Part shown: one piece after another, positions 1 to 64,000 of the stretch | How positions within the stretch are numbered: position 1 is the first letter of the stretch | Layout of the letters: each line of letters opens with the position of its first letter | Origin: Naegleria gruberi | Lineage: Eukaryota | Strand: one strand, 5' to 3' | Assembly: GCA_000004985.1 (NCBI GenBank) | Contig: GG738888.1 | Length of the DNA stretch: 64,000 nt | Translations under genes and position numbers: made by a program | Notes under the pieces: model-generated | Database searches by the model: none | Told to the model about the DNA's origin: nothing | What the model saw: only the letters and a program-made list of their open reading frames with translations

Positions 1-301
1 TATTATGATCACCCCACCAAAACAGTCTGCATTACCAAAACAATTTAACAAAACTAAAATTTCAAAGAGAAAAAATTAAAGACAATTCAAACAGCGAAAC
101 ATCCCCAGAGAATTGCTGTAGTTTTCTCTACATCATTTTGTTCCATTACACATAAACGCAGCGATTACGAGTTTTTGTTATCCTAGGATATTAGCCTTCT
201 TTTTCATCATCACATTACTAATTTTATTTATTATTTAAATCAACAACAATTAAAACAACAACAAAACTCGAATACATATTCAAAATATATAGAAAACTAC
301 T

Positions 302-913
302 ATGATTTCTAACAAGGTACTCACATCAACGCCTCTGATTCTGGATACAGACAGAAAACCAACAAGGCGTAATGTTTCCTTTGCTGAGGAAGCTATTGCT
401 ACCACTACAACAACTACACCTTCGAATGGTGTTGCATCAGCTACTATAACATCTACATCAACAATTATGAAACCAAAACCTAAAAAGAAGACTAAAAAGG
501 AGGAATTATCATCCATGTCACACAGTTCATCAGTTTCTAGCGTAGATACCATGTCTGTGTTAACATTGTTGAGAGAAGCCTCTGGAGTCGAGAATAGAAT
601 TAGAAAGAACCATCGTATTCTTGAGAGGACGTCTACCTTTGGTAGTTTTTCACAAATGGAATTTGTTTGGACCTTTTTAACTGTACTGGGGATTATTGGT
701 GGAATTATTGGTTTTTATATTGATATTGTTGTGGAATATATTGTTATTGGAAGAGATACAATTTTGGCTGGAATGGTTGAATCAACTCCTGGACTTCAAA
801 TGTTTGTCTGGGTACTTTTCAATTTGGCATTTGTTGTTTTGGCATTATTATTAACACTTTGGGTTGCTCCTATTGCTGAAGGAAGTGGTATTCCTCCAGT
901 TAAAGCTATTTTG
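302..913 (+). CDS. CLC-type chloride channel/transporter, exon 1
   Basis: ATG at 302. The ORF ends in the CLC motif GSGIPPVKAIL, immediately followed by a GTATGT donor at 914. Hydrophobic TM segments are present. Confidence 0.8.
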
Positions 914-1048
914 GTATGTTTTTGTGTTATAGTAAGATTAGTTTTCTTACCTTTTCTAATATGACTATATTTTATCATTTTCAAAATTGGAATATTTCAC
1001 AAAATAATATTAAAATGCATAATCACATGATAATTGGAATCTAATTAG

Positions 1049-3268
1049 ACTGGTGTTGACAGTTTGAAAGAACCTTTGAGTTTGAAAACTTTAATTGTCA
1101 AGGTTCTTGGTGTACCTTGTGTTGTGGGAGCGGGAATGTTTGTGGGTAAAGTTGGTGGCATGATTCACATTGGTGCTGCCCTTGCTGACAATCTTATGAA
1201 ATTGAAACCTTTCCGTCCTTTGAGAAATAACAAGACACTCAGAGTTCAATTGATTGGTTGTGGATGTGCTTTGGGAGTTGGTGCAGTTTTTGGTGCACCT
1301 GCAGGTGGTGTTCTTTTTGCTCTCGAAGCTGTCGGTACATATTACAGTTTGAGAAACTATTTGAAGAACTTTTATGTTGCCTTGTTGGCTGCTTTTGTTT
1401 CTCGTCTCTTGCACAGTTTGCATGATCAGTCGATTTTACTTGTACCAGTCTATCATGTCACTCTCGATGTTCCTTCATTCACAATCATTGACTTTGTCAC
1501 TCTTGGTTTCCTTGGTGTTGTTATGGGTCTTTTGGGTGTCTTGTTTGCTTTCCTCAATGAAAAATTATTGTGGCTCAGAAATAAGGTCGGTAGAAGATTC
1601 TTCCTCTTCCTTAGAAGAAAGCACTTTAAGATTGATGATCCAAAAAGCAAATTTAGATTCCTCAAGTATCCACTCACATTTGTACAAACTCAATTTTTGT
1701 GGACTGTTCTCATTTGTGTAATTACTTCAATTCTTTGTTTCCCAACAGTGATTGGTAATTTCATGTCACTCTCTCCCAATGCTCTCATTGAAGATTTAAT
1801 GCTTAACAAGCCACTTTTGAAGGAATATGGCGCTAAGGGAGATTGGATTCCTGCTCAACTTTCTGAATACATTTCCGAAACATTCCATAGTAATGGAATG
1901 CCATCAGAATATTACACTGCAGTATTCTCAAGTCTTGGTTTGTTCATTTTGGTACGTGTCATTATTACTCCACTTTCTGTTTCCTTGCCAATTCCAAGTT
2001 GTATCTACGTTACCTTGCTCATTATGGGTGCTGGTTTTGGTAGATTCTGGGGAGAACTCTGGGCTTATATCTTACCTGATGGTTGGTCCATGCTTTTTGG
2101 TAATGAGAGAGCTTACTCTTTAATTAGACCAGGAGCTTATGCTATTGTTGGTGGTCTAGCTCTTTCAGCTAGTGCTACTCAAGCCTTTAGTACAGTTTTA
2201 ATCTTTTTGGAAATTGCTGGTATGGGTATTTATTGGCCTGCCATGTTGGCATCCATGATTGCTGTCAAAATTTCAAGACTTTTATATTATTCTGCCTATG
2301 ATGCTCAAATCAAGTTGCGTGGTTGGCCTGCTCTCCTTGAAACCAAGACTGACTCTGAAGATATCAAAGTTAGAGACATTATGGTCTATGTGGATGAACT
2401 TTCAGTGGTTGAGGAAACTGTTACTTTCAATGAGTTGCAAAGCATCTTTGAAAGTACAAAGATTATTCCAAAGACTTTCCCAGTTGTCAATTCAAAGAAG
2501 GACTTGGTTTTGGTCGGTGTAGTCAGTGTTAAACAATTACAAACCCTTTATCTAACTCTTAAAGACTCTGTTGGCAAAGTTCAATCAGAATATGAAAGAG
2601 AACAAGCTGAATTAAGAGCTAAAGTACCAATTACAACAACCAATTTGAATGCAAGAAAGGGTATTGAAAGAGTTAATATTGTCACTGAACCTAGACCAGA
2701 ACAAAATAATCTCTTATTGGATTTTGATGATTTCTTTATTGGAAATGATTGGATTGCTGAAGGTGACAAGATTGAAAAGGAAGAGGAAGAAAGTGACGAT
2801 GACGATGATTTCATTTCCAACTTGATTAACAATCCATTCTCTGTACTTCCGGGTGCTATTAACTTGAATAACATTCTTGGAGGTGGATCCTCATCTGATA
2901 ATAATACCACCAATAACCAAACAGCAACATCCACAAGCAATGTTTCTCCAGCAGTTACCACTACTACTCCACCTATTGTTGCCTCAAATGAAATTGAACT
3001 CGAGGAAAGTATCAAGTTGGAAGAACCAAAAGAAGAGACCATTGTAGACAAGAAGAAGAATGAGTTAATCAGACTTGACTATGATACTTGTCAAATTGCC
3101 ATTGCTGATGATACACCAGCAGTTCTTGCTCACTTGTTGTTCTCTCAATTGAGATTGGATGATGTTTTCGTTCTATGGATGGGTCGTCTCATTGGTCAAC
3201 TTCACAGAGAAGTTTTGATTAAGAAGATTTCAGACAGAAAGGTCTTGTTAGAACAAAAAATTGTTTAA
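1049..3268 (+). CDS. CLC-type chloride channel/transporter, exon 2 (135-bp intron 914..1048, phase 0)
   Basis: The TAG acceptor ends at 1048. The spliced product reads ...GSGIPPVKAIL|TGVDSLKEPLSLKTLIVKVLGVPCVVGAGMFVGKVGG, matching CLC consensus GSGIPE.K..L.G......L.KT...K......G...GKEGP. The next motif is GVLFALE. The C-terminal region is long and consistent with CBS domains. Both ORFs are in the same frame and the intron length is a multiple of 3. Confidence 0.8.
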   Translation, partial: TGVDSLKEPLSLKTLIVKVLGVPCVVGAGMFVGKVGGMIHIGAALADNLMKLKPFRPLRNNKTLRVQLIGCGCALGVGAVFGAPAGGVLFALEAVGTYYSLRNYLKNFYVALLAAFVSRLLHSLHDQSILLVPVYHVTLDVPSFTIIDFVTLGFLGVVMGLLGVLFAFLNEKLLWLRNKVGRRFFLFLRRKHFKIDDPKSKFRFLKYPLTFVQTQFLWTVLICVITSILCFPTVIGNFMSLSPNALIEDLMLNKPLLKEYGAKGDWIPAQLSEYISETFHSNGMPSEYYTAVFSSLGLFILVRVIITPLSVSLPIPSCIYVTLLIMGAGFGRFWGELWAYILPDGWSMLFGNERAYSLIRPGAYAIVGGLALSASATQAFSTVLIFLEIAGMGIYWPAMLASMIAVKISRLLYYSAYDAQIKLRGWPALLETKTDSEDIKVRDIMVYVDELSVVEETVTFNELQSIFESTKIIPKTFPVVNSKKDLVLVGVVSVKQLQTLYLTLKDSVGKVQSEYEREQAELRAKVPITTTNLNARKGIERVNIVTEPRPEQNNLLLDFDDFFIGNDWIAEGDKIEKEEEESDDDDDFISNLINNPFSVLPGAINLNNILGGGSSSDNNTTNNQTATSTSNVSPAVTTTTPPIVASNEIELEESIKLEEPKEETIVDKKKNELIRLDYDTCQIAIADDTPAVLAHLLFSQLRLDDVFVLWMGRLIGQLHREVLIKKISDRKVLLEQKIV

Positions 3269-3421
3269 AAAATAAATTTTTCAATTTTTAAATCAACAAG
3301 CCATTGGAAATATTATACAAATTCAACTATTTATCAGTAACTATTTAAAAATTTCTTAATTATGAAAAAAATTTTAAAAATTAATAATTAAAATAAATTT
3401 AAATTTGATGAATTAAAAAAA

Positions 3422-4183
3422 ATGACTTTTTCTCACTTCATCTCCACCTTTGCGTTGTCCTTCATCTCACCCTACATTGTCTATTTTTCCAAACAATCAT
3501 CATCAAAAGGTGAAAAGGAAAATTCATCGATCGGAACGGAAAGAAGATTTAGTAATGTCGTGTTGGGAATTATGGCTTTTGGCTTGACCATGTTCTGTAA
3601 AATGTTTTTGATTGCCATTGTTATTAGAGGAAATGAAAATCAACAATTACAAAGTGGTGCCATTAATTTTGATGATAACAAACAAATTGCAACATTAGGC
3701 TTTGGCTTCTTTATTACAGAAATTTTAAAAACCTTGATAGGATCATTGGATTTAATCGGAATGTTCTTTATTCTTTCTTCTAAATGGTTATTAGGTGACC
3801 AAACTTCTCAATTATATGGATGTGCTATTGGATGGACTATGGGTGATAATTTATTCAACAGATTACTTCCATTGTGGTTCAGTACTCGTGGATTACAATT
3901 TGAACTTAAATCTCTTCAAATGGGTGTTTATAGTAATATTGTAATGCTTGAATGGATTGCTGTGGCAACATTTGTCTTTCTCTATTCAAAGAAAAAGTTT
4001 GAACAAAAGAACTATGTCAGAACCATGTTAATTATTCTCACAGTTTTCCCATTCGTTTTTGAAATTGTCAAGGTTCTTATTGGAGTGCAATGTGTTTGGT
4101 GTTTGATGGGAATTAAGGCATGTTTCTATGGAGTTTTCTGTTTATTAGCAAACTCTACCTTGTCTCAATACGAAAAGGAGTAA
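3422..4183 (+). CDS. TMEM147: TMEM147-like multi-pass ER membrane protein
   Basis: The N-terminus MTFSHFISTFALSFISPYIVYF and the internal stretch IGWTMGDNLFNRLLPLWFSTRGLQFELKSLQMGVYSNI closely parallel TMEM147 ([21 protein letters not shown] ... [38 protein letters not shown]). The length is about 250 aa with multiple TM helices. Confidence 0.6.
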   Translation: MTFSHFISTFALSFISPYIVYFSKQSSSKGEKENSSIGTERRFSNVVLGIMAFGLTMFCKMFLIAIVIRGNENQQLQSGAINFDDNKQIATLGFGFFITEILKTLIGSLDLIGMFFILSSKWLLGDQTSQLYGCAIGWTMGDNLFNRLLPLWFSTRGLQFELKSLQMGVYSNIVMLEWIAVATFVFLYSKKKFEQKNYVRTMLIILTVFPFVFEIVKVLIGVQCVWCLMGIKACFYGVFCLLANSTLSQYEKE

Positions 4184-4668
4184 TTTGAACAAGCAGAAAG
4201 AATAAAACCAATTAAAATAATTTCAATCAATTAAAACTTGTAACTAATGGGAATGATGTTCATTATTGTAATGCTATAATTATTTGGAACTTGAGAGACA
4301 GTGTTCAAAATTCATTCTTACCCCTGTTGGAATGCCTTTCCAAAACAACAATTCAGTTAAACATCATGGCATAGTAATGGTAGTAATAGAATTGTAAGAC
4401 ACGTTTTTCCAAGCACTTGTCAGTGAAATTCACAATATGTCGTGTTATCGAACTATTCGAATCTCCAATGACCCGAAGTTGAATAGGTGAATGCACCTTG
4501 TCTTGGATCCAACTTCCATTTCTCAGCCAACCTAAAATTGTGGTTCTTCCGCTCTAAATACTCTCAGAAGCATCAGTGATAGTTTTATTCGAAAAAAAGA
4601 GACTATTCGAAACAAGCACACTTCAGCCATTTTCTTAAAAAATAGCCAATCTCTTATTTCAAGTAAAC

Positions 4669-5425
4669 TTGATGAATCAAACATTATCAACTTCAACATC
4701 AAGAAACATGTATTCGAATGAGAAGATAAATTGTTCGAATTGTTGCAGTGAATTATGTCGGAAGAATCGAATAGAAAGTCATAATTCAATGGTGCCCTGT
4801 ACGATTGGAGAGTTTAGATGCATGTATGGGACTGATAGTTTAGTTGAATTATTTAGTAGAATTGCTAATAATATAGTACAAGGACAGAGTAAGACTAATC
4901 TAGACGAAAGTGAGGCTAAACAACTTGAAGTTGATCAAATTGTGATGAAGGTTATGAAAATCGTTGCAGAGCCTTCATCAAGTGCTCTTGGAATAGTTTT
5001 CAGCTCACGACTTGAACATGCACTTCATAAACTTCATCTCACACTTATTGGATTCGGAACTAATGATACAACAGCTTTAGGATTCGACAATAATTCATGG
5101 TCAGATTTCAAGAGTGGCAAGGAAATATCCACCTTCATCAAGGATGCATCCAAAAGTCAACCACAATCTTTCATTACCGAGGATTTCATCGAGAAGGAAA
5201 CAACACTTGTGGATTTGGGACATAAAATCTACTCAACAGTTGGAATTAATTCAAATATCGAAATGGTTGCATTGGGATATGATTTCAGTTATTTTATCTA
5301 TGCATGTGGATGTATTGGATTGGCAGGAACGTGGTCAGAGAGTTTTGCTCGACTCTTCAAGTATCAATGGTCGAGAGAGTTGTCCTCTGTGCATCCGTCC
5401 ATGTTTTGCACTGCAATGATAAGTA
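4669..5425 (+). CDS. RCC1-repeat protein, exon 1 (N-terminal region of unknown function)
   Basis: The ORF ends ...MISS. A donor GTAGGT lies at 5426, with an alternative GTAGTA at 5423 in the same phase 1. A pyrimidine tract plus AG acceptor ends at 5507. The frame continues into the 5492 ORF. Confidence 0.5.
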
Positions 5426-5507
5426 GTAGGTTTTAATGTTGTGACATGTTGGGATTAATTTGGAATTTTTACAAAAATGGAAATTTGACACTTGTTGACT
5501 TTTTTAG

Positions 5508-6655
5508 AGGATAGAAAAACATTGTTTTCATTTGGATATAATTCTATGGGACAAGCTTCTGGGAAACTATCAGATGCTTATTTATTTCCAAAAGCTGTTG
5601 ATCCACAATTACACAATCATGAAACTATTCGATTTGTTTCGGTTGGATTTGAAGCAATTTATCTAGTGACTGAGGAAAACAACATGTATGTCTCTGGAGG
5701 TAATCACAATCACGAGCTGGGTATTGAGTGGATTAGGAAGAGTAAAATCAATGATTCCAATAGAATTGTGTTGAATTATGAAGTTGCTGAGGAAATTTTG
5801 GAAAAAGTTCAGGAACGAAAAATTATTCCAACTCTGCAATTGGTTCCAAATCTACCAAAACATGAGAAAATTATTCAGGTTGCAGCTGGTGAGAAGCATT
5901 CTTTTGTCTTAACAGAGGCAGGTAATATGTACTGCACTGGATCTAATCAAGTTGGTCAATTGGGATTGGGAAGTTCTGTTTCAGGTTTGGATAAATTCGA
6001 GAAACATCCATTTTCGAATATTGAAAAGGTAACACTCATTCATTGCTTTCAAAGTTCAACGATTTGGGTGACTGAGAGTGATACTGTCTATGTATGTGGT
6101 GAAAATTCCAATTCTGAGCTAGGAAATCTGTCATCTAATGATATTCTAATTGATGAGGAAAATCAAAATTTCATGGAACCTGTCACTCATCCAATATTAT
6201 GTGGAAAGGGAATTGTAAAAATTTATGGAATTTACAATTTATTTGCCATTACACGAAATGGTGAATATTTATGTTGGGGATCTAATGAGGAAAATGAACT
6301 TGGATTGGATGAAAATACTTTACTATCTTATAATTCTGGAGAAATTGTTAGAAACTTGGTATTTGAAAGGTATTCCAATTTGGTAAAAACTCGTGGATAT
6401 AAAATGGTATTAGCAGCAGGTTTCAATCATACCGTTCTATATTTCAAGGTAGATAATAAGAGAATTGTTTTCATGTTCCAACAATTACAGAATTTTGTGG
6501 AAAACTCACAAACTATTTCACCATTTTCAGATATTTCAATTATTCATGAAGAAGATATTCATGTTGATAATATCCTGAAAAGAAAATACAATGAAGCTAA
6601 TAACTCTCAAATAGAATCAAAAAAACAAAAAATAATCAAGGAAAAAATTAATTAA
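5508..6655 (+). CDS. RCC1-repeat protein, exon 2 (regulator of chromosome condensation-like beta-propeller repeats)
   Basis: Repeated motifs of the RCC1 type: GQLGLG, ELGIEWI, SELGNLSSN, NELGLDEN, and spaced Gly/hydrophobic blades. The acceptor TTTTTTAG|AG lies at 5501-5507. Confidence 0.6.
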
Positions 6656-6836
6656 AAAATCTTTTTTGGTATTTTTTATATAATATTAACATATTAAATG
6701 GAAGAAAATTAACCTTCCCTATATGAAATCTCTTCTCAATATATTTGACTTGTTCCCAATTTAGACAATTTAAAATTTTTCTTTTAAAATTGAAAATTTG
6801 CAATTTTTAAAATTTTTTGAAAAACCGCTTAAAAAA

Positions 6837-6979
6837 ATGTTGAGAGGAAGTTTGCGTAGCGTTGCCGCTATCAGAAGAGGAGCATCAATGATTTCAAATA
6901 GGAATAATATTCGTATGATTTCATCTAGTTGTATGGCTAATAACGGGCTGAGTGCATTCAATGCTGTTGCTAGTCAAAG
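6837..6979 (+). CDS. Putative first exon of an unresolved multi-exon gene; N-terminal mitochondrial-presequence-like peptide
   Basis: ATG at 6837 encodes MLRGSLRSVAAIRRGAS (Arg/Ser-rich, amphipathic). The exon ends at AG|GTAGGA. Possible short exons follow downstream (6837-7600) but are not resolved. Confidence 0.2.
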
Positions 6980-7851
6980 GTAGGAATTTTTTGATGTTTT
7001 TTATTAATTCGTGATGATGTTGATGAATATTGTTGTTCTATATTGTTGTTATTGTTTTTGTATTAATATTATATATGAATATTATTTAATGATGAAATAG
7101 TACTTCCGGTAATAGAAATAACTTTTGTGTTAAAGTGGTGAATCCAAGTGGAGTGTTTGCTCAAGGTTATATTACTTTTGGAAATACAGATGATGATGGT
7201 TAGTATGGTTAGTAGAGATTAATTCGATTAATAATTCTTAATTATTCAAAATAGATGGATAGGTGTGTATTATTTAAATTTAATGGAATTTACTAACATG
7301 TTGTTGCTTCCGATAATATCTAATAGTAGAAACTTGATAATCCTTTTTGTTTTGGAGAATTTAGGTGTTTGACAAAAACTATGTATGTCTCAAATATTCA
7401 ATATGCGTGTTTGCTCATATATTTCATTCTGTATTCAGAATTCCCAAGTGTGAATATTTAACTTTTCCCAATATATTTGTTGTTGGATATATTTAAAAAA
7501 AACTAAGATTAAAAATTGAAACATTATATATTCTTCTCCATCATCTTTTCATCCACACTTCTCTATCAATAATTTCACAAAGGAACGTAAAGATAAATTT
7601 TGTTATTGAAATTCAATAATTAAATTGATAAAAAATGCCAGCATCAAGTAAGTTGATGAAAACACAACGATTTGTGTGATGACCATTAAAAATTGATGAT
7701 TATTTGAATGTTTATAAATTGGCGTCGGATTTAAAAAGAAAAGAAAATTAAACAAAAGTTAAAGCAAAAGGAAAAGAAACAAGGAGAAACATCGACTGAA
7801 ATTGATGTCGATCGTCACGTTCCTCAAAATGCTAATGATTTTCAACAAGCT

Positions 7852-8130
7852 TTGGATTCTATTGCCAATCAATTGGATTCAATGAGCTCTCTTGGAACTC
7901 ATCTTGATGACGATGATGATGATAACGTTAGCTGTGTGACAAGTCAATTGTCTAAAAAGAAGGGTATCACAAAACCACAATCCAAGAAACAAAAATCAAA
8001 ACAAAAGAAGAATTTGGAAAAAGCTCTTTCATATCAAGATCGTTTGGAAACAACTGAAGTTAAAACTATTCATGATAAAATAAGGAAATTGCCAGAAGAA
8101 AAACAAAGAAGACACAATAAGAAGAAATAA
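7852..8130 (+). CDS. Lys-rich small hypothetical protein (possible upstream micro-exon MPASS at 7634 with a GTAAGT donor)
   Basis: 92-aa ORF with an acidic stretch followed by a K-rich tail. The region contains ATGCCAGCATCAAG|GTAAGT at 7634-7653. Confidence 0.3.
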   Translation: MDSIANQLDSMSSLGTHLDDDDDDNVSCVTSQLSKKKGITKPQSKKQKSKQKKNLEKALSYQDRLETTEVKTIHDKIRKLPEEKQRRHNKKK

Positions 8131-8143
8131 TGAACTAGTTCTT

Positions 8144-9424
8144 TTAATCATTACATTCTGCAAATTCTTCATCGGATGAACTGTCGCTATCTGCACTAAT
8201 TTGATCTCTCATATCAATGTGAAAATTATCAATGTCAATACTTTCAGTTTTACCAACAGCTCTCCTAATGAAATGTCTCATATCTGAATTATTCTTAAAT
8301 CGATGGCTTAGATGCTTTCTTGGTCTTTCTTCTCTGGTGGGAGTTGTTGCTGATGGTGAATCGGTTGTATTCAACTTTATGGATTGAGGTGAAACTATAC
8401 CATCTTCACTTGGAGTTACAGCAATGGCTGGAATTTCATTGTTTCTTTTGGGCGTACTAACTTCTGTTGGTTCATCTTTTTCAACAACATTCGTATTACT
8501 GGACACTGTTGCTGGTGTAGTATTAGGAACTGCACTTGCAGCAACATTCTTCTCTGTATTGTTCACAATAGTTTGTGCTGGCATGGCATTAAGGTTTTCA
8601 CCACTTGTACCCATCAAATTGACTATCGAGTTGGTTCTTTCCTTTGATCCAACTTGAGCTTGTTCCTGTTCTTGTATCACTGTTGCAGTTGAAACAGTGT
8701 TGACTATTGAGCTGGCTCTTTCCTTTGTTGTTACTATGGATGATATCTGCACATCCCTCTTTGAATCTTGTACAATACTTGTTGTTGATGTTGATACGAT
8801 CGATTTAATCGAATCTTGCGTTGTTTGTTCCATAGTACTATTTGGTGAATCATGCAATTGATGATTTACATGATGATGAAACTCTTCATCAATTGAAGAT
8901 CTAAATGCACTATAAGACACACCAGTACCACCACCATTTGTGGAAATGGTTGCAGCAGTTCTAGGTGTTTCCAAAGTGTCAATATCACAATCAACAGTAC
9001 CACACAAGGATTCAGCACCATCCATTACACTGATAGATGGTGTTTCTTCCATGAATAATTCCTTCCTCGTGAGTGAATCCAATTGAGGAGTGACTGTGAA
9101 ATCTGTCATGTCCTTAAAGTCCAATTCTTGGAAAACTTGAACACAAAAGTGAGCCGATGCAAATACATGAATGCAAGAGAGTGTTACATTGAGCGAATTC
9201 TCTGGATGCATTGTTGTGAAGGTGATGGTTTCTGTTGATCCAGATTTGATTATTCTCTCAGTGTAAACATTGTAGATAATCTCAGAGTTAATTGCTTCTT
9301 GTTCTTTTAAACTATTGGTGGAGATGAATGTTTGCTTTTTACATACTTTAATTTGGACTGAGAGTTTTGAGGCCTTTTTGGAGGATTTGTTATCTATTCG
9401 GAGGTAGAATTTGCCTTGAGGGAT
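8144..9424 (-). CDS. Hypothetical Ser/Thr-rich protein, exon 2
   Basis: The open frame extends upstream of the annotated Met to a CATAG acceptor at 9425-9426. The C-terminal half is S/T/N-rich with an acidic end, SDSSSDEEFAECND. Confidence 0.5.
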   Translation of the reverse strand: MPQGKFYLRIDNKSSKKASKLSVQIKVCKKQTFISTNSLKEQEAINSEIIYNVYTERIIKSGSTETITFTTMHPENSLNVTLSCIHVFASAHFCVQVFQELDFKDMTDFTVTPQLDSLTRKELFMEETPSISVMDGAESLCGTVDCDIDTLETPRTAATISTNGGGTGVSYSAFRSSIDEEFHHHVNHQLHDSPNSTMEQTTQDSIKSIVSTSTTSIVQDSKRDVQISSIVTTKERASSIVNTVSTATVIQEQEQAQVGSKERTNSIVNLMGTSGENLNAMPAQTIVNNTEKNVAASAVPNTTPATVSSNTNVVEKDEPTEVSTPKRNNEIPAIAVTPSEDGIVSPQSIKLNTTDSPSATTPTREERPRKHLSHRFKNNSDMRHFIRRAVGKTESIDIDNFHIDMRDQISADSDSSSDEEFAECND

Positions 9425-9610
9425 CTATGAGATGATGATATTAAGGAAGAATGACGATGATGATAATTTGTTGTTGATGATGTCATTAAATGATGAATTG
9501 GAAATAATTGGTTGGTGGTTATTAAGAAAATTTTGAATTGTGTTCAATTTTTCATCAAGTGTTGAATATATAAAGGTAAAATGCATAGAAATATTCCAAA
9601 CGCTACTTAC

Positions 9611-9805
9611 ACTATATGAAACAGATGCAGGGTTGAGATGATCCAATGTTCCTTCCTTACACAGAATGGAAATGGAATTAGAGTTGAGGAATACACTCCC
9701 ACGTTTAATTCTCGAGTTTTTCTTCTTGATGCTTCTATCGAGGTGGGTCTCTGATGAATTGTGTGAATCCGAACCACAACAAGCCAAAAACAGTTTCCTT
9801 AACAT
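9611..9805 (-). CDS. Hypothetical Ser/Thr-rich protein, exon 1 (186-bp intron 9425..9610, phase 0/0)
   Basis: The Met at 9805 encodes MLRKLFLACCGSDS... The exon ends ...SVSYS|GTAAGTAGCG. The downstream part of ORF 9425..9805 is intron read-through that ends in the acceptor TAG. Confidence 0.45.
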
Positions 9806-10030
9806 TTTTATTTACATGAAACTCTTCCTGTAACGGTATTTTTTTTGAGGGTCTTTAATAATGGAGGTTGATTTTGTTCTGTAATTTCATCCATTACCTA
9901 AACTCAGCAGTGAGTTGTATTGTCGTTTGAATCTTCAATGGTTGAGCGACGCATTGCGAAAATTATCAACATTCACATGGTTTGTTCGTGACGAGTCGAA
10001 CAGACCATGGGAATATTATTGAGATGAGAT

Positions 10031-11713
10031 TTAAGGACTCCAACCCTTACTGGATATTTGTCGTTGATTCTTGCTTGGATCATCCATTAATTCAAGCAAT
10101 TCTTCATCGATTTCCTCCTCCAAAACTTCTGGATTTGCTTCCTTGTATTCTAGATTGGTTGTTGCCATCTTGAACGGTTGTCTTCTTTGATTTCCCTTTC
10201 TCTTCTCCAACCATTTGGAGGTAATTTCAGCAGATGGAAGCATAATCTTGGCAGCAGATTTTGCCTTGGTAATTACTCGTTCTCCTGTTTTTGGAGCTGA
10301 TCCAGCTCTAGTACTTGTCACTGACTTGGATCTTCTTTCAGTGTCATTTGTAGTTTTTATCCTCTCTTGGCCAGCAACACAAGTTGGTGATTTTGATCTA
10401 AGGGTAGGAGTTTTCGAGGTTCCAAACGAGACTTGCTTAGCCGACGATGAGGCAGTATTAAAATGAGATTGTGCAGCCATAAACTCTGCTGTAGCCTTTT
10501 CAATAAACTTGGAGTATTTTTCCATCTTGTTATCACTGCTTGGATAGATTCTCTTGTACTTTCCTTGTGACATAATGTCATCTTCTTTTTTTGTGTGGAA
10601 ATCTACTAGCTCTTCTCTACTTGCCATGGATTTGAGGATTTGATCAACTTCTTCATTAGCATTTCCTGTGATTCTTTCCTTTGAAAGAGCCTTTTCAAGT
10701 TTCATCCCAACAATTCTGTCATTAGGATCAATGGCAAGCATTTTCATTGTTTCAGTTAAAAGGTTAAACTTGACATGTCTATCAAGAGGAGTATCAGTGT
10801 TGAAAGATGGTGAATGATTCACTTCCAATAACCATGGATTCATCTTTTCATCTAACAAGACATCAAAGCCCAAAATTTCAAAACAAACAAAGTCACCATG
10901 TTTTTGGGAGAGTGAAGTTTTGTACTGACTGACCAATTGAGGATAGATTGAGAGAACAGTCTTGTTGATAATATCTCCAACATCACCCCAAACTTTTTCT
11001 GGTGAGTATCCCTTTCCTTCGAGGTAATCATTTAAGAATGCAAAATTTCTCTTACTTCCCACCGAAAAGTTATTTGGATCATATTCAAATCCGTCACTCT
11101 TCTTATTGACACTGTAATTGGTCAAGTGCATACATTCTGTTTTGATATTGGTTTGGGTTGGGGCCTTATACTTTTCTGTACAAATTCTAACGAGACCATC
11201 TTGATACATGAAAATTTTAAGTGGATCAATGCACAGCACGAGGGCATATACTCTCAAATCGAACTTGTATCCATCAATCAGGAAAGGTCTATCAACATAT
11301 AACTGAACTACACAATCACCATATCTTTCAGCATCTGTTGGATCTTGAGTAATTACAATGCCTTTACCTTGACATCCGGCTGTTGGTTTGATAATATAGG
11401 TCTTTCCAATAATTTTCTTACTGGACTTGAATTTGCAATATTCTTGAGGGAGAACCCAAGATGATGGAAGAAATGAAAATTCATCAGGGAATGATTTCTT
11501 TAGTCTTTTCATATTTCTTGCGAGTGGAATCTTTCTGCAAATACCTCCCATAGCTGGAAAGTGATTGATTTTTTGAAAGGTTCTCAATTTCATGACTCTG
11601 TCTGGAGCACTGGATTGATCCATCCAAAAGACAGTGAAATCCTTTGCATTACTGGTTGGTTTTCTGATTTTCCAACCACTTGCCAAACAAGCATCTCTGA
11701 CTACATTATATTT
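10031..11713 (-). CDS. Tubulin-tyrosine ligase-like (TTLL) protein, exon 2
   Basis: TTL-domain hallmarks are present: INHFP, YIIKP..G.QGKGI, LYVDRPFLIDGYKFDLRVYALV, YQDGLVR, HLTNYSVNK, FEILGFDVLLDEKMNPWLLEVNHSPS. The frame is open upstream to a TTATTAG acceptor. Confidence 0.8.
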   Translation of the reverse strand, partial: KYNVVRDACLASGWKIRKPTSNAKDFTVFWMDQSSAPDRVMKLRTFQKINHFPAMGGICRKIPLARNMKRLKKSFPDEFSFLPSSWVLPQEYCKFKSSKKIIGKTYIIKPTAGCQGKGIVITQDPTDAERYGDCVVQLYVDRPFLIDGYKFDLRVYALVLCIDPLKIFMYQDGLVRICTEKYKAPTQTNIKTECMHLTNYSVNKKSDGFEYDPNNFSVGSKRNFAFLNDYLEGKGYSPEKVWGDVGDIINKTVLSIYPQLVSQYKTSLSQKHGDFVCFEILGFDVLLDEKMNPWLLEVNHSPSFNTDTPLDRHVKFNLLTETMKMLAIDPNDRIVGMKLEKALSKERITGNANEEVDQILKSMASREELVDFHTKKEDDIMSQGKYKRIYPSSDNKMEKYSKFIEKATAEFMAAQSHFNTASSSAKQVSFGTSKTPTLRSKSPTCVAGQERIKTTNDTERRSKSVTSTRAGSAPKTGERVITKAKSAAKIMLPSAEITSKWLEKRKGNQRRQPFKMATTNLEYKEANPEVLEEEIDEELLELMDDPSKNQRQISSKGWSP

Positions 11714-11759
11714 CTAATAAGGTCAAGTGATTAAGCATAATTTTGAAGAAAATACATAC

Positions 11760-11993
11760 ACAATTAGTTAAATCTACAATAATTGGAGGATTTGAGGAGG
11801 ATTCCCTGCCCGTTGATGGTGATTCAGAACGTGTGTCGGTCGGAGAGGCAGGTGATGATGGTGTTGATGCATTTTGCACATCTTCCTCTTCTTCCTTCTC
11901 TATTCTAGGAGTATCCTCCATCTCTGATGAAGCCGATAGTGAATTGGTATCAATATCATTTGTGTTGTATTCCATTGTATCAATGTTTTCCAT
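11760..11993 (-). CDS. TTLL protein, putative exon 1 (46-bp intron 11714..11759)
   Basis: The ORF from Met 11993 is acidic and S/P-rich and ends ...IIVDLTNC|GTATGTATTTT. Both junctions are phase 0. An alternative is that translation starts inside exon 2. Confidence 0.35.
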
Positions 11994-12408
11994 CCTGTAA
12001 ATATTTTGAAGATAAAATGTCGATTCGGATTGGTTTCGATATTATTAAAGAGTTGAGTCCTGTTGTTCTATTTCCTACAATATAAAACCATCTAGGCAAA
12101 AGTGCAGTTATCTGTTTGGTTGTTTTTTTCGTTTTGAAATATTGTATGGTGAATGGCGCCAATTCCAACTTACCGCCAAAATTCAAAAAAAATGTAACTG
12201 AAAAAATAGCGGATCCTAAAAAGGGTGTCTTTTGTGTCTTCTCAAGAAACTGTGATTCTCTACATTGTAGAGATTTGAACTTAATTGTTCTTCAATCTCT
12301 CTAAGGACGTAGGAACCGACAAAGTGATAATAATGCAAGAGTAAAACTCAAAATAGTTTGTTCAAGTAAAAAGGCTAAAAATTAGCGCAATCATCACCAG
12401 CTAAAAAA

Positions 12409-13656
12409 ATGGCAGAAAGAAACTCTTGTCCTTATCTTAAAGCTCTTTCGAAGGCTTCAAGCCTTCAAGAAGGAGAGAAATGTATTCATTGTAATAGTAC
12501 TGGTTGCATCAGTGATTGTAATAGTAATAGTGCTCAGAGGATGTTGGGTAAATTGGATCAAAAAGAGACAATGGAAATATTAGACAATGTTATAATACAT
12601 TTCGGAAAGAATAGTAGAGTAGTAACATCTTCATCATCGTCATCATTACTTTCGAATCAAGTGGACGGAAAGGATAATTGTAATTGTTTTTCTTCGTGGT
12701 TCAAGAATAATAACAAGACCTTTTTGTGGGATTCTGATTTGAAAAAGGCATTTGTAGCCGATTCAAATGTACCTTTTCAAACAGCACCAAGCACAAGTTG
12801 TAAAATTGATACCTCCTCGAGTTTGTTTAATTCTTTCAAGGAATTTGTAAGCAATTCTGGGAGCTCTCCTCAAACCAAGCAGCTGGGATCTGACAACAGT
12901 GAAAGAAGAGGCGATAAGGAATTGCTACTCAATCATCATTCGAAAATCATTGAGGATTTGAAAAGCTGTTGGAAAAGGAGGCATCAAATAAGGCCATTCC
13001 CAGATAACATCTCATGGTTGCTGGCACTTCTCCGAGAGTGGAAGATTCCATTTAAAAATCTATTTGAAAATCAGGAGATTGAATGTAGTAAGGAAGAAGC
13101 TAATCCCAAGATTTTCATTGGGTTCAAGAGGCATGACGTTAGAGCATACTTTAGAAATTGTATAATGACAGCTCTTCATGCAATTACTCAATTCAAATTA
13201 CCATCAGTTACTTGCATTTTAGGAGATGAGCACCATGTGTACATATTCAAAATTGATTACAAGAGGAGTTTGAAGAAGACTATCCTTTCCATTTTCAAGT
13301 ATGCAATGTACAACCATTGGAATCATCAATGCTCCCTCTATCTCCATTTGTACAAGTTGTTTGATAGTTATCTGCCCACGGAGTGTTCTGTTTCTGCATT
13401 TGATGTAAAATCAGAGGAGGAAAATGAATCCCTCAATGTTACATCTACCAGTAACAACAGTGGAGATCAGGAGTCTTTATCAGACAAGCAATTACCAACA
13501 GTGAATTCATCCCTAGTTGAGGATTCATCAACAACAGCACTCGATAGTATCTCATCACAACATGAAATATCCTCCCCAAAAATCCAAGCAATCAAACAAC
13601 GAACTGAAGAAATACTGAGAACCATCTCTTCTCAACATCGTTCCCAAAGTCGTTAA
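12409..13656 (+). CDS. Hypothetical protein (Cys-rich N-terminus, Ser-rich)
   Basis: 415-aa ORF starting at an ATG. No motif recognised. Confidence 0.4.
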   Translation: MAERNSCPYLKALSKASSLQEGEKCIHCNSTGCISDCNSNSAQRMLGKLDQKETMEILDNVIIHFGKNSRVVTSSSSSSLLSNQVDGKDNCNCFSSWFKNNNKTFLWDSDLKKAFVADSNVPFQTAPSTSCKIDTSSSLFNSFKEFVSNSGSSPQTKQLGSDNSERRGDKELLLNHHSKIIEDLKSCWKRRHQIRPFPDNISWLLALLREWKIPFKNLFENQEIECSKEEANPKIFIGFKRHDVRAYFRNCIMTALHAITQFKLPSVTCILGDEHHVYIFKIDYKRSLKKTILSIFKYAMYNHWNHQCSLYLHLYKLFDSYLPTECSVSAFDVKSEEENESLNVTSTSNNSGDQESLSDKQLPTVNSSLVEDSSTTALDSISSQHEISSPKIQAIKQRTEEILRTISSQHRSQSR

Positions 13657-14496
13657 CTTTGCAATCAAACAGTTCAACAGTTTCTCTTTTCATTAATAAA
13701 TTGAATTGAACAATATTACTTGTTACTCCATCATTGTACTAACATTTTGAGAATCCTTATAATCTTCAATAATAAACCATTCAAAATAGCCAAATCTCAC
13801 TTACCTGAACATTAGCTTACAACAACCATGAAACTATTCAATTCTGACTTCCAGGGGAGAACAATGTTGATGTCCGCGTGTGATTGAAAAAATAAATAAA
13901 TAAAATTATGGTTCAAAAAACAACCAAAAGCCAGCCAATTTTTTAAAAATATTCCTTCAGTCTATTTTCGCAGTAAAACAAGGTCATTGGGTACTTTAGC
14001 AATTTTTTCAATACTTGTTATGTTTCAATTAACAAAATCATCTATTATGATACATTACATTAACTCAGATCTAATTATGTGTTTTTGTTTTGATTGGATA
14101 TATATCACAGTAGTATAAAAGAGTGGAATATCAGTATCAGGTTTTAGAGAAGAATTTTGACTTAATGTTACAATAACAACATTCAACACGTTCTTTGTTA
14201 TCAAATATATCACTTGAGAAAATAAAAATTTATAGATATGGCCATAGACATTATAGGATTGAAATATAAAAAGATCTACGATTGATAATGGATGCATAAC
14301 AAGCTATAAGGTGTGGTTCCAATTATATATACTAGTTGTCAATACAACAAAAAACAATTTTTACAATTTTAAAAATTTTTAACTTTTTTGTTAACTTTTA
14401 GATTACTCTTTCGTCATCTTTAAACAAAATCAATATGGTAATAAACCATTTGATGTTTCTTCAGTGGTTACTATATCATCTAAATGTTCTATTCAA

Positions 14497-14910
14497 GAAA
14501 GATGGATCTGTGAAACACTTGTGCTGCATCTTGTTTTGTTGCAGGGAGTATGTGCAAATTTTATCGCAACATAATTTGAGCGGAAAATTATGTCTATGAA
14601 GTCTTCATCTTTATTCATGTTGAAAATAATGTTAAACCTCCTAATATTTTTACAGATGCTAGTAAAGTATTCAGATATTGTAACTTGAAAAGATGAAGTT
14701 CTGAAACATTTGTGCTGCCTGTTAATTTGTTGTATGAAATAGTATCAAATTTTTATCATCACAAAATTTGATGAAAAATCTTGTCAACAATTTCTGCGTT
14801 CTAATTCTCGAAACCTGTATTCACAACCCACACGATATTTTCACAGTTAGTAGTATGTCATACAAATGCCAGATTATGAAAAGATGAGGTTTTGTCTCGG
14901 GCGTGCTAAG
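14497..14910. repeat. Degenerate tandem repeat, about 190-bp period, three copies, each beginning AAAAGATGRRNTYTG...TTGTGCTGC
   Basis: Copies start near 14497, 14688 and 14879. The conserved heads are aagatggatctgtgaaacacttgtgctgc, aagatgaagttctgaaacatttgtgctgc and aagatgaggttttgtctcgggcgtgctaag. The tails tacagatgctagtaaagtattcagatattgtaacttg and cacagttagtagtatgtcatacaaatgccagattatg are also related. Confidence 0.5.
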
Positions 14911-15210
14911 TATGAATTTATTGTTGGAAAGTTTGATACTATTTTTCTTAATAGTAACAGAACCCTACACCGATAAATTTCATCAGTTAGTTGCTCGGGT
15001 CGTAATTGATAACATCTCCACTGATGATGATCTAAAACCATATATTCATTGTTTCCGAGTGTTGAGTTGTGGAATTTTGGTCAGTAACACGATTTTCAGG
15101 CCATTTTTGATCACTATGTTCCCCCCTGCTGACTTCTCTTCTTTCTTGTTGAAAAATAGAAACATTGTCTTTTTCGCTGATTTAAGGGCTTTTTTTCAAA
15201 GGAGAAAAAA

Positions 15211-16920
15211 ATGACGTTCCACAAACTTCTCTCATCGCATCTTTACTCAGTGCTGAGGAATTGTCAAAGTCTGCTTTTAAGACCATTCGATGGTTCATTG
15301 TCAACAACAACAGCAACAACTTCTACTCTTGATACTGCTGCCTCTACTATTTTAAATAATGGTAATAGTAATTATAATAATAATAATGGATCACCGTCTT
15401 CGTCGTTGAGTAGATTTTTATTAGGTTTAATAATAGGAGGAAAAGAGCAACAACAACAATATTTGCCATCACCAGCATCATCATTTAATTATCACTCGGA
15501 GATGGTCTATGGGCAATCGTTATGGAATTCAACAGATCACTACTCTTTGCATCAGGAACCACCAGCATCACTGCCAAGTTTAATACTTGCTGAACAAATT
15601 GCCAACATTCTCAGTATTTGTGTTATTGTCTTTAGTTTTTTATGTAGTCTTTTCGTTTTGATTAATTTATGCAAGAAGAATATGAAAGCAGAGAGGGAAG
15701 AAAAAAGTCTTATTGACAGATATGAATATACAAATCCATCATTGGTTGAACCATTAACAACCAAGAAACATTTATATACCAAGTTGATTTCATTTTGCAT
15801 CTTGTGTATGATCATTTCAGATTTATTATTTACAACATTCTATTTTCCAACTAATACTCTTAGATTAATAAGAGGTTTCTTATTTGAGGATCTTCCTAAA
15901 TCAGAAGCTAGCAAAATAGATCCATACTTTACCATTCCAATTTATATAACAGCTGAAATTACTGAAATGTTTGTGATTAGTAGTGGTTTCTTTTCAATGC
16001 TCTTGACTCTTTGCATTTACAAGACAATCAAGAGTATTAAACCAAGTGTAGGAAATGATAATGATTCCAATTATTCACAATCAACAAGATCACCAATAGC
16101 ATCTTACAATAATAATCAAAACAATTCTTATGGAACTTCGGATAATTACTATGCCAATAATAATAATCAGGATCAAGACGATTATTATGCAAACAGTGGA
16201 AATGACAGATTAATAACTGCCTCTCCTCAATCTGAAACCTCTGTAAATACTCCTCCACACGATGATTATGACATGCAAAATAATGAAAACATTCAACAAA
16301 CATCTCTGAAAGGAAGATATGAAAAGTTGCAAAAGAAAAAGGGGTGGTATCAATTGGGTTTTTGTTTGATTTCTTGGGGATTACCAGGAGTTTTAGCCAT
16401 TGTTTGGATTGTTGTTGAAGAATTATATTTGGGAGGACAGAGTGCACCAAGAGATGTCTTTTTTGCAAATATCATTCCTGATGTTGTAAAGAATATGATC
16501 TATATTGCAATTGAGGTTGCCTCACTAGCATTGAGAATAATGATCTACTGGGTAACAAAGAAGCTCTTCCGTGACACAACCATTGTTCATAATACACCAA
16601 GTGCCAAGAAGAAGAGAGAGAAGGAACGTAATCTTTTCAAGCAATTGCTCTTCTATGCCTTACCATTCTTCTTGTTTGGTGTTTGGGTTATTGTGTACAG
16701 ATTGGCCACTGATATCATTTACGTAGTTCGTGTCGCAGAGCATGGATTGGATTCCTTCTCTGATGATTTGGATTTGCCTGGATTAATTGTTTTGAGTATT
16801 CACCACATTTTGAGCCCTCTGAGAGCTTTTGCCAATAGTGTTGTCTATTGCTTGTTATCAAAGTGGTTCAGTGATAGAGTGAAAGGATCTTTCCGTAGGT
16901 GTTGTGGTCAAAGAAATTAA
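15211..16920 (+). CDS. Multi-pass (7TM-like) membrane protein with S/T/N-rich N-terminus and N/Q-rich loop
   Basis: Seven hydrophobic helices, for example ILSICVIVFSFLCSLFVLINL, LISFCILCMIISDLLFTTFYF, LGFCLISWGLPGVLAIVWIVV, LLFYALPFFLFGVWVIVYRL and LIVLSIHHILSPLRAFANSVVYCLL. A low-complexity insert lies between the helices. Confidence 0.5.
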   Translation: MTFHKLLSSHLYSVLRNCQSLLLRPFDGSLSTTTATTSTLDTAASTILNNGNSNYNNNNGSPSSSLSRFLLGLIIGGKEQQQQYLPSPASSFNYHSEMVYGQSLWNSTDHYSLHQEPPASLPSLILAEQIANILSICVIVFSFLCSLFVLINLCKKNMKAEREEKSLIDRYEYTNPSLVEPLTTKKHLYTKLISFCILCMIISDLLFTTFYFPTNTLRLIRGFLFEDLPKSEASKIDPYFTIPIYITAEITEMFVISSGFFSMLLTLCIYKTIKSIKPSVGNDNDSNYSQSTRSPIASYNNNQNNSYGTSDNYYANNNNQDQDDYYANSGNDRLITASPQSETSVNTPPHDDYDMQNNENIQQTSLKGRYEKLQKKKGWYQLGFCLISWGLPGVLAIVWIVVEELYLGGQSAPRDVFFANIIPDVVKNMIYIAIEVASLALRIMIYWVTKKLFRDTTIVHNTPSAKKKREKERNLFKQLLFYALPFFLFGVWVIVYRLATDIIYVVRVAEHGLDSFSDDLDLPGLIVLSIHHILSPLRAFANSVVYCLLSKWFSDRVKGSFRRCCGQRN

Positions 16921-17124
16921 AACTATTTATTATTTAAATAACAATTCAATTTGTTTTTACTAGCTATTATTGGGAAGAAGAATATGAGGTGGAATATCAA
17001 CAAGTGGAAGAAGCAAGTTGCTAATCATCAACTGTTGTTGTGTGAAAAAGAAAAGGGTGTGGAATATATCATCGGAATCAATGAAAACTCTGATCATCAA
17101 TATAATTGAAACTAGCTACAAAAT

Positions 17125-17664
17125 TTAGAACATGGAAGAGCTATCTTCATCTCTCAAATATTGACCAACATCAGCTTGGTGGAAACATACGATATCTGTT
17201 GGTTTAACATATCTACATTCATCCGTCGACTTTGCAGCTACACCAAAACCTAATGGAACATCATTCATATTCATAACAACAACACCTTGATATTGTGGAC
17301 AATCTTCAGTCATTCTACCCAAACCAGTCTTCAAAATGTGATTACCATAGAGGAATGAAAGTTCTGCTTGAGGTTTAACCCAAACTTTATACTCGGCATA
17401 TTGAGCAATATAATCCAAACAAGTTACTTCAAGTTTAAACTTTTTAGATTTGGAAAATCTACCAAAGCAAACTCCCACAGTTTTCAGCCTTTCAAATGTA
17501 ATGTTTTCAGCAAATTGTAATACTTGATTACTCATGTAGAAAACCTTATCTTTATGAAATCGGAAAGAGTATTTATCGTTAATTAATTGCTTGACATTCT
17601 TGCCAATATACTTGGTAAGTTTATCAAAGAAAGTTTCCATCTCCTCATCAGTTAGTGGACGCAT
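17125..17664 (-). CDS. NIP7: 60S ribosome subunit biogenesis protein NIP7 (PUA domain)
   Basis: From the internal Met: MRPLTDEEMETFFDKLTKYIGKNVKQL...GVCFGRFSKSKKFKLEVTCLDYIAQYAEYKVWVKPQAELSFLYGNHILKTGLGRMTEDCPQYQGVVVMNMNDVPLGFGVAAKST. It is collinear with NIP7 at about 180 aa. The ORF-track start at 17712 is 16 codons further upstream and is probably not used. Confidence 0.8.
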   Translation of the reverse strand: MRPLTDEEMETFFDKLTKYIGKNVKQLINDKYSFRFHKDKVFYMSNQVLQFAENITFERLKTVGVCFGRFSKSKKFKLEVTCLDYIAQYAEYKVWVKPQAELSFLYGNHILKTGLGRMTEDCPQYQGVVVMNMNDVPLGFGVAAKSTDECRYVKPTDIVCFHQADVGQYLRDEDSSSMF

Positions 17665-18063
17665 TTTTTTTATGAGTGTTGTTGGTGAGAGTTTCAACTT
17701 TTTGGTGAACAAAAATAATTTTCATCAGCAAATTGTATTTATTGATGAAGATGAGAGAATTTATTGAATAGAAATTTGAAGGAGTGAGAGAAAAAATTGA
17801 ACGGCAATGATTTGGAGAGAGGATGGTGGTGGGAGTGAGATGGACTCTTTTCCGATTTGAGGGAAGAATTGGGAAGATGATTTTATTCAATTTTTCTTGA
17901 ATTATTTCATCATTGAAAATAACTTGAAAATATGAGGGCAACTGGTTTCTGTCAAGATAAAGATCAGAATATTAGTGAAATACCAAACATATCAAAGCAT
18001 TATTGGTTCTGTTTGTTTCAAATCTCTTTATAATTTTATTTTAATTTTCAAAATTAAAAAAAA

Positions 18064-19506
18064 ATGCAAAACAACAAGAGGAATATTGTTATTGCAGTCA
18101 TCATGATGATGATGTTTGCAACAACATTTATTTGCGGATCATCAGAAACTGCCTCTAAAATTAAGGAATATTTAAATCAACACAAATCAGATGTTAAAAA
18201 CTTGGAAACATTCCAAAGATGGGTCAGATATCCATCACTTCCTGAACAAGAACATGATGTTCAAATTGATATTGCTAAATACTTGAAGGAAGAATTAAAG
18301 TTTAACAAGGTTGATATTTGGACTATGGATGAACAAACAGCTGAATTGGAAAATAACAAATTCTTTAATACTCCACGTAGTTTTGATTCCTTGGCTAAAT
18401 CACCAATTGTTGTTGGTGTTTTGGATGGAAGTGCTCCAGAAGAAGTTGAAACATCAACTGAAGGACAAGTTACTGCATTCAAGAAGCATAAATCCCTGAT
18501 TATCAATGGACATATTGATGTCGTTCCTGTCGGTAATCCAAAGGCTTGGTATTTGGAAAACCCTTTCAGTGGTCACATTAACAATTCCAATATTTATGGT
18601 AGAGGTACTACTGATATGAAGGGTGGTTTGTATGCTGGTTTGTTGGCTATTGAAGCTGTTCAAAGAGCTCTCAATGTCACTAACATGAAGGGTAAGATTA
18701 TTGTTCACAGTGTTGTTGAAGAAGAAAGTGGTGGTGCTGGTACTGTCAGTGCTGTTTTGAGAGGATATGGTCATGCTGATGCTGGTATTTTCCCAGAACC
18801 TTCTAATTTCTTAATTTTCCCACAACAACAAGGTTCTTTGTGGTTCAGAATTACTGTCCATGGTAAGAGTGCTCATGGTGGTACTAGATATGACGGTATT
18901 AGTGCTATTGAAAAGTCTCAAATTGTCTTGAATGCTATCAAGAAATTGGAATTTGAAAGAACTCATCTCATTAGAAATGTTCTCAAGCAAAAACTCTTTG
19001 AAAATATTACCATTCCAGTTCCAATCAATGTTGGTGTTATTAAGGGTGGTGAATGGCCAAGTAGTGTTCCAGATTTTACTGTCATTGAAGGTCGTTTTGG
19101 TATTATTCCAAATTATGAAACTGTTGAAGATGCCAAGAAGGTTTTGAATGATTTGGTTTTCAAGATTATTGTAGAAGAAGATCCAGAACATTTCAATGCT
19201 TACCCATCTAAATTGGAATTTATTGGTGCCAGTTGGGTTCCAGGTTATGTCCCATTAGAACATGAATTTGTTAGTCAGCTTACTAAATCCTTCAGTCAAG
19301 TCACTGGACAAGATCCAATTATTGCCTCAAGTCCTTGGGCTACTGATGCTGGTTACGTTAATGCTTTGGGTAATACACCTAGTGTTGTGTTTGGACCTGG
19401 TGTCACTCATATGGCTCACCAAACTAATGAATATATTCCAATTGAAAATATTTACAAGGCTGCTGAAGTTATTGCTAATACCATTGTTGATTGGTGTGGT
19501 GTTTAA
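18064..19506 (+). CDS. Secreted peptidase M20 family (ArgE/DapE/ acetylornithine deacetylase-like)
   Basis: A hydrophobic signal peptide, IVIAVIMMMMFATTFICGSS. M20 motifs HIDVVPVG, GRGTTDMKGG, EEESGG and a C-terminal MAHQTNEYI. Confidence 0.8.
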   Translation: MQNNKRNIVIAVIMMMMFATTFICGSSETASKIKEYLNQHKSDVKNLETFQRWVRYPSLPEQEHDVQIDIAKYLKEELKFNKVDIWTMDEQTAELENNKFFNTPRSFDSLAKSPIVVGVLDGSAPEEVETSTEGQVTAFKKHKSLIINGHIDVVPVGNPKAWYLENPFSGHINNSNIYGRGTTDMKGGLYAGLLAIEAVQRALNVTNMKGKIIVHSVVEEESGGAGTVSAVLRGYGHADAGIFPEPSNFLIFPQQQGSLWFRITVHGKSAHGGTRYDGISAIEKSQIVLNAIKKLEFERTHLIRNVLKQKLFENITIPVPINVGVIKGGEWPSSVPDFTVIEGRFGIIPNYETVEDAKKVLNDLVFKIIVEEDPEHFNAYPSKLEFIGASWVPGYVPLEHEFVSQLTKSFSQVTGQDPIIASSPWATDAGYVNALGNTPSVVFGPGVTHMAHQTNEYIPIENIYKAAEVIANTIVDWCGV

Positions 19507-19646
19507 TTTATTTAAATTTTTATTAAATTATTATTTATTAATACATATTAATTGATTTTCTTATTTATTTAAAAATTGGAAAATACTCTAAAAATAAATT
19601 CCAAATAAAAAATATTTAAATTTCCATCTTCCTTTGGAACCAACAA

Positions 19647-20423
19647 ATGACTGATCATATCAAAGTTAGAACAGTTTTGGATGGTATTGTCAAGGTACCA
19701 AAATCCACTACTCTACAAACCATCACCGATCTCAAGAAGGGAATTTACAATTTACGAGGATGGGAAGCATCCACACAACATTTGTATCAGAATGGTACTG
19801 AGTTGAAGGATGATCAAACTCTTTCCGATTCACTTCTTTCCAAAGGCTTTGTATTATTAATTCCAATTAATCATCAACAGAGAAGATATAAGAGTAAGAT
19901 AGAGATTGAATCGGAGGCTCAACAATCAACAGCTAGTAGTGGTTCTAATTTATTGCCAACAACTCCAACATCATCAGGATCAACCGGATCAGTCTCTGAT
20001 CAATTGGCACAAATTATGCATGAATTTACATCAACTCATCCTTCAGGAAATACCACTACAACCACCACTGCAACAAGACCTCCAACACAACCTGTACAAA
20101 ATACTACACAACCAAGAACAACTGCACCACCAACGACAACTCAACCACCAAGACCAACCCAACCAAGTATTAGTGATATTCAAAGACAATTATTAATTGA
20201 TAATTTCCCTGTAGATGATGGTTTGGTAGGCATGGTTATGGAGTTGGGTTTTTCAAAGAGAATTGCAAAGAAGGCTCTCATTCTTCATAATCTCGACCCA
20301 GAAGCTGCAGTGGAATGGATATTTTCAAACGTTGATAATCCATACATATTGGAAAGTGAATTTAGTGTAGAAGAACTCATGCAATTAGCTCAAAAATACC
20401 AAAATGCAATGAGAGACGAATAG
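19647..20423 (+). CDS. Ubiquitin-like / UBA-domain protein with Thr/Pro-rich linker
   Basis: The N-terminal ~75 aa have a ubiquitin-like pattern. The C-terminus, VDDGLVGMVMELGFSKRIAKKALILHNLDPEAAVEWIFSN, is a classic UBA three-helix signature. Confidence 0.55.
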   Translation: MTDHIKVRTVLDGIVKVPKSTTLQTITDLKKGIYNLRGWEASTQHLYQNGTELKDDQTLSDSLLSKGFVLLIPINHQQRRYKSKIEIESEAQQSTASSGSNLLPTTPTSSGSTGSVSDQLAQIMHEFTSTHPSGNTTTTTTATRPPTQPVQNTTQPRTTAPPTTTQPPRPTQPSISDIQRQLLIDNFPVDDGLVGMVMELGFSKRIAKKALILHNLDPEAAVEWIFSNVDNPYILESEFSVEELMQLAQKYQNAMRDE

Positions 20424-20836
20424 AAGAGGAAACAATTACTGAGCAAATTATCTCTGTATTATTATCTCTTTTCAACAAAATGCAAAATGCATTACTGAAT
20501 ACAATTTTCTCCAATTAGGACTTGTTTTATTTCAATAACAATTATTTTAATGACGGAAAAGGAGGAACTGATGTACGAAACTGAACTCGCTTCTTAGCCA
20601 TTAATGAGTTTGGTTCATCTATAATAATCTGTGATTGCTCCATGATAATGCATGATCCTTACTTGATGGATTCTATTCTTCCATTAATGCCAACCACATT
20701 TTACAAAACAGGATCCTAAGAACCACAACTTATAAATGGTGATATCGGTATACAGAAATGTTATCAGCACAAGTCACCTTTCAATGTTTATCCTTACTCA
20801 ACAATGCGGATACAAGGCATTTGATTATATAATAGG

Positions 20837-22342
20837 ATGCAACCAACACACCACGACAATCCAAAACAACGACTGTCTTACAATTTAAAACGACATTATT
20901 GCCCCACAACTTCTAAAAAACAACACAACAATATGCAATCCAAATCCACATCCAAATTACCAACCACCAAGAGGTTATCTTTGCAAACAACCAATTCCAC
21001 ATCTCGCCTCAACAATGAACATAATAGACGCTCTCTCAATTCATCCACGACTAATTGTGATACATGTTCCACTACATCTAGTAGCACATCCTCAACCAAT
21101 ACTGATTCATTCTACTCAACTACAGAAGCAAGTATGCTGAGTGTGAGTATGGAATTGTTGGACACAATGATTGTTTATCCAGGTGGTAAACACTCAGTGT
21201 TACAACTCAGTGAAAAGCATCGTATATTGTTAGTATTTATCAAATGGTTTGGTTGTCCAATTTGTCAGAATGTCATTGATGACTTACAGAGATATCTGTC
21301 AAGCTTTTTATTGTTAAATATTGTTCCAGTAGTTTGTCATCAAGAAGATATTTCCAAGTTTTCAGAATACCTTTCGAATACTCAATTATTGCATTGTAGG
21401 ATAACCAAGGAAATGAAGAAGGAATTCTCTGTCAAGAAAGCTTCCCTCCTAAAACATGCCAAAGTAATGCCAAGCATGATCAAGTTAATGGTACAGAAAA
21501 AGAAGAAATTCTTCTTGCCTTCAGCTCATGAAATCAAAGGTATGGACATGCTTTCATCATTTGGCATGTATATTGTACATAAGGGACAAGTAACAAGCAG
21601 CTATTCATCTGATATTTTGAATGCAAGACCAGATTATGGTGTTTTCTTGTTCCACTTGAAAGAAGATCATTTATATTCAGATAGTTCATCTCCAGAAGAC
21701 TTTCTTCCAAGACTTTTAAAGCTATTCCCAAACATGAAGATGGTATTTGAGGAATTGAGAGAGAAGAGAAAACAACAACCTGAATTATCATCCCTTCCAC
21801 TCACACCTAGAGGATCTAATTTCAGTACTAGTTTTAAAAACAATGAAGAGGATGAATTCTCATTGAAAAATGTCTTGGAAAATGCAACCATGAGAACATT
21901 CTTCAAGGCCTTCCTATCCAATCAATATTGTTTGGAGCCAGTTATCTTTTATGAGCAAGTTAAAATGTTCAGAATGTTGTGTCAGAGAAGATCACCTGCC
22001 AGCCCATCATTCGAATATCAAATGGAGAATATTCTTGCACACAATTCACCTAGCTCAGCATTGGATTTGAAAATTCAAGAATGCAAACAGAAGGCCGAAT
22101 ACATAATTGATAACTTTTTGAAAGATACCTCCATGTTTCAAATCAATACAAGTGGAAAGTTATTAAGGAAATTATTCTCAGCCATTGAAGAGAAATGCTC
22201 TGATGAAACACTTTTTGATGATATTTTACAAGATATCATATCTAGCATGTTAGTGTTTCGTTTCGAAAATTTTATAGATTCACCTTTTTTCCAAGACATG
22301 ATTCATAGAGTACAATCGAATAAAGTTGTGACATCAAATTGA
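20837..22342 (+). CDS. Thioredoxin-like (PRXL2/AhpC-TSA-like, FGCPIC) + RGS domain protein
   Basis: LLVFIKWFGCPICQNVIDDL resembles the PRXL2/FAM213 redox motif R.FGC..C. The C-terminal half has an RGS signature: FSLKNVLENATMRTFFKAFLSNQYCLEPVIFYEQVKMF ... IIDNFLKDTSMFQIN... Confidence 0.5.
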   Translation: MQPTHHDNPKQRLSYNLKRHYCPTTSKKQHNNMQSKSTSKLPTTKRLSLQTTNSTSRLNNEHNRRSLNSSTTNCDTCSTTSSSTSSTNTDSFYSTTEASMLSVSMELLDTMIVYPGGKHSVLQLSEKHRILLVFIKWFGCPICQNVIDDLQRYLSSFLLLNIVPVVCHQEDISKFSEYLSNTQLLHCRITKEMKKEFSVKKASLLKHAKVMPSMIKLMVQKKKKFFLPSAHEIKGMDMLSSFGMYIVHKGQVTSSYSSDILNARPDYGVFLFHLKEDHLYSDSSSPEDFLPRLLKLFPNMKMVFEELREKRKQQPELSSLPLTPRGSNFSTSFKNNEEDEFSLKNVLENATMRTFFKAFLSNQYCLEPVIFYEQVKMFRMLCQRRSPASPSFEYQMENILAHNSPSSALDLKIQECKQKAEYIIDNFLKDTSMFQINTSGKLLRKLFSAIEEKCSDETLFDDILQDIISSMLVFRFENFIDSPFFQDMIHRVQSNKVVTSN

Positions 22343-22450
22343 TCATCATTTGAACACCTTTCAAATCTTCTGTCATTTGGAACAATACCAATATAATGAA
22401 TAAAGGAACCACTTATTATTTAATAATTTTATTCTTAAACATGATATCAA

Positions 22451-22531
22451 GTTGAGGTGGCCGAGTGGTTAAGGCGCCAGCCTGCTAAGTTGGTGGAGAA
22501 ATCCGCGTGGGTTCGAATCCCATCCTCAACG
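22451..22531 (+). tRNA. tRNA-Ser(GCT): tRNA-Ser (anticodon GCT), type II with long variable arm
   Basis: The acceptor GTTGAGG pairs with CCTCAAC. D-arm GCC-GAGTGGTTAAG-GGC. Anticodon stem CCAGC/GTTGG with loop CTGCTAA. T-arm GTGGG-TTCGAAT-CCCAT. Discriminator G. A T6 run follows at 22532-22537. Confidence 0.9.
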
Positions 22532-22752
22532 TTTTTTCATGCTTGCATTTTTATCTCCAATCAACTTTCAAGTAGCTGCGGGTCAAGTCATCACTCTAAA
22601 TAATGGCACAATTTACAAAAAAACAAAAGAACTCACAACAACAGACCTTCCACCTCATCACTTCTTTAATCTTTTTCACATTAACTTCTCAACACATCAC
22701 AATTAAAATTTAATAATTAATTTATTCGAAACTATTCGTCATCAGCATAATT

Positions 22753-24589
22753 ATGGATATTTTCTGTGTGTGTATAGCAGAATTTGATTTACTCAAAGGA
22801 AACACACTTTCACATGTGTATCCACCCGAACGAAGAACTATCCTAAACACTTTCACATCTCATTTGGGAGATTATTGTCTTCCGGATGGTGCTCACTATT
22901 TTGAAGAGGATGCTACCTATCTGGTAATTCCTTCAAATGTTGTGAGTTCTTCTCTGTATAGTTATTTGAAATCGGGTGCTTCTTCTAACAATGTTTCTAG
23001 TGTTTCGAATAGTGAGAATAGTTCAGTTGTTAATAATACACAACAAGTAATGGAATTTATTGAACCCTATGTGGATAAACCAATGTATGCTCATTGTTTA
23101 TTTAGAAATAAGAAGGATGAACGTGTCAAGAGAGGCGCCATTCAAAAGTCAATTATTTTATTTTCATCAAAACCATTATTTACTGTTTATGAGAATTTAT
23201 TGAGATTGGCATTGAATAGAATTTTGGATTTGGATAATATTCACTTACAGGTTAATGCTACAGCTACTAAGAAACAACCAGGTGAAGAATTAAACGAAAC
23301 GGATTTAAATCTTTTGAATCAAGTTCATGATCAGATTAATGATACTTTGAAAGAGTTTTATAACGAGTGCAGAAATTGTAACATGTTACAATTGAAATTA
23401 TTCCCAAATACTGATACTATTACTTTGAATATTCCACGTCAGATTGATCCATTCACACCAATTGCATTTACACATGGAACTTCTCTTGTACAATTAGTTC
23501 AATATTTTGGATTGGAAACAATGCTTGTTTGTTGGAATGCTCTATTATTGGATAAGAGAATTATGGTAATTGGTTCACCTGCCAAGTTGGTTTCACAGAT
23601 CTGTCTCACTCTTCCTCTCTTGATTTATCCATTCCAATATAATGTCAATCGTGTACATCCATATGTGCCACTCTCAGAGATGGATGATGTGTTATCTGCA
23701 ACTTCTAAAATTCCAGAATATATCATTGGTACGACGAATGCTCTCTTTGAAACTCAAGGAAAAAATCAGAGAACTCAATGGTGGGATGTTTGTTTGAGTG
23801 TCAATTCTAGAAAAGTTCAACTTGCTGAAAAGATGCCACCTCATTTCGGTGGCTCTGATTTGGCATTCCTCAATACAAATGATAGCGAAGACGTTCAAAT
23901 TGAAAAGCTCAATGCCTATCAGAAAGTATTCATGTTAAATGTCATTAGTGGAGTGAGAGATGGAAAGAGTGAACAATGGGTTCGTGATCAGTTCAAAACT
24001 CACAATCTCAAGTTTATTACCGAATTATTGACAAAGGGAAAGCTTACTGATATAGTTGAGAATGTTCCGTCTGATGTAGGTGTCGATCCACAAAAACAAC
24101 AAGTGGCTTTGAAGAATATTTCAGGAGGTCAATTGAAAAAGATTCAAAGACAGTTCATTGCTGAATCCTCCAAGTTTAGAACCTATGCTTTCAAACAATA
24201 TTCAACATTTAGAAGTTCACACTGTAGTGGAGATAAGAGTGATGACAAACAATCGGAATCTGTTCTCCAATTATTGCAATATTTACAGGTCGATAGGATT
24301 ATCAAGAAGCAAAAGCTTAAATACTTGTTTGATTTGGATAAGATGTTGTGTAATGTTGATCAAATTGACTTGTTATTGTCAGTTAGTGATAATTCAAGTA
24401 TTTTTACAACTATTAAGAATAACAAGTGGTTAATTGATGATAATAATCAGTGGAGAAAGTACAGTGCCAGTATTTTATCCCAATTGGCAATTAGTGTTAA
24501 AGGTCAAATTCAATTATTGTCTCTTCTTCCATCTATCAAACTCTTGACCGAAGATTCAATGCCAAATGTCAAGAGAATTGGTTATTACT
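22753..24589 (+). CDS. DENN-domain protein (AVL9/DENND6-like), 3'-truncated by assembly gap
   Basis: Core DENN signature LVCWNALLLDKRIMVIGSPAKLVSQICLTLPLLIYPFQYNVNRVHPYVPLSEMDDVLSATSKIPEYIIGTTNALF. The uDENN-like N-terminus is IFCVCIAEFDLLKGNTLSHVYPPE. The ORF runs into N's at 24590. Confidence 0.6.
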
Positions 24590-25984
24590 NNNNNNNNNNN
24601 NNNNNNNNNNNNNNNNNNNNNNNNNNNNNNNNNNNNNNNNNNNNNNNNNNNNNNNNNNNNNNNNNNNNNNNNNNNNNNNNNNNNNNNNNNNNNNNNNNNN
24701 NNNNNNNNNNNNNNNNNNNNNNNNNNNNNNNNNNNNNNNNNNNNNNNNNNNNNNNNNNNNNNNNNNNNNNNNNNNNNNNNNNNNNNNNNNNNNNNNNNNN
24801 NNNNNNNNNNNNNNNNNNNNNNNNNNNNNNNNNNNNNNNNNNNNNNNNNNNNNNNNNNNNNNNNNNNNNNNNNNNNNNNNNNNNNNNNNNNNNNNNNNNN
24901 NNNNNNNNNNNNNNNNNNNNNNNNNNNNNNNNNNNNNNNNNNNNNNNNNNNNNNNNNNNNNNNNNNNNNNNNNNNNNNNNNNNNNNNNNNNNNNNNNNNN
25001 NNNNNNNNNNNNNNNNNNNNNNNNNNNNNNNNNNNNNNNNNNNNNNNNNNNNNNNNNNNNNNNNNNNNNNNNNNNNNNNNNNNNNNNNNNNNNNNNNNNN
25101 NNNNNNNNNNNNNNNNNNNNNNNNNNNNNNNNNNNNNNNNNNNNNNNNNNNNNNNNNNNNNNNNNNNNNNNNNNNNNNNNNNNNNNNNNNNNNNNNNNNN
25201 NNNNNNNNNNNNNNNNNNNNNNNNNNNNNNNNNNNNNNNNNNNNNNNNNNNNNNNNNNNNNNNNNNNNNNNNNNNNNNNNNNNNNNNNNNNNNNNNNNNN
25301 NNNNNNNNNNNNNNNNNNNNNNNNNNNNNNNNNNNNNNNNNNNNNNNNNNNNNNNNNNNNNNNNNNNNNNNNNNNNNNNNNNNNNNNNNNNNNNNNNNNN
25401 NNNNNNNNNNNNNNNNNNNNNNNNNNNNNNNNNNNNNNNNNNNNNNNNNNNNNNNNNNNNNNNNNNNNNNNNNNNNNNNNNNNNNNNNNNNNNNNNNNNN
25501 NNNNNNNNNNNNNNNNNNNNNNNNNNNNNNNNNNNNNNNNNNNNNNNNNNNNNNNNNNNNNNNNNNNNNNNNNNNNNNNNNNNNNNNNNNNNNNNNNNNN
25601 NNNNNNNNNNNNNNNNNNNNNNNNNNNNNNNNNNNNNNNNNNNNNNNNNNNNNNNNNNNNNNNNNNNNNNNNNNNNNNNNNNNNNNNNNNNNNNNNNNNN
25701 NNNNNNNNNNNNNNNNNNNNNNNNNNNNNNNNNNNNNNNNNNNNNNNNNNNNNNNNNNNNNNNNNNNNNNNNNNNNNNNNNNNNNNNNNNNNNNNNNNNN
25801 NNNNNNNNNNNNNNNNNNNNNNNNNNNNNNNNNNNNNNNNNNNNNNNNNNNNNNNNNNNNNNNNNNNNNNNNNNNNNNNNNNNNNNNNNNNNNNNNNNNN
25901 NNNNNNNNNNNNNNNNNNNNNNNNNNNNNNNNNNNNNNNNNNNNNNNNNNNNNNNNNNNNNNNNNNNNNNNNNNNNNNNNNNNN
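24590..25984. other. Assembly gap (1395 N)
   Basis: Contiguous run of n. ORFs composed of X across it are artefacts. Confidence 1.
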
Positions 25985-26454
25985 TGACAATCTGTTATTT
26001 GTGTGGAATTTGATCGCATGTCAGTAGCATTAGAATTACTTAGAGGAAAGTGGACGAAATGGCAATAATCTGATGGCGTGATTGTTGACGCATGCATGTC
26101 ATTTTCCATTTGCTGATTTTTCGCTTTGTTCAATTCTTCCAAAATCGAATATTCACTATCAACATGCATATTAGGATTACTGACATGTGTCTCGACATGC
26201 ATCTTGACAGGTAAGCTCATTACACTAGCTAAACTATCCTTCTTAGATAAAACTCTAAATTGTGATGTTGGCTCTTGATGTTTCTCCACATGAAATACGA
26301 AATAATTATCCAAAAATCTTTCGTTTAATAAAGTCTTTCTTAAACGTTGAGTTTTCAGTTTGTTTTCACGTTTGGCTATTCGCATGGAAGTTCTCAATGT
26401 TTCGTCTATGAAGGAAACATCTCTTTGATTGAGTTTCGAATAAGGTTGTGGCAT
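25985..26454 (-). CDS. Divergent, longer member of the DET-KT-NRI / LFLLQLCCAL small-protein family (5' part only; 3' end lost in gap)
   Basis: The N-terminus, SFIDETLRTSMRIAKRENKLKTQRLRKTLLNERFLDNYFVFHVEKHQEPTSQFRVL, shares the family core motif with the downstream tandem copies. Confidence 0.5.
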
Positions 26455-26767
26455 GTTTTTTTTTAGTTGGAAAGTTTCAAACTTTCTTCATGCACAAGGG
26501 TAATATCGAACAAGTCTGGTTGTGAGCACATTCAAAATGGTCAATGGAAAGATTTTTTAAAGTACATGGTTATGGCATTATCCAAAAAGGGAACATTGAT
26601 GGTCAATTAAGGTTTTTGCACATCAATTCAAAGTTGCCTTGTATAGTGCAATGAGTTCTTCCACAATAATTGTTGGTTAATACTAGCAATCAAAAGTTAA
26701 AAGTTCCATTTTTGAACATTAACTTTAATACTGTTCTGTTGTCTGTTGTAAAAGTCAATTTTTATTA

Positions 26768-27049
26768 TTACAATGTCGCATGAATGAAATTATGCGTTTT
26801 ATTGTTCTGATAATGGCACTCTTCTAAAATAGAAGTTTGATACTTGCTAATTATTGAGGCACATGATTCGTTTCGTTTCTTATCGGTCTGTATGTGCTTA
26901 ATGAAGTTGAGAAAACTTTCGAAAGTACACGTTTCGGTTTCACCACTTTCATCATCTAATAAGAATGTGGAAAGTAGTGGTTTTTCTGCAATAATTCTTG
27001 TATAAATTTCAAGGTTTCCATTCAATTTGTTTGTGAACATTAACATCAT
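26768..27049 (-). CDS. Small hypothetical ORF (93 aa)
   Basis: ORF only. It lies between family members and has no recognised motif. Confidence 0.2.
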   Translation of the reverse strand: MMLMFTNKLNGNLEIYTRIIAEKPLLSTFLLDDESGETETCTFESFLNFIKHIQTDKKRNESCASIISKYQTSILEECHYQNNKTHNFIHATL

Positions 27050-27478
27050 TTTCTGGAAGAAAGGATTTAAAATCGTTCAGCCAAGTTACCATATCAAACA
27101 AATGTGTTCATAAATGCTTCAAACTAATAATGTTCTGCTAATCATTAAGCATTACCGGATAGATTATCATTTTTCTTCTGAAAGATAATCAAATTCAAAC
27201 TTATTAGAGATTGGAAAATAGTGGTATTGTTTCTGCCTCATTTCAGTGTCACTTTGCCAGCATGGAATTGTCACAACAGGATATGGAACTGTGTGCTTAA
27301 TGAAGTTTCCAATGAATGTTGATGAGAATCCTTTCGAATACAATCTGTTTCAGTTTCACTTAAAGTAGCGAGATGGGTAAAACAGAGATATTACTCAAAA
27401 GATTAGTTCTCAAAACACAAGATCCCATTCTAAATCGCAGATATGAAAATCATGAGAGTTGCGACTCAACTGAGATTT

Positions 27479-27937
27479 TTATTGGAAGAAGTTTCTGTTT
27501 TGTCCTTGATCCATAAGAGCACAACACAATTGCAGTAGAAATAAATCGAATTGTTGCTGATGGTTGTGGATAGTGTTTGTAGTTTCTTCTGGTTGTTGTG
27601 TTTCATTTCGAATGATATTTGTTTCGAATAATTGATTTTGCTCGTGGTTATAGTTTGCTGATTGCAAGTTGTTGATCTTTGGTGGAGAAGTGCTAACGTG
27701 TTTAGTCACAATTAATTGTTCACTTTCGAATGATTTGGATCCATCAATTCGAAAGACAACAGTTTCGTCCTTTTCAGGGTTCAAAACAAAGTAATTCTTC
27801 AATAAATCATCATTACACAATTGTTTTCTCAACTCGTGTTTGGCAGATATCTTTACCTTCTTTTGAATTCTATTCAAAGTTTTACAAGTTTCGTCCTTGA
27901 ACATTATTTGTTTCGTCTTCTTATTCGAATTATTCAT
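27479..27937 (-). CDS. Family member A: small basic protein (152 aa), novel tandem family
   Basis: MFKDETCKTLNRIQKKVKISAKHELRKQLCNDDLLKNYFVLNPEKDETVVFRI ... FDLFLLQLCCALMDQGQNRNFFQ. The N- and C-termini are conserved and the middle is variable and Q/H/P-rich. Confidence 0.65.
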   Translation of the reverse strand: MNNSNKKTKQIMFKDETCKTLNRIQKKVKISAKHELRKQLCNDDLLKNYFVLNPEKDETVVFRIDGSKSFESEQLIVTKHVSTSPPKINNLQSANYNHEQNQLFETNIIRNETQQPEETTNTIHNHQQQFDLFLLQLCCALMDQGQNRNFFQ

Positions 27938-28815
27938 CTTTGAGTTATTTTATTTAATATTAATTCAATGTCCAGCACACATGTTTCCATGATCAAAAGT
28001 TTGCCTTTATCAACTGAACCTGCCAAATTGTCCTTTTTGATATTGACAATCAGATGTGCTGCATTCAAACAATCACATTTACAAACTTAAAACGAAAGGA
28101 GATATTCGATATGGAAAATTGCAATTTCATTATGGAATTACGAGACAATTGAGGCTCTTTCAAATTTTGGCTTCATGACCTCGAGGGAAAACACTTTAAA
28201 AGGAATTATCTTTATTTGTCAAATTTTCATGGAAATGAGATTGTGGGAGCTCAATATCACAACATTTAAATAATTACAAATGTGAGAATGGGAAGAACAA
28301 GCAGATTCGACGAAAGGAACACTGAGGTAGTTTGATAGAGTTGATATTCTTTCGTGTGATGATGAACTAAACCAAGTAGCCCACAAGCTATGAGAGTCTT
28401 GGATGGTTTGCTGGTTGTGTTGTTTTAAAAAGAAAGAAAACAATTCATCTATGATATTAATCCACACTTCATATAAAATATCTAAAAATTATTGCTATTT
28501 TCTTAAAGTATCTAAAAATTATTAAAGTAATTTGCCTTGTAATTAAACAAATTTACTATATTGGTTATCATTTTACTTGCTCGTTAGATATCTAAGTTTC
28601 TTGTGATGCGTCCATTATTCGAAAGCCAAATCCTCCATGCATGTAAGCCAAAAAACTGTCATCCTTTCGAATGAACACACTTCAATTTTGCTAAAGCAGA
28701 TCAATAGTGCTTCAACTGATAATTGATTTAATGTTGGGTCTCTTCAATAATAATACGACATACCTAATCAACAAGTGCATTAACTGATGAGTGGGAGAAA
28801 TCTCAATTTACAGAT

Positions 28816-29262
28816 TTATTGAAAATTATTTCTGTTTTCTCCTTGATCTAATTGTGCACAACATAACTGCAGAAGGAATAGATTTAATTGTTGATGGTTG
28901 TGGAGAGAGTTTGAAGTTTCGTCTAGTTGGGGATCATTTCGAATGGTTTCTAATGATTGAACAAGTGGAATTGGCTCTTGGTTTTGATATGATACGTTGC
29001 TGATCTTTGGTGGAGAGGAGCTGACTTGTTTAGTTACAATTAATTGCTCATTTTCGAATGATTTAATGTCATCAATGCGAAAGACTGAAGTTTCGTCTTT
29101 TTCTCTATCCAAAACAAAGTAATTCTTCAATAATTCATCATTGCATAATTGTTTCCTGAGTTCGTGCTTGGCAGACTTTACTTTCTTCTTGTTTATTCTA
29201 TTCAATGTTTTACTAGTTTCGTCTGTGAACATTAGTTTCGGATTCTTTCCATTATTCATCAT
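28816..29262 (-). CDS. Family member B (148 aa)
   Basis: LMFTDETSKTLNRINKKKVKSAKHELRKQLCNDELLKNYFVLDREKDETSVFRI ... LNLFLLQLCCAQLDQGENRNNFQ. Most similar to member A. Confidence 0.65.
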   Translation of the reverse strand: MMNNGKNPKLMFTDETSKTLNRINKKKVKSAKHELRKQLCNDELLKNYFVLDREKDETSVFRIDDIKSFENEQLIVTKQVSSSPPKISNVSYQNQEPIPLVQSLETIRNDPQLDETSNSLHNHQQLNLFLLQLCCAQLDQGENRNNFQ

Positions 29263-30496
29263 GGAATCTTTTTGGTATTTTATTTGATCACGTAATTTGA
29301 GATTTTTGCTTCTGAACCTGTCAACAATTCAGCAAGGACTTTAGCACCACTTTCTATCAAGAAATTTCCAACAGAAAGAGTTGTATAGTTGACAGATATC
29401 AAAATTAAGGCACCTGACATGTGTCATGAGAGGAAGATAAGGTTGAATAAAAACGAAACATGTTAAATTTAGTTTATTTCTTTTTTGTTTATTTCTCGTA
29501 GAAGCTCCTCTTCTTTGCAGACCTCTATTTTCTCCATTACTCTTTAAGGAAATAATTAGTGACTTTCTTTTTAGAAACAAGAGTTTCGGATATCAAAATA
29601 TTAATAATAATACCTTTTCATTAAATAGGCAATCCACATTTTCCAAAAACACTTTAATCATGTAGAAAAGGGAGAATTCATTTATAGACTTTTCAGTCGA
29701 AATTTACCATTTGTTGATTTGTAATTATTCGAAAATGATTTATTTCAGAAATGATGAGTATCCTTTGTTATATTTCACTGAATAGTTTTTCAGAAAAAGT
29801 TTTCCACTATCACTCACTACATGTGTTGAAACACATTGTTGAACAAAGTTCTGAGTTATTTTTAATACTCTTCAATTCCACTTAATAATGCTTTCATTTA
29901 CAATTATTGTACATTAAAATTGTGTTTGTTGATGAATTGATGTAAATTCTTGCCAGGTTTGATGTGACAGACTGATTCGGTCTGGTTGACAATACATGAA
30001 CACACTACTAGCTGTTGATTGTTGATCCTCTAGATTCAATCTATTTGATTGTGGTATTAAAATGTTACATGACCACACCTTTTTTTGACACACATGTACA
30101 TGTAGCTGTTGTGTGCATGTTCAGCAATTTAACAAATATGATAACAATTGAAGCATGCTATATCTCTTTCGAAACCTCCACTATTAACTTTCTTCTAACA
30201 ACATTATTCCGGTGCTACATGTAAGCACACATGGTCAGCATGTTATTTCTTTTTTGTTTGAACGTATTGGAAGTCTACATGTTGTAACCTCAACAACATG
30301 ATGACTTTCTAATATTTCAATTTCACCAAAAGCAGTGAAATGACTCATTTTAAGCAGGCAAATTGCTTTTAAACGATCTAATGAATTTGTAACAGTGGTA
30401 TTATTCAAGATTAGTTTGCCTAAATCTGCCTTCTTCGCGTAATTGACTGGCCGAAAGTCATGGATGAGAAAATTTACAAATCTCCAACTTGCAGAT

Positions 30497-30946
30497 TTAT
30501 TGAAAGCAACTTCTTTTTTGCCCTTCTTGTTGGTGAATGAGTGCACAACACAATTGTAGAAGGAATTGGTTCATTTCTTGTTGGTTGTGGATGGTGTTTA
30601 TAATTTCGTCTGGTTGTGGATCATTTCGAATGGTTTCAGATACTTGTACTGGTGGATTTGGTTCATGGTGATGAGTTGATTGGACGTTAGTGACCATTGA
30701 GTGTTTAGTCACAATTACTTGCTCATTTTCTAATGGTGTGTTTTCAATTCGAAAGACAACAGTTTCGTCCTTTTCAGGGTTCAAAACAAAGTAATTCTTT
30801 AATAAATCATCATTACACAACTGTTTTCTCAATTCATGTTTGGCAGATATCTTTTCCTTCTTCTTATGTATTCTATTCAATGTTTTACAAGTTTCGTCCA
30901 TAAACTTTATAACTTTCTCCTTCTTTCTAATATTCGAATTTTTCAT
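30497..30946 (-). CDS. Family member C (149 aa)
   Basis: KFMDETCKTLNRIHKKKEKISAKHELRKQLCNDDLLKNYFVLNPEKDETVVFRIENTPLENEQ ... MNQFLLQLCCALIHQQEGQKRSCFQ. About 90 percent identical to member E, including flanking DNA. Confidence 0.65.
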   Translation of the reverse strand: MKNSNIRKKEKVIKFMDETCKTLNRIHKKKEKISAKHELRKQLCNDDLLKNYFVLNPEKDETVVFRIENTPLENEQVIVTKHSMVTNVQSTHHHEPNPPVQVSETIRNDPQPDEIINTIHNQQEMNQFLLQLCCALIHQQEGQKRSCFQ

Positions 30947-31379
30947 TGGTTTGAGAGTTTTTTATTTTAATTTGTACAGACCTGTCATCATCAGTACGTA
31001 TGTGAAGCATGAACAATTATAATTTGTAACTTCTAATCTGAGAATTTGAGATTATAGAGTTGAATTTGGCAATTAATTTTGTCCTTTTCAGAGCATCAAA
31101 TTGAAGTGTTTACATGGGTGATACAATGACATCTAACTGAAGTGTTTGACGTGTTTGTGAAATGAAGTTTATTCGAAATTAAACGTAATTTTCTAATTGT
31201 TCCATTCAGGATCAAGTCAAATTTGATTCTTGTTCATTGACTACGGTCCTTTTCATTGATGTTCACTAATCTTAATTTAGATGCCAATTTGAAAAGGCAA
31301 GTAAATGTTCTAAAACTATTGTTTATTGGATGGAGATGATAGCTCTTGGCCAGTTTCGTAAACTCGTCTTGGAAACGAA

Positions 31380-31810
31380 AAATCTTAAAGATTCAGAGAA
31401 ATTATTTCTGTTTTCTCCTTGCTCTAATTGTGCACAACATAACTGTGGAAGGAATAGATTGAATTGTTGGTTGTGGAGAGAGAGTTTGAAGTTTTGTCGA
31501 GTTGGGGATCATTTCTAAGTTGCCGATCTTTGGTGGAGAAATCGATAAAATAATAGAGAAACAATAAAGAGATTGAATAAATTGAGAGTTTATTGAAAGC
31601 ATAAATATGTGGGTGCCGTAGCTTTGTTGGCAGACAACATCTCATGTTGCAGTCCGGATGGCAATTGCCTTAATGATCATCTCCTTATTGTCCTATACCA
31701 AAAATGATTGTTGTTTAATGAAATATCGAAGTTAGTATATTGCTTTGAGTGTGCAATATTAGTTTCGTCTGTTATTCGAATTATTCATTGTGGAATCATT
31801 TTGATACGTA
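31380..31810 (-). pseudogene. Decayed B-type family copy (member D) with internal deletions
   Basis: 31390-31518 aligns to the 3' coding part of member B (attatttctgttttctccttg.tctaattgtgcacaacataactg..gaaggaatagatt.aattgttg...gttgtggagagag.tttgaagttt.gtc.agttggggatcatttc). 31740-31830 aligns to the B start region and 5' flank (gtttcgtctgt...cattgtggaatcattttgatacgtaatttgagatttttacttct). The middle is deleted and no intact ORF remains. Confidence 0.55.
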
Positions 31811-32501
31811 ATTTGAGATTTTTACTTCTTACCCTATCAACAAGCCACCAACTATCCAAAACAAAAGAAGAGCATGTGACCTATTGCATGTGTTGTTGCT
31901 TGATTTCACTGAATAGTTGTCTATATGTTGATCAGTTGATGTGTAATTTGTGCCAATCATCTTGATCCAAAAATGTGAAAGTTGTGTTTTTGAGATAATA
32001 ATTTAGAACTATAACATCTAGATGGGTTACATGTTGATATTCTAGATTCAATCACTATTCAATAATTCTTGGTATGATGTTAAGTGACTGGTTCATCTTT
32101 TTTGAGGCGTATTTGTTGCTGCTGTGCATGTTCAGCTGATATCCATAGCGATGAGGCAACATGCTATCTCATTCGAAACTAGACTTTTTACCAACATTAT
32201 TCGAAAGCTACATGTCAGTCAGTGAAAGGTCAGTCAGCTTGCTGTTGTTATTTCTTTTTTTTGTTAACGAATATTAATCCATCCACATGTTGTAATTTCC
32301 ACGCTCAACTTAACAGCATTCTAATATTTCAATTTCACCAAAAGCAATCATCTGACTCAATTTGAACAATCAATTGTTGCTTTTAAACGATCTAATCTAA
32401 TTAATACATGTGGTATTATTCAAGATTAGTTTGCCTAAATCTGCTAAATTGACTAGCCGAAAGTCGTTGGATTTATGGGAGAAATCTCCAAACTTGCAGA
32501 T

Positions 32502-32954
32502 TTATTGAAAGCAATTTCTGTTTTGCCCTTCTTGTTGGTGAATGAGAGCACAATACAATTGTAGAAGGAATAGGTTCATTTCTTGTTGGTTGTGGATGGT
32601 GTTTATAATTTCGTCTGGTTGTGGATCATTTCGAATGGTTTCAGATGCTTGTACTGGTGGAAGTGGTTCATGGTGGGCGTTATTGACTATTGAATGAGAA
32701 GTGCTGACATGTTTAGTCACAATTAATTGCTCATTTTCTAATGGTGTGTTTTCAATTCGAAAGACAACAGTTTCGTCCTTTTCTGGGTTCAAAACAAAGT
32801 AATTCTTTAATAATTCATCATGACACAACTGTTTTCTCAGTTCATGTTTGACAGACATCTTTACCTTCTTCTTTTGTATTCTATTCAATGTTTTACAAGT
32901 TTCGTCCATAAACTTTAGACCTTTCTCCTTCTTTCTAATATTCGAATTTTTCAT
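32502..32954 (-). CDS. Family member E (150 aa)
   Basis: KFMDETCKTLNRIQKKKVKMSVKHELRKQLCHDELLKNYFVLNPEKDETVVFRIENTPLENEQ ... MNLFLLQLYCALIHQQEGQNRNCFQ. Confidence 0.65.
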   Translation of the reverse strand: MKNSNIRKKEKGLKFMDETCKTLNRIQKKKVKMSVKHELRKQLCHDELLKNYFVLNPEKDETVVFRIENTPLENEQLIVTKHVSTSHSIVNNAHHEPLPPVQASETIRNDPQPDEIINTIHNQQEMNLFLLQLYCALIHQQEGQNRNCFQ

Positions 32955-33243
32955 TGGTTTGAGAGTTTTTTTATTTTAATTTGTATAGACCTGTCATCAT
33001 CAGTTACAAGACCTCCAATATGTAAGCGACGCATGAACCAGATTGTTTTCATTCCTTGTAACGACACATATCTGATGAATTTGAGATTTTTGTTTTGAAT
33101 TGAGTAATTAATTTTGTCCTTTTCAGAGTAGAGACATCAAAGTGTTTCTAAAACAATACCAATAAAATTCCTTATTTGATTCTTGTTTGGTTTTAAGCAG
33201 TTTTTGAAAAATGTTGTATAATAGAAAGTAGACGAAAGTTTGT

Positions 33244-33648
33244 TCAGTTTAATAATTCTTTTATTGATATTGAAGTTCTGACTACTCGTGTAATGTTTCT
33301 ATTAAAATTTGACTTATTCATTAATTGCGAGCTATTTTGATTAGTTTGCCATGTTTCAGGTTTAGTTTCTAATAGTTTCTTTTCTTTTTTTCGTTTTGGA
33401 GGTTTCTTTGTTATTCCCTTCTTGTTGCAGACCTTCCACTTTTCAAGAGTCTCAGTCTTGGTCACTATCATTCTATTAGAAGAATAATTATTGGACGAAT
33501 CCCCTTTCTTTGGTCTTCCTCTTCTTCTTTTCATTGTTTCTTCTACGCCATTACTGTTTTTTGGTGGTGGCGAGAATTCCACCATAGAGAATGTGTGATA
33601 ATTATTAATCTTGTAGGAAGATGCAGATGCTGTATTGATTAGTGTCAT
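33244..33648 (-). CDS. AT-hook (RGRP) basic protein, hypothetical
   Basis: MKRRRGRPKKGDSS is a canonical AT-hook core, R-G-R-P flanked by K/R. A Lys-rich tail, KKPPKRKKEKK, follows. The gene lies inside the tandem family array. Confidence 0.4.
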   Translation of the reverse strand: MTLINTASASSYKINNYHTFSMVEFSPPPKNSNGVEETMKRRRGRPKKGDSSNNYSSNRMIVTKTETLEKWKVCNKKGITKKPPKRKKEKKLLETKPETWQTNQNSSQLMNKSNFNRNITRVVRTSISIKELLN

Positions 33649-34038
33649 TTTTGTTTTTTGAAAAAGAAAATTACATGAAACAGGTTTTCATTAAAAAGGC
33701 AATCCATAAAGTTTCTTTTTAATGGGAGATTAGGTGCATTTCAGTCATGTCCACTTTAAGATATCAACACACATTCTTTGAAATGCTTTCTCGAAGGAGC
33801 ATTTCATGTAATGCAGCTATTTAATACCGTTACATTACAATACGATTGAAAAGGCAAGTAATTGTTCCAAAAACAGTTGGAAATGAAATCTAAATGGAGT
33901 GTTTTAAAGGAGATGATAGCTCTTGGCCAGATTGGTATTTTTATGCCTATGGTTAAACACCCGACCCGGTTATTCAAGATTGAGAAAAATTGAGTGTGGG
34001 TGGAAACTTGGTTTCGAATAATTGTTTATTGGTGAATG

Positions 34039-34485
34039 TTAGTATTCTTGTTGGTATTGTAAGAGTAAGCTGTACAGTTGAAGGAGAAAGATCATTTCTT
34101 GTTGATAGGTAGAATTATCCATTTGTTGATTTGTATTCGAAACTGTGAAATGCTGATGATCCACAGCATGTGTATTCATTTCATCTTGTCTATTTTCTTG
34201 ATTTCTCTCCTCAATACTATTCGATTCTCCAACTAGTCTAACATGTTGAGTTACCACACTATTTCCGATTTTAAACTCTTTATCTATTCGAAAGGTTGTC
34301 AATTGATCCTTCCTATTATCAAAAACAAAGTAATTCTTTAAAATTTCATCATTCTGTAATTGCTTTCTCAATCCTGGATATTTACTTTTTGGTTTCCTCT
34401 TGATAATCTTGTCTGTGGTCTTTACTGTTTCGTCTATTATCGAAAATTGTTTCGAACCTTTCTTCTGGTTTTGACCACTTGGCAT
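34039..34485 (-). CDS. Family member F (148 aa), divergent
   Basis: FSIIDETVKTTDKIIKRKPKSKYPGLRKQLQNDEILKNYFVFDNRKDQLTTFRID ... MIFLLQLYSLLLQYQQEY. It keeps the core motif and the C-terminal FLLQL. Confidence 0.55.
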   Translation of the reverse strand: MPSGQNQKKGSKQFSIIDETVKTTDKIIKRKPKSKYPGLRKQLQNDEILKNYFVFDNRKDQLTTFRIDKEFKIGNSVVTQHVRLVGESNSIEERNQENRQDEMNTHAVDHQHFTVSNTNQQMDNSTYQQEMIFLLQLYSLLLQYQQEY

Positions 34486-34858
34486 TGTTGTTTAATTTTT
34501 TATTGAATTACATCTCCTCACAGCGCTTTAGTTGAGGATTAGTTTCGTGAAAATATTATTTATTTGCAGACCGAAACCATGAAACCTCAAATTTGGTCAT
34601 TGATTTCCAAACTGTTATGAAATTGTAAAGATTATTTTTAATCTTACCCGTTTCTCTTGAGGATATTGCCTTTAAAAGTCGTTATAATGCAGTTTTATTC
34701 TATATGGAGTCCACATTGTCTTCAATCTTTCGAATATAGACTGTTCAGCATGATGATGAAATAGAAGTGTTTCAATAAACATTTAGCTAATCTTCAGCAT
34801 GTTGTGATGATTCTAGTTGGTTGTGGTGTAATTATGCAATTGAATACAATCAGCTCTA

Positions 34859-35269
34859 TTATCCGTCTTCTTCAATGTGATGGAGAAATAGTAATTTTAG
34901 GAGAGCTTTTCGTTGTTCGTTGTNNNNNNNNNNNNNNNNNNNNNNNNNNNNNNNNNNNNNNNNNNNNNNNNNNATTGAAACTCTTCTGTTTCTTAAAGTT
35001 TCGGATGATTTAGTTGCGACTGCATGCTGTTGATCCTGTCCATCGGCAGCTTGGTGTTGCTTAAGATGATATTGGTTCATTATTTTTGGTTGTTGATTGG
35101 TTTCGGCAAGATTACACTGGAAAGTTTGCATGGTTTCGGATTGTTGTGTTGGTGAAGGAAGTCGAAAGTGAACTTCATTTCTCTGAATCCCACTTTGAGG
35201 GTCTAAATTATTGTCTTCCAGACATGCACTAGAATCTAATGAGAAACTAGACGAAAGTTCATCATCCAT
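34859..35269 (-). CDS. Gln-rich hypothetical protein interrupted by a 50-N gap
   Basis: The ORF spans the N-run at 34924..34973. The C-terminus, KALLKLLFLHH, weakly resembles the family Leu-rich tail. The model is unreliable. Confidence 0.25.
   Translation of the reverse strand: MDDELSSSFSLDSSACLEDNNLDPQSGIQRNEVHFRLPSPTQQSETMQTFQCNLAETNQQPKIMNQYHLKQHQAADGQDQQHAVATKSSETLRNRRVSXXXXXXXXXXXXXXXXXXNEQRKALLKLLFLHHIEEDG
34924..34973. other. Assembly gap (50 N)
   Basis: Run of n. Confidence 1.
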
Positions 35270-35641
35270 TCTCTAAGAAAACCTCTTGGGAAGAATTTAC
35301 TTTTAATGTGTTGATTTGTTTTTTTCAAAGTGTTTTTATTGTAATACGAAAGGAACTTTGCGTTGCCAAACACCTAAACAATTTATGAAACCTGCCAAAC
35401 TGAAATTCTTGACCGAAGAATAGAATAATTTTATCTGAATGTGCTGAATAATGAAGTTAATGTTTGGCAGCCCCATTCCAATGTATTATGACAGGTTCGG
35501 TAACTTTGACAACTTCATTAGAATGTATTTAGTTTTCATAACCTCTCTATCCTAAATTGGTAATAGACAAATACGTTGAACAATAGCAATTGGTATAATA
35601 ATAACAACATTAAGAAGTTAACGAATTCGTTAGAAACAATT

Positions 35642-36196
35642 TTATTGATTATTCTTTGGGGGAATAAATTGACCAAACAAAGTTTCACTTAGAGAAAAAC
35701 CAGATTTCTGATAGAGAGCTTGAGCTTTCAGATTTTCATTCCTTACCAATAGACGAACACCTGCCATGTTTAAATTCTTTGCAATTTTCTTAGTTTCGTC
35801 CAGTAGAATACTAGCAATTCCACATCTCCTGAATTTTTCCCTCACAAACAATTCGTCCACATAGAGATAACCATTTTTCTTATTCAATTTTGGAAGAAAA
35901 CATAAACAAATAAATCCACACGCTTCTCTCTCATCATTTTCCACAATTAAGACCCAAAATGTATTGGAAATCATTCCAGTATTTTTCATGTTGTCGAGAA
36001 AGGATTCCAAATGAAGATTTGCATCTTCTTCCATTCGATTTTCCGACTCGAATTGTTCCTTTAATAATACAAGTAGATTTTCATGTAATTTGTTTTGGGT
36101 TGAGTGAATATTTTCATGGTTTGGATTAAGTGGTTGTAATTGATGTATTGTAAAGCTGTTTGATGACATTTTTTTTTGAAGAATTTTGTTGAACAA
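35642..36196 (-). CDS. GNAT family N-acetyltransferase
   Basis: Motif A region LYVDELFVREKFRRCGIASILLDETKKIA (R..G.A acetyl-CoA loop), then NENLKAQALYQKSGF. Confidence 0.65.
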   Translation of the reverse strand: MFNKILQKKMSSNSFTIHQLQPLNPNHENIHSTQNKLHENLLVLLKEQFESENRMEEDANLHLESFLDNMKNTGMISNTFWVLIVENDEREACGFICLCFLPKLNKKNGYLYVDELFVREKFRRCGIASILLDETKKIAKNLNMAGVRLLVRNENLKAQALYQKSGFSLSETLFGQFIPPKNNQ

Positions 36197-36430
36197 ATTT
36201 GTTGAATCTCATTTGCAATTATCATAATCAATTTGTACAATTTGCATTACTGTCGATATCACACAATGTATTTTTAATAAATATCATCAGATTCAGAGAA
36301 AAATTGAAACAAGTTGGCTTAATTTATTAAGGAATAGTTCTATGCTTAGTATTACTTAACAGCTCAACTATCAATTAAGCAGTATCGTTAATATGATTTC
36401 CGAAATTGAAAATAAAGTTAGAAAATTAAT

Positions 36431-38005
36431 TTATCTATTTGGTATGTGAGGTGTAAAGTCCAAATCTTGAACGTTATATTCAATCTTATGGATGGTTGTT
36501 TCATATCTATCACCATTCTTTGAAAAGAATGAATTATCCTTTACTCCAGAATAAGATGAATAGTCCACAATGGTGCTTCCCTCAGCATCTCCTGCAATAC
36601 AGAATGATCTGTCGAATGCTTTCAATAATTTATAATCTCCTTCACCTGCATCAGTTTCAAAATATCCTATCGAATTCAACCAGTGACAAAATTCATCCAA
36701 TGTTTTTCTATTCTCAAATATCATTGTATCCAATTTGGTAAATTCATTCTCGTAATCCAAATTTTGAATGAATGCCTTTAAAGTTTCAGTATAGTAGAAT
36801 TTTCTACTCGTGTTACCCTTCTTTAAATCGGAAAAGTAATTGTCAAAGGTCTTTCCACTTGGTCTACTCAATGAGAGAGCATCCAAAACTTGAGAGACAA
36901 AGTGTTGACAATTACAATCGAGTTGGCTATATGTCTTTTTAGCATTAAATGTACAACAAATATCTGTAATTTTCAAGAAGGCATCCATAATTTGATTCTT
37001 GGTTCTCAAAAAACCAAGATCAATAACAGCAATTGAATTGGATGATTCAATATTCTTATCAGTTCTAACACTAATCAGAGAGTTATTGTACCAATCAAAT
37101 TTCCACTCTCCAATCATGATTCCTGTATGGAGAATACCAAATTCAGTAGTAACAATCTTGGACAATACGCTTCTAATAAAATTATTTCCTTGCAATTCTG
37201 AAATGACCAATTTAACAGCAACATAAGGAGGCTTTTCCATCTTTCTTCTATTTGGATTTGCCAAAATTCTACTGCAAAATGTATTGTACAAGAATCTATC
37301 CTTGCATGTTAAATTTTGGGCATCCAAATCCAAATCACCAGTAAGATTAGCACTCTTGAATGATTTTCCTCTCTCATTGAGAGTCTTGTAATATTCAGAG
37401 AGATTCTTTTTACAATGTTCAATTCCTTGTTTCTCCCAATCATTAAGTTTTTCCTCATCAAATGGAGTTCTCGAATCAAAATCACTATCATCCGATGGTA
37501 AATGTACATTATTTGAATTAGTGCCAATATCACTCTGAGTTCCAGTCGTTGGAACAGAATCAAATTGATAAGCTGGATTATATCTCTGTTCCATTGCAGC
37601 AAAAGTATTCTTCCTACCAGAGCCATTCTCAATATCCTTTCTAATCTTGGCCTCAACCACTGAATCCACAAACGAACTCATACTTCCCTGATCAACATCA
37701 TATAATTTAGAAAGCCTTGCAATAATATATTGTTTTTCATCATCAATTGTTGAACGATCTCCGGTAACAATAGCCTTGGCCAAATCCTTAAAAACATGAC
37801 CATGAAACATTGTATTATTGATCAATAACTTCTCAATCAAGGAATTTTGATATTTAAATTCTCTCATCAGATTTATCAAATCATTATTATCACAATTATT
37901 AATTGGCTTATCAGTAATTGCTCGGGTTGGTACAGAATTTGCAGAATCGGAACCCTTTCCTACATTGAATGATTCGAGGGAATCTTGAGAAAAGTAATTG
38001 CCCAT
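36431..38005 (-). CDS. N-myristoylated (MGNYFSQ) LRAT/PLAAT-like (NlpC/P60 superfamily) domain protein, paralog 1
   Basis: Starts MG..(S). The central region FGILHTGIMIGEWKFDWYNNSLISV ... LDCNCQHFVSQVLDAL parallels PLAAT/LRAT H-box (HWAIYVGDGYVVHL) and the catalytic NCEHFV motif. Collinear with the 38853..40367 paralog. Confidence 0.5.
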   Translation of the reverse strand: MGNYFSQDSLESFNVGKGSDSANSVPTRAITDKPINNCDNNDLINLMREFKYQNSLIEKLLINNTMFHGHVFKDLAKAIVTGDRSTIDDEKQYIIARLSKLYDVDQGSMSSFVDSVVEAKIRKDIENGSGRKNTFAAMEQRYNPAYQFDSVPTTGTQSDIGTNSNNVHLPSDDSDFDSRTPFDEEKLNDWEKQGIEHCKKNLSEYYKTLNERGKSFKSANLTGDLDLDAQNLTCKDRFLYNTFCSRILANPNRRKMEKPPYVAVKLVISELQGNNFIRSVLSKIVTTEFGILHTGIMIGEWKFDWYNNSLISVRTDKNIESSNSIAVIDLGFLRTKNQIMDAFLKITDICCTFNAKKTYSQLDCNCQHFVSQVLDALSLSRPSGKTFDNYFSDLKKGNTSRKFYYTETLKAFIQNLDYENEFTKLDTMIFENRKTLDEFCHWLNSIGYFETDAGEGDYKLLKAFDRSFCIAGDAEGSTIVDYSSYSGVKDNSFFSKNGDRYETTIHKIEYNVQDLDFTPHIPNR

Positions 38006-38526
38006 CTCCGATGCTTGTTTTAAATATATTTAAATAAATAATAATAATTATAATATTATAATGTTGTTTGTGCTCTCTTGTTAGGAACAATGAATCGGTT
38101 GGTGCAGAGTTTGTGATTTTTTGTGTTTTTTCTTATTGATTTGATCTAATTAGAAGAGGAAGTAAACACGTGTTGGTTTTTTATGAGTTTTAATGAAAGA
38201 ATATTATCTTGACAAAAAAGTATCGATGTTCACGTTCTTTGAAACGTGATTCAAAGCTGTAGTTTGTTGTTTGACAGAAATGAAATGTGAATGCAGGATT
38301 GAAAATCATAAAATTACTCTTGTGCAATTTCTAGATATCCTCTACTTTGAACAAATTTTGGAAGATTTACAGAAGCAATAATTTTGGCTTGTTAATTTCA
38401 ATTCAAAAACCAAACAAAATTAATCTGAGGCTATTTTAAGAATAAATATAGAAGATAAGAGATTGATTTTACACCTCCTTATAGTAAAGACAAAATGGTA
38501 GCAGGAAATATACTAAAATAAAAAGT

Positions 38527-38607
38527 TGCAGAAGGTGGGATTTGAACCCACGAAGCTTGCGCAGTAGAACTTGAGTCTACCCCCTTTGACCACTCGGGAA
38601 CCCCTGC
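38527..38607 (-). tRNA. tRNA-Leu(CAA): tRNA-Leu (anticodon CAA), type II, no intron
   Basis: Minus strand: GCAGGGG-TT-CCC-GAGTGGTCAAA-GGG-G-GTAGA-CTCAAGT-TCTAC-(variable arm)-GTGGG-TTCAAAT-CCCAC-CTTCTGC-A. Acceptor, anticodon and T stems all pair. A T5 run lies 2 nt downstream at 38520-38524. Confidence 0.9.
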
Positions 38608-38852
38608 TTCACATTTATTATCTTTAAATATGTTCTTCGTAAGTATGATCATTGTAAAATGGAAAAAGATGAAGAAAAGAACAGCGAATGGTGAGTGTGG
38701 AAGATTGTGAATATTAATTTGAAGAAATTGAGATCATACTGATGCATTGAAATACAGAGTTTAAATGGTGACAGTCAAACTTATTAATATCAAAGGGGAA
38801 TGACAGATTGAACATGAATAATATTTTGGCAGTTTTTCATCTTTATTGATGT

Positions 38853-40367
38853 CTATCTTTTGAGGAAATATTTTGACAAGTCCAAATCCTTTACATTGTA
38901 CTTGATATTGGTAATACTGGTATCATCATGAAGACCAGATTGAGAAAAGAATGCATTCTCCTTCTTGAATCCTTCCACAGAATAGTCAACCACGACCAAT
39001 CCATCTCTTCCCTTACCAGCAATTACAAACGATCTATCAAATGATTTAAGCAATTGATAATCTTCCTTTCCTTCTTCTGTTGTAAAATGACCTAAATCCT
39101 TGATAAAGAAACAGAATTCATCAAGATCTTTTCTACTTTCGAATTTGATTGACTTCTTTTTCTTGTAAATTGAATCTTGAGCTTTTTGAATCTTGTCAAT
39201 TAAAGCTGGGCTAAAGTAGAATTTTCTTGCCATATCTCCCTTCTTTAAATTTTTAAAATACTTTTCAAAGCACTTGGATTTTGGAGTGACAAGAGAAAGT
39301 GCATCCAAAAGTTCCGAAACAAAGTGTTGGCAATTACAATTCAATTGACCGTACTCCATAGTGGCATTGTATTTACAAACAATGTCTGAAATTTTGAAGA
39401 ATGCACTCAAAATTAAATTTTGATCAATCAGAGATCCCAAATCAATAACAGCAATTGCATTTCCAGAGCCAATATTCTTTTCCTTTCTAACACTGACCAT
39501 TGAATTGTCGTACCAATCGAATTTCCACTCACCAATCAATAATCCAGTGTGGAGGAGGCCAAATTCTGTATTCACTACTTTTGAGACAATGGATCTATAA
39601 ATTTCATTTCCCTCAATTTCTGAAATGATCAACTTAACTTGCATATATGGCTCAGAAGTCAAAACTCTCCTGCTTGAATTACTCAAAATTGGAGCACAGA
39701 ATGTGTTGAACATGAAACGATCTTTGCAGACCATATTTTGAGCATCCACTTCCAAGTCACCTATCAATCCACAAGTTTCGAATTTCTTCTTCTTCTCCTT
39801 CAAAAATTCATAATATTTTACCAAATTCTTCTTGACCTTTTCAATTCCTCTCTTCTCCCACTCGTTCAATTTATCTTGATCGTATGCAGTTGAAATGTTA
39901 TAAAAAGTTTGAGGAGTGACACCTGGATCCTGAGTCTCTGAATGCAAACTTGCTGTTGTTGTTGGAATGGATGAAATATTAATTTTCTTACTTGATGCAT
40001 TCGACACATCCCTTTTAATCTTTGTAATAACCACATTCTCAATAAAACGTGATAGCAAACTTTCCGTGATGGCATAACGAGTGGCATATCTGCTAGCCAA
40101 TCGGTCCCTTTCGTCTTCAATTTTTGATTGATTCTCCTCCAGTATTGGTGCAACAAGTGCAGAGAATATACTTCCAGACATGTCTTTTTCCTTGATGACA
40201 CTGGCCAATTTATTGCTCTTATCCTCGAATTTATAGTGTCTCAGAAGGACGAGCAAATCTTCAGCATCACATTCAGTGATTGGTTTGTTTACTACTTGGC
40301 TAATATCCACAGTAGAGGATTCAAATGATGCAGGCTTGGAGTCAAAAGATGAAGGTTTGCCACCCAT
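38853..40367 (-). CDS. N-myristoylated (MGGKPSS) LRAT/PLAAT-like domain protein, paralog 2
   Basis: FGLLHTGLLIGEWKFDWYDNSMVSV ... LNCNCQHFVSELLDAL. Long blocks are shared with paralog 1: DLD.DAQN..CKDRF..NTFC, VKL.ISE..GN...RS..SK...TEFG.LHTG, CNCQHFVS..LDALSL, DEFC and YNV.DLD. Confidence 0.5.
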   Translation of the reverse strand: MGGKPSSFDSKPASFESSTVDISQVVNKPITECDAEDLLVLLRHYKFEDKSNKLASVIKEKDMSGSIFSALVAPILEENQSKIEDERDRLASRYATRYAITESLLSRFIENVVITKIKRDVSNASSKKINISSIPTTTASLHSETQDPGVTPQTFYNISTAYDQDKLNEWEKRGIEKVKKNLVKYYEFLKEKKKKFETCGLIGDLEVDAQNMVCKDRFMFNTFCAPILSNSSRRVLTSEPYMQVKLIISEIEGNEIYRSIVSKVVNTEFGLLHTGLLIGEWKFDWYDNSMVSVRKEKNIGSGNAIAVIDLGSLIDQNLILSAFFKISDIVCKYNATMEYGQLNCNCQHFVSELLDALSLVTPKSKCFEKYFKNLKKGDMARKFYFSPALIDKIQKAQDSIYKKKKSIKFESRKDLDEFCFFIKDLGHFTTEEGKEDYQLLKSFDRSFVIAGKGRDGLVVVDYSVEGFKKENAFFSQSGLHDDTSITNIKYNVKDLDLSKYFLKR

Positions 40368-40789
40368 TTCTAATAGTGTGTGTGATGGAAGTTTGACAGT
40401 TGGACGATTTTTTTGTTGATGAATTGTTTAGGTAAGCTGTTAGTTTGACGTATGAATCGTGATAACGAGTGTGAATTGTTATTTTTGCAGTTGAATGTGA
40501 AAGTGTATAGCTATTCGAAGAGGTTGTTCGGTTAGGTTCACGTTCATGAGATTGTTGTTGTCCTGAGCAGGCAGGAGCACAATTTATTGTTTCCTCTCTA
40601 AGAAAGACAATCCTTCATTGTTTCCAACACAAGATGAAACGGTTGTTATTGATATTGTTGATACACATTAACACAAGTTGTTAACAAATAACAATAATAA
40701 TAGTAGTACATAGTAAAGCAAAGCAATTAACACACATCAACATCTTGTTGTTAATTGTTGGCAAAATAGTTCAGCTTCTGATGAAGATG

Positions 40790-41536
40790 TTAATTCTTGG
40801 CAGCAGTAGCAGAAGATGTAGCTTGTTCTGCTTCTTCTGGCTTACCCATCATACCTCTGAGTGAATCAATCATATCTAATTGTCTTCTGATGGTATTATT
40901 GTGTTGTCTTCTCAACTTTCTAGCAGAAATCCAAGCCTTTCTAAACTTTCTCAAATTACCAACTTCCTTCTCCAAAATAGCTTGATATTCCTTCAACTTG
41001 GCTGTAGCAGTCTCATAGGTTGTTTGTTGTTCTGTTGTTGTTGTGGATGATCTCTTCTCATATCGGGCCACATACTTTTTATAAATTCTTTGTGCCTTCT
41101 TGTAAGCCTTCTTCTTCTCAACAACCTTCTTATGAGTCTCCTTAACACGTCTGTTCAATTTTTTGTAGCGTTTTTCCAAGCGCGCCAAAGTCTTTCTCAA
41201 ACGTTCCTCAACACGAGTCAAGTGCATGTGCAAGGATTTGCTCTCCTCCGTTGCCAAATATTTGGATGATGAACCTGATGATGAGAATTTCTTCAATAAT
41301 TTAATGAGGGTCTTTTTCATGCGTTTTTGAGAGCGGATGGTTCGTTTCTTGTGGACCACACGAATATTTTCCTTTTTTGCCTCCACAAAATTTATTGTTG
41401 CTGTTGTAGAGAGAAGCACGACCATCAGGAAGAGAGCAATGGTGAGGAAGGTCAAGATGAAAAACTTGTTGCTTCTCATTGTGATGCTCTGACTGCCGTT
41501 GGATGAGATGTGATGTGGCAGCGAGGTGATAATCAT
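40790..41536 (-). CDS. Hypothetical signal-anchored basic coiled-coil protein
   Basis: The internal start MRSNKFFILTFLTIALFLMVVLL (alternative start at 41479) is followed by a K/R-rich heptad-like region. Confidence 0.4.
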   Translation of the reverse strand: MIITSLPHHISSNGSQSITMRSNKFFILTFLTIALFLMVVLLSTTATINFVEAKKENIRVVHKKRTIRSQKRMKKTLIKLLKKFSSSGSSSKYLATEESKSLHMHLTRVEERLRKTLARLEKRYKKLNRRVKETHKKVVEKKKAYKKAQRIYKKYVARYEKRSSTTTTEQQTTYETATAKLKEYQAILEKEVGNLRKFRKAWISARKLRRQHNNTIRRQLDMIDSLRGMMGKPEEAEQATSSATAAKN

Positions 41537-41984
41537 TTTTTTTTACGGATGAAATTTGTAGATGATAGGTGACTGATAGGATTGACTTGAGTTGTTTGGC
41601 GCGGAGGGAAAATTACTGGCTATGTGATGTATTTTTGGGTTATTTAGTTTCTAAGGAATGAATACTAATTGAGTTAAAGCAATTTCTTGTATATTAGGTT
41701 TGTACTTGGTTTTTAGTTTTATTTGTTTTATTTCGTTGGAAATTGAATGTGTTTCGTTCAACCTATTTTCAAATATCTGTTCTTAGCTCAGAATCAAATC
41801 TGAGATTTTTAACAGTTACAATAGATCTTGTCATGAATCAAAAGTTGACAAGTTACAACCTAATTGTAACCACGACTTGATACACTGATTCATCTGGCCC
41901 AATATTAATAAACCAAATTTATTCAAATGTAGCATATTTACAATGGTAACCTAGTGAGTGGAGAAAACAATCTTCTTATTTTTC

Positions 41985-42605
41985 TCACTTTTCAGTTTTA
42001 GAAATGTCAGTAATCTTGATTGTAACAATTTCATCCTCAGCTGCCTTCATACTACCTGTCTTTACTTCAGATTTTGATTTAACCCATTCTTCCAAATCCT
42101 TCTCTGATAAATGTTTCAATAATTCTTTAGCTTCATCCGATAATTCCACTTGATTATTCTCAGTCCCTATTGTGGAAGCATACATGTATAGTACTAAATA
42201 ATATCCAATATAGACCGCTACTAGGCCAATAATAAATAAAATATACTTTTTACTTGGGGCATCGTCACAATAGGTAATCACATACATGTCATCATCTACA
42301 GGAGTTCTACAAGCCAGTCTTACTTCATTGTCAGTAAAGATACCCAAAAATGGATTGGACTTGGTAACTCTTTCTATTAGGTTTAATTTCTTTGGTGCAT
42401 TTGCATATTTAACTTCCACAAGGCATTGAGAACAAGTATACAATGGAACCTTTTTAAAGTCACCAGTCAATCTTCCACAACAGAAAACTGTTGATTGGAG
42501 TTTTGGTAGTTGAGTGGCTTTTAAAATTCCTAATGCAAGAAATGGAAAGACTAAGACTTTGAGAGGGTATGCAAAATTAACATTATTCTTTACCAATACA
42601 TCCAT
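41985..42605 (-). CDS. Hypothetical protein with C-terminal TM helix
   Basis: 206-aa ORF. TM helix YILFIIGLVAVYIGYYLVLYMY. No known motif. Confidence 0.35.
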   Translation of the reverse strand: MDVLVKNNVNFAYPLKVLVFPFLALGILKATQLPKLQSTVFCCGRLTGDFKKVPLYTCSQCLVEVKYANAPKKLNLIERVTKSNPFLGIFTDNEVRLACRTPVDDDMYVITYCDDAPSKKYILFIIGLVAVYIGYYLVLYMYASTIGTENNQVELSDEAKELLKHLSEKDLEEWVKSKSEVKTGSMKAAEDEIVTIKITDISKTEK

Positions 42606-42930
42606 TAAATTAGTTCCTTTTGGTACATTATGAATAACTATTCCGATAGAGTTTCATTTCCGAATCAAACATTCCGAATGTAATAATGTTCATGAATAAT
42701 AATAAAAAAAAGAATATGATTTTTGGAAATTTAATGTGTGAGTGATGGTGATTTAATGACTGCTTCAACTTACTCTTCTTTGCCGTACGAACGGTAAAGT
42801 AATTCTTCTCTCTGGTGAATTTTTTCATTTTTTTTTTAAAGTTTTATTTGACTGGTTTAATTTTAGTTGATTGAAGGCTTAATTGCGTAAGGATGAACAC
42901 AAAATGATATTCTTAGTATCAATGATGTAA

Positions 42931-43001
42931 TCGGGTGTGGTATAGTGGTAGCATTCCAGACTGTCACTCTGGCGACCCGGGTTCAATTCCCGGCACTCGA
43001 G
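42931..43001 (+). tRNA. tRNA-Asp(GTC): tRNA-Asp (anticodon GTC)
   Basis: TCGGGTG-TG-GTATAGTGGTAGCAT-T-CCAGA-CTGTCAC-TCTGG-CGAC-CCGGG-TTCAATT-CCCGG-CACTCGA-G. Nearly collinear with metazoan tRNA-Asp. A T5 run lies at 43008-43012. Confidence 0.9.
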
Positions 43002-43180
43002 TATAACTTTTTAACTATTAGGATTCAATTTTAACTTTTTCAAAGAATGTAAACTATATAATATAGTCTACCAATATTTGAAAATTCAAGGTTTAATTAT
43101 CTGTTTTCATCGAAATATTTACAAAAGTTTCAGGTCCATTTTTTTGAACTCATTTTTTACCTTATTCGATCATACTAAAG

Positions 43181-43711
43181 TCAACATCTCGTATAACGAG
43201 AACCTAAAAGATATTCATAACGTTCCAATTCAGCACATGCAAACAATCTTCCATTATCAGCTTTATATACAATCTTTTTAGTATTTGGCTTTATATTTTT
43301 CATTTCATAATAACAATGACATTTCTTATCGAGAAATCTGTGAATCAATGGATCCACAACATATTTCTTTCCATCTCTCTTCACAACTAGTACTACCACA
43401 TGGAGTTGGGTAAAAACATTTAAAGACATTATTTCAGATTTACTAGTAATATTACCATCTCTAAATTGACTCTTCAAGCTTGAATTACGAAGTATATTAT
43501 TCATTTCATTTGCAGAGTAGAATGTTCTCTCGTCTTCACCACAAGGGGATTTCAGTTTTGGAATTAAATGTTTGCACGTTTCGATTAAAGTGTTAAGAAA
43601 CGGGTCGTAAATGTAGTAATACCAATATAAATAGGAAGAAAGGGAAACTATGAAGAGGGAAATCAAGATTAATAGATACATTTTTTTATCTTTCAGTTGG
43701 ATTTGTTTCAA
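43181..43711 (-). CDS. Hypothetical type-II membrane (signal-anchor) protein
   Basis: N-terminal hydrophobic helix LLILISLFIVSLSSYLYWYYYI. Several Cys. No motif. Confidence 0.35.
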   Translation of the reverse strand: MKQIQLKDKKMYLLILISLFIVSLSSYLYWYYYIYDPFLNTLIETCKHLIPKLKSPCGEDERTFYSANEMNNILRNSSLKSQFRDGNITSKSEIMSLNVFTQLHVVVLVVKRDGKKYVVDPLIHRFLDKKCHCYYEMKNIKPNTKKIVYKADNGRLFACAELERYEYLLGSRYTRC

Positions 43712-43874
43712 TGAGTTTCACTATTTGTTTTACTAATTCCTAATTTGGAATTTTTATTTTTTTAGTAGGTTCACAAATCGGAAAATCAACAGAATCAGTC
43801 TTTACAAATTTATTATACATTCAATCTTATTAAGATTTTTCATAACTTTTTATACAATTTCAAATTCAAAAAAA

Positions 43875-44303
43875 ATGTCCACATCAGGAAAGGAATTAAT
43901 TATTCAACAAATTCATCAACAACTTGGTAGACTCCTCAAACAATTAGAAGATGTAGAAGATAATCGAGAACTGCTCGATTCGGAAGAAGAATATTTAGAA
44001 ATCAAGGGAGAAACCCTCAAACAATTAGAAGAGTTTCAGAATACTCTCAACGAATTAAATCATCAAGAATTAGCCTCCGATCAATTAAGCTCCTTCAAGA
44101 TGGCTATCCAGGCAGCATGTAGTCAAGCGTTTAAAACTCCAGAAATTATTTTGTCGATGAGTGATTTTAGGGAAAAGAAGAGTGAATTGTTGAGTGCTTT
44201 GCAGAAATTGGGAGTTTCTTTGAATTCCGAACAGACTCTCTTCTTGAAACAGAATATGAGTGAACAGCTGAAGCAATTTGTGGATGAAGAATCAAAGTGG
44301 TAA
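43875..44303 (+). CDS. LZIC: LZIC-like protein (leucine zipper + ICAT-homologous domain)
   Basis: [46 protein letters not shown] ... [20 protein letters not shown] ... [12 protein letters not shown] is collinear with LZIC ([45 protein letters not shown] ... [22 protein letters not shown] ... ILTALRKLGEKL). Confidence 0.65.
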   Translation: [142 protein letters not shown]

Positions 44304-44375
44304 TGGAAATGGATGTTGTTAATATTTTTGAAGGTTTTGGAAATTAAGGAAATATTTAGTAAAGCAAGGAATAAG

Positions 44376-46527
44376 TTAATGGTAAACATCACGAATGGAT
44401 TTAATTCTTATATTGGAAATGAATTGATCCAAATTTTGAATTCTTAATTGATGATTTAAAGTGGAGAAGCGAATAGTTTCTGATCTTTCTTTCAACATCA
44501 TTAGTCCATTCCTGTCAAATCTTCCTGAATTTCCATCATTTTCTAACCAAACATAAAAGGCAACTTGATCTGAAATCAAATCAAATTGAACCACTGTTCC
44601 ATCCTCCAATAATTTTGCATTGATAATTTTAAAGTTTGTTTTTGGCAAATCAGTGACAAGTGCCAATGGTGAGAGGAAGTGAACATTTTCAGAGATAATC
44701 TCATTAGTAGAATAGTCGGTCAAGGACATGTGGACAAAGCAACGATTCGAAAGGAAGCACAAACTTTCTAGGATGAGCATTTCACTTTCCTTTGCAAAAA
44801 TCATTTGTCCAGAGAGTGGTTGAATGGAAAGGTTTGGGAAATTCAAAGTCTTTTTGATTTCACCATTCGAATATTGAATTATTTTCACAGTGACTGATGC
44901 TGTCAATTGTTTCATTCGATCAGTGGTGACAAAAATCTTAAACCATCCTCCCTGTTCGTAGGATAACACAAGACTCTCTGAGAAGAAATCCTTAACAAAG
45001 TAATGCATCATCTTCCATTTTAATCCATATTCCAAAGACGCCCAGTCCACAGTTTGCCAAATCGAATTCAATTGCCAATATAGGGCTCCATATGTTTGAA
45101 CATTTGGATCATCCCTTAGAGATCTGTAATATTCAGTTTGAGCTTTCATGCAGAGAGCTTGCGAGCATTGAGACAAGTAAATGAAATTTTCAAAATTTCC
45201 ATATAAATTATCAAATTTGAAATGATTTCCTATTTGGAAGAGTATTTGATTGGTACCGTCTGGATGGTGTTGTCTATGATTCATTAGTGTGGAATTATAG
45301 AACCAATCCTGGGCCATACTCACAGATTTGAAAGTTTGTAATGAGGCAAACGATTGATGTCCATACTCAGACATGAATCTGGCTCTTGGGAAATTATCCA
45401 CGTTGGTACAAACTGTACTGTAATCATAATAGTGAACATCTCCCAATGAGGTAGAGTAAGGATTAAGCCAATATCCAACGTATGGCTCTTCAGAAATTAC
45501 TCCCTTTGAAGGGCTTGATGGCCAGAATGGTCTTGAACTATCCACTTGAAGAAGATTTCTCCTCACCGTCTCGAAATATAATGTTCCATAATCGACAATG
45601 TATCTCATCTTGTTTGTGTTTGAATTAATCACTGGCGAGTACCAAGTATCTCCCCACAGAGAGGCCTCATTCTCATTACTTCCACTCCACATGATAATTG
45701 ATGGATGGTGCATCAATCGAGTTGCTTGTTGTTGAATTTCCTTTGAAATACTTTGTAGGAATAGTTCAGTTCTTGGATAGGTAGCACATGCAAACATGAA
45801 TTCTTGCCAAACCAATATTCCCTTCTCATCACAAAAATCATAGAAGGAATCTCTTTCAAAATTTCCACCTCCCCAAATCCTCAAAGTATTTTGATTGGAT
45901 TCTATGAAGGAATCGAGTAAATTTCTCAAATCTTGGTCGCTCACTCTTTCAACAAATGAATCTGGAGGAATGTAATTGGAACCTTTGGCAAATACTGGAA
46001 TTCCATTAATTTCAAAATAGAATGATTTGCTTGGATTGTTGATTGGATCAGTTTCTTGGATTGGCTTTTGAATTATTTTCACTTGTCTGAAAGCAATTCG
46101 TTTTTGTAAAGTGTCGTGGAATGATTGACTGGTGAGTGAGGCTTTCACTTGATAGAGAGGTTGAGACCCATAGCCAACTGGATACCATAATTGAACATTT
46201 TGGCAGGGAGTTGTTAATTCGAATTGTAAAAATCCATTCGAAATTTCACATTGATTGATGTTTACGATTTGAGAATTGGAGCAAATGGAATTTGATGAGG
46301 AATCTTCAATGTTCACTGAAATTTTGATTTGTTTTGGTAAATTAATCTCTGATACTACTTGAATGATGAAAGTGGAATTGATTTTGAACGTATTCGAAAG
46401 TGTTGGAATAATTTCTGCTCCGTTTCTTTTTGGAATAATATTAGATACTGGAAATGTTTCAATTCTCAAATCTTTCAATGTTAGAGAATTATAAACTGTT
46501 ATCAACTTGACTTGTTTCCAAATTCCT
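44376..46527 (-). CDS. Beta-mannosidase (glycoside hydrolase family 2), exon 2
   Basis: GH2/beta-mannosidase blocks: [53 protein letters not shown]. The frame is open upstream to a CAATAG acceptor at 46528-46529. Confidence 0.8.
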
Positions 46528-46571
46528 CTATTGATTTTTTATAAATTAGTGAGGAAATATTCGAAACTTAC

Positions 46572-47218
46572 ATTGGAGCAAAACAAGGACCCCAATCCCA
46601 TGAAAACGAAGATTGTGTCTTTCTTATAAAGTTTCTATTCAACTCACCATGCTGAACTTGCTCATTATCACTTGTTGGAATTGGATACAGACTTTCCTTT
46701 GCTTTCCGTTTCGAATATTCAATAGCAGATTGAAATTTCACAACCAACAAATTGGATTTTTCTCTTATCAAATCAGTTACATCAATCTCAATCTTGTGAA
46801 ACATATTCTCACTACCTCCAATCCACTGTCCATTCAATTCAATATCACAAACAGTATCCAATCCATCAAATTGTAAATAAATTCGTTTCATTTCGTTCAT
46901 TTTCATGCCACTTCCCAAATCAAATTGATTTGTAAATATCCACCCCTCCAAAGCCACCCATCTCAACAGTACATCATTAAATCGATAATACGGATCAGGA
47001 ATTACACTCCGATTATAGAGAATGGTGTGGACTGTTGCTGGAATTTGAAAATTACATTCTCTGATGGTTTGATTGTTGTTTTGGAGACACCAACCTTGAG
47101 AGAGGGGTAATTCTTGGTGTTGTTGTTGTTGTATGGATGTGTGTGCAAGGCTGGTTGAGATCAAAAGAAGGAAAGAGATGAAAAAGAGTTCGTGCATTTT
47201 TTTATGAGATTTAGCCAT
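46572..47218 (-). CDS. Beta-mannosidase, exon 1 with signal peptide (44-bp intron 46528..46571)
   Basis: Signal peptide LFFISFLLLISTSLA. The exon ends ...SFSWDWGPCFAP-AT|GTAAGTTTCG (phase 2). The TAA that ends the ORF is inside the donor. The spliced read is ...CFAP-I-GIWKQV... Confidence 0.75.
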
Positions 47219-47412
47219 TCACCCATTGAATCAAAGTTTACAATGAGAATATCATAACTATCTTTTATCAAAGTTTAAGGGTTCGAGCCATTGGTTAAAT
47301 CTGAATTTTATTGAATGGAGTACTATTGAATTAAAGCTGCGTTTATTGAAAGAAGAGCAACAATTTAAGAAACGACTGCTCAACATCTAAAGGGATTTCA
47401 TAATGAATGTAA

Positions 47413-47485
47413 GCTGGCGTAGCTCAGTCGGTAGAGCGTTGGTCTAATAAGCCATTGGTCGCCGGTTCGATCCCGTCCGTCAGCA
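47413..47485 (+). tRNA. tRNA-Ile(AAT): tRNA-Ile (anticodon AAT)
   Basis: GCTGGCG-TA-GCTC-AGTCGGTA-GAGC-G-TTGGT-CTAATAA-GCCAT-TGGTC-GCCGG-TTCGATC-CCGTC-CGTCAGC-A. Closely parallels eukaryotic tRNA-Ile(AAU). There is one T-stem mismatch. T-runs follow at 47491-94 and 47498-47502. Confidence 0.85.
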
Positions 47486-47505
47486 TGAAATTTTATATTT
47501 TTATT

Positions 47506-48871
47506 TCAGTAATTGAAAATCTTCAAGACAGAACCATAGAAACCATAAACTTTTCTTTCCTGTGAATCAATTGCCAAACATCCACAAACTGTTCCTTCAA
47601 CATACAATATTGTCACATATTCACATGTCTTTCCATTATAAATTCTCAAATAATTGGAATCGTATTCTGCCTCAAAAATAAAATTATTCTTTGCGTCCAC
47701 ATTCACCACGTACGGCTTATCAAATTGAATTTCCACTCCACACGGAACATTCTTAATAATTTTCCCTTCTTTAGAAACAAATAAGAGTTGATTTTTTTCC
47801 TTTTCACAGACAATCAAGTGAGATTGATCTGCACTGAGGCACATGTCCGTTGGGAAGGTAATTCCAATACCAGTGATGGTTCTTGATAATTTTCCATCCT
47901 TGGAAAGTACAAGAATATCGCCATTAATAGCATCACCTACAAATATTGTACCATCTGAGTCTTGGCAAGTAACACCTTTGGCTCTTCTGATTGGATATGA
48001 CCAAATTTCTTTTCCATTCTTGGAAGAGGAGAATTTAGAAACCTTTCCCATGAATGAAATTACAAAGCTATCATCAATGCTGGAATAACACATCTTGTCT
48101 GGCATATCTCCTAGATTGGTGTGAACTTCAATCTTTCTACTTGTCAAATCCAAAGATAATAAATTTGAATTTAAAAAGTTACTAATTATCAATCTGTTGT
48201 GCTTCTTTTGTAAAACCATACCGAGAGGATTTTTAAAATCCAAATATTCATCATAATTTCCAGTTGACTCTATTTTGTCGACTTCCTCCAAAAATATCAA
48301 TGCATTTTGATCTTTGGATTCTTCAGTAGTAGCATTGGGATCATCCAAGGCAAAATCCAAATCATCCAAGTTCAAATCCAAACCGTCCAAATTCAAATCC
48401 AAACTATCCAAGTTCAAATCTAAATCTTTCAAACTCAAACAAGCAACAACCATTTCAGCCGAAATTCTGTCCTTTGGATTTCTTCTCAACATGGAATAGA
48501 CAAGGTCAATAAAATCTGTAGAGAAATTTCCTCTTTCCAAAATCTTTTTGGATATAAATTTCTTGAAATCTTCTTCATCTTGACTTGTGACAAGTGTTGC
48601 CAATGATGTGACCATATCAAAAGTAGCAAGTTGATACATGGAAACACCCAAAGCAAACATATCAGATGCAAATGAAAATGGATTGGATCCCATATTACTC
48701 ACAGAATATTCGACCAATTCTGGAGCTAAATAATTCATTGTACCCGCAATAGCAACTGATTGAGTGAAATTTTCCAAAGATTTAGCCAATCCAAAATCTC
48801 CCAAAGCAACAGTAATAATTTCATGTTCAGGATCCAAATTTCTAACCAGAATATTATGTGGTTTGATATCT
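47506..48871 (-). CDS. Ser/Thr protein kinase with C-terminal NHL-like beta-propeller, exon 2
   Basis: Starts (R)DIKPHNILV ... DFGLAK ... APE. The downstream region has repeated blades: IFVGDAINGDILVLSKDGK, LIVCEKEKNQLLFVSKEGK, YVVNVDAKNNFIFEAE. Confidence 0.75.
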
Positions 48872-48919
48872 CTATAATTCAATTAAATCAAAGATTTGAA
48901 ACATTTTGAAATTACCTAC

Positions 48920-49992
48920 CTATGAATAGTTCCATCTGTTTTCTGCATCATGTCTAAAGCACTACAAACTTGTCTGGCCACTTCTTTCATCATATTTTCA
49001 TTCAATTCCAATTTTGGTTTCACAACCGATGAGTAAAGACTTCCCTTTGACATGAGCTCCATTTCAATACAAATCTTGGACATGACTCCTGGCAAAAAGA
49101 CATCCAATGTAGAAACAATGTGTTCATGAGTCAATTTGGTCATTTTCATGGCTTCTTGGAGTGCATTATTAATATCCGAAACATTCTCAATGATCATGAT
49201 CTTCAAGGCCTTTTCCTTTCCATTCTTTCTATCGACCACTTTATAGACAGCTCCAAAAGCACCAGCATCCAATCGAATAATTTCAGAATATCTCTTTTCC
49301 AAGATGGCTTCTACTGTTTCTTGAGAGAATGTTTCATTTCTAATAACTGAATTATTGGTGGCCTTATTGGAATTATTACCAGTACTACCAGGTGATGATG
49401 ATTCTCCTCCACTCATTGATTTGAAAGAAGCAATGCTATTTGACATTTCGAATGACATTGAAGGGAAATCTGAAGATGATGAATTTGATTTGTTTGGTTG
49501 ATATTTTACATTGATTGATTTGTCCTCTGGAGCTGCCGTCTTGGAAAATAACATGAAATCTTCAACTCCTTCACTATCAAAGATGGATACTTCCGTTTTT
49601 AATTTTACATCAAAATACGAAAGTTTACACAAACTTTCTTCCAGATTCGAATCTTGGAATTTAGATTGAATAATCTTGAAAAGCTCTGTTTTAGATAATG
49701 TATCGGAAGGATTTAATCTAATATATTGACATTCTTGTGAATTATTTGATAAATTTTGTAATTTTACCAAAACTCTTATAGGATCCGAGTTGGTTGTTGG
49801 GGATATAGTTGCTGTTTTAGTATTTGGTGATGGTGATGATTCTAAAGAAATTGTATTCTTATCTTCCTTTGATCCACCTCTCAACTTTTTCAAGAAGGAT
49901 GACATTTTTTTTGATGTTGTTGAACTTTTTGAAACAGTTTTGTTACATTTATTCACTGATGCAACGAAAGGGCTCAGATCGTTATTATACAA
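48920..49992 (-). CDS. Ser/Thr protein kinase, exon 1 (48-bp intron 48872..48919)
   Basis: GAFGAVYKVVDRKNGKEKALK (Gly loop and VAIK Lys) ... LTHEHIVSTLDVF. The exon ends ...DGTIH-AG|GTAGGTAATT. The acceptor TTATAG restores H-R-D-I-K-P-H-N across the junction. Confidence 0.75.
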
Positions 49993-50177
49993 GAGACGAG
50001 CTGTAAAATGTTTACAAAAACTGTAAATTCAACTACAGTTTTATTCCGAATACTTACCTTTTTCATTCAATTTTGAAACGTGATAAAGACTTTTGACATA
50101 TTGTAACTTTTTATTACTCCAAACTCAACAATTTTCACACCAACCATTTCAGAAAAAAAATACTATTCATCAAAAGC

Positions 50178-52562
50178 TTGGAAATGAAAGTTGTTTTCCT
50201 TTTATTTCTGCTCGTATTGTTGTTGTTTTTTTCTCAACCTTCAATTGCCTCTGATAATAGCAAGCTCAGGAGAACTTTTCTAAAAGTAATTACTCAATGT
50301 TCATGTCAAGAACAAGTAACAAGTACTTTGGAAGACTTCAATGCATGTAGAATGGGTTCATTTAAATATCAAGGAGCGGGTGATCATGTTCATTTCACTA
50401 CTGAACTCGACCACAAAACTTATGTACTATTGATGAAGGATAAGTATGTAGTTTTGACAGCAGGAGGTGGTGAAGGTTTTGATGGAGTGAATGGTACAGT
50501 GTGTAGAAAACCTGGTTATGCTGGAGATGGTGATTTGGCCATCAAGGCATTGATGAATAGACCACTACACAATTCTATTGATCAAGTTACAGGGGATCGC
50601 TACTTGACTGATTCGCGCAATGACTGTATTCGAAAGGTTTCGAATCAGTACATTGATACTGTGGTAGGAACTGGAAAGTTTGGTACTGGTACACTTGTAG
50701 ATGGATTGCCTGCAACTAGTGTAAGCTTGGACAATCCAGTCAGCACAGTTTTTGCTGCCAATCAGCTCTTCATTCAAGAAGCAAGAGGAATTCTTGTGGT
50801 TAAGAATGAAATCATTTCCATCTTTATTGATCCAAAAGCAACAAACTTTGAAATCACAACATTTGGGGTATCTCCTGATGGTTCAACAGTTTATGTGGCC
50901 ATGCTACAAAACGGATCTTCCTATTTGAAGCAATATCACGAAAACGGCACTTGGACAAACATTATGGGAACATCAAAAAGACAATTAGAGGTTAGTGAAT
51001 TTGGACACAATAAGATGGCTTTTAATTCTTCTCTCTACTTTGTGTCTGATATAGTGTTTACTAATTATGGTACTGTTTATATAATTGACAATTACTTTCA
51101 CAATGATTCTTCATTGATCAAAGCCCAGGATCCAAGAATTAGATACCAATACTCTGCAATACATAGATTAGAAGTTGATGGTTCCTTTACCACTTTGCAG
51201 GTGTCTGATGTCGATACAAGGTTTAGCGATTTAGATGTTCATCCAGATGGAAATAGGTTTATTTATTCCACCAGTGAAGGGAAAACCCAGTCTTTTATTG
51301 CAGAATATGAGATTTATTGCAATGAAGGAAAAGCACTTTCAATCGATAAGAGAAGATGTGTTCCCATTTGTGGACAATATTCTTCTGAGCATCCAATGGT
51401 CTGTAATGGTCACGGTTCATGTTTAGACAATGGTTTATGTAACTGCACTGATGGATGGAGCCAAATTGACTATTGTGAAACTCCAATTTGTTTTGAGGAT
51501 TCCTCAGATTTTGGAGGTTGTACAGGTCATGGAAAATGCATTGGTCCTGATGAATGTGCATGTTTTAAAGGTTATGCCAGTAGTGAAGATGAAGAGAAAA
51601 GATGTCAATTTACACTTTGCCATGGAACACTATCTAATAATCATTCACATGTATGCTCAGGAAGAGGATCATGTGTAGAAGTAGACAATTGTGAGTGTTA
51701 TACTGTGAATGGAGCTCTAGCCTATCAAGGAGATAATTGTGAGTATGCTCTCTGTCATGGAATTTGGTCATATGATACAATGGTTTGCAGTGGAAATGGA
51801 AGTTGTATAAATCTTGACGAGTGTCATTGTCATAAGGATTATTGGGGAGACAATTGCCAACACAAATATAGCAACTCAATAATTTTGGGTGTTGCTGTTG
51901 GTGGTTGCTTGCTAGTGATTGTAATAGTATTGATTGGTATTGTTTGGTTTACTATAACACGCAAGAACAACAAATTAAAAGGTTCTAATCAACTCTTGGC
52001 CAATGAAAAGGAACAATTACTGGGTGATAAGAAGCAATTAGCAGGTTCTTATCAACGCTTGGCCAATGAACAGAATCAATTATTAGGTGATTACGATCGT
52101 TTAAATAAGAAATTCCAAGACTTGGAAAACCAAAAAAATCTCGAGATCAATATAGAACAAAATGGCAAGGTTGTCATGAAACAAATTAATCTAAAAGATA
52201 TTGAAAACAATGCAAACAGGTATATATCTTTTGACTACTTAGGTAATTTCGGTATTAAGAAAATTGCCGAGATTAACATGACAAGATCATTTCTAATTCA
52301 TAGTCGTATTTTCGATTATCAAAAGAATGAACAGATGAGCAATGTTGTTGAAATAATTAGCATTTTCACTCAAAAAGATGCTAACCATCCTCGTCAATAT
52401 ATTGCTTTGAGACACTATCCAAATGATAGGTTAAGAGAAGCATCCTCGGTAGTGAAACAGGCTATATTCACTTTAGAAGGACTTAAAAAAGCCTTCTTAA
52501 GCATGTGTTTAGAAATTTCAAATTCTAAAATAAAACATATTCTGTTGTGGTATTCAAATTGA
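50178..52562 (+). CDS. Type I membrane protein with signal peptide, NHL/beta-propeller-like region, tenascin-type EGF repeats, TM helix and cytoplasmic coiled-coil repeats
   Basis: Signal peptide VVFLLFLLVLLLFFSQPSIA. EGF-like repeats C.NGHGSC...C.C..GW....C, about five of them. TM helix IILGVAVGGCLLVIVIVLIGIVWF. Repeated cytoplasmic motif QLLANEKEQLLGD / QRLANEQNQLLGD. Confidence 0.6.
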   Translation: MEMKVVFLLFLLVLLLFFSQPSIASDNSKLRRTFLKVITQCSCQEQVTSTLEDFNACRMGSFKYQGAGDHVHFTTELDHKTYVLLMKDKYVVLTAGGGEGFDGVNGTVCRKPGYAGDGDLAIKALMNRPLHNSIDQVTGDRYLTDSRNDCIRKVSNQYIDTVVGTGKFGTGTLVDGLPATSVSLDNPVSTVFAANQLFIQEARGILVVKNEIISIFIDPKATNFEITTFGVSPDGSTVYVAMLQNGSSYLKQYHENGTWTNIMGTSKRQLEVSEFGHNKMAFNSSLYFVSDIVFTNYGTVYIIDNYFHNDSSLIKAQDPRIRYQYSAIHRLEVDGSFTTLQVSDVDTRFSDLDVHPDGNRFIYSTSEGKTQSFIAEYEIYCNEGKALSIDKRRCVPICGQYSSEHPMVCNGHGSCLDNGLCNCTDGWSQIDYCETPICFEDSSDFGGCTGHGKCIGPDECACFKGYASSEDEEKRCQFTLCHGTLSNNHSHVCSGRGSCVEVDNCECYTVNGALAYQGDNCEYALCHGIWSYDTMVCSGNGSCINLDECHCHKDYWGDNCQHKYSNSIILGVAVGGCLLVIVIVLIGIVWFTITRKNNKLKGSNQLLANEKEQLLGDKKQLAGSYQRLANEQNQLLGDYDRLNKKFQDLENQKNLEINIEQNGKVVMKQINLKDIENNANRYISFDYLGNFGIKKIAEINMTRSFLIHSRIFDYQKNEQMSNVVEIISIFTQKDANHPRQYIALRHYPNDRLREASSVVKQAIFTLEGLKKAFLSMCLEISNSKIKHILLWYSN

Positions 52563-52933
52563 ATGTCCATGATAAAGTTGTGATGTGGTGATGAAATGTT
52601 GTATTTGGTCTTTAAACTCAAGATACAGTTCATGAATAATGTTGAAATTATATCTAACCTAACGTTGAATGTACAGATTTGAGTAGATATCAATTAAAAA
52701 ACTATACCTTCCTTAATAACCTTACTTCCATCCCAATTCAGGAAGTGCTATTTACTTAATTGTTTTAAGAACCTTCCTTAATAACTTAATCAGGGGCCTT
52801 TTTAGGTATCCATGACTTTCCACCCGAATAATCTCCAGCTTCTTAGAGCGAGTATTCGAGTTGCGTGTGGTCGAAATTCAAGCGAGTGTGGTCAGTTTGC
52901 CGACAAGCTACATAAAAAACCTTAGAAAAAAAA

Positions 52934-54000
52934 ATGGAGGGAAAACAACGTTCGTTGCTGCTGGTTGGAGAGAATTGTAAGGAGGTTGTTGATGATGATG
53001 ATAAAAGAGATTCCATTGTTGTTATTAGAGGAGGAGAGGAGAATGGAAAAATAATGGGAGATGATTTGAAAGGTGTTGAAATAATGGACGCTGAAAAAAA
53101 GGATTTGGCTGCATCTGAAATAATACCCTCATCATTGGCCACAAATAACAGTATTGCTGGTGATTCATTGTCGATGATGAAGAAGGAATTGAATAGTAAT
53201 GAGGGAAATACTCAACAACAACAACAACAACTACACAAGACAATAATATTAGGAGATGATGAGGATGATTCCTCTAAAGAAGATGAGTCAGAAAATTCGA
53301 GTTTGAGAAAGTCAGATAGCTTTACACTATCCACTGGAGAAGATTTAAACACATATCCTTCTAGGTTTTCATTTGAATATCTATTAATCAAGGGAATTTT
53401 ACATCCAAAGATGGTTTCAATAACCTTATTCATTCAATATCATACGATTTTATTCTATTCATTCTATTATCAAGATTTCTACTCTACCGTAGTGCTTGCG
53501 ATTTCTTTTATTGTTGGATTTCTGGTGAATACTCGTTTTGCACTCAACTCGATATGGGCAGCTGTCAAAGTTGGATCCGATAAAGCAGGAAATGCTGAAG
53601 ATGATAAGGGAAGAATGATTTGTAATTTAATATTATTTTCTCTACGATTTTACTATTTAAGATCAATGAGAATGATGCTCATGCCAATTTATTTCATGAT
53701 TATTACGAGTAACAATAATCTTAAACGAGAGGATATGATTTGGACTCTATTTCCAACCTATTATATTTCAATGCATTTCATAGGAAATCTTGGGTATAGA
53801 TTTCTTCTATTATTGATTGGACAGAGTACAGAAGATTTTGGATTTTTCTTTTCAGAGAATATTAGTACCATGATGTGTGTTGTAATGTTTAGTTTCTATA
53901 TTACAACCATCTCAATGCACTTGAAGAATAAGGTCACTTCACTGGAACATACAGGTAGCAAACTTCAATCAGCTCTCTTGACAAAACAAACATTTTTAAG
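52934..54000 (+). CDS. Hybrid sensor histidine kinase, exon 1 (N-terminal soluble region + multi-TM sensor region)
   Basis: An acidic, Q-rich N-terminus is followed by about six TM helices. The exon ends ...KQTFL-AG|GTAGGTCTTT (phase 2). Confidence 0.65.
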
Positions 54001-54045
54001 GTAGGTCTTTAATCATTCTAAATTACTATTTACTTTGAAATATAG

Positions 54046-55243
54046 ACATATAAGTCATGAATTCAGATCTCCATGCTTGAGCTCACTTGGAAGTGTGGAA
54101 CTTTTAAGAGAAACCAATTTGACACAACAACAAACAGAGCTTGTTGATACTATTGCTTCAGCTGATGGAATTTTACTCACTCTTATTGAGGATATTTTAC
54201 TCTTGGCTACACTTGAACATGAAAAGACTGTGGGAAAGAAAGGAGCCATTGACAAGTACATTCAAGTATTCAATCTTGGAAAATGCATGAAACTATTAGA
54301 AAATATCATTAGAAGTTATTGTACACAATTTAATGTGTCTTGTAAATTAATAATTGATGAGGTTTCAAAGAACGCTTGCGTGCGAGCTAACCAATCGAGA
54401 ATTCAACAAGTGATTAGTAACTTATTAACCAATGCAGTGAAGGCCTCCCACAAGGATGGAGTTGTAGAATTTATTTGCACCTGCGAAGGTGAGCCACGCT
54501 TGATCAATGGAATTAAGGAACAGAATTTTGTTTTCAAAGTTGTGGATCATGGTGTTGGAATTGAGAAGAGCAAGCAACAAAAGATTTTCGAGCCATTCTT
54601 TCAATTGCACAATGTCAATGAATCAACAATGCCATCATCTGGATTAGGATTGAACACTGTAATGCACAATGTACGTTCAATGGGAGGAAAGATTTCTGTC
54701 GAGTCAGACCTGGGTATTGGAAGTACATTTACAATTTCTTTACCTTTAGAATTGGTAGAAGAATCTCTAGCTAGGAATGGTTCAAAAGAGGATTTGGCCA
54801 ATTCTTCCATTAATAGACAATTACAAATTCAAGCTTCATATCTGAAATTGTTTGAGCATTCTGAAAAGGATTACAAGGTCTCCTCAAATCCTAAAGCAAG
54901 AATAATTCTGGCAGAGGATAATTCTATCAATAGAAAAGTGTTGGTAAAGTTGTTGGAAAATTTAGGATATTGTTGTGATACAGTTAGGGATGGCAAAGAA
55001 CTTGTGGAAAAGGTAGATTTTATGAAGCACAAGCTTGTCATTACAGATATGAATATGCCCAACTTGAATGGGTTGGAAGCAGCCACAATATTAAGACAGA
55101 GATACAAAGATGAGCTCAAGATTATTGTTCTGACAGCAGATGTTCTGTGTGATTTTCCAACCAATGTATTTGATGCGGTCATTATGAAACCTTGCAATAA
55201 GGCAACACTTCAGCCCTATCTAGAGAAATGGGCAAAAGAATAA
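54046..55243 (+). CDS. Hybrid sensor histidine kinase, exon 2: HisKA + HATPase_c + receiver (REC) domain (45-bp intron 54001..54045)
   Basis: The splice yields ...TFLR-HISHEFRSP (H-box). N/G boxes VISNLLTNAVKAS, VVDHGVGIE, SGLGLNTV. Receiver domain ILLAEDNSINRKVLV...ITDMNMPNLNGLE...IIVLTAD. Confidence 0.8.
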
Positions 55244-55321
55244 AAGATCTAGGTTTATTGAAATAAAGGTTTGGATCATTCATTCTTCTACAGAATGAAC
55301 ATCAGTTCACAAACATTACTT

Positions 55322-56359
55322 TCAGTTGGTTGAGTTTCTTCTATAGTTGTTTCTGTTTGTGTATTTCCTTGTGTTGGACTGCTTTCTGTTGGTGATTGAT
55401 TTTCTTCTGGAATCGTTGGTTTCTCCTCCTCTGAGGGTCCTCTTTGGTTTTTCATCTGTTTGAGTTGTTTGAGTTGTGGAGGAGTTTGGTGGAGGTCTGT
55501 ACAAAGTGGCAGATGGTCTATTATAAACTTTAGGTTTTTCAGATGATTCGTCAGAATCTGAATCTGAAGAGCTATCAGCACTTTCATTCTCTGGCGTTGG
55601 AGATCTATTATCACTGGTTGTAGGAGCGGTAGTGGTGGTATTTGTTGTCGAAGGAGCAGCCCTTCCTCTGAGTGTTCTTTTTGGTTTCTCAATTTCTGGT
55701 TGTTGTTCCACTGGTTGTTTTGCAGTTGTCTGGTTGAGTCTTTCTCTTTCCTCCCTTTCTCTTTCCTTCTCTGCTCCAGCTCCATAATTCTTACTGGCCT
55801 CGTATATTTTAGGTTGTATATTTGGATATTTGTTCTTGTGCATCTTTTTCAAATTTTCCTCACTTGCAAGTAAACTCAAATCCGTTGTCTCTATCGATTG
55901 GAGATGTAAATCTTCCATCAGTTTTAATCGATCCATTGCTACCTTTCTTTCCTTATTATCTTTACAGGCTCCAGCATTCACTCTCTTTAACAATTGCAGT
56001 GATGTGAGATAGTATCTCTCTGTTAATCTTTGATTTCTAATCGATAGTTTTGCCTTTTCTCTCAATTCCTCTTTCACTTGACTTCCAGTTTCAAATGATG
56101 TACGAGTAACTGGACCTTCCTTTACTATTGTTGCTGGTTTCTTTTCTACCGCATTGTTCAATGTTGTTGTATTTCCTCCCCTCGATACAGAAGCACTCGA
56201 AGGTCTTGGTTTTCTTGCAATGCTCTGTGCATTGTTACTATTCACTGAAGGTTTTGGTATTGTTCTTCCTTTTGGTAAGCTGGAAGGACGAGCTTGTCTT
56301 CCAGAGCCGATCGTCGATGATGATGACGATGTTGGCTTGTTAATTGTTGCTGAATTCAT
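55322..56359 (-). CDS. Hypothetical low-complexity protein with internal EKPKRTLRG(R/G) repeat
   Basis: 345-aa ORF, S/T/N-rich. EKPKRTLRG occurs twice. The overlapping ORF 55288..55785 is its alternative frame. Confidence 0.4.
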   Translation of the reverse strand: MNSATINKPTSSSSSTIGSGRQARPSSLPKGRTIPKPSVNSNNAQSIARKPRPSSASVSRGGNTTTLNNAVEKKPATIVKEGPVTRTSFETGSQVKEELREKAKLSIRNQRLTERYYLTSLQLLKRVNAGACKDNKERKVAMDRLKLMEDLHLQSIETTDLSLLASEENLKKMHKNKYPNIQPKIYEASKNYGAGAEKEREREERERLNQTTAKQPVEQQPEIEKPKRTLRGRAAPSTTNTTTTAPTTSDNRSPTPENESADSSSDSDSDESSEKPKVYNRPSATLYRPPPNSSTTQTTQTDEKPKRTLRGGETNDSRRKSITNRKQSNTRKYTNRNNYRRNSTN

Positions 56360-56728
56360 CTTATTCTCCTCAACTGTTAATATTCGCTCGCTTTTTAAAC
56401 AATTATCTATTAAAATACTAATACTACGGAATCAATGATCAAACAACACAAAGAATGGCAGCTTATGTTGTTGTGGCGTAATGAGGATTTTTTTTAAGGC
56501 TTTGATTTTTAAAAATTTACGCCTTAATTTTTGTGTAACGGTTAGGAAATTGAACTTTTGAACATACCTACACCTTATTCTTCTCGGAATTGAGAACGTC
56601 TTCATCTGTCCCACTCTTTTCAAATAAATATATAATGTTATGAATATCTTGGGTCTGTTTCAATTCTGTTGATCTTATTGGCTTGTTATTTCCTAATGAT
56701 ACTAGTTGGTACCAACATATAATATTGT

Positions 56729-59323
56729 CTATTTGAGAGAGGAGGTGGTATCGTTTGTTGAATTTGAATCCACACTAATGTATGGTTTGGTTTGATGGAG
56801 TGGAATGGCTGTATTTAGTATTGTCATATCTTGTTGTTGTGGTGGTACTGATGATGGTGATGGTTGTTGTTGTTGAATGGTATGCTGATGTTCAACAGTG
56901 GTATCATTAATGGATTTGTTATGAGATCCAACTCTTCCTAATACCTTGGAAACAAATTGATTTTCAAATTCCTTCATTCCAATATAGTGAGTTTTGTAAG
57001 TTGGTGTTTGTTTCAATCTGCTAAAGGCGTCAATCATTTGAAAAGTTACCAAACTAATAAATTTCTTCTTCCAATCCAATTTGCTTGTGATAATTCCTTG
57101 ATGACTGATTGGAACTTGAGTTATTGTCGATTCCTCAATCACCATTTCAAGTTTTTTCAAATTAGTTTCCAAACTGTCCTTCAATTTGAATGAAGTTGCC
57201 TCTGCATTTAGTATATTCTTCAAAACATAATTTGGGAATATATTTGTAATGTCCTGTTCGGTAAAGTTTGAATTCTTTGAGACAAAAATATAGACTTCCA
57301 ATAACTCGGCTCTGAATTCTGCGGCCAGAAATCTTTTCATAATATCTACACAGAGTACATCGTCCACTTTGTGAGCGAAAAAAAATTCCATTTCTGATTT
57401 CAATTGTTTCAGACCTTCAAACTCGAGGGCTGGCTGTCTAGATTCGTACCAATAAATGAGAATCAAATAACCTGGTTCAAAACAAACCAAACAAACTTCA
57501 AATAATGTTTTGGAAATACCATAAAGAGAATATCCAATAATATGAGTGGCCATCATATTCGTAACTGGTAAAAAGTACACTTCACTCATGTAACTTCCAT
57601 TAATCAAGCTCAGAGCAAAGTAAAGTATTCCAGCCAGTGCAGTAATAATAACAGCTAAAAACTCTGCATGATATTTAAAAGTATCGTCATAAACAAAATA
57701 CCACTTGACAACTTTGGTAAAACTTCCCAATTGTTTGATAATTCCTCTATTGGTCAGCAAGTATAATGTCGTAGAACTGAGACTGAGAAAAATCATTACA
57801 GCAAATGCACCTATGGTCAAATAATCTAAAATATCATTCTTTAAGGTAGTATCAGCAATACCAGAAACTAGGTAAATTAAAATAACCTCAAAACCAATTA
57901 AAAGAATGGAGCAAATAATGTAAGTGATTTTGGATGAAATAATTCTGAACCAGAACGTTTCCTTCCTCTCAGATTCATAATACTTCTTGTAGAACCATCT
58001 ACAAAGAAAGTATCTCACCGTTTGCAAGGTATACAATGAAAATACCAATACCAGGACAGCAGTCATGACAAGGTTCATATAATAATTGTCAAAGGATGCC
58101 ATCACAAAACCAAATCTCAATACACTCACCAGAAAGAATAGAACTGTTGAAAAGTAGGGCGAGAAGAATCTCGATTGAATATATCTATTCCTTCTAGCCT
58201 TGACCAGCATTACCAAAAGACCAATGCAAACAAGTGCCACAATGAAACAAGAAATACCCTTCCAAATATTGTAGAATGGTCTTGTTTGAAAAAAAGCTGC
58301 ATTACATTCCTTTTCCCATCCATGTGATTGAGTCAAGTTGAAAATTTGAACCACTTCGAATAGTTGCTCCTCCTTCAGAAATGGAGCCGTGTAAGACTCA
58401 TTTCTCGAAAATTTAACAAACTCTTGTAGTCCAGTATTTTTCTTGAACACTATTTGCACAATAGTTTTACCATTCAAACGTGGCAATAGGGTATTATCGA
58501 TGTTGAGTTTAGTTGTCAATTGAATAGGATAAAAGGAGTTCAATTGCAAGTCCTGATGGGTTAATTCACTCCTATTAGAATTGAAAATTAAATTCTCCAA
58601 TTTAGTAGCTGGTCGACGACACTCTTCAAAATGTGTCTGATTCCTGTAAATGATACACACTGAATACGAATATTCTCCAAACGTATCCAAATTCCTAGGT
58701 AAATAGCTAACATGATTGCAGAAAAAGTAATAGGGAACATTAACAAGCATGCCACTAGGAGTAGTTGTTAAAGTTTCTGAAGGTGTGACTGAAGTAAGAA
58801 ACGAAATTCCATGACAAATAATAGTCCTATCAATACTTGATGATTTTAGTTGAAATTTCATGTTACTCATCATTGATTGATTAACACCCCCTGAAAGAAT
58901 TAAATCCCATTCCACTCGTACAGGTCCAGTCACTAGACAATTATTAAATAAATTCGTAGAAATCCCAGCAGTAGCCTCCACCATCATCACATTTTCCAAC
59001 ATTAATAAATTAAATATCCAATAATAACAAATTATATTGACAATAATTCCAGATATTGCTCCTCCCTTTTGATGATGATTATATTTCCTGTTGTTCGTTA
59101 TCATTTCTCTCCGATAAAAATCATAAGAAAAACACAAGCAGTCTCTCTTTGATTTCAGCACAGTCGCCACACAATCCAAAATTGTTGTGGGTGGCCCTGT
59201 TTTTGCTTTTTCGTAGTGTGGAGCTTTTTTTTGTGTGTTTGATTTGTGGTTTTGCAAAGACATAATTGGCAGAATATCATACACGAATGGGCATGTTCCC
59301 AACCAGATATGATCATATCTCAC
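56729..59323 (-). CDS. 7TM receptor-like protein with large Cys-containing N-terminal ectodomain and C-terminal RGS-like domain
   Basis: Seven hydrophobic helices lie between residues about 360 and 620. The C-terminal KRFLAAEFRAELLEVYIFVSKNSN ... ITNIFPNYVLKNILNAEATSFKL ... matches RGS consensus FLKSEFSEENIEFW....FKK ... I...Y......A..EVNLD. Confidence 0.45.
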   Translation of the reverse strand: MRYDHIWLGTCPFVYDILPIMSLQNHKSNTQKKAPHYEKAKTGPPTTILDCVATVLKSKRDCLCFSYDFYRREMITNNRKYNHHQKGGAISGIIVNIICYYWIFNLLMLENVMMVEATAGISTNLFNNCLVTGPVRVEWDLILSGGVNQSMMSNMKFQLKSSSIDRTIICHGISFLTSVTPSETLTTTPSGMLVNVPYYFFCNHVSYLPRNLDTFGEYSYSVCIIYRNQTHFEECRRPATKLENLIFNSNRSELTHQDLQLNSFYPIQLTTKLNIDNTLLPRLNGKTIVQIVFKKNTGLQEFVKFSRNESYTAPFLKEEQLFEVVQIFNLTQSHGWEKECNAAFFQTRPFYNIWKGISCFIVALVCIGLLVMLVKARRNRYIQSRFFSPYFSTVLFFLVSVLRFGFVMASFDNYYMNLVMTAVLVLVFSLYTLQTVRYFLCRWFYKKYYESERKETFWFRIISSKITYIICSILLIGFEVILIYLVSGIADTTLKNDILDYLTIGAFAVMIFLSLSSTTLYLLTNRGIIKQLGSFTKVVKWYFVYDDTFKYHAEFLAVIITALAGILYFALSLINGSYMSEVYFLPVTNMMATHIIGYSLYGISKTLFEVCLVCFEPGYLILIYWYESRQPALEFEGLKQLKSEMEFFFAHKVDDVLCVDIMKRFLAAEFRAELLEVYIFVSKNSNFTEQDITNIFPNYVLKNILNAEATSFKLKDSLETNLKKLEMVIEESTITQVPISHQGIITSKLDWKKKFISLVTFQMIDAFSRLKQTPTYKTHYIGMKEFENQFVSKVLGRVGSHNKSINDTTVEHQHTIQQQQPSPSSVPPQQQDMTILNTAIPLHQTKPYISVDSNSTNDTTSSLK

Positions 59324-59390
59324 TGTTTACATGTTTAATGGAACAAACTTGAGAATCTTGAGAATGGATTTAATTGATGTTTTATTTGAG

Positions 59391-60619
59391 TTATAAGAGA
59401 GTAGCTCTTTCACCAGAGACACGTTTGTAATTCCTTACAAACATGACAACGGTCACAATGAGTAAGGCAACTGCAAAGATTAAGAAGAGAGCACATAGGG
59501 AAATAATGATACCAAAGAAGGCCTTACCAACTTTCATATCTTCTGAAATCACACAAGTATTCTTTGAGGCATTGTAATCATAACCATCATCACAAGCGAA
59601 TGGACAATTGTTGGTAGTGGATGAGTTGGTGTAGACTGCATTTTCAGCTGGCTTATTAGTACAAGCAGTACAGGAAAGTTGACCTGGGTTATATTCACCA
59701 ATGGCACATGGAATGCAGTTCTTCTTTTCAGCAGAGAAACCAAATCCAGGATTACAGCTGGTCAAGATACAGGTTGGAACATATTTACCAGTGTTGGTAT
59801 TACAATTTTGAACACCTTGTCCATTGGTCAAGTTACATGCCTTGGTTTGCCATTTAGCACAAATATCAAAGAATTTCATAGTATCAATCCAAACCTTTGA
59901 TCTATCAACAGCACTTTCCTTAGTATAACTCAATCTGAAATCAGAACCTTCAAAGAAGAATTCCAAAGGAGTTAATTCATTTTGATTCCAAGCATAAGCT
60001 TCACGAATGGCAAATCTGAATCTTGATTGAACTGGAAGTGGCTTTGGAGTAACATCTGAATTAATGTTCAAACTCTTAATATCAGCAAGTAAATCTTCAA
60101 ATTCATAAACTTGACCACCTGGAACTTGTGCAATTTGTTGTGGTTGACCACTCAAACCACCAACGACAACAGTCTTTACCTTTTGAGATTCTTGGAGGTG
60201 ACGAGTGAACAATGCACAAGTGGAGGCACATCTACCATTTGAGAGGAGAATGAAATCATCTGGTGAGTACTTTAACAAATCTTCACCAGTGAAATAGTAA
60301 TTATCAAATGATGGTTGACAATAATTTTCCTTAAGAATGGATGAATAGAATGCTGGTTTTCCATCAGTACCTCTAATGTAACTCTTTTGATTGGTATACC
60401 AAGTTTCATCTTTGAAATTCTTTCCATCAATAGTCTTCCAAGTAGCAAAATTCCAAATAGAATCAGCATCTGGTGACAATTTGGTTCCAGCAGTTGCTAA
60501 TTGTCTTCCCAATTCTGTGGCAATCATGTCAGTTCTAGCAAAGAGAGTTTCAAAATTGCTAGAGAAGGCATTAGAGTGCAAATATTTAATGAGGGCATAA
60601 CCCAAACATTCTTCACCAC
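59391..60619 (-). CDS. Peptidase S41 (tail-specific/C-terminal processing protease)-like protein, exon 3: Cys-rich region + C-terminal TM anchor
   Basis: The frame is open upstream to an AACAAATAG acceptor. It continues GG-GEECLGYALIKYL. A Cys-rich EGF/TNFR-like stretch, C.P..C..GY, and the TM helix FGIIISLCALFLIFAVALLIVTVVMF follow. Confidence 0.55.
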
Positions 60620-60698
60620 CTATTTGTTATTAAATTAATCAGAATAGTATTAGTATTTGGAAATTATTTGAATAATAATGTTAAAATAGAATACATAC

Positions 60699-61727
60699 CA
60701 CCATTGTTGGTAACATCGACAATAATACGTGGAATCTTATTGAGCTTGGCAAGATACATGGCTGTTTGGAAATCTTTAGCAAATTGAACTTCATCTTTTG
60801 GAACAAAAGATTCAACAGTAATAACACCAACCTTTCCATCAATTTGGAAATAATTAACTTGATCACCAGTGATGAGATTGACAATATTGTGAGTATCCTT
60901 GGTTGCTTTAGACAAAAGTGGAAGAGTTCTCTTTTCTTGGAGAGGATCGACCTTCTTTTCCTCATTGGTCAATCTAGCTCTATTAGCAGTAGCAAGACAT
61001 GAGGCATAGAAATCGTTTGGTGATTGATAATTAATCAATGAAGAACCAACCCAAGGAATATTAACAGTACTAGTAGTTCCATCAGTAGCCAAAATTTCAT
61101 AGGAAACAATTTCACCATTAACTGGGAATCCGAGTCTATTCAAAGATCTAGTCATGAACAAGTTAGAGATGGCAACATTGAAACGAGCTCCTTCATCCTT
61201 GTAACCACCAGCATTAGCATTAGCCCAATCGACAATATGTCTAATAGCAACCTTTCCATGAATTTTGGTAATTTCACCTCCAACAAACTTTTTCAAATCA
61301 TATCCCAAACCAGTATAATAATCAATAATTCCAGAAGCATTATTGAGAGAGGCAATTCCAATCTTTTGAACATTATCAGCATCATCGAGATAGGAAATGA
61401 TAGAGAATGGTTGTCTCAATACTAAATTTCCATAACATTGAGGAGCAAAATATAAAGTATGTCCATCATTGAGTTGTCTGAAGAGAGCAACAATTGATTG
61501 ATGGAAATCAAAATCATATTCAAAGGTTTCTTGGGAAATCTTTTCCAATTCAGCCAAAAGATCAACTCTAATATTGAAACGTGGATCGGTAGCATTCTTT
61601 ACATATTCACGAAAGACGTACATTGGAATTGTCTTTTGAATACTAGAAAGTGTTTGTTTAGAAATTTCGGAATCCAATGTAATGTTATAAACACATGATT
61701 TAATCGAGTCGTATGAAATAGGAGTAT
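60699..61727 (-). CDS. Peptidase S41-like protein, exon 2 (79-bp intron 60620..60698)
   Basis: The exon ends IIVDVTNNGG-G|GTATGTATTC (phase 1). Joined with exon 3 this gives VDVTNNGGGG, compared with S41 consensus (L)IIDLRNNGGG. The frame is open upstream to a TGAATAG acceptor at 61728-61729. Confidence 0.55.
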
Positions 61728-61926
61728 CTATTCAATCAATAGTATTATTAATGATGATGATCCATGTTTAAATTCCAAGTTGATGATGATGAAATTTACA
61801 ATATAAAATAATTCCAACGTCATCATGATGACGATTTAATAAAAACAATTTTAAATTCCAAATTTAATTAATAGGTAATGATGAGTTATCCACTTTGAAT
61901 TTTCATCAATTTTTAAGAATACCTAC

Positions 61927-62044
61927 TTGGTGTAAATTGACAAACATTTTGAGCCTCCGAGAAACCACACAGCACAAGGCAGCTAGTGGCAACGACCACA
62001 AGCATCAACGTGGACAGCAAGTGAGAGGACATTCTAGAGTTCAT
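61927..62044 (-). CDS. Peptidase S41-like protein, exon 1 = signal peptide (199-bp intron 61728..61926); not present in ORF track
   Basis: ATG at 62044 encodes MNSRMSSHLLSTLMLVVVATSCLVLCGFSEAQNVCQFTP. The exon ends CCA-A|GTAGGTATTC (phase 1). Its phase matches the exon 2 acceptor. Confidence 0.45.
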
Positions 62045-62199
62045 TATTTTTTTTAAAGTCGAAAAAAGCAATTCACACAAAATCACTGCAGTAATAACGT
62101 TTTGCAGTTTTGGGAAGTATCATGCAAAACTAAAATTGTACAACTCCGAGAAGGAGATTTTTCGGAGTTCATTGTTGAGATATTGGAAGCGCAACTAAT

Positions 62200-63546
62200 T
62201 TATTGTTGTTGACTATATCGTTCTTCCAAAGTTTCCAAAACTGAGATGATTGTCACGAGACCTTGAATAAAGTTGGTGTCGTAAACTGGTTGATGGAGGA
62301 GGTTTTGGTGAACGTGGGAAAAATCAATAATTTTCATTGAAAAGTTCTTGTTTCTATCGTAAACAATTAAAAGTGAGCTAGCATACATTCTAAATTTGTC
62401 GTTTTTCTCTGTGAATAAATGGTGAATCTTTCTTACTTCTTTCAGTAAAAGATTAGTGACGTGTCTTCCTACACTAACACGAGTTTCTTCATCAAACCCA
62501 TTACTAAATAAGAAAGTTTCCATTGCTTCAACAATAGTATCAGGGGTGACACTTCTTCCCCACTGTCTATCAAAATATTGATATTCCTTTTTTACAATGT
62601 CATAGATTTTAGCTCCACTAATTCTCATTCCTAGTTGGTGTTGATAGACGTACTTGGATTCTTCTTCCAAAATCTTTTGTGGTGAGGCATCTTCGCCATA
62701 GGTTCTTTGACCCATTTTAATGTCCATCACATTTGGATGATCCATATTAGCTGTAATATCCTCTAATACTATAAAATCGATTGGTTTGAAAGTTTGTTGT
62801 GAAGGAAGTGTTGGTGTATTGGCAGGTGACACTGATGATGAGGACACTTCCGATGAAGATTGACTATTCAAATCACTATTAGTACTAACACCTGCTTGTT
62901 GTAAATATAAAGTATCCATCACTGAGCTGTTTGATGTAATATCAGGTATTTCTCCTTCTTCCAAAGGTACAAAAGTTCTTTGCACTCCATAATATTTCGG
63001 AATGAAAGGAAGAAGATAGGCTGCCAATTTAACTTGATTCTCATAGAAATGAACCTCTGACCACGATCTCTTCTTTCCTGGTTGTATTGCCTTGTATATT
63101 TTACAATCCCTGACCATCAATGAAAGTTCCTTTTTTTTCTTTCTCGTTCCATGCCCAGCCACTTGATTCATACAAGCCTCCAAACAATTTATATCAATAG
63201 GTGTAATCTTCAACTCTCCATAATCTGTTTTTTCAATATAGTACTGTTCTTGTTGATCAGCAACTAATGATGAGGATGACTCTCCACTGACGGCGGACAT
63301 TTTTCGCTTTTTTTTTCTTCTTCGTTTTTTCAATTGTTTTGTATTGATGTTGTCTTGTTGTTGTTGTATTGTTGGTGATGATAATGATGATGGAAAAGAA
63401 TCTTCATCTGGTGTTGAGCAGTATTCTTCTTCTCCTTCATCATCATCATTCGTTGGTGCATTAAAGATATTGTTATTATTAACGATCATTTGAAGATTGA
63501 ATTGGTTGCTGTTATCGGAATACAGATGAGTTTTAAAAGTTTTCAT
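62200..63546 (-). CDS. Inositol polyphosphate kinase (IPK/IP6K/IPMK family)
   Basis: IPK signatures: QVAGHG, P.VMDIKMG (PxxxDxKxG inositol-binding), SSLLIVYD and IDFSHV (catalytic SSLL and IDF motifs). Confidence 0.8.
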   Translation of the reverse strand: MKTFKTHLYSDNSNQFNLQMIVNNNNIFNAPTNDDDEGEEEYCSTPDEDSFPSSLSSPTIQQQQDNINTKQLKKRRRKKKRKMSAVSGESSSSLVADQQEQYYIEKTDYGELKITPIDINCLEACMNQVAGHGTRKKKKELSLMVRDCKIYKAIQPGKKRSWSEVHFYENQVKLAAYLLPFIPKYYGVQRTFVPLEEGEIPDITSNSSVMDTLYLQQAGVSTNSDLNSQSSSEVSSSSVSPANTPTLPSQQTFKPIDFIVLEDITANMDHPNVMDIKMGQRTYGEDASPQKILEEESKYVYQHQLGMRISGAKIYDIVKKEYQYFDRQWGRSVTPDTIVEAMETFLFSNGFDEETRVSVGRHVTNLLLKEVRKIHHLFTEKNDKFRMYASSLLIVYDRNKNFSMKIIDFSHVHQNLLHQPVYDTNFIQGLVTIISVLETLEERYSQQQ

Positions 63547-64000
63547 CAGCCATGTGATGATGAATATCTAGATCACGAAAAACTTGGGGTGATGATGAAC
63601 TTGGTTTTTTTATTAATTTAGAATTTGGAAAAAAATTGAAATTATAAAAAAATTCAAGTTTATGAGTGAATTATTATTTACTACAAGAATGGATTGTGAT
63701 TTAGATATGAGACTTGCCATCAAGAATGATAAAAGAGTGATCATTGTAAAAATTGAAAATGTACCAATACCAGTAACAACAACGGAAGAAACCAAATGTG
63801 AAATTATTGATAACTGCACCCAAGAAGTATCTACAGAACATATCAGTAGTATCAGCAGTCCATTCGAATCTCATTTCAACTGGTGAAGTAATTGGTTGAC
63901 CAATGATTGGATATTGTGAGCTATATTGAACATTGTAATTGATTTGAGTTTTCTTATTTCTTTCTCTCAATTGAGAAGCAACTTGTGGTGGAATAACAAC

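What the first reader, a model, noticed from the sequence alone, without database searches (positions are those of the whole stretch)
302..62044. Fragmented ORFs are single genes split by very short spliceosomal introns (44-48 bp class plus 79-199 bp class)
I verified junctions by motif continuity in the CLC channel (914..1048), RCC1 protein (about 5426..5507), S/T-rich protein (9425..9610), TTLL (11714..11759), beta-mannosidase (46528..46571), kinase (48872..48919), histidine kinase (54001..54045) and S41 peptidase (60620..60698 and 61728..61926). The donors are GTAGGT, GTATGT or GTAAGT and the acceptors are YAG. Several introns place an in-frame stop (TAG or TAA) inside the donor or acceptor itself. 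The ORF track therefore ends exactly at the splice site. Four introns of only 44-48 bp are near the lower limit for spliceosomal introns. They give a useful diagnostic donor consensus for re-annotating this genome.
Basis: seen in the sequence. Interest (0 to 1): 0.5.

Follow-up and report, generated by a model that had tools for sequence, protein, structure and literature searches.

The report
Ordinary short introns in Naegleria genes
The broken reading frames are normal genes of the amoeba Naegleria gruberi interrupted by nine ordinary short GT-AG introns; seven are already in the public annotation, and the other two improve it slightly.

Summary
The window is a Naegleria gruberi NEG-M nuclear scaffold. 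All nine claimed introns exist at the stated coordinates. Each starts GTA[A/G/T]GT, ends TAG, has low GC (0.235 against 0.368 in flanking exons) and restores a single reading frame.

Seven junctions (CLC, RCC1, TTLL, beta-mannosidase, kinase, S41 x2) give proteins identical, residue for residue, to the GenBank models from the 2010 genome project.

The other two are not in the public protein set, but homology supports them:
- **S/T-rich gene.** The intron adds a 5' exon that is conserved in N. lovaniensis, which has a GTAAGT..CAG intron at the same codon and phase.
- **Histidine kinase.** The junction restores the H-box and aligns without gaps to seven relatives.

The RCC1 intron has a counterpart at the same position and phase (51 nt) in a syntenic contig of a related organism.

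Three side claims fall short:
- **Lower limit.** Introns of 44-48 nt are not near the lower limit; about 25 nt is known in ciliates and 35 nt in Giardia.
- **Two length classes.** Nine introns cannot show this.
- **Stops inside splice sites.** These follow trivially from the consensus sequences.

No RNA data were available to me. Interest is low.

The parts
302..3268 (+). CLC chloride-channel gene: exons 302..913 and 1049..3268, intron 914..1048 (135 nt, phase 0, GTATGT..TAG)
   Evidence: The spliced product (943 aa) is identical to GenBank EFC41025.1 / XP_002673769.1. Pfam Voltage_CLC matches as one stretch, aa 181-617, across the junction at aa 207 of the open-frame product.
4708..6655 (+). 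RCC1-repeat gene: exons 4708..5425 and 5508..6655, intron 5426..5507 (82 nt, phase 1, GTAGGT..TAG)
   Evidence: The spliced product (621 aa) is identical to EFC41027.1. Syntenic contig L001 of a related organism has a 51-nt GTATGT..CAG intron at the same codon and phase. Its spliced product is colinear with this one: 41% identity, gap-free over aa 168-343. The more distant homolog P0230 is also gap-free across the junction.
8144..9805 (-). S/T-rich protein gene: exon 1 9805..9611, intron 9610..9425 (186 nt, phase 0, GTAAGT..TAG), exon 2 9424..8144; 491 aa
   Evidence: The public model P0150 is only the 355-aa ORF starting at the internal ATG 9211. N. lovaniensis P0151 aligns to both exon 1 (aa 11-66) and exon 2. 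Its DNA has GTAAGTAG...TTAACACAG (111 nt, phase 0) at the same position. In N. gruberi the upstream frame stays open through the intron and stops only at the acceptor TAG.
10031..11993 (-). TTLL (tubulin polyglutamylase-like) gene: exon 1 11993..11760, intron 11759..11714 (46 nt, phase 0, GTATGT..TAG), exon 2 11713..10031
   Evidence: The spliced product (638 aa) is identical to EFC41096.1. The junction 'IIVDLTNC|KYNVVRDA' aligns gap-free with high posterior to TTLL6 PDB chains (8t42_N, 6vzt_A), 'LVINLSNCRYDSVRRA'.
44376..47218 (-). Beta-mannosidase (GH2) gene: exon 1 47218 (GenBank start 47197)..46572, intron 46571..46528 (44 nt, phase 2, GTAAGT..TAG), exon 2 46527..44376
   Evidence: GenBank protein P0001 (925 aa) is an exact substring of the spliced product. 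Pfam Glyco_hydro_2_N2 1-167/167 spans the junction. 'SFSWDWGPCFAP|IGIWK' is gap-free against five orthologs.
47506..49905 (-). Protein kinase gene: exon 1 49905..48920, intron 48919..48872 (48 nt, phase 2, GTAGGT..TAG), exon 2 48871..47506
   Evidence: The spliced product (783 aa) is identical to EFC41111.1. Pfam Pkinase matches as one stretch across the junction, which rebuilds the catalytic-loop motif H|RDIKPHN.
52934..55243 (+). Hybrid histidine kinase gene: exons 52934..54000 and 54046..55243, intron 54001..54045 (45 nt, phase 2, GTAGGT..TAG); 754 aa
   Evidence: HisKA 2-65/66 spans the junction. 'KQTFL|RHISHEFRSPCLSS' is gap-free against seven Naegleria/Willaertia histidine kinases. No identical protein was returned from the 5.8-billion-protein collection. 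The alternative 66-nt acceptor would delete the H-box.
59391..62044 (-). S41-peptidase-like membrane protein gene: exon 1 62044 (GenBank start 62032)..61927, intron 61926..61728 (199 nt, phase 1, GTAGGT..TAG), exon 2 61727..60699, intron 60698..60620 (79 nt, phase 1, GTATGT..TAG), exon 3 60619..59391
   Evidence: The product with both introns removed (787 aa) is identical to EFC41114.1. Pfam Peptidase_S41 runs as one stretch across the second junction 'VDVTNNG|GGEE' (weak, E 7.6e-5). Exon 1 encodes an N-terminal hydrophobic, signal-peptide-like segment.

Best explanation
The window is nuclear DNA of the heterolobosean amoeboflagellate Naegleria gruberi (strain NEG-M scaffold). The nine intervals are conventional U2-type GT-AG spliceosomal introns in eight protein-coding genes.

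Inferred mechanism. Each gene is transcribed through its intron. The spliceosome recognises the 5' site GTA[A/G/T]GT, a branch site about 10-30 nt upstream of the 3' end, and the 3' TAG, presumably across the intron (intron definition), given lengths of 44-199 nt. It then ligates the flanking exons to give one continuous coding sequence. Because a bacterial-style ORF track ignores splicing, each gene appears as two or three ORFs. These often end exactly at the splice site, because TAA/TAG is part of the donor and acceptor consensus.

Shown here: the sequence signals, the restored reading frames, colinearity with homologs, identity with public gene models, and conservation of intron position in relatives for two of the introns.

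Inferred only: actual removal from the RNA, the branch points, and intron-definition recognition.
For: Organism: beta-mannosidase is 100% identical to an N. gruberi protein on a 351,708-bp contig. Five further spliced products are exact matches to GenBank N. gruberi entries on the same contig.

Signals: GT..AG with GTA[AGT]GT donors and TAG acceptors in 9 of 9. Intron GC is 0.235 against 0.368 in exons. Intron lengths mod 3 are 0 for four, 1 for four and 2 for one, so length is not constrained to the reading frame.

Frame: exactly one phase joins long open frames at each site.

Domain and motif continuity: CLC, GH2-N, Pkinase (HRD), HisKA and S41; TTLL6; beta-mannosidase orthologs; histidine kinases.

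Comparative evidence: a same-position, same-phase intron of different length and sequence occurs in a syntenic relative for RCC1 (51 nt) and in N. lovaniensis for the S/T-rich gene (111 nt).

Statistics: GTAGGT is the top hexamer of 2964 for ORF-joining.

Literature: N. gruberi has 1.7 exons per gene and a mean intron length of 203 bp (PMC8296547). Its introns often share positions with other eukaryotes (PMC3488318).
Against: The GenBank models that seven junctions match are themselves predictions. Branch-site evidence is weak: a YTRAY motif lies 8-33 nt from the 3' end in 8 of 9 introns, but that is expected often in sequence this AT-rich, and the CLC intron has none. For HK, the one N. lovaniensis homolog I examined has its intron 21 nt further 3', not at the same site, so there is no positional conservation for that intron. 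The S41 exon 1 junction has no support from homology, only the identical GenBank model and a plausible signal peptide.
Confidence: 0.95

Rival explanations
1. The ORF breaks are assembly or sequencing errors (frameshifts, spurious stops) or mark pseudogenes, not introns.
For: The scaffold is a draft with gaps: N runs at 24590..25984 and 34924..34973.
Against: Every break is bounded by GTA[AGT]GT...TAG. The inserts are 44-199 nt of lower-GC sequence, not 1-2 nt indels. Removing them gives proteins colinear with homologs. Unspliced ORF calls from independent ENA/Logan assemblies read into the same intron sequence (P0123, P0125, P0129), so the inserts are genuinely in the genome.
Confidence: 0.01
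2. The introns are real, but one or more exact boundaries are wrong, through an alternative acceptor or donor or a falsely added exon.
For: In-frame alternative acceptors exist: RCC1 5573 and 5666; HK 54066; kinase 48842; S41a 60515, 60497 and 60470. The S41 exon 1 junction and the S/T-rich start codon rest on prediction only.
Against: The alternatives delete conserved residues. The HK alternative loses HISHEFR. The RCC1 alternatives would break the gap-free alignment to L001 and P0230. In each case the chosen acceptor is the first frame-compatible YAG, and for seven junctions it matches GenBank.
Confidence: 0.04
3. The intervening sequences are not U2-type spliceosomal introns but another kind of element: U12-type introns, group I/II introns, or DNA-level internal eliminated sequences.
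For: None specific. Naegleria is known to carry group I introns in its rDNA (my own background knowledge, not checked here).
Against: No donor resembles the U12 consensus (A/G)TATCCTT; all are GTA[AGT]GT. Lengths of 44-199 nt are too short for group I/II ribozymes. An Rfam scan of the whole window found only four tRNAs. The boundaries are GT..AG rather than the TA..TA of ciliate IESs.
Confidence: 0.005

Closest known systems
Annotated spliceosomal introns of Naegleria gruberi NEG-M (JGI/GenBank models ACER00000000, Fritz-Laylin et al. 2010)
   Same: Seven of the nine junctions yield proteins identical to EFC41025.1, EFC41027.1, EFC41096.1, EFC41111.1, EFC41114.1 (two introns) and the 925-aa beta-mannosidase. 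The GT-AG boundaries and low intron density fit the published 1.7 exons per gene.
   Different: The S/T-rich gene's 5' exon and 186-nt intron are missing from the public 355-aa model. No public protein matching the histidine kinase was found. The mean length of the nine introns (96 nt) is below the published genome mean of 203 bp.
Short 'minimal' intron classes of other microbial eukaryotes (ciliates about 25 nt, Giardia 35 nt; also many fungi and other protists at roughly 40-60 nt, the latter from my own background knowledge)
   Same: A tight cluster of lengths near a minimum (44, 45, 46, 48 nt), AT-rich, with a strong 5' consensus.
   Different: The introns here are roughly twice as long as the ciliate minimum, so they are not extreme. 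Whether Naegleria has a real mode at about 45 nt was not tested genome-wide.
Orthologous introns in related heteroloboseans (N. lovaniensis GCA_003324165.2; Logan assembly of SRR15442825)
   Same: Same codon and phase for the S/T-rich gene intron (GTAAGTAG donor in both species) and for the RCC1 intron (A|AG lysine codon in both).
   Different: Lengths and sequences differ (186 against 111 nt; 82 against 51 nt). Both relatives' introns are multiples of 3 without stops, so they were read through as coding sequence. The relative's RCC1 gene has an extra 58-nt intron that N. gruberi lacks. The N. lovaniensis HK homolog has its intron 21 nt away.

Membership tests
U2-type (GT-AG) spliceosomal intron | GT at the 5' end and AG at the 3' end on the coding strand | tested here: met
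   9 of 9.
U2-type (GT-AG) spliceosomal intron | Extended 5' splice-site consensus of the GTRAGT type | tested here: met
   GTAGGT x4, GTATGT x3, GTAAGT x2. These hexamers are rare in the window (43 occurrences) and enriched at ORF joins.
U2-type (GT-AG) spliceosomal intron | Removal restores one open reading frame that is colinear with homologs | tested here: met
   Frame restored at all nine. Colinearity: CLC, beta-mannosidase, kinase, HK and S41a by Pfam; TTLL by PDB TTLL6; RCC1 by L001 and P0230; S/T-rich gene by N. lovaniensis. S41b rests only on the identical GenBank model.
U2-type (GT-AG) spliceosomal intron | Branch-point motif and pyrimidine-rich tract upstream of the 3' splice site | tested here: inconclusive
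   YTRAY lies 8-33 nt from the 3' end in 8 of 9 introns, with none in CLC. This is not distinguishable from chance in AT-rich sequence, and there is no clear pyrimidine tract.
U2-type (GT-AG) spliceosomal intron | Absent from mature mRNA | not testable with these tools
   No transcript data were reachable. Public RNA-seq exists (PRJEB23822, cited in PMC6142364).
U2-type (GT-AG) spliceosomal intron | Intron length not constrained to multiples of three; composition distinct from exons | tested here: met
   Length mod 3 is 0 for four, 1 for four and 2 for one. GC is 0.235 against 0.368.
U12-type (minor) spliceosomal intron | Donor (A/G)TATCCTT and a highly conserved branch site TCCTTAAC | tested here: not met
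   No donor has TATCC.
Group I / group II self-splicing intron | Structured ribozyme core of several hundred nt, detectable by Rfam models | tested here: not met
   Lengths are 44-199 nt. Rfam at gathering threshold found only four tRNAs in the window.

The most novel reading that the evidence does not exclude
N. gruberi may have a discrete 'minimal intron' class at about 44-48 nt, marked by a GTAGGT-biased donor and an almost invariant TAG acceptor, separate from its longer introns. If so, a scan built on these signals could recover a meaningful number of missed exons and genes. Two of the eight intron-containing genes here (the S/T-rich gene's 5' exon and the histidine kinase) are missing or truncated in the public protein set. 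In relatives, 3n stop-free introns have been translated as coding sequence.
Probability: 0.25. Interest if true: 0.25.

Novelty: already known. Interest (0 to 1): 0.1.

Why it matters
It matters little beyond annotation hygiene. It shows that a bacterial-style ORF track fragments eukaryotic genes in a predictable way, and that ORF ends coincide with splice sites because TAA/TAG sit inside the donor and acceptor consensus.

Two practical points follow.
- **N. gruberi.** The public models appear to miss the first exon of one gene, and possibly a whole hybrid histidine kinase gene.
- **N. lovaniensis.** Its annotation contains at least one fused model (TTLL 3' part plus the downstream gene) with a 111-nt intron translated as protein.

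Both are routine re-annotation targets once RNA-seq is mapped.

Tried and rejected
1. The lookup of the contig encoding the N. gruberi beta-mannosidase returned nothing, so the official exon table could not be read. I used exact protein identity instead.
2. The 2010 Cell genome paper is not held. Genome statistics were taken from PMC8296547.
3. A permuted-motif control on raw counts did not discriminate. Normalising by motif frequency did.
4. PDB searches did not reach the RCC1 junction and found nothing for the S41-like protein. RCC1 was resolved with the representative-library search and a syntenic contig.
5. An extra donor-like site, GTAGGTATGT at 56571 (-), joins an upstream open frame to the 55322..56359 gene. 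That frame has no ATG, and GenBank EFC41112.1 is the unspliced 345-aa ORF, so I rejected it as a coding intron.
6. A candidate 69-nt 3' intron at 16895..16963 could not be tested. GenBank EFC41029.1 is unspliced.
7. The apparent low-GC anomaly at 24-28 kb, with ORFs overlapping in several frames, is just a 1395-nt run of N.
8. I ran no further search on further HK start-codon variants. Any such model would already have appeared at about 100% identity.
Full report
**What the window is.** GC content is about 33% throughout. The spliced beta-mannosidase product is 100% identical to a protein labelled Naegleria gruberi on a 351,708-bp contig, with N. lovaniensis and N. fowleri orthologs at 64% and 62%. 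Five more spliced products are exact, full-length matches to GenBank N. gruberi proteins on that same contig. The window is therefore a piece of the N. gruberi NEG-M nuclear assembly. That genome has been annotated since 2010 and has a published 33% GC, 1.7 exons per gene and a mean intron length of 203 bp (PMC8296547).

**Checking the observation.** All nine intervals start with GT and end with AG on the strand of the flanking ORFs. Donors are GTAGGT (4), GTATGT (3) and GTAAGT (2). All nine acceptors are TAG. Lengths are 135, 82, 186, 46, 44, 48, 45, 79 and 199 nt. At each site, exactly one intron phase joins two long open frames.

In the three phase-2 introns the upstream frame stops at G|TAA|GT or G|TAG|GT. 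In the three phase-0 introns the acceptor TAG is in the downstream frame. This is a direct consequence of the consensus sequences, not a separate phenomenon.

**Chance.** The three donor hexamers occur only 43 times on both strands of the window. A first control with permuted motif sets was uninformative on raw counts, because those motifs are several times more frequent. Normalised per occurrence, GTAGGT ranks first of 2964 hexamers. Five of its nine occurrences can serve as a frame-restoring donor between open frames of at least 60 codons, against a median of 2.7% and a 95th percentile of 10.5%. Pooled intron GC is 0.235 against 0.368 in the adjacent exons. Intron lengths are not biased to multiples of three.

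**Junction-by-junction evidence.**
- **CLC.** The 943-aa product equals EFC41025.1. Voltage_CLC matches as one stretch across the junction.
- **RCC1.** The 621-aa product equals EFC41027.1. Pfam and PDB hits do not reach the junction, so I searched the representative library and fetched a syntenic genomic contig from a related organism (L001, Logan SRR15442825). It has DUF2053 followed by RCC1, as in the window. There, a 51-nt GTATGT..CAG segment sits in the same lysine codon (A|AG) and the same phase. With it and a second 58-nt intron removed, the product aligns to the N. gruberi protein at 41% identity, with no gap from aa 168 to 343. The more distant homolog P0230 is also gap-free across the junction.
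- **TTLL.** The 638-aa product equals EFC41096.1. The junction lies inside a motif conserved in solved TTLL6 structures and aligns gap-free.
- **Beta-mannosidase.** The GenBank protein is an exact substring of the spliced product, and the junction is gap-free against five orthologs.
- **Kinase.** The 783-aa product equals EFC41111.1, and the junction rebuilds the HRD catalytic-loop motif.
- **S41-like protein.** The 787-aa product with both introns removed equals EFC41114.1. The second junction lies within a weak Peptidase_S41 match. The first junction attaches a signal-peptide-like exon and has no independent support.

**The two junctions not in the public protein set.**

*S/T-rich gene.* The only N. 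gruberi protein found is the 355-aa intron-less ORF starting at an internal methionine. The N. lovaniensis homolog aligns to both the proposed exon 1 and exon 2, with an insert exactly at the junction. Its DNA shows the insert is GTAAGTAG...TTAACACAG, 111 nt, phase 0, at the same position. This is a 3n, stop-free intron that the annotation pipeline read through. The same N. lovaniensis model also begins with the C-terminal third of the upstream TTLL gene, so it is a fused model. In N. gruberi, exon 1 can reach exon 2 only by splicing, because the frame ends at the acceptor TAG.

*Histidine kinase.* No identical or near-identical protein was returned; the best hit was 49%. Exact lookups of several variants also failed. 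After splicing, 'KQTFL|RHISHEFRSPCLSS' aligns without gaps to seven Naegleria and Willaertia histidine kinases, and HisKA spans the junction. The alternative in-frame acceptor, 21 nt downstream, would delete the phospho-acceptor H-box. The one N. lovaniensis homolog I inspected has its intron 21 nt further 3', so this intron position is not conserved there.

**Interpretation.** These are ordinary U2-type GT-AG spliceosomal introns. Nothing suggests U12-type donors, self-splicing introns (Rfam found only four tRNAs) or DNA-level elimination. The steps not shown here are actual removal from RNA and branch-site use. YTRAY motifs are present in 8 of 9 introns, but this is not significant in sequence this AT-rich.

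- Introns of 44-48 nt are short but far from the known minimum: about 25 bp in ciliates (PMC5014332) and 35 nt in Giardia (PMC1201135). Predicted introns of 9-95 bp are reported in the related Acrasis kona (PMC11589745).
- Two length classes cannot be inferred from nine values. Orthologous and neighbouring introns in relatives measure 51, 58, about 106 and 111 nt.
- The donor consensus is already embodied in the 2010 gene models for seven of the nine sites.

**Verdict.** The phenomenon is already known and expected for this organism. The only modest added value is two probable corrections to the N. gruberi annotation and one to the N. lovaniensis annotation. Interest is low.

Noticed in passing
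window 24590..25984 and 34924..34973: Assembly gaps (runs of N, 1395 and 50 nt). The low-GC bin at 24-28 kb and the overlapping ORFs 24556..26454 in several frames are artefacts of the first gap. That gap also truncates the Avl9/DENN-like ORF starting at 22753.
   Followed up: yes
window 27479..34485, minus strand: Tandem array of five paralogous ORFs of about 150 aa (27479..27937, 28816..29262, 30497..30946, 32502..32954, 34039..34485), spaced 1.3-2.0 kb apart. The first four share 66-68% aa identity and the fifth is at 40%. The first copy (27479..27937), the only one scanned, has no Pfam match. A fragment copy lies near 31399..31474. Function unknown.
   Followed up: partly
window 16895..16963 (+): Candidate 69-nt intron (GTAGGT..TAG, GC 0.22, phase 1) near the 3' end of the multi-pass membrane protein gene 15211..16920. 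It would replace the last 8 residues with a 48-residue tail. The GenBank model EFC41029.1 is the unspliced 569-aa ORF. Unresolved without RNA data.
   Followed up: partly
window 56418..56571 (-): Strong donor-like sequence GTAGGTATGT in the spacer between the 864-aa gene and the 345-aa gene. The open frame upstream of it has no ATG, so it is probably not a coding intron. A UTR intron is not excluded.
   Followed up: partly
window 52934..55243 (+): The hybrid histidine kinase gene (HisKA, HATPase_c, Response_reg; 754 aa) has no identical counterpart in the 5.8-billion-protein collection, unlike its neighbours. It may be missing from the public N. gruberi protein set.
   Followed up: partly
L002 (N. 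lovaniensis PYSW02000016.1) 1501..3881; intron-like segment about 2871..2981: The GenBank model C9374_002586 (715 aa) fuses the C-terminal third of the TTLL ortholog to the downstream S/T-rich gene. It also translates a 111-nt GTAAGT..CAG intron as 37 residues.
   Followed up: yes
L001 (Logan SRR15442825 contig) 3815..3865 and 4044..4101: The RCC1 ortholog in a related organism has a 51-nt, stop-free, 3n intron at the N. gruberi position. It also has an extra 58-nt GTAAGT..CAG intron that N. gruberi lacks, so introns are gained or lost between close relatives.
   Followed up: yes
L003 (N. lovaniensis PYSW02000086.1) about 1583..1720: A histidine kinase homolog has its intron after ...ISHEFR, 21 nt 3' of the N. 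gruberi site. A micro-exon of about 18 nt and a second GTAAGT intron follow. This could be intron sliding or independent gain among paralogs.
   Followed up: no
window 22451..22531 (+), 38527..38607 (-), 42931..43001 (+), 47413..47485 (+): Four tRNA genes (Ser-GCT, Leu-CAA, Asp-GTC, Ile-AAT) scattered between protein-coding genes.
   Followed up: no
proteins P0123, P0125, P0129 (ENA/Logan): Prokaryote-style ORF calls on other N. gruberi-like assemblies read into or start inside the same introns (for example ...KAILVCFCVIVRLVFLPFLI and MNYRDIKPHN...). Public metagenome-derived protein sets therefore contain these intron-encoded tails.
   Followed up: yes

Follow-up and report, generated by a model that had tools for sequence, protein, structure and literature searches.

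The window analysed here, a 64,000-nt stretch of Naegleria gruberi DNA that is AT-rich (GC about 0.34), carries an ORF whose product is 100% identical to a 469-aa N. gruberi 'predicted protein' (P0001). The public gene model for P0001 begins at Met33 of the ORF, whereas the ORF itself is open from further upstream (Table 1). The start codon is ambiguous in this respect, and the 32 extra residues are unconserved. A preliminary description of this DNA had set the gene at 20837-22342, which stands for the ORF; as a correction, the public model starts at 20933. We are highly confident that the locus is a single, intron-less gene that encodes, in this order, a disordered N-terminus, a thioredoxin-fold domain with an intact CxxC, a helical connector and an RGS domain. 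No membrane-spanning segments were predicted in the encoded protein (hereafter the query). The genes on either side are unrelated to the query. Upstream are those for an M20 peptidase and a ubiquitin-like/UBA protein. Downstream lie a tRNA-Ser(GCT) gene and a large gene with matches to the Avl9, SPA and DENN families in its N-terminal part, and the first of two assembly gaps (N runs) breaks this Avl9/DENN-type gene. Three other tRNA genes were found in the window. A second copy of either domain was looked for within the 64,000 nt and none was found.

Table 1. Features of the fusion gene and its surroundings (window positions; residues are numbered from the first codon of the ORF)
Feature	Position	Strand	Remarks
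ORF	20837..22342	+	501 codons plus stop, complete; no internal stop
Start of public gene model P0001	20933	+	ORF Met33
N-terminal Ser/Thr/Asn-rich low-complexity region	20837..21148	+	residues 1-104; unconserved, predicted disordered
Thioredoxin/peroxiredoxin-fold domain, SelL-related / AhpC-TSA_2 / PRXL2-like	21149..21649	+	residues ~105-271
CxxC motif C140-P-I-C143 in KWFGCPICQ	21254..21265	+	N-terminus of first long helix; aligns with PRXL2B C44/C47
Two confidently predicted helices after the redox domain	21692..21775	+	residues 286-313; conserved PEDFLPRLLKLFPNMK motif
Low-confidence short linker	21776..21859	+	residues 314-341
RGS domain	21860..22297	+	residues 342-487; ~25-residue lower-confidence insert at about 385-407
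tRNA-Ser(GCT)	22451-22531	+	109 nt downstream of the fusion gene's stop codon
Avl9/DENN-type gene	from 22753	+	broken by first assembly gap
Assembly gap (N run)	24590-25984		
Assembly gap (N run)	34924-34973		
tRNA-Leu (CAA)	38527-38607	-	
tRNA-Asp (GTC)	42931-43001	+	
tRNA-Ile (AAT)	47413-47485	+	

The preliminary description had pointed to a PRXL2/AhpC-TSA-type CxxC module, quoting VLQLSEKHRILLVFIKWFGCPICQNVIDDL, and to an RGS domain in the C-terminal part of the protein, quoting TFFKAFLSNQYCLEPVIFYEQVKMF. Both strings are present, at ORF residues 120-149 and 354-378, respectively, and profile searches of each half bear out the two domains. The second string falls inside a Pfam RGS match (PF00615, residues 342-487) that covers model positions 1-116 of 117 and scores 44 bits, the gathering cut-off being 23.9 (E=3.4e-11). 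Membership of the query in the RGS family is established, and in the AF2 model and its structural matches this half of the protein adopts the all-helical RGS fold. At the level of sequence, one family member (P0015) aligns directly with RGS17, RGS8 and RGS4. In phmmer searches of the PDB sequences, the RGS region of the query alone gave no direct match to any solved RGS, and the full-length query returned nothing useful.

We assign the N-terminal module to the SelL / AhpC-TSA_2 / PRXL2 superfamily as a thioredoxin-fold domain with a CxxC, on the basis of a curated profile match, transitive HMMER links, the comparison of a family profile with PRXL2B and fold matches of the AF2 model. The closest curated profile is that of the 'SelL-related redox protein' family (NF040769), which matched the query module at 42.7 bits (E=4.6e-11, model positions 13-166 of 173). 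This score is far under the curated cut-off of 120 bits, indicating that the query module is a divergent homologue of NF040769 rather than a member. Among six standalone relatives, five pass the cut-off at 127-139 bits, with P0110 at 118.6. The query has in common with the SelL-related proteins the F-x5-CxxC motif, a His after beta3 and a C-terminal (D/A)RPDY; true NF040769 members are either standalone proteins, with ~170-190 aa, or membrane-anchored, whereas the query is an RGS fusion. Transitive links were provided by a Naegleria N-module profile that was searched exhaustively with HMMER against 1.84 billion cluster representatives and detected 115 proteins at E<=1e-3, of which 39 reached E<=1e-10. 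A short standalone match from this search, P0060 (E=9e-8), passes PF13911 AhpC-TSA_2 (34.1 bits, gathering score 27), PF00578 AhpC-TSA and PF08534 Redoxin. Pfam searches of the N-module itself gave only sub-threshold hints, to AhpC-TSA and DUF929: PF13911 matched neither the query nor its Naegleria orthologues, and PF00578 reached 12.5 bits on the query, under its gathering score of 26. Weak AhpC-TSA matches (E 0.013-0.16) are seen in each of the four orthologues in which the region is present.

Further support for this assignment is provided by human PRXL2B/FAM213B (9us9_A), which was matched over the whole domain (E=3.9e-10) by a profile built from the query module and 20 standalone relatives. 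In this alignment the family CxxC falls on LRRFGCVVC, which holds the catalytic C44-V-V-C47, and the match to the C44S/C47S mutant PRXL2B chain was weaker (27 bits, down from 43). The AF2 model of the N-module matches PRXL2B and Bcp-type peroxiredoxins, PRXL2B being the best CxxC-type structural match. PRXL2B, a prostamide/prostaglandin F synthase present in the solved entries as a 198-residue chain, has the same thioredoxin/Bcp-like fold and F-G-C-x-x-C motif, with the CxxC at the same helix N-terminus in both proteins; the query differs from it in an extra His-containing 'CHQE' motif, longer inserts and the fusion to RGS. Direct comparisons were weak. The Naegleria-only N-module profile found no match in the PDB and, when aligned to PRXL2B with hhalign, covered no more than 27 columns, those surrounding the CxxC (probability 4%), while a fusion-only N-module HMM scored PRXL2B at 14 bits (E about 0.3 at PDB scale, not significant). 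Kinship to animal PRXL2 is therefore at the level of the superfamily only, via SelL-like intermediates, and we do not claim close PRXL2 orthology; with this qualification, the profile, the transitive HMMER links, the PRXL2B alignment and the AF2 fold agree on the type of module first proposed. The residues Arg40/Arg41, strictly conserved before the CxxC and involved in substrate positioning in PGFS (PMC12938796), have Lys/Trp as their equivalents in the query (F-I-K-W-F-G-C). We also considered a classical peroxiredoxin and rejected it: the P-x3-T/S-x2-C motif is absent, LLVFIKWFGC having neither Pro at -7 nor Thr/Ser at -3, although the fold of the module is nevertheless Bcp-like.

Two domains in one ORF could in principle reflect neighbouring genes, or a gene and a pseudogene, read through as one, and the preliminary description had offered two mis-merged genes as its alternative. 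Against such an artefact, the 501 codons run without a stop or frameshift; the interval between residues 200 and 330, checked specifically for stops, holds none, and splicing is not needed. The junction is covered by conserved, folded sequence. The N. lovaniensis and N. fowleri orthologues are colinear with the query across both domains, and P286, F297, P298, M300 and K301 of the connector are invariant among Naegleria orthologues; the connector motif (L/M/Y)(F/Y)P recurs in about 30 of 64 fusions. The order N-module then RGS is found in 67 of the 122 collected relatives and is kept in about 60 clusters from at least three genera plus environmental contigs, on one of which the fusion was likewise called as a single gene. 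Because the ORF is continuous, residues 200-330 are conserved and folded and the order is kept in some 60 clusters, we regard a mis-merge as very unlikely, close to negligible. The AF2 model of the full protein rests on a 73-sequence alignment; with a shallow alignment of 7 sequences, pLDDT was below 50 for residues 1-335. The fixed fusion, the structured connector and a high pTM suggest that the two domains may act as a unit, and their packing against each other is predicted from the pTM.

The query belongs to a multi-gene family of fixed architecture, and every organism-named member is from Heterolobosea: N. gruberi (the query, D2VNP2 and D2VWB4), N. fowleri (FDP41_001481, FDP41_001482 and FDP41_009112), N. 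lovaniensis (two members), Willaertia magna (at least three) and Acrasis kona (at least four). This heterolobosean range covers the organism-named relatives, the other ~40 clusters being metagenome or read-archive assemblies. Two profile searches of a word-indexed protein database added almost no further members. The locus tags of the N. fowleri fusion paralogues FDP41_001481 (P0003) and FDP41_001482 (P0124) are consecutive, suggesting that the fusion was duplicated in tandem in that species; unlike this consecutive pair, the N. gruberi window has a single fusion copy.

Several relatives depart from the common architecture. Two environmental proteins are larger: P0026 (1007 aa) is an expanded version of the fusion, and P0024 (1205 aa) has ankyrin repeats (Pfam) before the CxxC module and a C-terminus that is RGS-like by custom HMM but not by Pfam. 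A subfamily exemplified by the Acrasis-type proteins P0042, P0052, P0073, P0089, P0092, P0093 and P0095 has an altered linker between the redox and RGS domains; in many of these linkers a conserved Cys pair, e.g. C-(D/N/E)-G-(V/L)-Y-C, replaces the (L/M)(F/Y)P helix motif and is a candidate for a second redox or metal site. Degeneration is seen in two further environmental proteins, P0054 (686 aa) and P0068 (797 aa), where CxxS or CxxT stands in place of the CxxC and the RGS-like region at the C-terminus has diverged too far to be recognised by the custom HMM (it was read by eye in P0054 only); both domains may have decayed jointly in one lineage. In the N. lovaniensis paralogue P0005 (437 aa) the redox module is without its second half, a loss of ~80 residues reflecting either a true deletion or a wrongly predicted intron in the gene model. 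Finally, the standalone relatives P0050, P0071, P0074, P0084, P0091, P0094 and P0103 (~300-340 aa) have a ~140-residue hydrophobic extension, probably a membrane anchor, before the SelL-related domain; here the same redox domain occurs in a separate arrangement without RGS.

Of the 59 fusions that cover the CxxC region, 54 have the motif intact, as do 28 of 32 standalone relatives, and its two cysteines are at least 90% conserved in one family alignment (A3) and invariant in another (A5). By analogy with PRXL2B, the module probably serves as a thiol-disulfide redox centre, although the thioredoxin fold might instead be a redox-inert, protein-binding scaffold in which the two cysteines are structural or metal-binding. 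Thioredoxin folds have been reused for binding in G-protein regulation: the thioredoxin-like domain of phosducin binds G-beta-gamma. Phosducin and phosducin-like proteins resemble the arrangement proposed here in placing a thioredoxin-fold domain in heterotrimeric G-protein regulation, but the phosducin domain is not known to carry a CxxC or to be fused to RGS, and phosducin was absent from the top structural matches of the query model. An inert scaffold would also fit a module that lies under every curated family cut-off and a family in which a few members have lost one Cys. Given the conservation of the CxxC, we consider this explanation improbable.

For the RGS half, we mapped the G-alpha contact positions of RGS4 across 61 fusion-family RGS domains, using an RGS4 sequence whose numbering was checked against known key residues. 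The equivalents of E87 and N128 are conserved in 60 and 56 of the 61 domains, respectively, and are kept as Glu and Asn in the query. The remaining contacts are more variable (R167 in 45 of 61, N88 in 33 and D163 in 31) and are replaced in the query by Asn, Pro and Phe, respectively. These three losses are common to the query and the rest of the Naegleria clade, while most non-Naegleria members retain the canonical GAP-like residue set. Judged from these residues, the RGS domain looks GAP-competent in most family members; that of the Naegleria clade may be a domain that binds G-alpha but whose GAP activity is altered or weak, and GAP activity of the query is doubtful since N88, D163 and R167 are all lost. 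Compared with RGS domains of the R4/RZ type (RGS4, RGS17, RGS8) and the SNX13 type, the query has the fold in common and keeps the E87 and N128 equivalents, but differs in the replaced N88/D163/R167 and a ~25-residue insert.

The reading we prefer is one in which the CxxC modulates the RGS domain. In PRXL2B, an endoperoxide is reduced by the thiols of the CxxC, which afterwards return to the reduced state (PMC12938796), and PRXL2A (adiporedoxin) has been described as a redox-regulatory protein (PMC5150245). In the heterolobosean proteins the CxxC would similarly alternate between its dithiol and disulfide forms, with peroxides or the thioredoxin/glutathione system as the driver, as for PRXL2 proteins; that the module may thereby sense redox state is something we infer. 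Since the two domains would form one unit, the state of the CxxC would alter the engagement of GTP-bound G-alpha by the RGS domain, and how long heterotrimeric G-protein signals last, or what output they have, would be tied to the redox state of the cell. We give modulation of RGS engagement by the CxxC, in this general sense, a little under an even chance. The stricter version, a hard-wired switch in which oxidation and reduction of the CxxC directly gate engagement of GTP-bound G-alpha, appears rather unlikely. Several observations weigh against a redox switch: the query module is under the cut-offs of PF13911, PF00578 and NF040769, its direct comparison with PRXL2B is weak and Arg40/Arg41 are changed, its RGS domain is without N88, D163 and R167, and in the AF2 model a low-confidence stretch of ~25 residues lies between the connector helices and the RGS domain.

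The main rival to this reading is a targeted enzyme. The thioredoxin-fold domain would then be the active part of the protein, a CxxC reductase for a lipid hydroperoxide, an endoperoxide or protein disulfides in the manner of PRXL2B, and the RGS domain would serve mainly to dock it, in dependence on GTP-G-alpha, onto activated G proteins at the membrane, making the protein a G-alpha effector rather than a redox-gated GAP. RGS-RhoGEFs and GRK2 are precedents for G-alpha effectors. The Naegleria-clade RGS domain is well folded and keeps E87 and N128 with three of the five canonical contacts lost; these degenerate contacts fit a targeted enzyme at least as well as a redox switch. Consistent with such an enzyme, conservation of the CxxC is strong, the nearest CxxC relative of solved structure is itself an enzyme, PGF synthase (PMC12938796), and an N. 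fowleri RGS-RhoGEF acts as a G-alpha effector via the canonical RGS interface (PMC9283941). It is harder to reconcile with the canonical GAP-like residues of most non-Naegleria members and with the change of the residues that position substrate in PRXL2B, Arg40/Arg41 (PMC12938796). On balance we hold a targeted enzyme to be possible but doubtful.

Both RGS proteins and PRXL2/SelL-type redoxins are familiar on their own, but we found no report of their union in one polypeptide. We know of no dedicated redox-sensor-RGS protein described to date. Our full-text literature search for RGS together with peroxiredoxin, AhpC-TSA_2, PRXL2/FAM213 or thioredoxin-like domains, the scope of which excluded the survey of Anantharaman et al. 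2011, did not find the fusion. The main text of PMC3971589 describes RGS domains in combination with many partners, among them DEP, cNMP-binding, kinase, Rho GTPase, LRR, START and ankyrin; a redoxin is not among the partners named in that main text. N. fowleri encodes 79 RGS proteins in addition to 28 of the 7TM-RGS type (PMC9283941). Like other multi-domain RGS proteins, such as the Naegleria 7TM-RGS and RGS-RhoGEF proteins and those of eukaryotes generally, the query is a product of RGS domain shuffling, and it differs from them in that its partner is a redoxin. The public records of named members read only 'RGS domain-containing', 'predicted' or 'hypothetical' protein, and the redox half is consequently hidden in current annotation. 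The presence of several paralogues in each Naegleria, Willaertia and Acrasis genome, the dozens of environmental relatives and the near-invariant CxxC argue for a functional rather than an accidental combination.

Overall, the fusion hints at a link between redox state and G-protein signalling, with a function that we infer throughout. Should the CxxC control the RGS domain, or the RGS domain target the reductase to active G-alpha, oxidant signalling and G-protein signalling would be directly linked. Recombinant assays of Naegleria G-alpha and RGS proteins, including BODIPY-GTP assays, have been published (PMC9283941). The finding has some relevance to a lethal pathogen because N. fowleri carries orthologues, and G-protein pathways of N. 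fowleri are under consideration as drug targets. If oxidation and reduction of the CxxC do gate the RGS domain directly, heterolobosean amoebae, including N. fowleri, would tune their chemosensory G-protein signals to oxidative conditions.

What the first reader, a model, noticed from the sequence alone, without database searches (positions are those of the whole stretch)
25985..34485. Tandem array of a novel small basic protein family (DET-KT-NRI ... LFLLQLCCAL): seven members plus one pseudogene, all on the minus strand
Eight consecutive minus-strand units lie 1.3-2.0 kb apart at 26454, 27937, 29262, 30946, about 31650 (pseudogene), 32954 and 34485. They encode roughly 150-aa intronless proteins with a strongly conserved N-terminal block: D-E-T-x-K-T-x-x-R-I-x-K-K-x-x-K-x-x-x-K-H-E-L-R-K-Q-L-C-N-D-x-L-L-K-N-Y-F-V-L-x-x-E-K-D-E-T-x-V-F-R-I. 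A conserved C-terminal block, L/M-N-x-F-L-L-Q-L-C-C-A-L-x-x-Q, is also present. The two blocks are separated by a hypervariable Pro/Gln/His-rich linker. I do not recognise the motif as any named domain. Conserved ends around a diversifying middle, plus birth-and-death dynamics, suggest a rapidly evolving lineage-specific family, possibly a nucleic-acid-binding regulator given the K/R cluster. An AT-hook gene sits inside the array. This is the best candidate in the window for an undescribed system.
Basis: seen in the sequence. Interest (0 to 1): 0.8.

Follow-up and report, generated by a model that had tools for sequence, protein, structure and literature searches.

The report
Naegleria-specific small-protein gene array
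This is a real tandem cluster of small protein-coding genes in the amoeba Naegleria gruberi, part of a gene family found only in Naegleria and its relative Willaertia; it resembles no described protein family, so its function can only be inferred (probably nuclear regulators).

Summary
The array is real. The window is Naegleria gruberi. On the minus strand lie six open paralogues: starts 26454 (3' end lost in an N-gap), 27937, 29262, 30946, 32954 and 34485. One clear pseudogene sits at 31398-31851.

Five of the six open genes are already in GenBank as "predicted protein" (NAEGRDRAFT_71130-71133, 71135). The N- and C-terminal blocks are under purifying selection (dN/dS about 0.1-0.3). The linker is merely relaxed (0.6-1.1) and is Gln/Asn-rich.

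The family is wider than the array. It occurs on other N. gruberi scaffolds, in N. lovaniensis and in Willaertia magna, including one slowly evolving single-copy group with about 80% identity in the N-block across genera. A scan of 1.84 billion proteins found 15 representatives, none fused to a known domain.

The parts
25985..26454 (-). m1: family member. The N-block and spacer are present; the 3' end, including the C-block, is lost in the 1395-N assembly gap at 24590-25984.
   Evidence: ORF and translation. tblastn to the other members gives E = 1e-7 to 1e-9. The 95.5% identical full-length copy P0006/L001 is 182 aa and has the C-terminal IFLLLLHYF.
27479..27937 (-). m2: intact 152-aa member (GenBank NAEGRDRAFT_71130).
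   Evidence: An allelic copy, P0026, is 97.4% identical and intact.
28816..29262 (-). m3: intact 148-aa member (GenBank model NAEGRDRAFT_71131, which starts at a downstream Met and is 138 aa).
30497..30946 (-). m4: intact 149-aa member (NAEGRDRAFT_71132). It is one of a recently duplicated pair with m6.
   Evidence: The duplicated segment 30241-31093 matches 32246-33128 at 83% over 896 nt. dS is 0.15.
31398..31851 (-). Pseudogene, an m3-like copy. The upstream/start region and the 3' third are retained. The N-block is lost, and there is a 52-nt deletion and a frameshift.
   Evidence: Repeat families D5, D7 and D11. Pairwise DNA alignment with the m3 locus. blastn gives 87.7% over 138 nt.
32502..32954 (-). 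m6: intact 150-aa member (NAEGRDRAFT_71133).
33244..33648 (-). Interposed unrelated 134-aa gene with an AT-hook core (KRRRGRPKKG) (NAEGRDRAFT_71134). It is not a family member.
   Evidence: Translation. hhalign against the family gives P = 0.35. GenBank identity. No Pfam hit.
34039..34485 (-). m7: intact, divergent 148-aa member (NAEGRDRAFT_71135).
   Evidence: Two near-identical copies (P0005 from the 43.5-kb allelic contig; P0028 from an ENA metagenome contig) differ by 1-3 residues and are intact.
34859..35269 (-). Unit 8: N-terminal extension of a long-form member. It is interrupted by the 50-N gap at 34924-34973 where the DET block should start. Only a degenerate trace with an in-frame stop lies beyond the gap. 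It is probably a pseudogene, or is partly hidden by the gap.
   Evidence: tblastn of P0009 gives E = 1.9e-8, 47.5% over 80 aa. Frame translations. A syntenic contig, L002, carries an intact long form (P0011) followed by another member.

Best explanation
**Shown.** This is a cluster of genuine protein-coding paralogues in Naegleria gruberi, produced by repeated local duplication and occasional death of copies. The family is restricted to vahlkampfiid amoebae (Naegleria and Willaertia). Every member has three parts.

1. An N-terminal module of about 60 aa: Φ-x-F-Φ-D-E-T, a helix, a variable-length basic insert, then L-R-K-x-L-x-N-x-x-L-L-x-N-Y-F-x-Φ, a β-hairpin ending in [FY]-[KR]-Φ, and a third strand.
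2. An unconstrained acidic spacer rich in Q, N and S.
3. A short hydrophobic amphipathic helix near the C-terminus (FLLQLCCAL, LDLLQILMQFTD, LLLALLYVLTAD or SFLSSLSF).

**Inferred mechanism.** The proteins act as small modular nuclear regulators.
- The N-module docks onto a conserved partner, which could be DNA, chromatin or a conserved protein.
- The basic insert serves as a nuclear localisation signal.
- The acidic spacer plus C-terminal helix recruits or activates, in the manner of an acidic activation or co-factor-binding motif.
- Paralogues diversify mainly in the spacer.

The coding status, the family structure and the evolutionary history rest on tool results. The nuclear location, the identity of the partner and the effector role of the C-helix are inference only.
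For: **Organism and annotation.** 100% matches to N. gruberi predicted proteins.

**Coding constraint.**
- DNA similarity between the older units stops within about 15 nt of the ORFs.
- dN/dS is 0.17-0.30 in the N-block, 0.10-0.28 in the C-block and 0.6-1.1 in the spacer.
- Copies from allelic contigs (one from a metagenome contig) are 97-99% identical and keep open frames.

**Family breadth.**
- 15 representatives at E<=1e-3 among 1.84e9 proteins, all 103-358 aa and none with another domain.
- Named sources are N. gruberi (several scaffolds), N. lovaniensis and Willaertia magna.
- The orthologue group P0018/P0031/P0032 keeps about 80% identity in the N-block across genera. It sits in conserved microsynteny next to a tubulin gene.
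- The syntenic contig L002 shows two adjacent members at the same genomic position.

**Architecture.**
- The N-block carries +3 to +9 net charge (pI 9.2-10.7).
- The remainder carries 0 to -17 (-4 to -17 in 15 of the 18 members that have a scorable remainder) and has pI mostly 4.1-5.6.
- K[KR]x[KR] clusters occur in 15 of 23 members, against 5-39% of shuffles.
- A C-terminal hydrophobic motif recurs in almost all full-length members.

**Structure prediction.** AF2 gives a helix, a β-hairpin and a strand for the N-module (pLDDT 68, up to 87 at the DET helix), a disordered spacer and a C-terminal helix (pLDDT 76-78).
Against: - No experiment or expression datum was found. No paper or supplement searched names the genes.
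- The AF2 models are low-confidence overall (pTM 0.23-0.25), so the N-module may not fold on its own.
- The invariant residues (D-E-T, N-Y-F) are not typical DNA-contacting residues.
- The basic cluster is missing from the most conserved orthologue group, P0018.
- Several members have no K[KR]x[KR] cluster.
- A basic-plus-acidic modular layout is shared by many unrelated regulators, so it is weak evidence.
Confidence: 0.4

Rival explanations
1. The proteins are intrinsically disordered inhibitors or adaptors. Their N-module is a cluster of short linear motifs that folds only on binding a conserved enzyme. One candidate partner is cyclin-CDK, in the manner of the p27/KRP kinase-inhibitory domain: a docking motif, a helix, then an aromatic β-hairpin (compare WNFDF...YEW with NYFVF...F[KR]I). 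Another candidate is protein phosphatase 1, through an RVxF-like [KR]-V-S-F start.
For: - The AF2 models have pTM 0.23-0.25, yet locally confident helix and hairpin elements. This is typical of conditionally folding segments.
- The motifs are separated by a variable-length insert.
- RVxF-like starts occur in m1 (RDVSF), P0007 (RTVSF), P0008 (KVSF) and P0009/P0011 (RRVSI).
- SPPK and TPxR sites occur in some spacers.
- The small size and rapid evolution resemble CDK inhibitors (general knowledge).
Against: - Pfam CDI (PF02234) is not hit by any of 16 members, even at E up to 10.
- hhalign of the family profile against p21/p27/p57 KIDs gives P = 0.72.
- The [KR]-V positions of the RVxF-like start are not conserved (QIMF, KLMF, SQHF, TPMKF). 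The invariant part is instead F-x-D-E-T.
- K-x-L in LRKxL is not followed by the hydrophobic residue of a cyclin-docking motif.
- About 80% identity over 58 aa across genera, with many hydrophobic positions, fits a small folded domain as well.
Confidence: 0.25
2. The N-module is a new sequence-specific DNA-binding domain, and the family are lineage-specific transcription activators in the strict sense (a DNA-binding domain plus an acidic activation domain).
For: - The N-module is basic and the tail is acidic and Q/N-rich, ending in a hydrophobic motif.
- The predicted helix plus three-stranded sheet is a common DNA-reading layout.
- Paralogue expansion is typical of transcription-factor families (general knowledge).
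Against: - There is no fold or sequence match to any DNA-binding domain.
- The most basic stretch is a variable-length insert that is absent from the most conserved orthologues.
- The invariant D-E-T is acidic.
Confidence: 0.2
3. The units are non-functional: chance ORFs in a repeated DNA segment, or a decaying family with no current role.
For: - One or two units are dead.
- No expression data were found.
- The family has no known domain.
Against: - dN/dS is well below 1 in both terminal blocks, although synonymous sites are near saturation.
- Flanking DNA has diverged beyond alignment, while the ORFs stay open in six copies and in the copies from allelic contigs.
- The N-block is conserved in other genera.
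Confidence: 0.04

Closest known systems
Cip/Kip/KRP cyclin-dependent kinase inhibitors (Pfam CDI, PF02234)
   Same: - Both are small, fast-evolving, largely disordered regulators.
- Both have a conserved module of about 60 aa made of an N-terminal docking motif, a helix and an aromatic β-hairpin.
- Both have a variable remainder carrying localisation signals.
   Different: - There is no detectable homology (Pfam negative; hhalign P = 0.72).
- Motif order and spacing differ.
- There is no RxLF motif and no WNFDF/YEW signature.
- The resemblance is only an analogy recalled from memory.
Small chromatin architectural proteins with a basic binding motif and an acidic tail (HMGN; HMGA/AT-hook proteins)
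   Same: - Similar size (about 100-150 aa).
- A basic N-terminal part and an acidic C-terminal part.
- Likely nuclear.
- An AT-hook gene lies inside the array.
   Different: - The family has no AT-hook (GRP) core and no HMGN RRSARLSA motif, as the sequences show.
- The AT-hook gene in the array is unrelated.
Acidic transcription activators (a DNA-binding module plus an acidic/hydrophobic activation motif, Gcn4/VP16 type)
   Same: - A basic module.
- A low-complexity acidic Q/N/S-rich region.
- A terminal ΦΦxxΦ amphipathic motif.
   Different: - No known DNA-binding domain was detected.
- Activation has not been tested.
- The similarity is architectural only.
Taxonomically restricted ('orphan') gene families expanded in tandem by birth-and-death evolution
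   Same: - Same-strand neighbouring paralogues.
- Graded divergence.
- Pseudogenes.
- Restriction to one small clade.
- No annotation.
   Different: None in kind. This is the category the array falls into.

Membership tests
Tandemly arrayed paralogue family evolving by birth and death | Three or more homologous genes adjacent on the same strand | tested here: met
   Six open paralogues on the minus strand between 25985 and 34485.
Tandemly arrayed paralogue family evolving by birth and death | Copies of different ages, and dead copies | tested here: met
   dS is 0.15 (m4/m6), 0.55-0.84 (m2/m3/m4/m6) and saturated (m7, m1). The pseudogene lies at 31398-31851, and unit 8 is degenerate.
Tandemly arrayed paralogue family evolving by birth and death | Purifying selection on the retained copies | tested here: met
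   N-block dN/dS is 0.17-0.30 and C-block 0.10-0.28. Copies from allelic contigs are intact.
Cip/Kip/KRP CDK inhibitors (Pfam CDI PF02234) | Significant match to the CDI profile or kinase-inhibitory domain | tested here: not met
   No CDI hit for any member at E up to 10.
Cip/Kip/KRP CDK inhibitors (Pfam CDI PF02234) | Binding and inhibition of cyclin-CDK | not testable with these tools
   Needs biochemistry or complex prediction.
PP1-interacting proteins (RVxF class) | A conserved [KR]-x(0,1)-[VI]-{P}-[FW] motif in all members | tested here: not met
   The motif is present only in some members (RDVSF, RTVSF, KVSF). Others read QIMF, KLMF, SQHF, KDF or EFNF. The conserved part is F-x-DET.
AT-hook / HMGA proteins | An R-G-R-P core flanked by basic residues | tested here: not met
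   Absent from all family members. Present only in the unrelated interposed gene at 33244-33648.
Any Pfam-A family or solved structure | A sequence or fold match | tested here: not met
Nuclear regulators with a classical NLS | A K-[KR]-x-[KR] basic cluster | tested here: inconclusive
   15 of 23 members have one, against 5-39% of composition-matched shuffles. m7, m1 and P0018 lack a strict match. Localisation has not been tested.

The most novel reading that the evidence does not exclude
The 'DET...LRK...NYF' module would be a previously undescribed, autonomously functional domain specific to heterolobosean amoebae. It would be either a new DNA- or chromatin-reading fold, or a new docking module for a core cell-cycle or phosphatase enzyme. 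It would define a new regulator family with an old, slowly evolving single-copy member and a recent N. gruberi expansion, possibly tied to that species' life-cycle transitions.
Probability: 0.3. Interest if true: 0.5.

Novelty: new member of a known kind. Interest (0 to 1): 0.3.

Why it matters
If the inference holds, the family would add a clade-specific class of regulators to Naegleria. Very few transcriptional or cell-cycle regulators have been characterised in that organism. It would also supply a new Pfam-type domain with a clear conserved core.

In practice, the result shows that the array is real and coding, and that it is wider than the window suggests. It is also an example of the very common class of taxon-restricted, tandemly expanded genes, and not a new kind of system. 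The sequences are already public as unnamed predicted proteins.

Tried and rejected
**Searches and tests that gave nothing**
- Pfam on the individual members and on 16 N-modules at E<=10 gave only scattered chance hits.
- A PDB sequence-profile search gave no hits.
- AF2 was run on the 6-sequence and 16-sequence alignments. pLDDT was 58 and 68, and pTM 0.23 and 0.25.
- The CDK-inhibitor idea was tested with hhalign and found no relation.
- The PP1 RVxF, PIP-box, LIR, D-box and BC-box readings were considered by eye on the alignment. They were dropped because the defining positions are not conserved.
- The C-helix as a tail anchor or transmembrane segment was rejected, because the hydrophobic run is only 10-13 residues.
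- The AT-hook gene as a diverged family member was rejected.
- Viral origin: there is no relative in IMG/VR.
- JGI metagenome scan: the first alignment was too diverse and the second found nothing.
- A word-index search with the domain alignment returned only 2 of the known members, so it was uninformative.

**Look-ups that failed**
- Exact-sequence look-ups of m7 and P0005 to fetch the allelic 43.5-kb contig were not on record.
- Literature: gene IDs and accessions were absent from the full texts and from the supplements held for three Naegleria papers.

**Other checks**
- No tRNA, Rfam or tandem-repeat feature lies within the array.

Full report
**1. What is in the sequence**

The window has about 34% G+C and two runs of N, at 24590-25984 and 34924-34973. 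The ORF at 30497-30946 is 100% identical to a Naegleria gruberi predicted protein on a 351,708-bp scaffold. Exact look-ups give these GenBank names:
- NAEGRDRAFT_71130 for m2 (27479-27937)
- NAEGRDRAFT_71131 for m3 (28816-29262; the model starts at a downstream Met and is 138 aa)
- NAEGRDRAFT_71132 for m4 (30497-30946)
- NAEGRDRAFT_71133 for m6 (32502-32954)
- NAEGRDRAFT_71134 for the AT-hook gene (33244-33648)
- NAEGRDRAFT_71135 for m7 (34039-34485)

All lie on the minus strand. A sixth member, m1, starts at 26454 and runs into the 1395-N gap.

Similarity among the units is far beyond chance. tblastn gives 1e-40 to 1e-79 among m2, m3, m4 and m6, and 1e-7 to 1e-15 from these to m7 and m1. There is no other hit in the 64 kb.

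**2. Corrections to the observation**

- Inside the stated coordinates there are six ORFs and one pseudogene, not seven plus one.
- The pseudogene (about 31398-31851) is an m3-like copy. It keeps the upstream and start region and 88% identity over the last 138 nt. It has lost the N-block and carries a 52-nt deletion and a frameshift.
- An eighth unit sits just outside the coordinates, at 34859-35269. Its translation matches the N-terminal extension of two long-form relatives, P0009 (N. gruberi, another scaffold) and P0011, at E = 1.9e-8 and 47.5% over 80 aa.
- That ORF ends at '...RNRRVS' on the edge of the 50-N gap, precisely where those relatives continue 'IIDET...'. Beyond the gap there is only a weak trace, 'NEKLS*NYYF', with an in-frame stop, and no long-form C-terminal region. 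It is a probable pseudogene, or is partly hidden by the gap.
- The missing 3' end of m1 is supplied by a metagenome contig, L001. Its 182-aa protein (P0006) is 95.5% identical and ends in ...NIFLLLLHYFPNITFP, so m1 also has the C-block.
- The spacer is Gln/Asn-rich, not Pro-rich. Only the N-block is basic.
- The AT-hook gene is real (KRRRGRPKKG) but unrelated to the family.

**3. Are these genes?**

- Between the older units, DNA similarity ends within about 15 nt of the ORFs. Only the young m4/m6 pair shares flanks (83% over 896 nt).
- Nei-Gojobori estimates give dN/dS of 0.17-0.30 for the N-block and 0.10-0.28 for the C-block. The spacer gives 0.6-1.1.
- dS is 0.15 for m4/m6, 0.55-0.84 among m2, m3, m4 and m6, and saturated for m7 and m1.
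- Copies deposited from smaller, presumably allelic, contigs (P0024-P0026), and P0028 from a metagenome contig, are 97-99% identical and keep open frames.

The units are therefore protein-coding and under selection at both ends. The middle is relaxed and is not demonstrably diversifying. The age series plus the dead copies fit birth-and-death evolution.

**4. The family outside the window**

A profile of the six members was scored against 1.84 billion representative proteins. It found only 15 at E<=1e-3, all 103-358 aa.

Named members come from these sources:
- N. gruberi on at least five other scaffolds: NAEGRDRAFT_76150, 71658, 72123, 70228 and 53199.
- Willaertia magna.
- N. lovaniensis.

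No member is fused to a known domain.

All share one module: Φ-x-F-Φ-D-E-T-x-[KRN]-[TV]-x-x-[KR]-Φ, a variable-length (mostly basic) insert, L-R-K-x-L-x-N-x-x-[LF]-L-x-N-Y-F-x-Φ, a loop of 5-10 residues, and Φ-x-x-[FY]-[KR]-Φ. D, E, T, K, N, Y and F are invariant.

One orthologue group keeps about 80% identity over the first 58 or so residues across genera. It comprises N. lovaniensis P0018, W. magna P0032 and the environmental protein P0031. It is single-copy locally and lies beside a tubulin gene in two contigs.

A contig from a related Naegleria, L002, carries orthologues of window genes 40829-41332 (88%) and 38856-40367 (79%). These are followed by an intact long-form member and then a second member. 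The position of the array is therefore conserved.

Almost every full-length member ends with a short hydrophobic helix motif: FLLQLCCAL, LDLLQILMQFTD, LQTIIQLTD, LLLALLYVLTAD or SFLSSLSF.

No relative was found in viral contigs or JGI metagenomes.

**5. Comparison with known families**

- Pfam gives no consistent hit for any member, even at E = 10.
- A profile search of all PDB sequences gives nothing.
- AF2 predicts a helix, a short helix, a β-hairpin and a third strand for the N-module. It predicts a disordered spacer and a C-terminal helix. Confidence is low (pLDDT 58-68, pTM about 0.25).
- I considered a resemblance to the kinase-inhibitory domain of p27/KRP (docking motif, helix, aromatic hairpin). 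hhalign gives P = 0.72, and Pfam CDI is not hit.
- An RVxF-type PP1 motif is present in some members but is not conserved across the family.
- No paper or held supplement mentions the genes.

**6. Most likely mechanism (inference)**

- Each member pairs a basic N-module with an acidic low-complexity remainder. The N-module carries +3 to +9 net charge (pI 9.2-10.7). The remainder carries 0 to -17 (-4 to -17 in most members), with pI mostly 4.1-5.6, and ends in an amphipathic hydrophobic helix.
- Classical NLS-like K[KR]x[KR] clusters occur in 15 of 23 members, against 5-39% of shuffles. In the conserved orthologues the cluster lies outside the N-module.
- This layout is that of small modular nuclear regulators: a docking module, a nuclear signal, a flexible acidic spacer and a short effector helix.
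- I give this reading about 0.4.
- The rivals are: a fold-upon-binding inhibitor or adaptor of a conserved enzyme such as CDK-cyclin or PP1 (0.25); a strict new DNA-binding transcription factor, which overlaps with the main reading (0.2); and non-function (0.04).

**7. Verdict**

The family is indeed undescribed at the level of domain databases and literature.

However, the family is wider than the array, and its sequences are already public as predicted proteins. Nothing in the evidence points to a new kind of system. It is a taxon-restricted family expanded in tandem, which is common in protist genomes.

Interest is modest (0.3). It would rise if the N-module proved to be a new DNA- or chromatin-binding or enzyme-docking domain.

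Noticed in passing
window 24590-25984 (N-gap); locus L001 1-2536: The 1395-N gap truncates two convergent genes: the Avl9/DENN-like gene starting at 22753 (+) and family member m1 (-). The metagenome contig L001 (ENA ERZ929261) spans the missing stretch. It shows the two stop codons only about 25 nt apart.
   Followed up: partly
window 36431-38005 and 38853-40367 (both -), with tRNA-Leu(CAA) at 38527-38607 between them: Two tandem paralogues of about 500 aa (42% identical via L002_g2) with at most a weak PPPDE/peptidase_C97 hit. The related contig L002 has only one copy, so the duplication may be specific to N. gruberi.
   Followed up: partly
window 33244-33648 (-): A 134-aa gene with an AT-hook core (KRRRGRPKKG) and a second basic cluster (KKPPKRKKEKK). 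It is a singleton in its 90%-identity protein cluster and has no Pfam hit; no homology search was run for it. It was inserted between m6 and m7.
   Followed up: partly
window 34976-35203 (-): The N-terminal extension of unit 8 gives a weak Pfam BORA_N (aurora borealis) hit, E = 0.013, well below the cut-off. It is probably chance, but the extension is shared with the long-form members P0009 and P0011.
   Followed up: no
window 31289-31360 and 33846-33937: Two short intergenic matches (27-29 nt, 92-93%), including GGCCAAGAGCTATCATCTCC, lie just downstream of the pseudogene and just downstream of m7. They may be a remnant of a shared 3' flank or terminator region.
   Followed up: no
window 29290-29335, 31042-31093, 31806-31851, 33077-33128: The upstream regions of m3, m4, the pseudogene and m6 share a short element (gene sense AAAATCTCAAATT), 45-135 nt before the ATG. 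It is a possible common promoter or 5'UTR element.
   Followed up: no
window 22451-22531, 38527-38607, 42931-43001, 47413-47485: Four tRNA genes are scattered among the protein genes: Ser-GCT, Leu-CAA, Asp-GTC and Ile-AAT.
   Followed up: no
loci L003 7979-10609 and L004 2689-4704: The slowly evolving single-copy family member (P0018/P0031) lies immediately downstream of a tubulin-family gene, and beside a cytochrome-b5/fatty-acid hydroxylase gene, in both N. lovaniensis and an environmental contig. This is conserved microsynteny.
   Followed up: partly
window 35642-36196 (-): A GNAT acetyltransferase gene (Pfam Acetyltransf_1, E = 3.6e-15) lies directly upstream of the array. The exact ORF translation (which starts at TTG) is not in the protein collection, so the real start is probably the internal ATG.
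   Followed up: no

What the first reader, a model, noticed from the sequence alone, without database searches (positions are those of the whole stretch)
28790..33130. Higher-order duplication inside the array: the two-gene block (B-type + C-type) is duplicated as (D pseudogene + E)
Members C and E are about 90 percent identical at the DNA level. The identity extends through the 5' flank (ggtttgagagttttttattttaatttgta.agacctgtcatcatcagt ... aattaattttgtccttttcagag) and about 500 bp of 3' flank (tgcagatttattgaaagcaa.ttct.ttttgcccttcttgttggtgaatgag ... caaaagca...ttcaatttcaccaaaagca). Likewise, the pseudogene D region (31380-31830) is colinear with the member B gene and flanks. The region therefore looks like a recent duplication of a roughly 3.3-kb two-gene block. 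One copy (D) then decayed through deletions. This points to ongoing unequal crossing-over.
Basis: seen in the sequence. Interest (0 to 1): 0.55.

Follow-up and report, generated by a model that had tools for sequence, protein, structure and literature searches.

The report
Old two-gene tandem duplication in Naegleria
Inside a cluster of small, uncharacterised Naegleria gruberi genes, a block of about 2.6 kb carrying two of the genes was copied head-to-tail long ago, one copy has since died and another pair has been partly re-homogenised; this is real but ordinary gene-family evolution.

Summary
The window is Naegleria gruberi NEG-M. It carries a same-strand array of at least eight members of a family found only in Naegleria and Willaertia, with no Pfam or PDB match.

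Unit 1 (~28781-31359: gene B, spacer, gene C, spacer) is colinear with unit 2 (~31362-33936: pseudogene D, spacer, gene E, spacer). D is nearest to B and C nearest to E (bootstrap 0.999-1.0). Homology runs through 570 bp of 3' flank and at least 245 bp of 5' flank of C/E.

- The unit is ~2.57 kb, not 3.3 kb.
- The duplication is not recent. Non-coding divergence is 0.14-0.31 substitutions per site.
- The junction (~31359-31363) joins F-type 3' flank to B-type sequence with no visible homology, so classic unequal crossing-over between family members is not shown.

The C/E coding regions are far more alike (dS 0.05, dN/dS 1.1) than their flanks (Fisher p = 1e-8). This suggests later gene conversion.

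D lost its stop codon, has a stop after nine codons, and has 204 bp of unrelated sequence in place of its conserved domain.

An assembly artefact is unlikely. Other scaffolds of the same assembly list the order A'-C'-G'-F', which hints at copy-number variation, but their DNA could not be fetched. Protein function is unknown. Interest is low.

The parts
25985..26454 (-). Member Z of the family. Its 3' part is lost in the 1395-N assembly gap.
   Evidence: tblastn hits. An environmental contig, L001, gives a full-length 182-aa orthologue and is 96.8% identical in DNA.
27479..27937 (-). Member A (NAEGRDRAFT_71130). It lies outside the duplicated block.
   Evidence: ORF and accession. dS to B, C and E is 0.55-0.71. 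The A-B spacer has no match to the other spacers.
28781..31359 (.). Duplicated unit, copy 1 (U1): B + spacer + C + spacer, ~2.58 kb.
   Evidence: Colinear segments. The left limit comes from the junction alignment.
28816..29262 (-). Member B (NAEGRDRAFT_71131), intact, 148-aa ORF.
29336..29926 (.). Spacer segment of 591 bp present in U1. U2 has only 74 bp at this position (31852-31925), a net difference of 517 bp.
   Evidence: Only 29765-29787 has a counterpart, at 31896-31918.
29927..30496 (.). 3' flank of C, homologous to the 3' flank of E (31926-32501).
   Evidence: BLAST E = 3e-55. Identity is 80.8% in the near part and 74.6% in the far part.
30497..30946 (-). Member C (NAEGRDRAFT_71132), intact, 149 aa.
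   Evidence: Compared with E: dS 0.051, dN 0.056.
30470..30994 (.). High-identity tract between C and E (its partner is ~32475-33003). This is the candidate gene-conversion tract.
   Evidence: 100-bp bins are 91-97% identical inside the tract and 79-88% just outside it. Fisher p = 1.4e-8 for CDS vs flanks, and p = 0.002 for synonymous sites vs flanks.
30947..31192 (.). 5' flank of C, homologous to the 5' flank of E (32955-33241).
   Evidence: BLAST E = 2.5e-27; alignment.
31289..31359 (.). Copy of the 3'-flank element of F (33846-33936). It forms the right end of U1.
   Evidence: Two exact 22-mers are shared, with 0 expected in 100 shuffles; alignment.
31359..31363 (.). Duplication junction: F-type 3' flank on the left, B-type sequence on the right.
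   Evidence: Three-way alignment. B's own left flank (28740-28780) does not resemble the F flank.
31362..33936 (.). Duplicated unit, copy 2 (U2): D + spacer + E + spacer including G, ~2.57 kb.
31375..31851 (-). Pseudogene D, a non-processed B-type copy. The ATG is kept but a stop follows after 9 codons. The original stop codon is lost. There is a ~52-bp deletion.
   Evidence: Alignment to B; frame translations; tblastn fragments only at 31398-31519; D is nearest to B at bootstrap 1.0 and 0.999.
31542..31745 (.). Centre of D: 204 bp unrelated to B or to anything else in the window. It replaces the part that encodes the conserved domain.
   Evidence: z = -0.46 against a control of z = 20.7; no BLAST hit below E = 0.26.
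31926..32501 (.). 3' flank of E, the partner of 29927-30496.
32502..32954 (-). Member E (NAEGRDRAFT_71133), intact, 150 aa.
33244..33648 (-). G (NAEGRDRAFT_71134), an unrelated small basic orphan ORF containing RRGRPKK. It is present in the E-F spacer and absent from the colinear C-D spacer.
33846..33936 (.). 3'-flank element of F, the partner of 31289-31359. It forms the right end of U2.
34039..34485 (-). Member F (NAEGRDRAFT_71135), divergent, outside the block.

Best explanation
The window is a Naegleria gruberi NEG-M scaffold. It carries a same-strand tandem array (Z, A, B, C, D, E, F, H) of small intronless genes from a family known only from Naegleria and Willaertia.

Within the array, one unit was duplicated head-to-tail in a single event. 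The unit ran from ~35 bp downstream of the B-type gene, through the B-C spacer and the C-type gene, to ~100 bp downstream of F. This is inferred from colinearity. The new junction joins F-type 3' flank to B-type 3' flank with no recognisable homology. That points to an illegitimate or microhomology-mediated tandem duplication rather than crossing-over between misaligned family members.

The event is old: 0.14-0.31 substitutions per non-coding site.

The copies then diverged by large insertions and deletions:
- U2 has only 74 bp where the U1 B-C spacer has 591 bp, a net difference of 517 bp.
- The ~500-bp G region is present only in U2.

The second B-type copy (D) became a non-processed pseudogene.

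Much later, the C and E coding regions plus a few tens of bp on each side were re-homogenised, most likely by non-allelic gene conversion. Since then they have drifted apart at dN/dS of about 1, with two in-frame indels in the variable centre.

Shown directly: the colinearity, the nearest-neighbour relations, D's lesions, and the contrast in divergence between CDS and flanks. Inferred: a single event, the mechanism at the junction, and gene conversion.
For: - Organism and gene identities.
- Colinear homology through genes and spacers. E-values run from 0 to 3e-6 and shuffle z-scores from 14 to 54.
- Two exact shared 22-mers define the right end of the unit.
- D is nearest to B and C nearest to E, bootstrap 0.999-1.0.
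- Older pairs A/B/C/E have dS 0.55-0.84 and dN/dS ~0.3.
- Divergence between the units: B-D K = 0.14; C/E flanks K = 0.17, 0.22 and 0.31; C/E dS = 0.051, dN/dS = 1.10. CDS vs flanks p = 1.4e-8; synonymous sites vs flanks p = 0.002.
- D's lesions.
- Junction alignment.
- No N-run between 25985 and 34923, so both units and the junction lie in one contig.
Against: - The B/D and C/E homology segments are not joined by unbroken homology. U1 has 591 bp between them and U2 has 74 bp.
- Whether G was deleted from U1 or inserted into U2 is unresolved. Homology stops exactly at G's stop codon.
- The low C/E coding divergence could come from a lower local mutation rate rather than conversion. Only 4 synonymous differences underlie dS.
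- After ~0.2 substitutions per site, short homology at the junction could have been erased, so a homology-driven origin cannot be excluded.
- No second strain or read-level data could be examined.
Confidence: 0.8

Rival explanations
1. The block arose by classic unequal crossing-over (non-allelic homologous recombination) between misaligned family members, and this process is still active in the array.
For: - The array consists of same-strand paralogues, which are the substrate for such exchange.
- The breakpoints lie just 3' of two family genes, B and F.
- A 43.5-kb scaffold of the same assembly has consecutive gene numbers A'(76319), C'(76320), G'(76321), F'(76322), with no annotated B' or E'.
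- C' is C-type along its whole length. This fits a D+E deletion by exchange in the nearly identical stretch just upstream of the C and E start codons (46 of 47 bases alike at 30947-30994).
Against: - At the junction, B's own left flank and F's 3' flank show no similarity, and D is not a chimeric gene.
- The duplication is old (K 0.14-0.31).
- The alternative scaffolds are known only from protein annotation. Z is not annotated there either, so missing gene models are weak evidence.
- Genes to the right of the array have no copy of 90% identity or more on those scaffolds, so they may not be allelic.
Confidence: 0.25
2. Assembly artefact: two divergent haplotypes of one B-C unit were stitched in tandem, or the repeat was wrongly expanded.
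For: - N. gruberi NEG-M is heterozygous (Fritz-Laylin et al. 2010, as cited in PMC9928731).
- The assembly contains extra scaffolds with close copies of array genes.
Against: - There is no gap between the units.
- The units differ by 15-25% in non-coding DNA, by indels of ~0.5 kb each and by a destroyed gene. The extra-scaffold copies of C are 97-99% identical to C in protein and are clearly C-type, not E-type.
- The C-D spacer is itself a diverged copy of the E-F spacer, not an identical one, so it exists as separate DNA.
- Sanger-read overlap at this level of divergence would not merge or expand the copies (own knowledge).
Confidence: 0.04
3. Two independent single-gene duplications (B to D, and C to E) happened to land in the same order.
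For: The B/D and C/E homology segments are separated by non-homologous DNA in U1. C/E coding divergence (0.05) differs from B/D divergence (0.14).
Against: - The order, orientation and spacing are the same in both units.
- In U2 the two homology segments are only 74 bp apart.
- C/E flank divergence (0.17-0.31) brackets B/D divergence (0.14).
- The C-D spacer is colinear with the E-F spacer up to a single junction.
Confidence: 0.05

Closest known systems
Tandem segmental duplication units with interrupted homology blocks and converted coding regions, as in the human alpha-globin alpha2/alpha1 units (X, Y, Z boxes). This comparison is from my own knowledge.
   Same: Two adjacent units in the same orientation. 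Homology blocks are separated by unit-specific indels. Coding regions are much more alike than the flanks, as expected from gene conversion. A dead copy sits in the cluster.
   Different: Here the unit carries two different paralogues of one family. One of the four genes is dead. The junction shows no homology. The proteins are of unknown function. The converted pair evolves at dN/dS of about 1.
Non-processed (duplicated) pseudogenes
   Same: D keeps its genomic position, both flanks and its orientation. It has disabling lesions: an early stop, loss of the stop codon, a deletion, and a replaced centre.
   Different: The centre is replaced by 204 bp of unrelated DNA of unknown origin, not simply deleted.
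Uncharacterised protein family of Naegleria and Willaertia with the N-terminal motif FxDET...LRKxLxNxxLLKNYF. Examples: N. gruberi D2VQ17-D2VQ22, N. fowleri FDP41_000113, N. lovaniensis C9374_006064, Willaertia magna ABK040_010135.
   Same: A, B, C, E, F, Z and H share the invariant DET, LRK and NYF positions. Profile searches retrieve these proteins.
   Different: The array members are the shortest forms (~150 aa). They have a Q/N-rich variable centre and a C-terminal LFLLQLCCAL helix. There is no Pfam model, no PDB relative and no confident fold.

Membership tests
Tandem block (segmental) duplication | Two adjacent copies in the same orientation with colinear homology that includes intergenic DNA | tested here: met
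   Spacer homology has E = 3e-55 and 2.5e-27; flank z-scores are 14-24.
Tandem block (segmental) duplication | Genes at corresponding positions are each other's nearest relatives | tested here: met
   D is nearest to B at 1.000 and 0.999; C is nearest to E at 1.000.
Tandem block (segmental) duplication | Comparable divergence of all parts of the unit (one event) | tested here: inconclusive
   B-D is 0.14 and C/E flanks are 0.17-0.31, which are compatible. The C/E CDS is only 0.05, which needs a second process.
Tandem block (segmental) duplication | A single definable junction | tested here: met
   F-type flank meets B-type sequence at ~31359-31363.
Origin by unequal crossing-over between paralogues (NAHR) | The breakpoints lie in mutually homologous sequence, or a chimeric gene sits at the junction | tested here: not met
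   B's left flank (28740-28780) does not resemble F's 3' flank. D is B-type throughout its recognisable parts. Short homology could have eroded since the event.
Ongoing copy-number change | Different unit numbers between haplotypes or strains | not testable with these tools
   Only the protein annotation of other scaffolds is available (A'-C'-G'-F'). Their DNA is not retrievable. The metagenome scans found nothing.
Non-allelic gene conversion | A tract of raised identity, including at synonymous sites, bounded by more diverged flanks | tested here: met
   Bins are 91-97% identical inside ~30470-30994 and 79-88% outside. dS is 0.051 against flank K of 0.17-0.31; p = 0.002 and 1.4e-8.
Non-allelic gene conversion | Tree incongruence between the tract and its flanks, using orthologues as outgroup | not tested
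   No orthologous C/E sequences from another species or strain were available.
Non-processed pseudogene | Retains its genomic context and flanks, and carries disabling lesions | tested here: met
Assembly artefact (haplotype or collapsed repeat) | Near-identical copies, or a gap or low-quality join at the junction | tested here: not met
   The only N-runs are at 24590-25984 and 34924-34973. The units are 15-25% diverged in non-coding DNA.
Any curated protein family (Pfam-A) | A match above the gathering score | tested here: not met
   Best scores are 10-17 bits against cut-offs of 21-27.

The most novel reading that the evidence does not exclude
The array is a structurally polymorphic, fast-evolving locus. 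In this reading, haplotypes of one heterozygous, probably sexual amoeba carry different numbers of units (A-B-C-D-E-G-F versus A'-C'-G'-F'). The youngest pair evolves at dN/dS >= 1, with indels in a variable centre. This would mark a lineage-specific family of small basic (possibly nuclear) proteins under diversifying selection, for example in self/non-self or mating-type-like recognition.
Probability: 0.08. Interest if true: 0.55.

Novelty: new member of a known kind. Interest (0 to 1): 0.2.

Why it matters
The finding matters mainly as housekeeping:
- The duplication is real and is not an assembly error.
- It corrects the unit size, age and boundaries.
- It gives a worked example of how a lineage-specific gene family grows in a heterolobosean: block duplication, death of one copy, large indels, and later homogenisation of one pair.

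The family itself is worth a note. It is restricted to Naegleria and Willaertia, has no recognisable fold and has a strongly conserved N-terminal motif. If the other scaffolds really carry fewer units, this locus would be a convenient marker for recombination and heterozygosity in an organism whose sexuality is only inferred.

Tried and rejected
- A global MAFFT alignment of the two blocks misaligned the left half because of the length difference. I replaced it with anchored pairwise alignments.
- A 'relic of G' in the B-C spacer (29597-29636 vs 33667-33706) has E = 0.006, the same as chance hits elsewhere in the window, and has no tblastn support. I dropped it.
- The first Nei-Gojobori run gave C-E dS 0.147 and dN/dS 0.70. 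The central indel region was misaligned. I redid it with in-frame gaps.
- Function of the proteins:
  - Pfam gave nothing.
  - A PDB sequence profile search gave nothing.
  - The AlphaFold models had pLDDT 58 and 68 and pTM 0.21-0.24.
  - Foldseek against the PDB gave no hit below E = 2.9.
- Rfam found nothing in 26000-35500. ARAGORN found four tRNA genes in the window, none of them inside the array.
- DNA of the alternative N. gruberi scaffolds is not on record.
- Environmental or other-strain arrays: the contigs L001-L004 are too short. Both JGI metagenome scans were empty.
- Literature: none of the gene IDs appear in the full-text library. The 2010 genome paper is not held.

Full report
**What the window is**

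The sequence is AT-rich (about 33% G+C) and contains two N-gaps, at 24590-25984 and 34924-34973. The ORFs in the flagged region match annotated 'predicted proteins' of Naegleria gruberi NEG-M exactly. They lie on a 351,708-bp scaffold and are numbered NAEGRDRAFT_71130 to 71135.

All lie on the minus strand:

| Name | Coordinates | Note |
|---|---|---|
| Z | 25985-26454 | cut by the gap |
| A | 27479-27937 | intact |
| B | 28816-29262 | intact |
| C | 30497-30946 | intact |
| D | ~31375-31851 | fragment |
| E | 32502-32954 | intact |
| G | 33244-33648 | unrelated small basic ORF |
| F | 34039-34485 | divergent |

A further member, H, spans the 50-N gap.

**Checking the observation**

Self-BLAST shows C/E at 30241-31093 vs 32246-33128 (82.9% over 896 columns) and D vs B at 31385-31518 vs 28808-28943 (87.7%). 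With sensitive settings, four colinear segments link 28808-31111 to 31385-33147.

Identity of C vs E by segment:

| Segment | Identity | Shuffle z |
|---|---|---|
| CDS | 94.7% of aligned pairs (89% with gap columns) | 54 |
| 5' flank, 165 bp | 84.8% | 17 |
| 3' flank, first 256 bp | 80.8% | 24 |
| 3' flank, next 314 bp | 74.6% | 14 |

One detail is wrong: the first part of the quoted 3' string is the end of the coding sequence.

D aligns to B at both ends, but its central 204 bp (31542-31745) is unrelated (z = -0.46; the B-vs-C control gives z = 20.7).

In alignments of the gene ends plus flanks, D is nearest to B in 100% and 99.9% of bootstraps. C is nearest to E in 100%.

**The true extent of the unit**

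The C-D spacer is colinear with the E-F spacer. Segment 30947-31192 matches 32955-33241 (E = 2.5e-27). Segment 31289-31359 matches 33846-33936 and includes two exact 22-mers, where none is expected by chance.

Between these two segments, U2 holds the G ORF and its upstream region (~500 bp), and U1 has ~96 bp.

The units are therefore ~28781-31359 and ~31362-33936, about 2.57 kb each and not 3.3 kb. The A-B spacer has no counterpart in any other spacer, so this is a discrete duplication and not general periodicity of the array.

The other large difference is that U2 has only 74 bp where the U1 B-C spacer has 591 bp (29336-29926).

**The junction**

A three-way alignment shows that D's left flank is F-type up to ~31359 and B-type from ~31363. 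B's own left flank (28740-28780) bears no resemblance to the F flank, and D is not a gene chimera.

As far as can still be seen, the breakpoints did not lie in homologous sequence. This fits an illegitimate or microhomology-mediated tandem duplication better than unequal crossing-over between misaligned family members. Erosion of a short homology cannot be excluded.

**Age, and a second process**

Jukes-Cantor divergence between the units:

| Comparison | K |
|---|---|
| B-D, 3' part | 0.14 |
| C/E 5' flank | 0.17 |
| C/E near 3' flank | 0.22 |
| C/E far 3' flank | 0.31 |

For scale, an environmental contig that is nearly conspecific differs from the window by 3.2%. Older pairs in the array have dS 0.55-0.84 and dN/dS about 0.3. 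The duplication is therefore the youngest in the array, but it is not recent.

The C and E coding regions stand out. With in-frame gaps placed correctly, there are 4 synonymous and 19 non-synonymous differences (dS 0.051, dN 0.056, dN/dS 1.10). Mismatches are spread evenly over the three codon positions.

Coding sites differ far less than flanks (23/435 vs 72/410, p = 1.4e-8). Synonymous sites alone also differ less than flanks (p = 0.002).

The high-identity tract is about 30470-30994. It covers the CDS, ~27 bp beyond its 3' end and ~48 bp upstream.

The simplest reading is a later non-allelic gene conversion between C and E, followed by relaxed or diversifying evolution. A local mutational cold spot is the alternative. 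The synonymous count is small.

**The pseudogene**

D keeps an ATG, but a stop follows after nine codons. The B-type stop codon is lost (TTTCAATAA has become TTCTCTGAA). About 52 bp are deleted. The part that should encode the conserved domain is replaced by 204 bp with no match in the window. D is a non-processed pseudogene.

**Is it an assembly artefact?**

This is unlikely, for three reasons:
- Both units and the junction lie in one gap-free contig.
- The units differ by 15-25% in non-coding DNA and by two ~0.5-kb indels.
- The close copies of C found on other scaffolds of the same assembly (P0010, P0011) are C-type and 97-99% identical to C. Allelic-level divergence is thus far smaller than the C-E difference.

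**Hints of structural variation, not verifiable here**

A 43.5-kb scaffold carries consecutive gene numbers A' (76319), C' (76320), G' (76321, 93% identical to G) and F' (76322). It has no annotated B' or E'.

A 15.5-kb scaffold carries a fused RAD23/DENN gene model and C''.

C' is C-type over its whole length yet sits next to G'. This would fit loss of D+E by exchange in the nearly identical stretch just upstream of the C and E start codons (46 of 47 bases alike at 30947-30994).

Three cautions apply. Annotation is incomplete (Z is not annotated either). Genes to the right of the array have no copy of 90% identity or more on these scaffolds. The DNA could not be fetched. Both metagenome scans were empty.

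N. gruberi heterozygosity is reported in the literature (PMC9928731, citing Fritz-Laylin et al. 2010).

**The proteins**

Profile searches find relatives only in Naegleria gruberi, N. fowleri, N. lovaniensis, Willaertia magna and unnamed environmental sequences.

The shared feature is an N-terminal module, FxDET...(basic)...LRKxLxNxxLLKNYF, followed by a beta hairpin. The array members add a Q/N-rich variable centre and a C-terminal LFLLQLCCAL helix.

There is no Pfam match and no PDB sequence relative. The AlphaFold models have low confidence (pLDDT 58 and 68), and no fold match was found.

My weak guess, based on the basic stretch, is a small nuclear or nucleic-acid-associated protein. Nothing here tests it.

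**Verdict**

The size, the age and the 'ongoing unequal crossing-over' claim are not supported as stated.

New points from this analysis:
- The real unit boundaries and the junction.
- The junction's lack of homology.
- The G-region indel.
- The replacement of D's centre by unrelated DNA.
- Evidence for later conversion of the C/E coding regions.

This is ordinary gene-family dynamics in an uncharacterised lineage-specific family, and its interest is low.

Noticed in passing
window 34800-35269 (-), spanning the N gap 34924-34973: An eighth family member, H. Its N-terminal 98 aa match the long forms P0017 and P0023 (E = 2e-8) and end at 'NRRVS' right at the gap. After the gap the frame reads NNEKLS*NYYFSITLKK, so there is an in-frame TAA inside the conserved LLKNYF motif. 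H is either a pseudogene or carries a base-call error next to the gap.
   Followed up: partly
window 25985-26454 (-); L001 1-2536: Member Z is cut by the 1395-N gap and does not appear among the NCBI proteins found. An ENA metagenome contig (ERZ929261) is 96.8% identical over 818 bp and gives a full-length 182-aa Z. It could fill part of the gap.
   Followed up: partly
window 33244-33648 (-): G (NAEGRDRAFT_71134) is a 134-aa basic orphan with an AT-hook-like RRGRPKK. In 5.8 billion proteins, the only relative is a 93%-identical copy on the 43.5-kb scaffold (NAEGRDRAFT_76321). Its ORF plus upstream region is exactly the segment missing from the colinear C-D spacer.
   Followed up: partly
other scaffolds of the same assembly (43.5 kb and 15.5 kb); no window coordinates: Close copies of the array genes exist elsewhere in the assembly: A', C', G' and F' with consecutive gene numbers, and C'' next to a fused RAD23/DENN model. 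That makes three C-type sequences in one assembly. Genes to the right of the array have no such copies. Whether these are alleles or a second locus is unknown.
   Followed up: partly
window 36431-38005 (-) and 38853-40367 (-): Two neighbouring genes for PPPDE-domain proteins of 524 and 504 aa are paralogues (44% identity over 517 aa, E = 7e-153). A tRNA-Leu(CAA) gene lies between them at 38527-38607. This is another tandem duplication in the window.
   Followed up: no
window 31542-31745: The 204 bp that replace the centre of pseudogene D have normal base composition (33% G+C). They have no match in the window, no ORF and no Rfam hit. Their origin is unknown.
   Followed up: partly
window 29985-30042 vs 19903-19960 (opposite strand): A 60-bp match at 86.7% (E = 9e-11) links the B-C spacer to the low-complexity T/Q-rich coding part of the RAD23-like gene. 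It is probably simple-sequence similarity.
   Followed up: no
window 22753-24589 (+) and 19647-22342 (+): The DENN-domain gene runs into the large N gap. On the 15.5-kb scaffold, one 1397-aa gene model (NAEGRDRAFT_60073) clusters with both the RAD23-like and the DENN proteins, which suggests a fused or mis-predicted gene model there.
   Followed up: no

Follow-up and report, generated by a model that had tools for sequence, protein, structure and literature searches.

Gene pair and intervening tRNA gene

The window, by which we mean the whole stretch of 64,000 nucleotides that was analyzed, is nuclear DNA of Naegleria gruberi. As described in the initial annotation, it contains two open reading frames of 524 and 504 amino acids on the minus strand, located on either side of a tRNA-Leu(CAA) gene. 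The features of the locus are as follows:

36431..38005, minus strand: gene 1 (P0001, NAEGRDRAFT_80841), 524 aa, an intact open reading frame that matches the public gene model exactly
37988..38005, minus strand: MGNYFS, N-terminus of gene 1, predicted N-myristoylation signal (Gly2, Asn3, Ser6), from the sequence and the family-wide pattern
37691..37912, minus strand: tentative SAM-like stretch of helices in gene 1, at about residues 32-105
36572..37249, minus strand: conserved family core of gene 1, residues 253-478, with a PPPDE-like permuted papain domain (about 260-380) and a C-terminal module (about 380-475)
37127-37129, minus strand: His293 of gene 1, within the family core
36929-36931, minus strand: Tyr359 of gene 1, within the family core
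36908-36910, minus strand: Cys366 of gene 1, within the family core
38527..38607, minus strand (the same as the paralogs): tRNA-Leu(CAA), from ARAGORN and Rfam RF00005 (48.7 bits)
38853..40367, minus strand: gene 2 (P0002), the paralog, 504 aa, an intact open reading frame with the layout of gene 1
40350..40367, minus strand: MGGKPS, N-terminus of gene 2, predicted N-myristoylation signal (Gly2, Ser6), from the sequence and the family-wide pattern
38994..39671, minus strand: conserved family core of gene 2, residues 233-458, from the BLASTP alignment and motif positions
39549-39551, minus strand: His273 of gene 2, from its motif position
39330-39332, minus strand: Cys346 of gene 2, from its motif position

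P0001 is identical to N. gruberi NAEGRDRAFT_80841 (100% identity and coverage), which bears the UniRef name 'PPPDE domain-containing protein', and P0002 matches exactly a public N. gruberi gene model of 504 aa named 'predicted protein'. The layout of P0001 consists of an MG N-terminus, a SAM-like region, a helical linker, a PPPDE-like catalytic domain and a family-specific C-terminal module.

BLASTP aligned P0001 and P0002 over 517 residues with 44% identity (E 7e-153), which bears out the earlier description of the two genes as paralogs. The 'long identical blocks' attributed to them do exist as shared runs, but the wording was generous, as the longest were IGEWKFDWY (9 residues), CNCQHFVS (8) and IAVIDLG (7). 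A recent tandem duplication was rejected because the identity between the paralogs compares with 79% between P0002 and P0005, its ortholog in a related Naegleria assembly; judged by sequence divergence, P0001 and P0002 appear to be old paralogs. The closest homolog in N. lovaniensis is present as a single copy with other neighbours.

The tRNA-Leu(CAA) gene, immediately followed on its 3' side by a TTTTT run, is a neighbour and not a functional part of the enzymes. Its position had been taken as a clue to the timing of the duplication and is uninformative in this respect; in a related Naegleria contig, a single block comprising the tRNA, gene 1 and a GNAT gene is missing.

Catalytic core and family placement

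In P0001, HTGIMIGEWKFDWY begins at His293 and CNCQHFVS begins at Cys364, and therefore the catalytic candidate is Cys366. In agreement with the motifs first reported, HTG..IGEWKFDWY followed by CNCQHFVS was found in both proteins, with a His-to-Cys spacing of 73 residues. Across 152 family cores, Tyr359 and Asn365 were conserved in all 152, His293 in 150, and Asp/Glu304 (Asp304 in gene 1, also within the PPPDE-like domain) and Cys366 in 148 each; Phe369 was likewise conserved, within 148-152 of the 152 cores. On this sequence comparison, the motif is not a matter of chance.

An AF2 model of P0001 gave pLDDT values of 85-95 across residues 180-475. The catalytic domain is a circularly permuted papain-like (NlpC/P60) fold, with the His N-terminal to the Cys and a Tyr seven residues before the Cys, and the proposed NlpC/P60 superfamily fold was thus right at fold level. 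Within this superfamily, the window proteins are best placed with PPPDE/DeSI and not with LRAT/PLAAT, to which they had been assigned; that earlier family assignment was wrong.

The sole Pfam match of P0001 was PF05903 (E 7.5e-4, 19.8 bits), with residues 264-378 aligned on profile positions 3-122 of 151; this score misses the PF05903 gathering score of 29.2 bits, and P0002 had no match to the profile. The N. gruberi paralog P0004 clears the same threshold (43.4 vs 29.2 bits) with two domain copies. When 107 family members were compared with Pfam (E<=0.01), 16 matched PPPDE (best 3.4e-5), while LRAT (E 0.0059) and TseH were each matched by one. A match of P0002 to CdiI_3 (E 0.14) was rejected as chance. 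Neither P0001 nor P0002 matched Pfam LRAT (PF04970) even at E<=10, and the best relative reached 23.9 bits against this profile, below its gathering score of 24.3, across 33 residues only.

Profile comparisons pointed in the same direction. With hhalign, the family core aligned to a shallow, vertebrate-only DESI1 alignment over 113 columns (88% probability, E 3e-6), running from the first strand through the His to the Cys and placing the His on His38 and NCQHF on NCNTF; against a PLAAT3 alignment, likewise shallow and vertebrate-only, it was limited to 18 columns around NCxHF (66% probability). Since the DESI1 alignment is shallow, this full-domain profile similarity constitutes moderate support. 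HMM-to-sequence tests of the family core against the DESI1 and PLAAT3 sets were weak both ways (best 19 vs 10 bits) and favoured DESI1 slightly; because even the scores against DESI1 did not exceed 19 bits, the family lies far from canonical PPPDE proteins. Among PDB entries, the nearest structural neighbours were PPPDE structures (the solved structures of DeSI-1 and PPPDE1), and no full-domain profile or structural similarity to LRAT/PLAAT exceeding that to other permuted NlpC/P60 families was found. A phmmer search of P0001 against PDB chains gave no match, and a 13-sequence profile retrieved no PPPDE structure from PDB, only spurious low-complexity matches (EAF1, phage repressor).

The catalytic triad of LRAT is Cys-His-His (PMC10318531), and its second His was sought about 12 residues past the first. 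This position was occupied by Trp in 132 and by Phe in 18 of the 152 family cores, next to a Glu or Asp at His+11 in 148 of them, and no further invariant His besides His293 was found across the 152 cores. The His of NCQHF was replaced by Asp in 43 of the 152 cores; the motif varies in the family as NCQ[H/D/Q/T/N]F, and its His is therefore not essential. The Cys-His-His triad initially proposed is consequently absent. The similarity of NCQHF to NCEHFV, also invoked at the outset, is present in both proteins but does not discriminate between the families, because PPPDE proteins carry this type of motif as well (NCNTF or NCNHF). A C-terminal hydrophobic anchor of the PLAAT type was absent in both window proteins, whose top 19-residue Kyte-Doolittle means (1.28 and 1.46) both lay inside the catalytic core, none being near the C-terminus.

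Compared with PPPDE/DeSI proteins (PF05903 Peptidase_C97; human DESI1/PPPDE2 and DESI2/PPPDE1; PDB 2wp7, 3ebq), the Naegleria proteins have in common the permuted papain fold with the His before the Cys, the HT(G/S) following from the His, the NCxxF Cys motif with a Tyr seven residues before the Cys, and an N-terminal strand (VKLVISEL, aligned with VKLYVYDL). They differ in being only 23-25% identical and under the Pfam gathering score, in having NCQ[HD]F instead of NCN[HT]F, in the conserved acidic residue at His+11, in having an MG signal, a SAM-like region and roughly three times the length, and in that named members of the Naegleria type have been found in Heterolobosea only. A further difference is the C-terminal module, of approximately 100 aa, which follows the Cys helix and is family-specific and common to all relatives; its conserved residues in P0001 are F430, R433 (H/R in the family), D437, LLK460-462 and D465-R466. 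More distant are CLN5 (PDB 6r99), a cysteine-based S-depalmitoylase with 13% identity that, as a lysosomal glycoprotein, carries additional, unrelated domains, and the bacterial permuted NlpC/P60 proteins TseH (6v98), YiiX (2if6) and BcPPNE (3kw0), which are 9-13% identical, secreted or of unknown function, and without eukaryotic targeting modules.

N-termini and proposed function

The start of both proteins had been described as MG..(S/P)S. Gly2 and Ser6 are indeed found in both, but P0001, which has Phe5, does not match the pattern exactly. MGNYFSQ and MGGKPSS both satisfy a PROSITE PS00008-type pattern at the N-terminus (Met-Gly, a small uncharged residue at position 3, and Ser, Thr or a small residue at position 6). 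Among 136 relatives with complete N-termini, 51 start with MG (binomial p ~1e-24, with an assumed background of 7%), and 33 fit the full myristoylation pattern; 31 of the 51 MG-starting relatives have Ser6, and 36 have N, Q or S at position 3. The N. fowleri and N. lovaniensis orthologs begin with MGQSNW and MGQSYW, respectively, and position 6 is neither Ser nor Thr in either of them. No second membrane signal, either a polybasic stretch or a nearby Cys, was found in the window proteins. Naegleria is assumed to possess an N-myristoyltransferase. Literature searches combining Naegleria with N-myristoyltransferase found nothing on a Naegleria enzyme; those combining PPPDE with myristoyl gave nothing relevant, and PPPDE with Naegleria only a general review. 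With the signal conserved family-wide, N-myristoylation of both proteins, as originally predicted, is plausible. The N-terminal extension, which had been called novel, is probably a divergent SAM domain.

We consider it likely that each gene encodes a cytosolic, N-myristoylated, multi-domain cysteine hydrolase whose catalytic domain has the circularly permuted papain fold in a divergent version of the PPPDE/DeSI type (MEROPS C97-like); judging from their sequences, both proteins are most likely membrane-proximal thiol hydrolases. By homology, Cys366 would be the nucleophile and His293 the general base, whose orientation is probably set by the conserved Asp/Glu304 from the adjacent strand. Tyr359 may help to form the active site, given that its position seven residues before the Cys is that of Tyr101 relative to Cys108 in PPPDE1, whose catalytic centre is His38/Tyr101/Cys108 (PMC9012467). 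Removal of the initiator Met would be followed by myristoylation of Gly2, bringing the enzyme to membranes. Self-association or the binding of partners is the probable role of the SAM-like region, and the C-terminal module, which would pack on the catalytic domain, probably shapes the substrate site. The least certain element is the substrate: on membrane-proximal proteins, the bond cleaved may be an acyl thioester, which would make the reaction protein S-deacylation, or an isopeptide bond. By analogy with the in vitro activity of human PPPDE1 and PPPDE2 and with the membrane-lipid-binding modules of relatives, S-deacylation would rank slightly ahead of isopeptide cleavage.

The biochemical role of PPPDE proteins is itself disputed, as they have been regarded as deSUMOylases, deubiquitinases or depalmitoylases (PMC9012467, PMC10318531). 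The window proteins might be classical DeSI isopeptidases that leave acyl groups untouched and instead strip membrane-associated substrates of SUMO, ubiquitin or some other ubiquitin-like modifier, a possibility that we regard as real yet rather doubtful. Their closest solved structures, DeSI-1 and PPPDE1, have been described as a deSUMOylase and a deubiquitinase (PMC10318531), and the SAM and kinase fusions of relatives fit a signalling role. However, PPPDE1 and PPPDE2 displayed S-depalmitoylase activity in vitro, with strong thioesterase and only weak peptidase activity (PMC9012467), and Pfam recognised no ubiquitin- or SUMO-binding element in the window proteins. Moreover, given the low identity to DeSI-1 and a differing region after the Cys helix, substrate specificity is not transferable.

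It is improbable that the pair are LRAT/PLAAT-type lipid enzymes, that is, membrane-bound Cys-His-His thiol enzymes that form an acyl-enzyme from phospholipid and then transfer or hydrolyse the acyl group (phospholipase A1/2 or acyltransferase). They share with this group (HRASLS; PF04970; PLAAT3, PLAAT4 PDB 7zot) the superfamily, the permuted His-to-Cys order, an NC(E/Q)HF-like Cys motif, the Tyr at -7 as in PLAAT3 and an expected membrane association; one or two members have the sub-threshold LRAT matches given above, and the predicted membrane targeting would suit a lipid substrate, as would the hydrophobic S1 pockets of permuted NlpC/P60 enzymes, PPPDE1 included (PMC3142127). Against this stand the lack of a Pfam LRAT match in either window protein, the 18-column extent of the profile similarity, the missing second catalytic His, the variable His of NCQHF and the absence of a C-terminal transmembrane anchor, for which membrane targeting by N-myristate would substitute. 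That the proteins are catalytically dead scaffolds retaining merely the papain-like fold is very improbable: the family does fall under Pfam thresholds and its enzyme activity is so far deduced from sequence, but 148-152 of 152 divergent members, many of which share only 20-25% identity overall, retain the His, Tyr, Asn-Cys and acidic residue, the pattern that would be expected of active enzymes.

An apparently heterolobosean protein family

P0001 and P0002 do not stand alone: more than 600 sequence clusters make up the large family of which they are members, in which the N-myristoylation signal is conserved and the C-terminal module is peculiar to the family. All members carrying an organism name are heterolobosean, and the family, which is uncharacterised, is so far apparently confined to Naegleria and its relatives (Heterolobosea). 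A giant-virus origin of its metagenomic members is unsupported because a scan of viral contigs found no relatives.

At present, replacing the plausible but wrong LRAT/PLAAT assignment with PPPDE/DeSI is an informative refinement of the annotation and no surprise. If the family did consist of membrane-associated S-deacylases or isopeptidases, it would enlarge the class of cysteine-based depalmitoylases that has newly been proposed (CLN5, PPPDE1/2). It would also be a hint that Naegleria, among whose species is the pathogen N. fowleri, has a signalling layer specific to its lineage. A bolder and, in our estimation, unlikely reading is that a separate branch of PPPDE-like thiol hydrolases has grown in Heterolobosea to hundreds of paralogs, which form a major membrane-proximal 'eraser' system, for instance as the main cysteine-based protein S-deacylases, with their own substrate-recognition module and with no counterpart in animals, fungi or plants. 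The typical layout under this 'eraser' reading would be an N-myristoyl signal, a SAM domain, the PPPDE-like core and the unique C-terminal module, sometimes joined by PX, PH or kinase domains. The extra domains observed in relatives were PX together with SAM (P0012), PH, kinase (P0004 and P0084) and SAM.

The gene pair and its locus

ORF calls, ARAGORN, Rfam and motif positions bore out both ORFs, the tRNA that they flank and the motifs reported in the initial annotation. Both ORFs are intronless gene models that are already public: the 524-aa ORF (P0001) was identical over its full length (100%) to NAEGRDRAFT_80841 of N. gruberi, and the 504-aa ORF (P0002) matched a second public N. gruberi protein, also of 504 aa. 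These matches identify the window as N. gruberi nuclear DNA. The window is AT-rich (GC ~33%), carries four dispersed tRNA genes and holds just these two family copies.

Features of the gene pair and its surroundings
24590-25984 and 34924-34973: two N runs (assembly gaps)
35642-36196, minus strand: GNAT-family acetyltransferase ORF, 184 aa (Pfam Acetyltransf_1, E 3.6e-15)
36431-38005, minus strand: P0001, uninterrupted ORF, 524 aa
38527-38607, minus strand: tRNA-Leu(CAA), between both ORFs (ARAGORN and Rfam, 48.7 bits), with a T-run directly 3'
38853-40367, minus strand: P0002, uninterrupted ORF, 504 aa
40790-41536, minus strand: protein of 248 aa, rich in lysine/arginine, with a hydrophobic segment at its N-terminus; upstream of the 504-aa gene
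42931-43001: tRNA-Asp(GTC), near the 709-aa ORF
44376-46505, minus strand: 709-aa ORF; GH2 TIM-barrel and mannosidase Ig-like domains
47413-47485: tRNA-Ile(AAT), near the 709-aa ORF

P0001 and P0002 share 44% identity over 517 residues, their longest identical runs being of 7-9 residues (IGEWKFDWY, CNCQHFVS and IAVIDLG), and at this level of identity they are old paralogs. An ortholog of P0002 with 79% identity (P0005) lies on a contig, L002, of a related Naegleria (Logan SRR21279712), which aligns collinearly with the window on either side at ~80% nucleotide identity. L002 lacks a block of ~3.6 kb (window ~35270-38850; L002 2456-2982) that comprises the GNAT ORF, the 524-aa gene and the tRNA-Leu(CAA), and no tRNA was found on this contig. 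Further, the closest N. lovaniensis homolog is single-copy and has different neighbours. The tandem arrangement is therefore not conserved. Instead, the tRNA-Leu and the genes for the 524-aa protein and the GNAT protein act as a single block that was inserted or deleted, for which loss fits this one short contig as well as translocation does. The position of the tRNA, from which the initial annotation had drawn a timing for the duplication, is no reliable guide to that timing.

The GNAT ORF lies immediately downstream of the 524-aa gene and is listed with a TTG start, so an internal ATG is probably the true start; the gap at 34924-34973 breaks the ORFs just downstream of it. The 248-aa protein had no Pfam match and is syntenic in the related Naegleria (L002 15-533), and the 709-aa ORF looks like a β-mannosidase, judging from its domains.

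Family assignment of the catalytic domain

The single Pfam match of P0001 was to PF05903 (PPPDE putative peptidase domain, Peptidase_C97; E 7.5e-4), with residues 264-378 aligned to profile positions 3-122 of 151 and a score of 19.8 bits, under the gathering score of 29.2 bits; its UniRef name is "PPPDE domain-containing protein". No meaningful Pfam match was obtained for P0002, and neither protein matched Pfam LRAT. P0004, an N. gruberi paralog with a kinase and two copies of the domain, cleared the PPPDE threshold (43.4 bits) and scored 23.9 bits against LRAT, the latter over 33 residues surrounding the Cys motif. In the wider family (n=107; Pfam, E<=0.01), PPPDE was matched 16 times, and LRAT and TseH once each.

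In local hhalign comparisons, the target alignments consisted of real homologs of DESI1 and of PLAAT3. The alignment with DESI1 (probability 88%, E 3e-6) covered 113 columns, from the first β-strand (VKLVISEL / VKLYVYDL) via the His to the Cys helix, whereas that with PLAAT3 (probability 66%, E 5.8e-05) was confined to 18 columns surrounding Y…NCxHF. HMM-to-sequence scores were weak both ways, with a slight lean to DESI1.

The AlphaFold2 model of full-length P0001 reached a pLDDT of 75.5 overall and of ~85-95 over residues 180-475, with disorder predicted at residues ~129-175; residues 250-480 modelled alone gave a pLDDT of 83.8 and a pTM of 0.81. Human PPPDE1 (3ebq) and DeSI-1 (2wp7) were the top Foldseek matches in the PDB (probability 0.99 each), and the PDB listing contained no PLAAT or LRAT structures. 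The structural ranking was led by DeSI-1 (2wp7; 9.8, 25% identity), followed by TseH (7.8), CLN5 (7.1), PLAAT4 (6.8), YiiX (6.3) and BcPPNE (5.8). As all six are circularly permuted papain-like structures of the NlpC/P60 superfamily, the fold proposed initially survives the refutation test that came with it, on the neighbours of a predicted model.

Column conservation over 152 family cores (P0001 numbering)
His293: 150/152
Asp/Glu304: 148/152
Trp/Phe305: 150/152
Asp329: 143/152
Asn354: 152/152
Tyr359: 152/152
Asn365: 152/152
Cys366: 148/152
Gln367: 144/152
Phe369: 152/152

These data show a permuted papain domain of PPPDE-like type, in which the His/acid/Tyr/Cys set is complete and strongly conserved. 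His293 and Cys366 are 73 residues apart (His273 and Cys346 in P0002), and the His, the Tyr at -7 and the Cys of the PPPDE1 centre (His38/Tyr101/Cys108; PMC9012467; PMC3142127) are all reproduced. LRAT-type enzymes, in contrast, employ a Cys-His-His triad (PMC10318531), and the second conserved His is absent here: an aromatic residue occupies His293+12, and the polar position that is conserved, at +11, is acidic. Within NCQHF, the His is variable (His in 63 members and Asp in 43 of the 152 cores) and therefore not catalytic. Unlike PLAAT proteins, P0001 and P0002 also lack a hydrophobic C-terminal anchor. As three features that define LRAT/PLAAT were looked for and not found, the LRAT/PLAAT membership put forward initially is rejected. 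The nearest family is PPPDE/DeSI, with which the two proteins share a branch of the permuted NlpC/P60 superfamily, LRAT/PLAAT being a more distant cousin. P0001 and P0002 form a divergent, lineage-expanded subfamily under the Pfam PPPDE threshold, with its own extra module and architecture. Because the PPPDE annotation is already public, novelty is confined to these subfamily features and the expansion.

Family-wide features and putative activity

A profile search over 1.84 billion cluster representatives yielded 1116 matches at E<=1e-3, of which 647 reached E<=1e-10 and 186 reached E<=1e-30, with profile positions ~235-460 as the common region; the closest were from N. gruberi, N. fowleri, N. 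lovaniensis and W. magna. Among 30 matches looked up, 15 had an organism name, all 15 being Heterolobosea (Naegleria lovaniensis, N. fowleri, Willaertia magna, Acrasis kona and Pharyngomonas kirbyi), and the others were metagenome, Logan or MMETSP sequences. A scan of viral contigs turned up no relatives. Fusion partners included protein kinase, PX, PH and SAM domains.

Both proteins start with Met-Gly and carry Ser6. The MG start recurs in 51 of the 136 relatives whose N-termini look complete, 31 of these 51 having Ser6 and 36 having Asn, Gln or Ser at position 3, while the surrounding sequence is unconserved. This retention supports the predicted N-myristoylation, as proposed initially, as a family trait, on strong but indirect grounds; the N. 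fowleri (MGQSNW) and N. lovaniensis (MGQSYW) orthologs fit the signal more poorly.

By likeness to PPPDE/DeSI enzymes, His293 would act as the base for an attack by Cys366 on the carbonyl of a thioester, ester or isopeptide, myristate would place the enzyme at membranes, and the SAM-like region and C-terminal module may serve assembly and substrate recognition. PPPDE1 and PPPDE2 were originally termed deSUMOylases or deubiquitinases (PMC10318531); in vitro, both are strongly active as palmitoyl-thioesterases (PMC9012467), and UniRef now lists many DESI1 entries under the name palmitoyl-protein hydrolase. In view of the signals for membrane targeting, and of the fusions to PX and PH domains among relatives, protein S-deacylation is slightly favoured over isopeptidase activity as the putative reaction, and a PLAAT-like phospholipid reaction is the least likely.

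Some paralogs are far larger, namely P0004 (893 aa) and P0019-P0021 (941-1778 aa); P0019 (N. lovaniensis, 1778 aa) has three matched stretches and no Pfam match at E<=0.01. A 1001-aa metagenome member (P0098/P0155) carries an intein-like insertion (Hom_end_hint, E 2e-30; homing-endonuclease domain, E 4.8e-18) directly behind the conserved core, which is unusual in a eukaryote-type protein.
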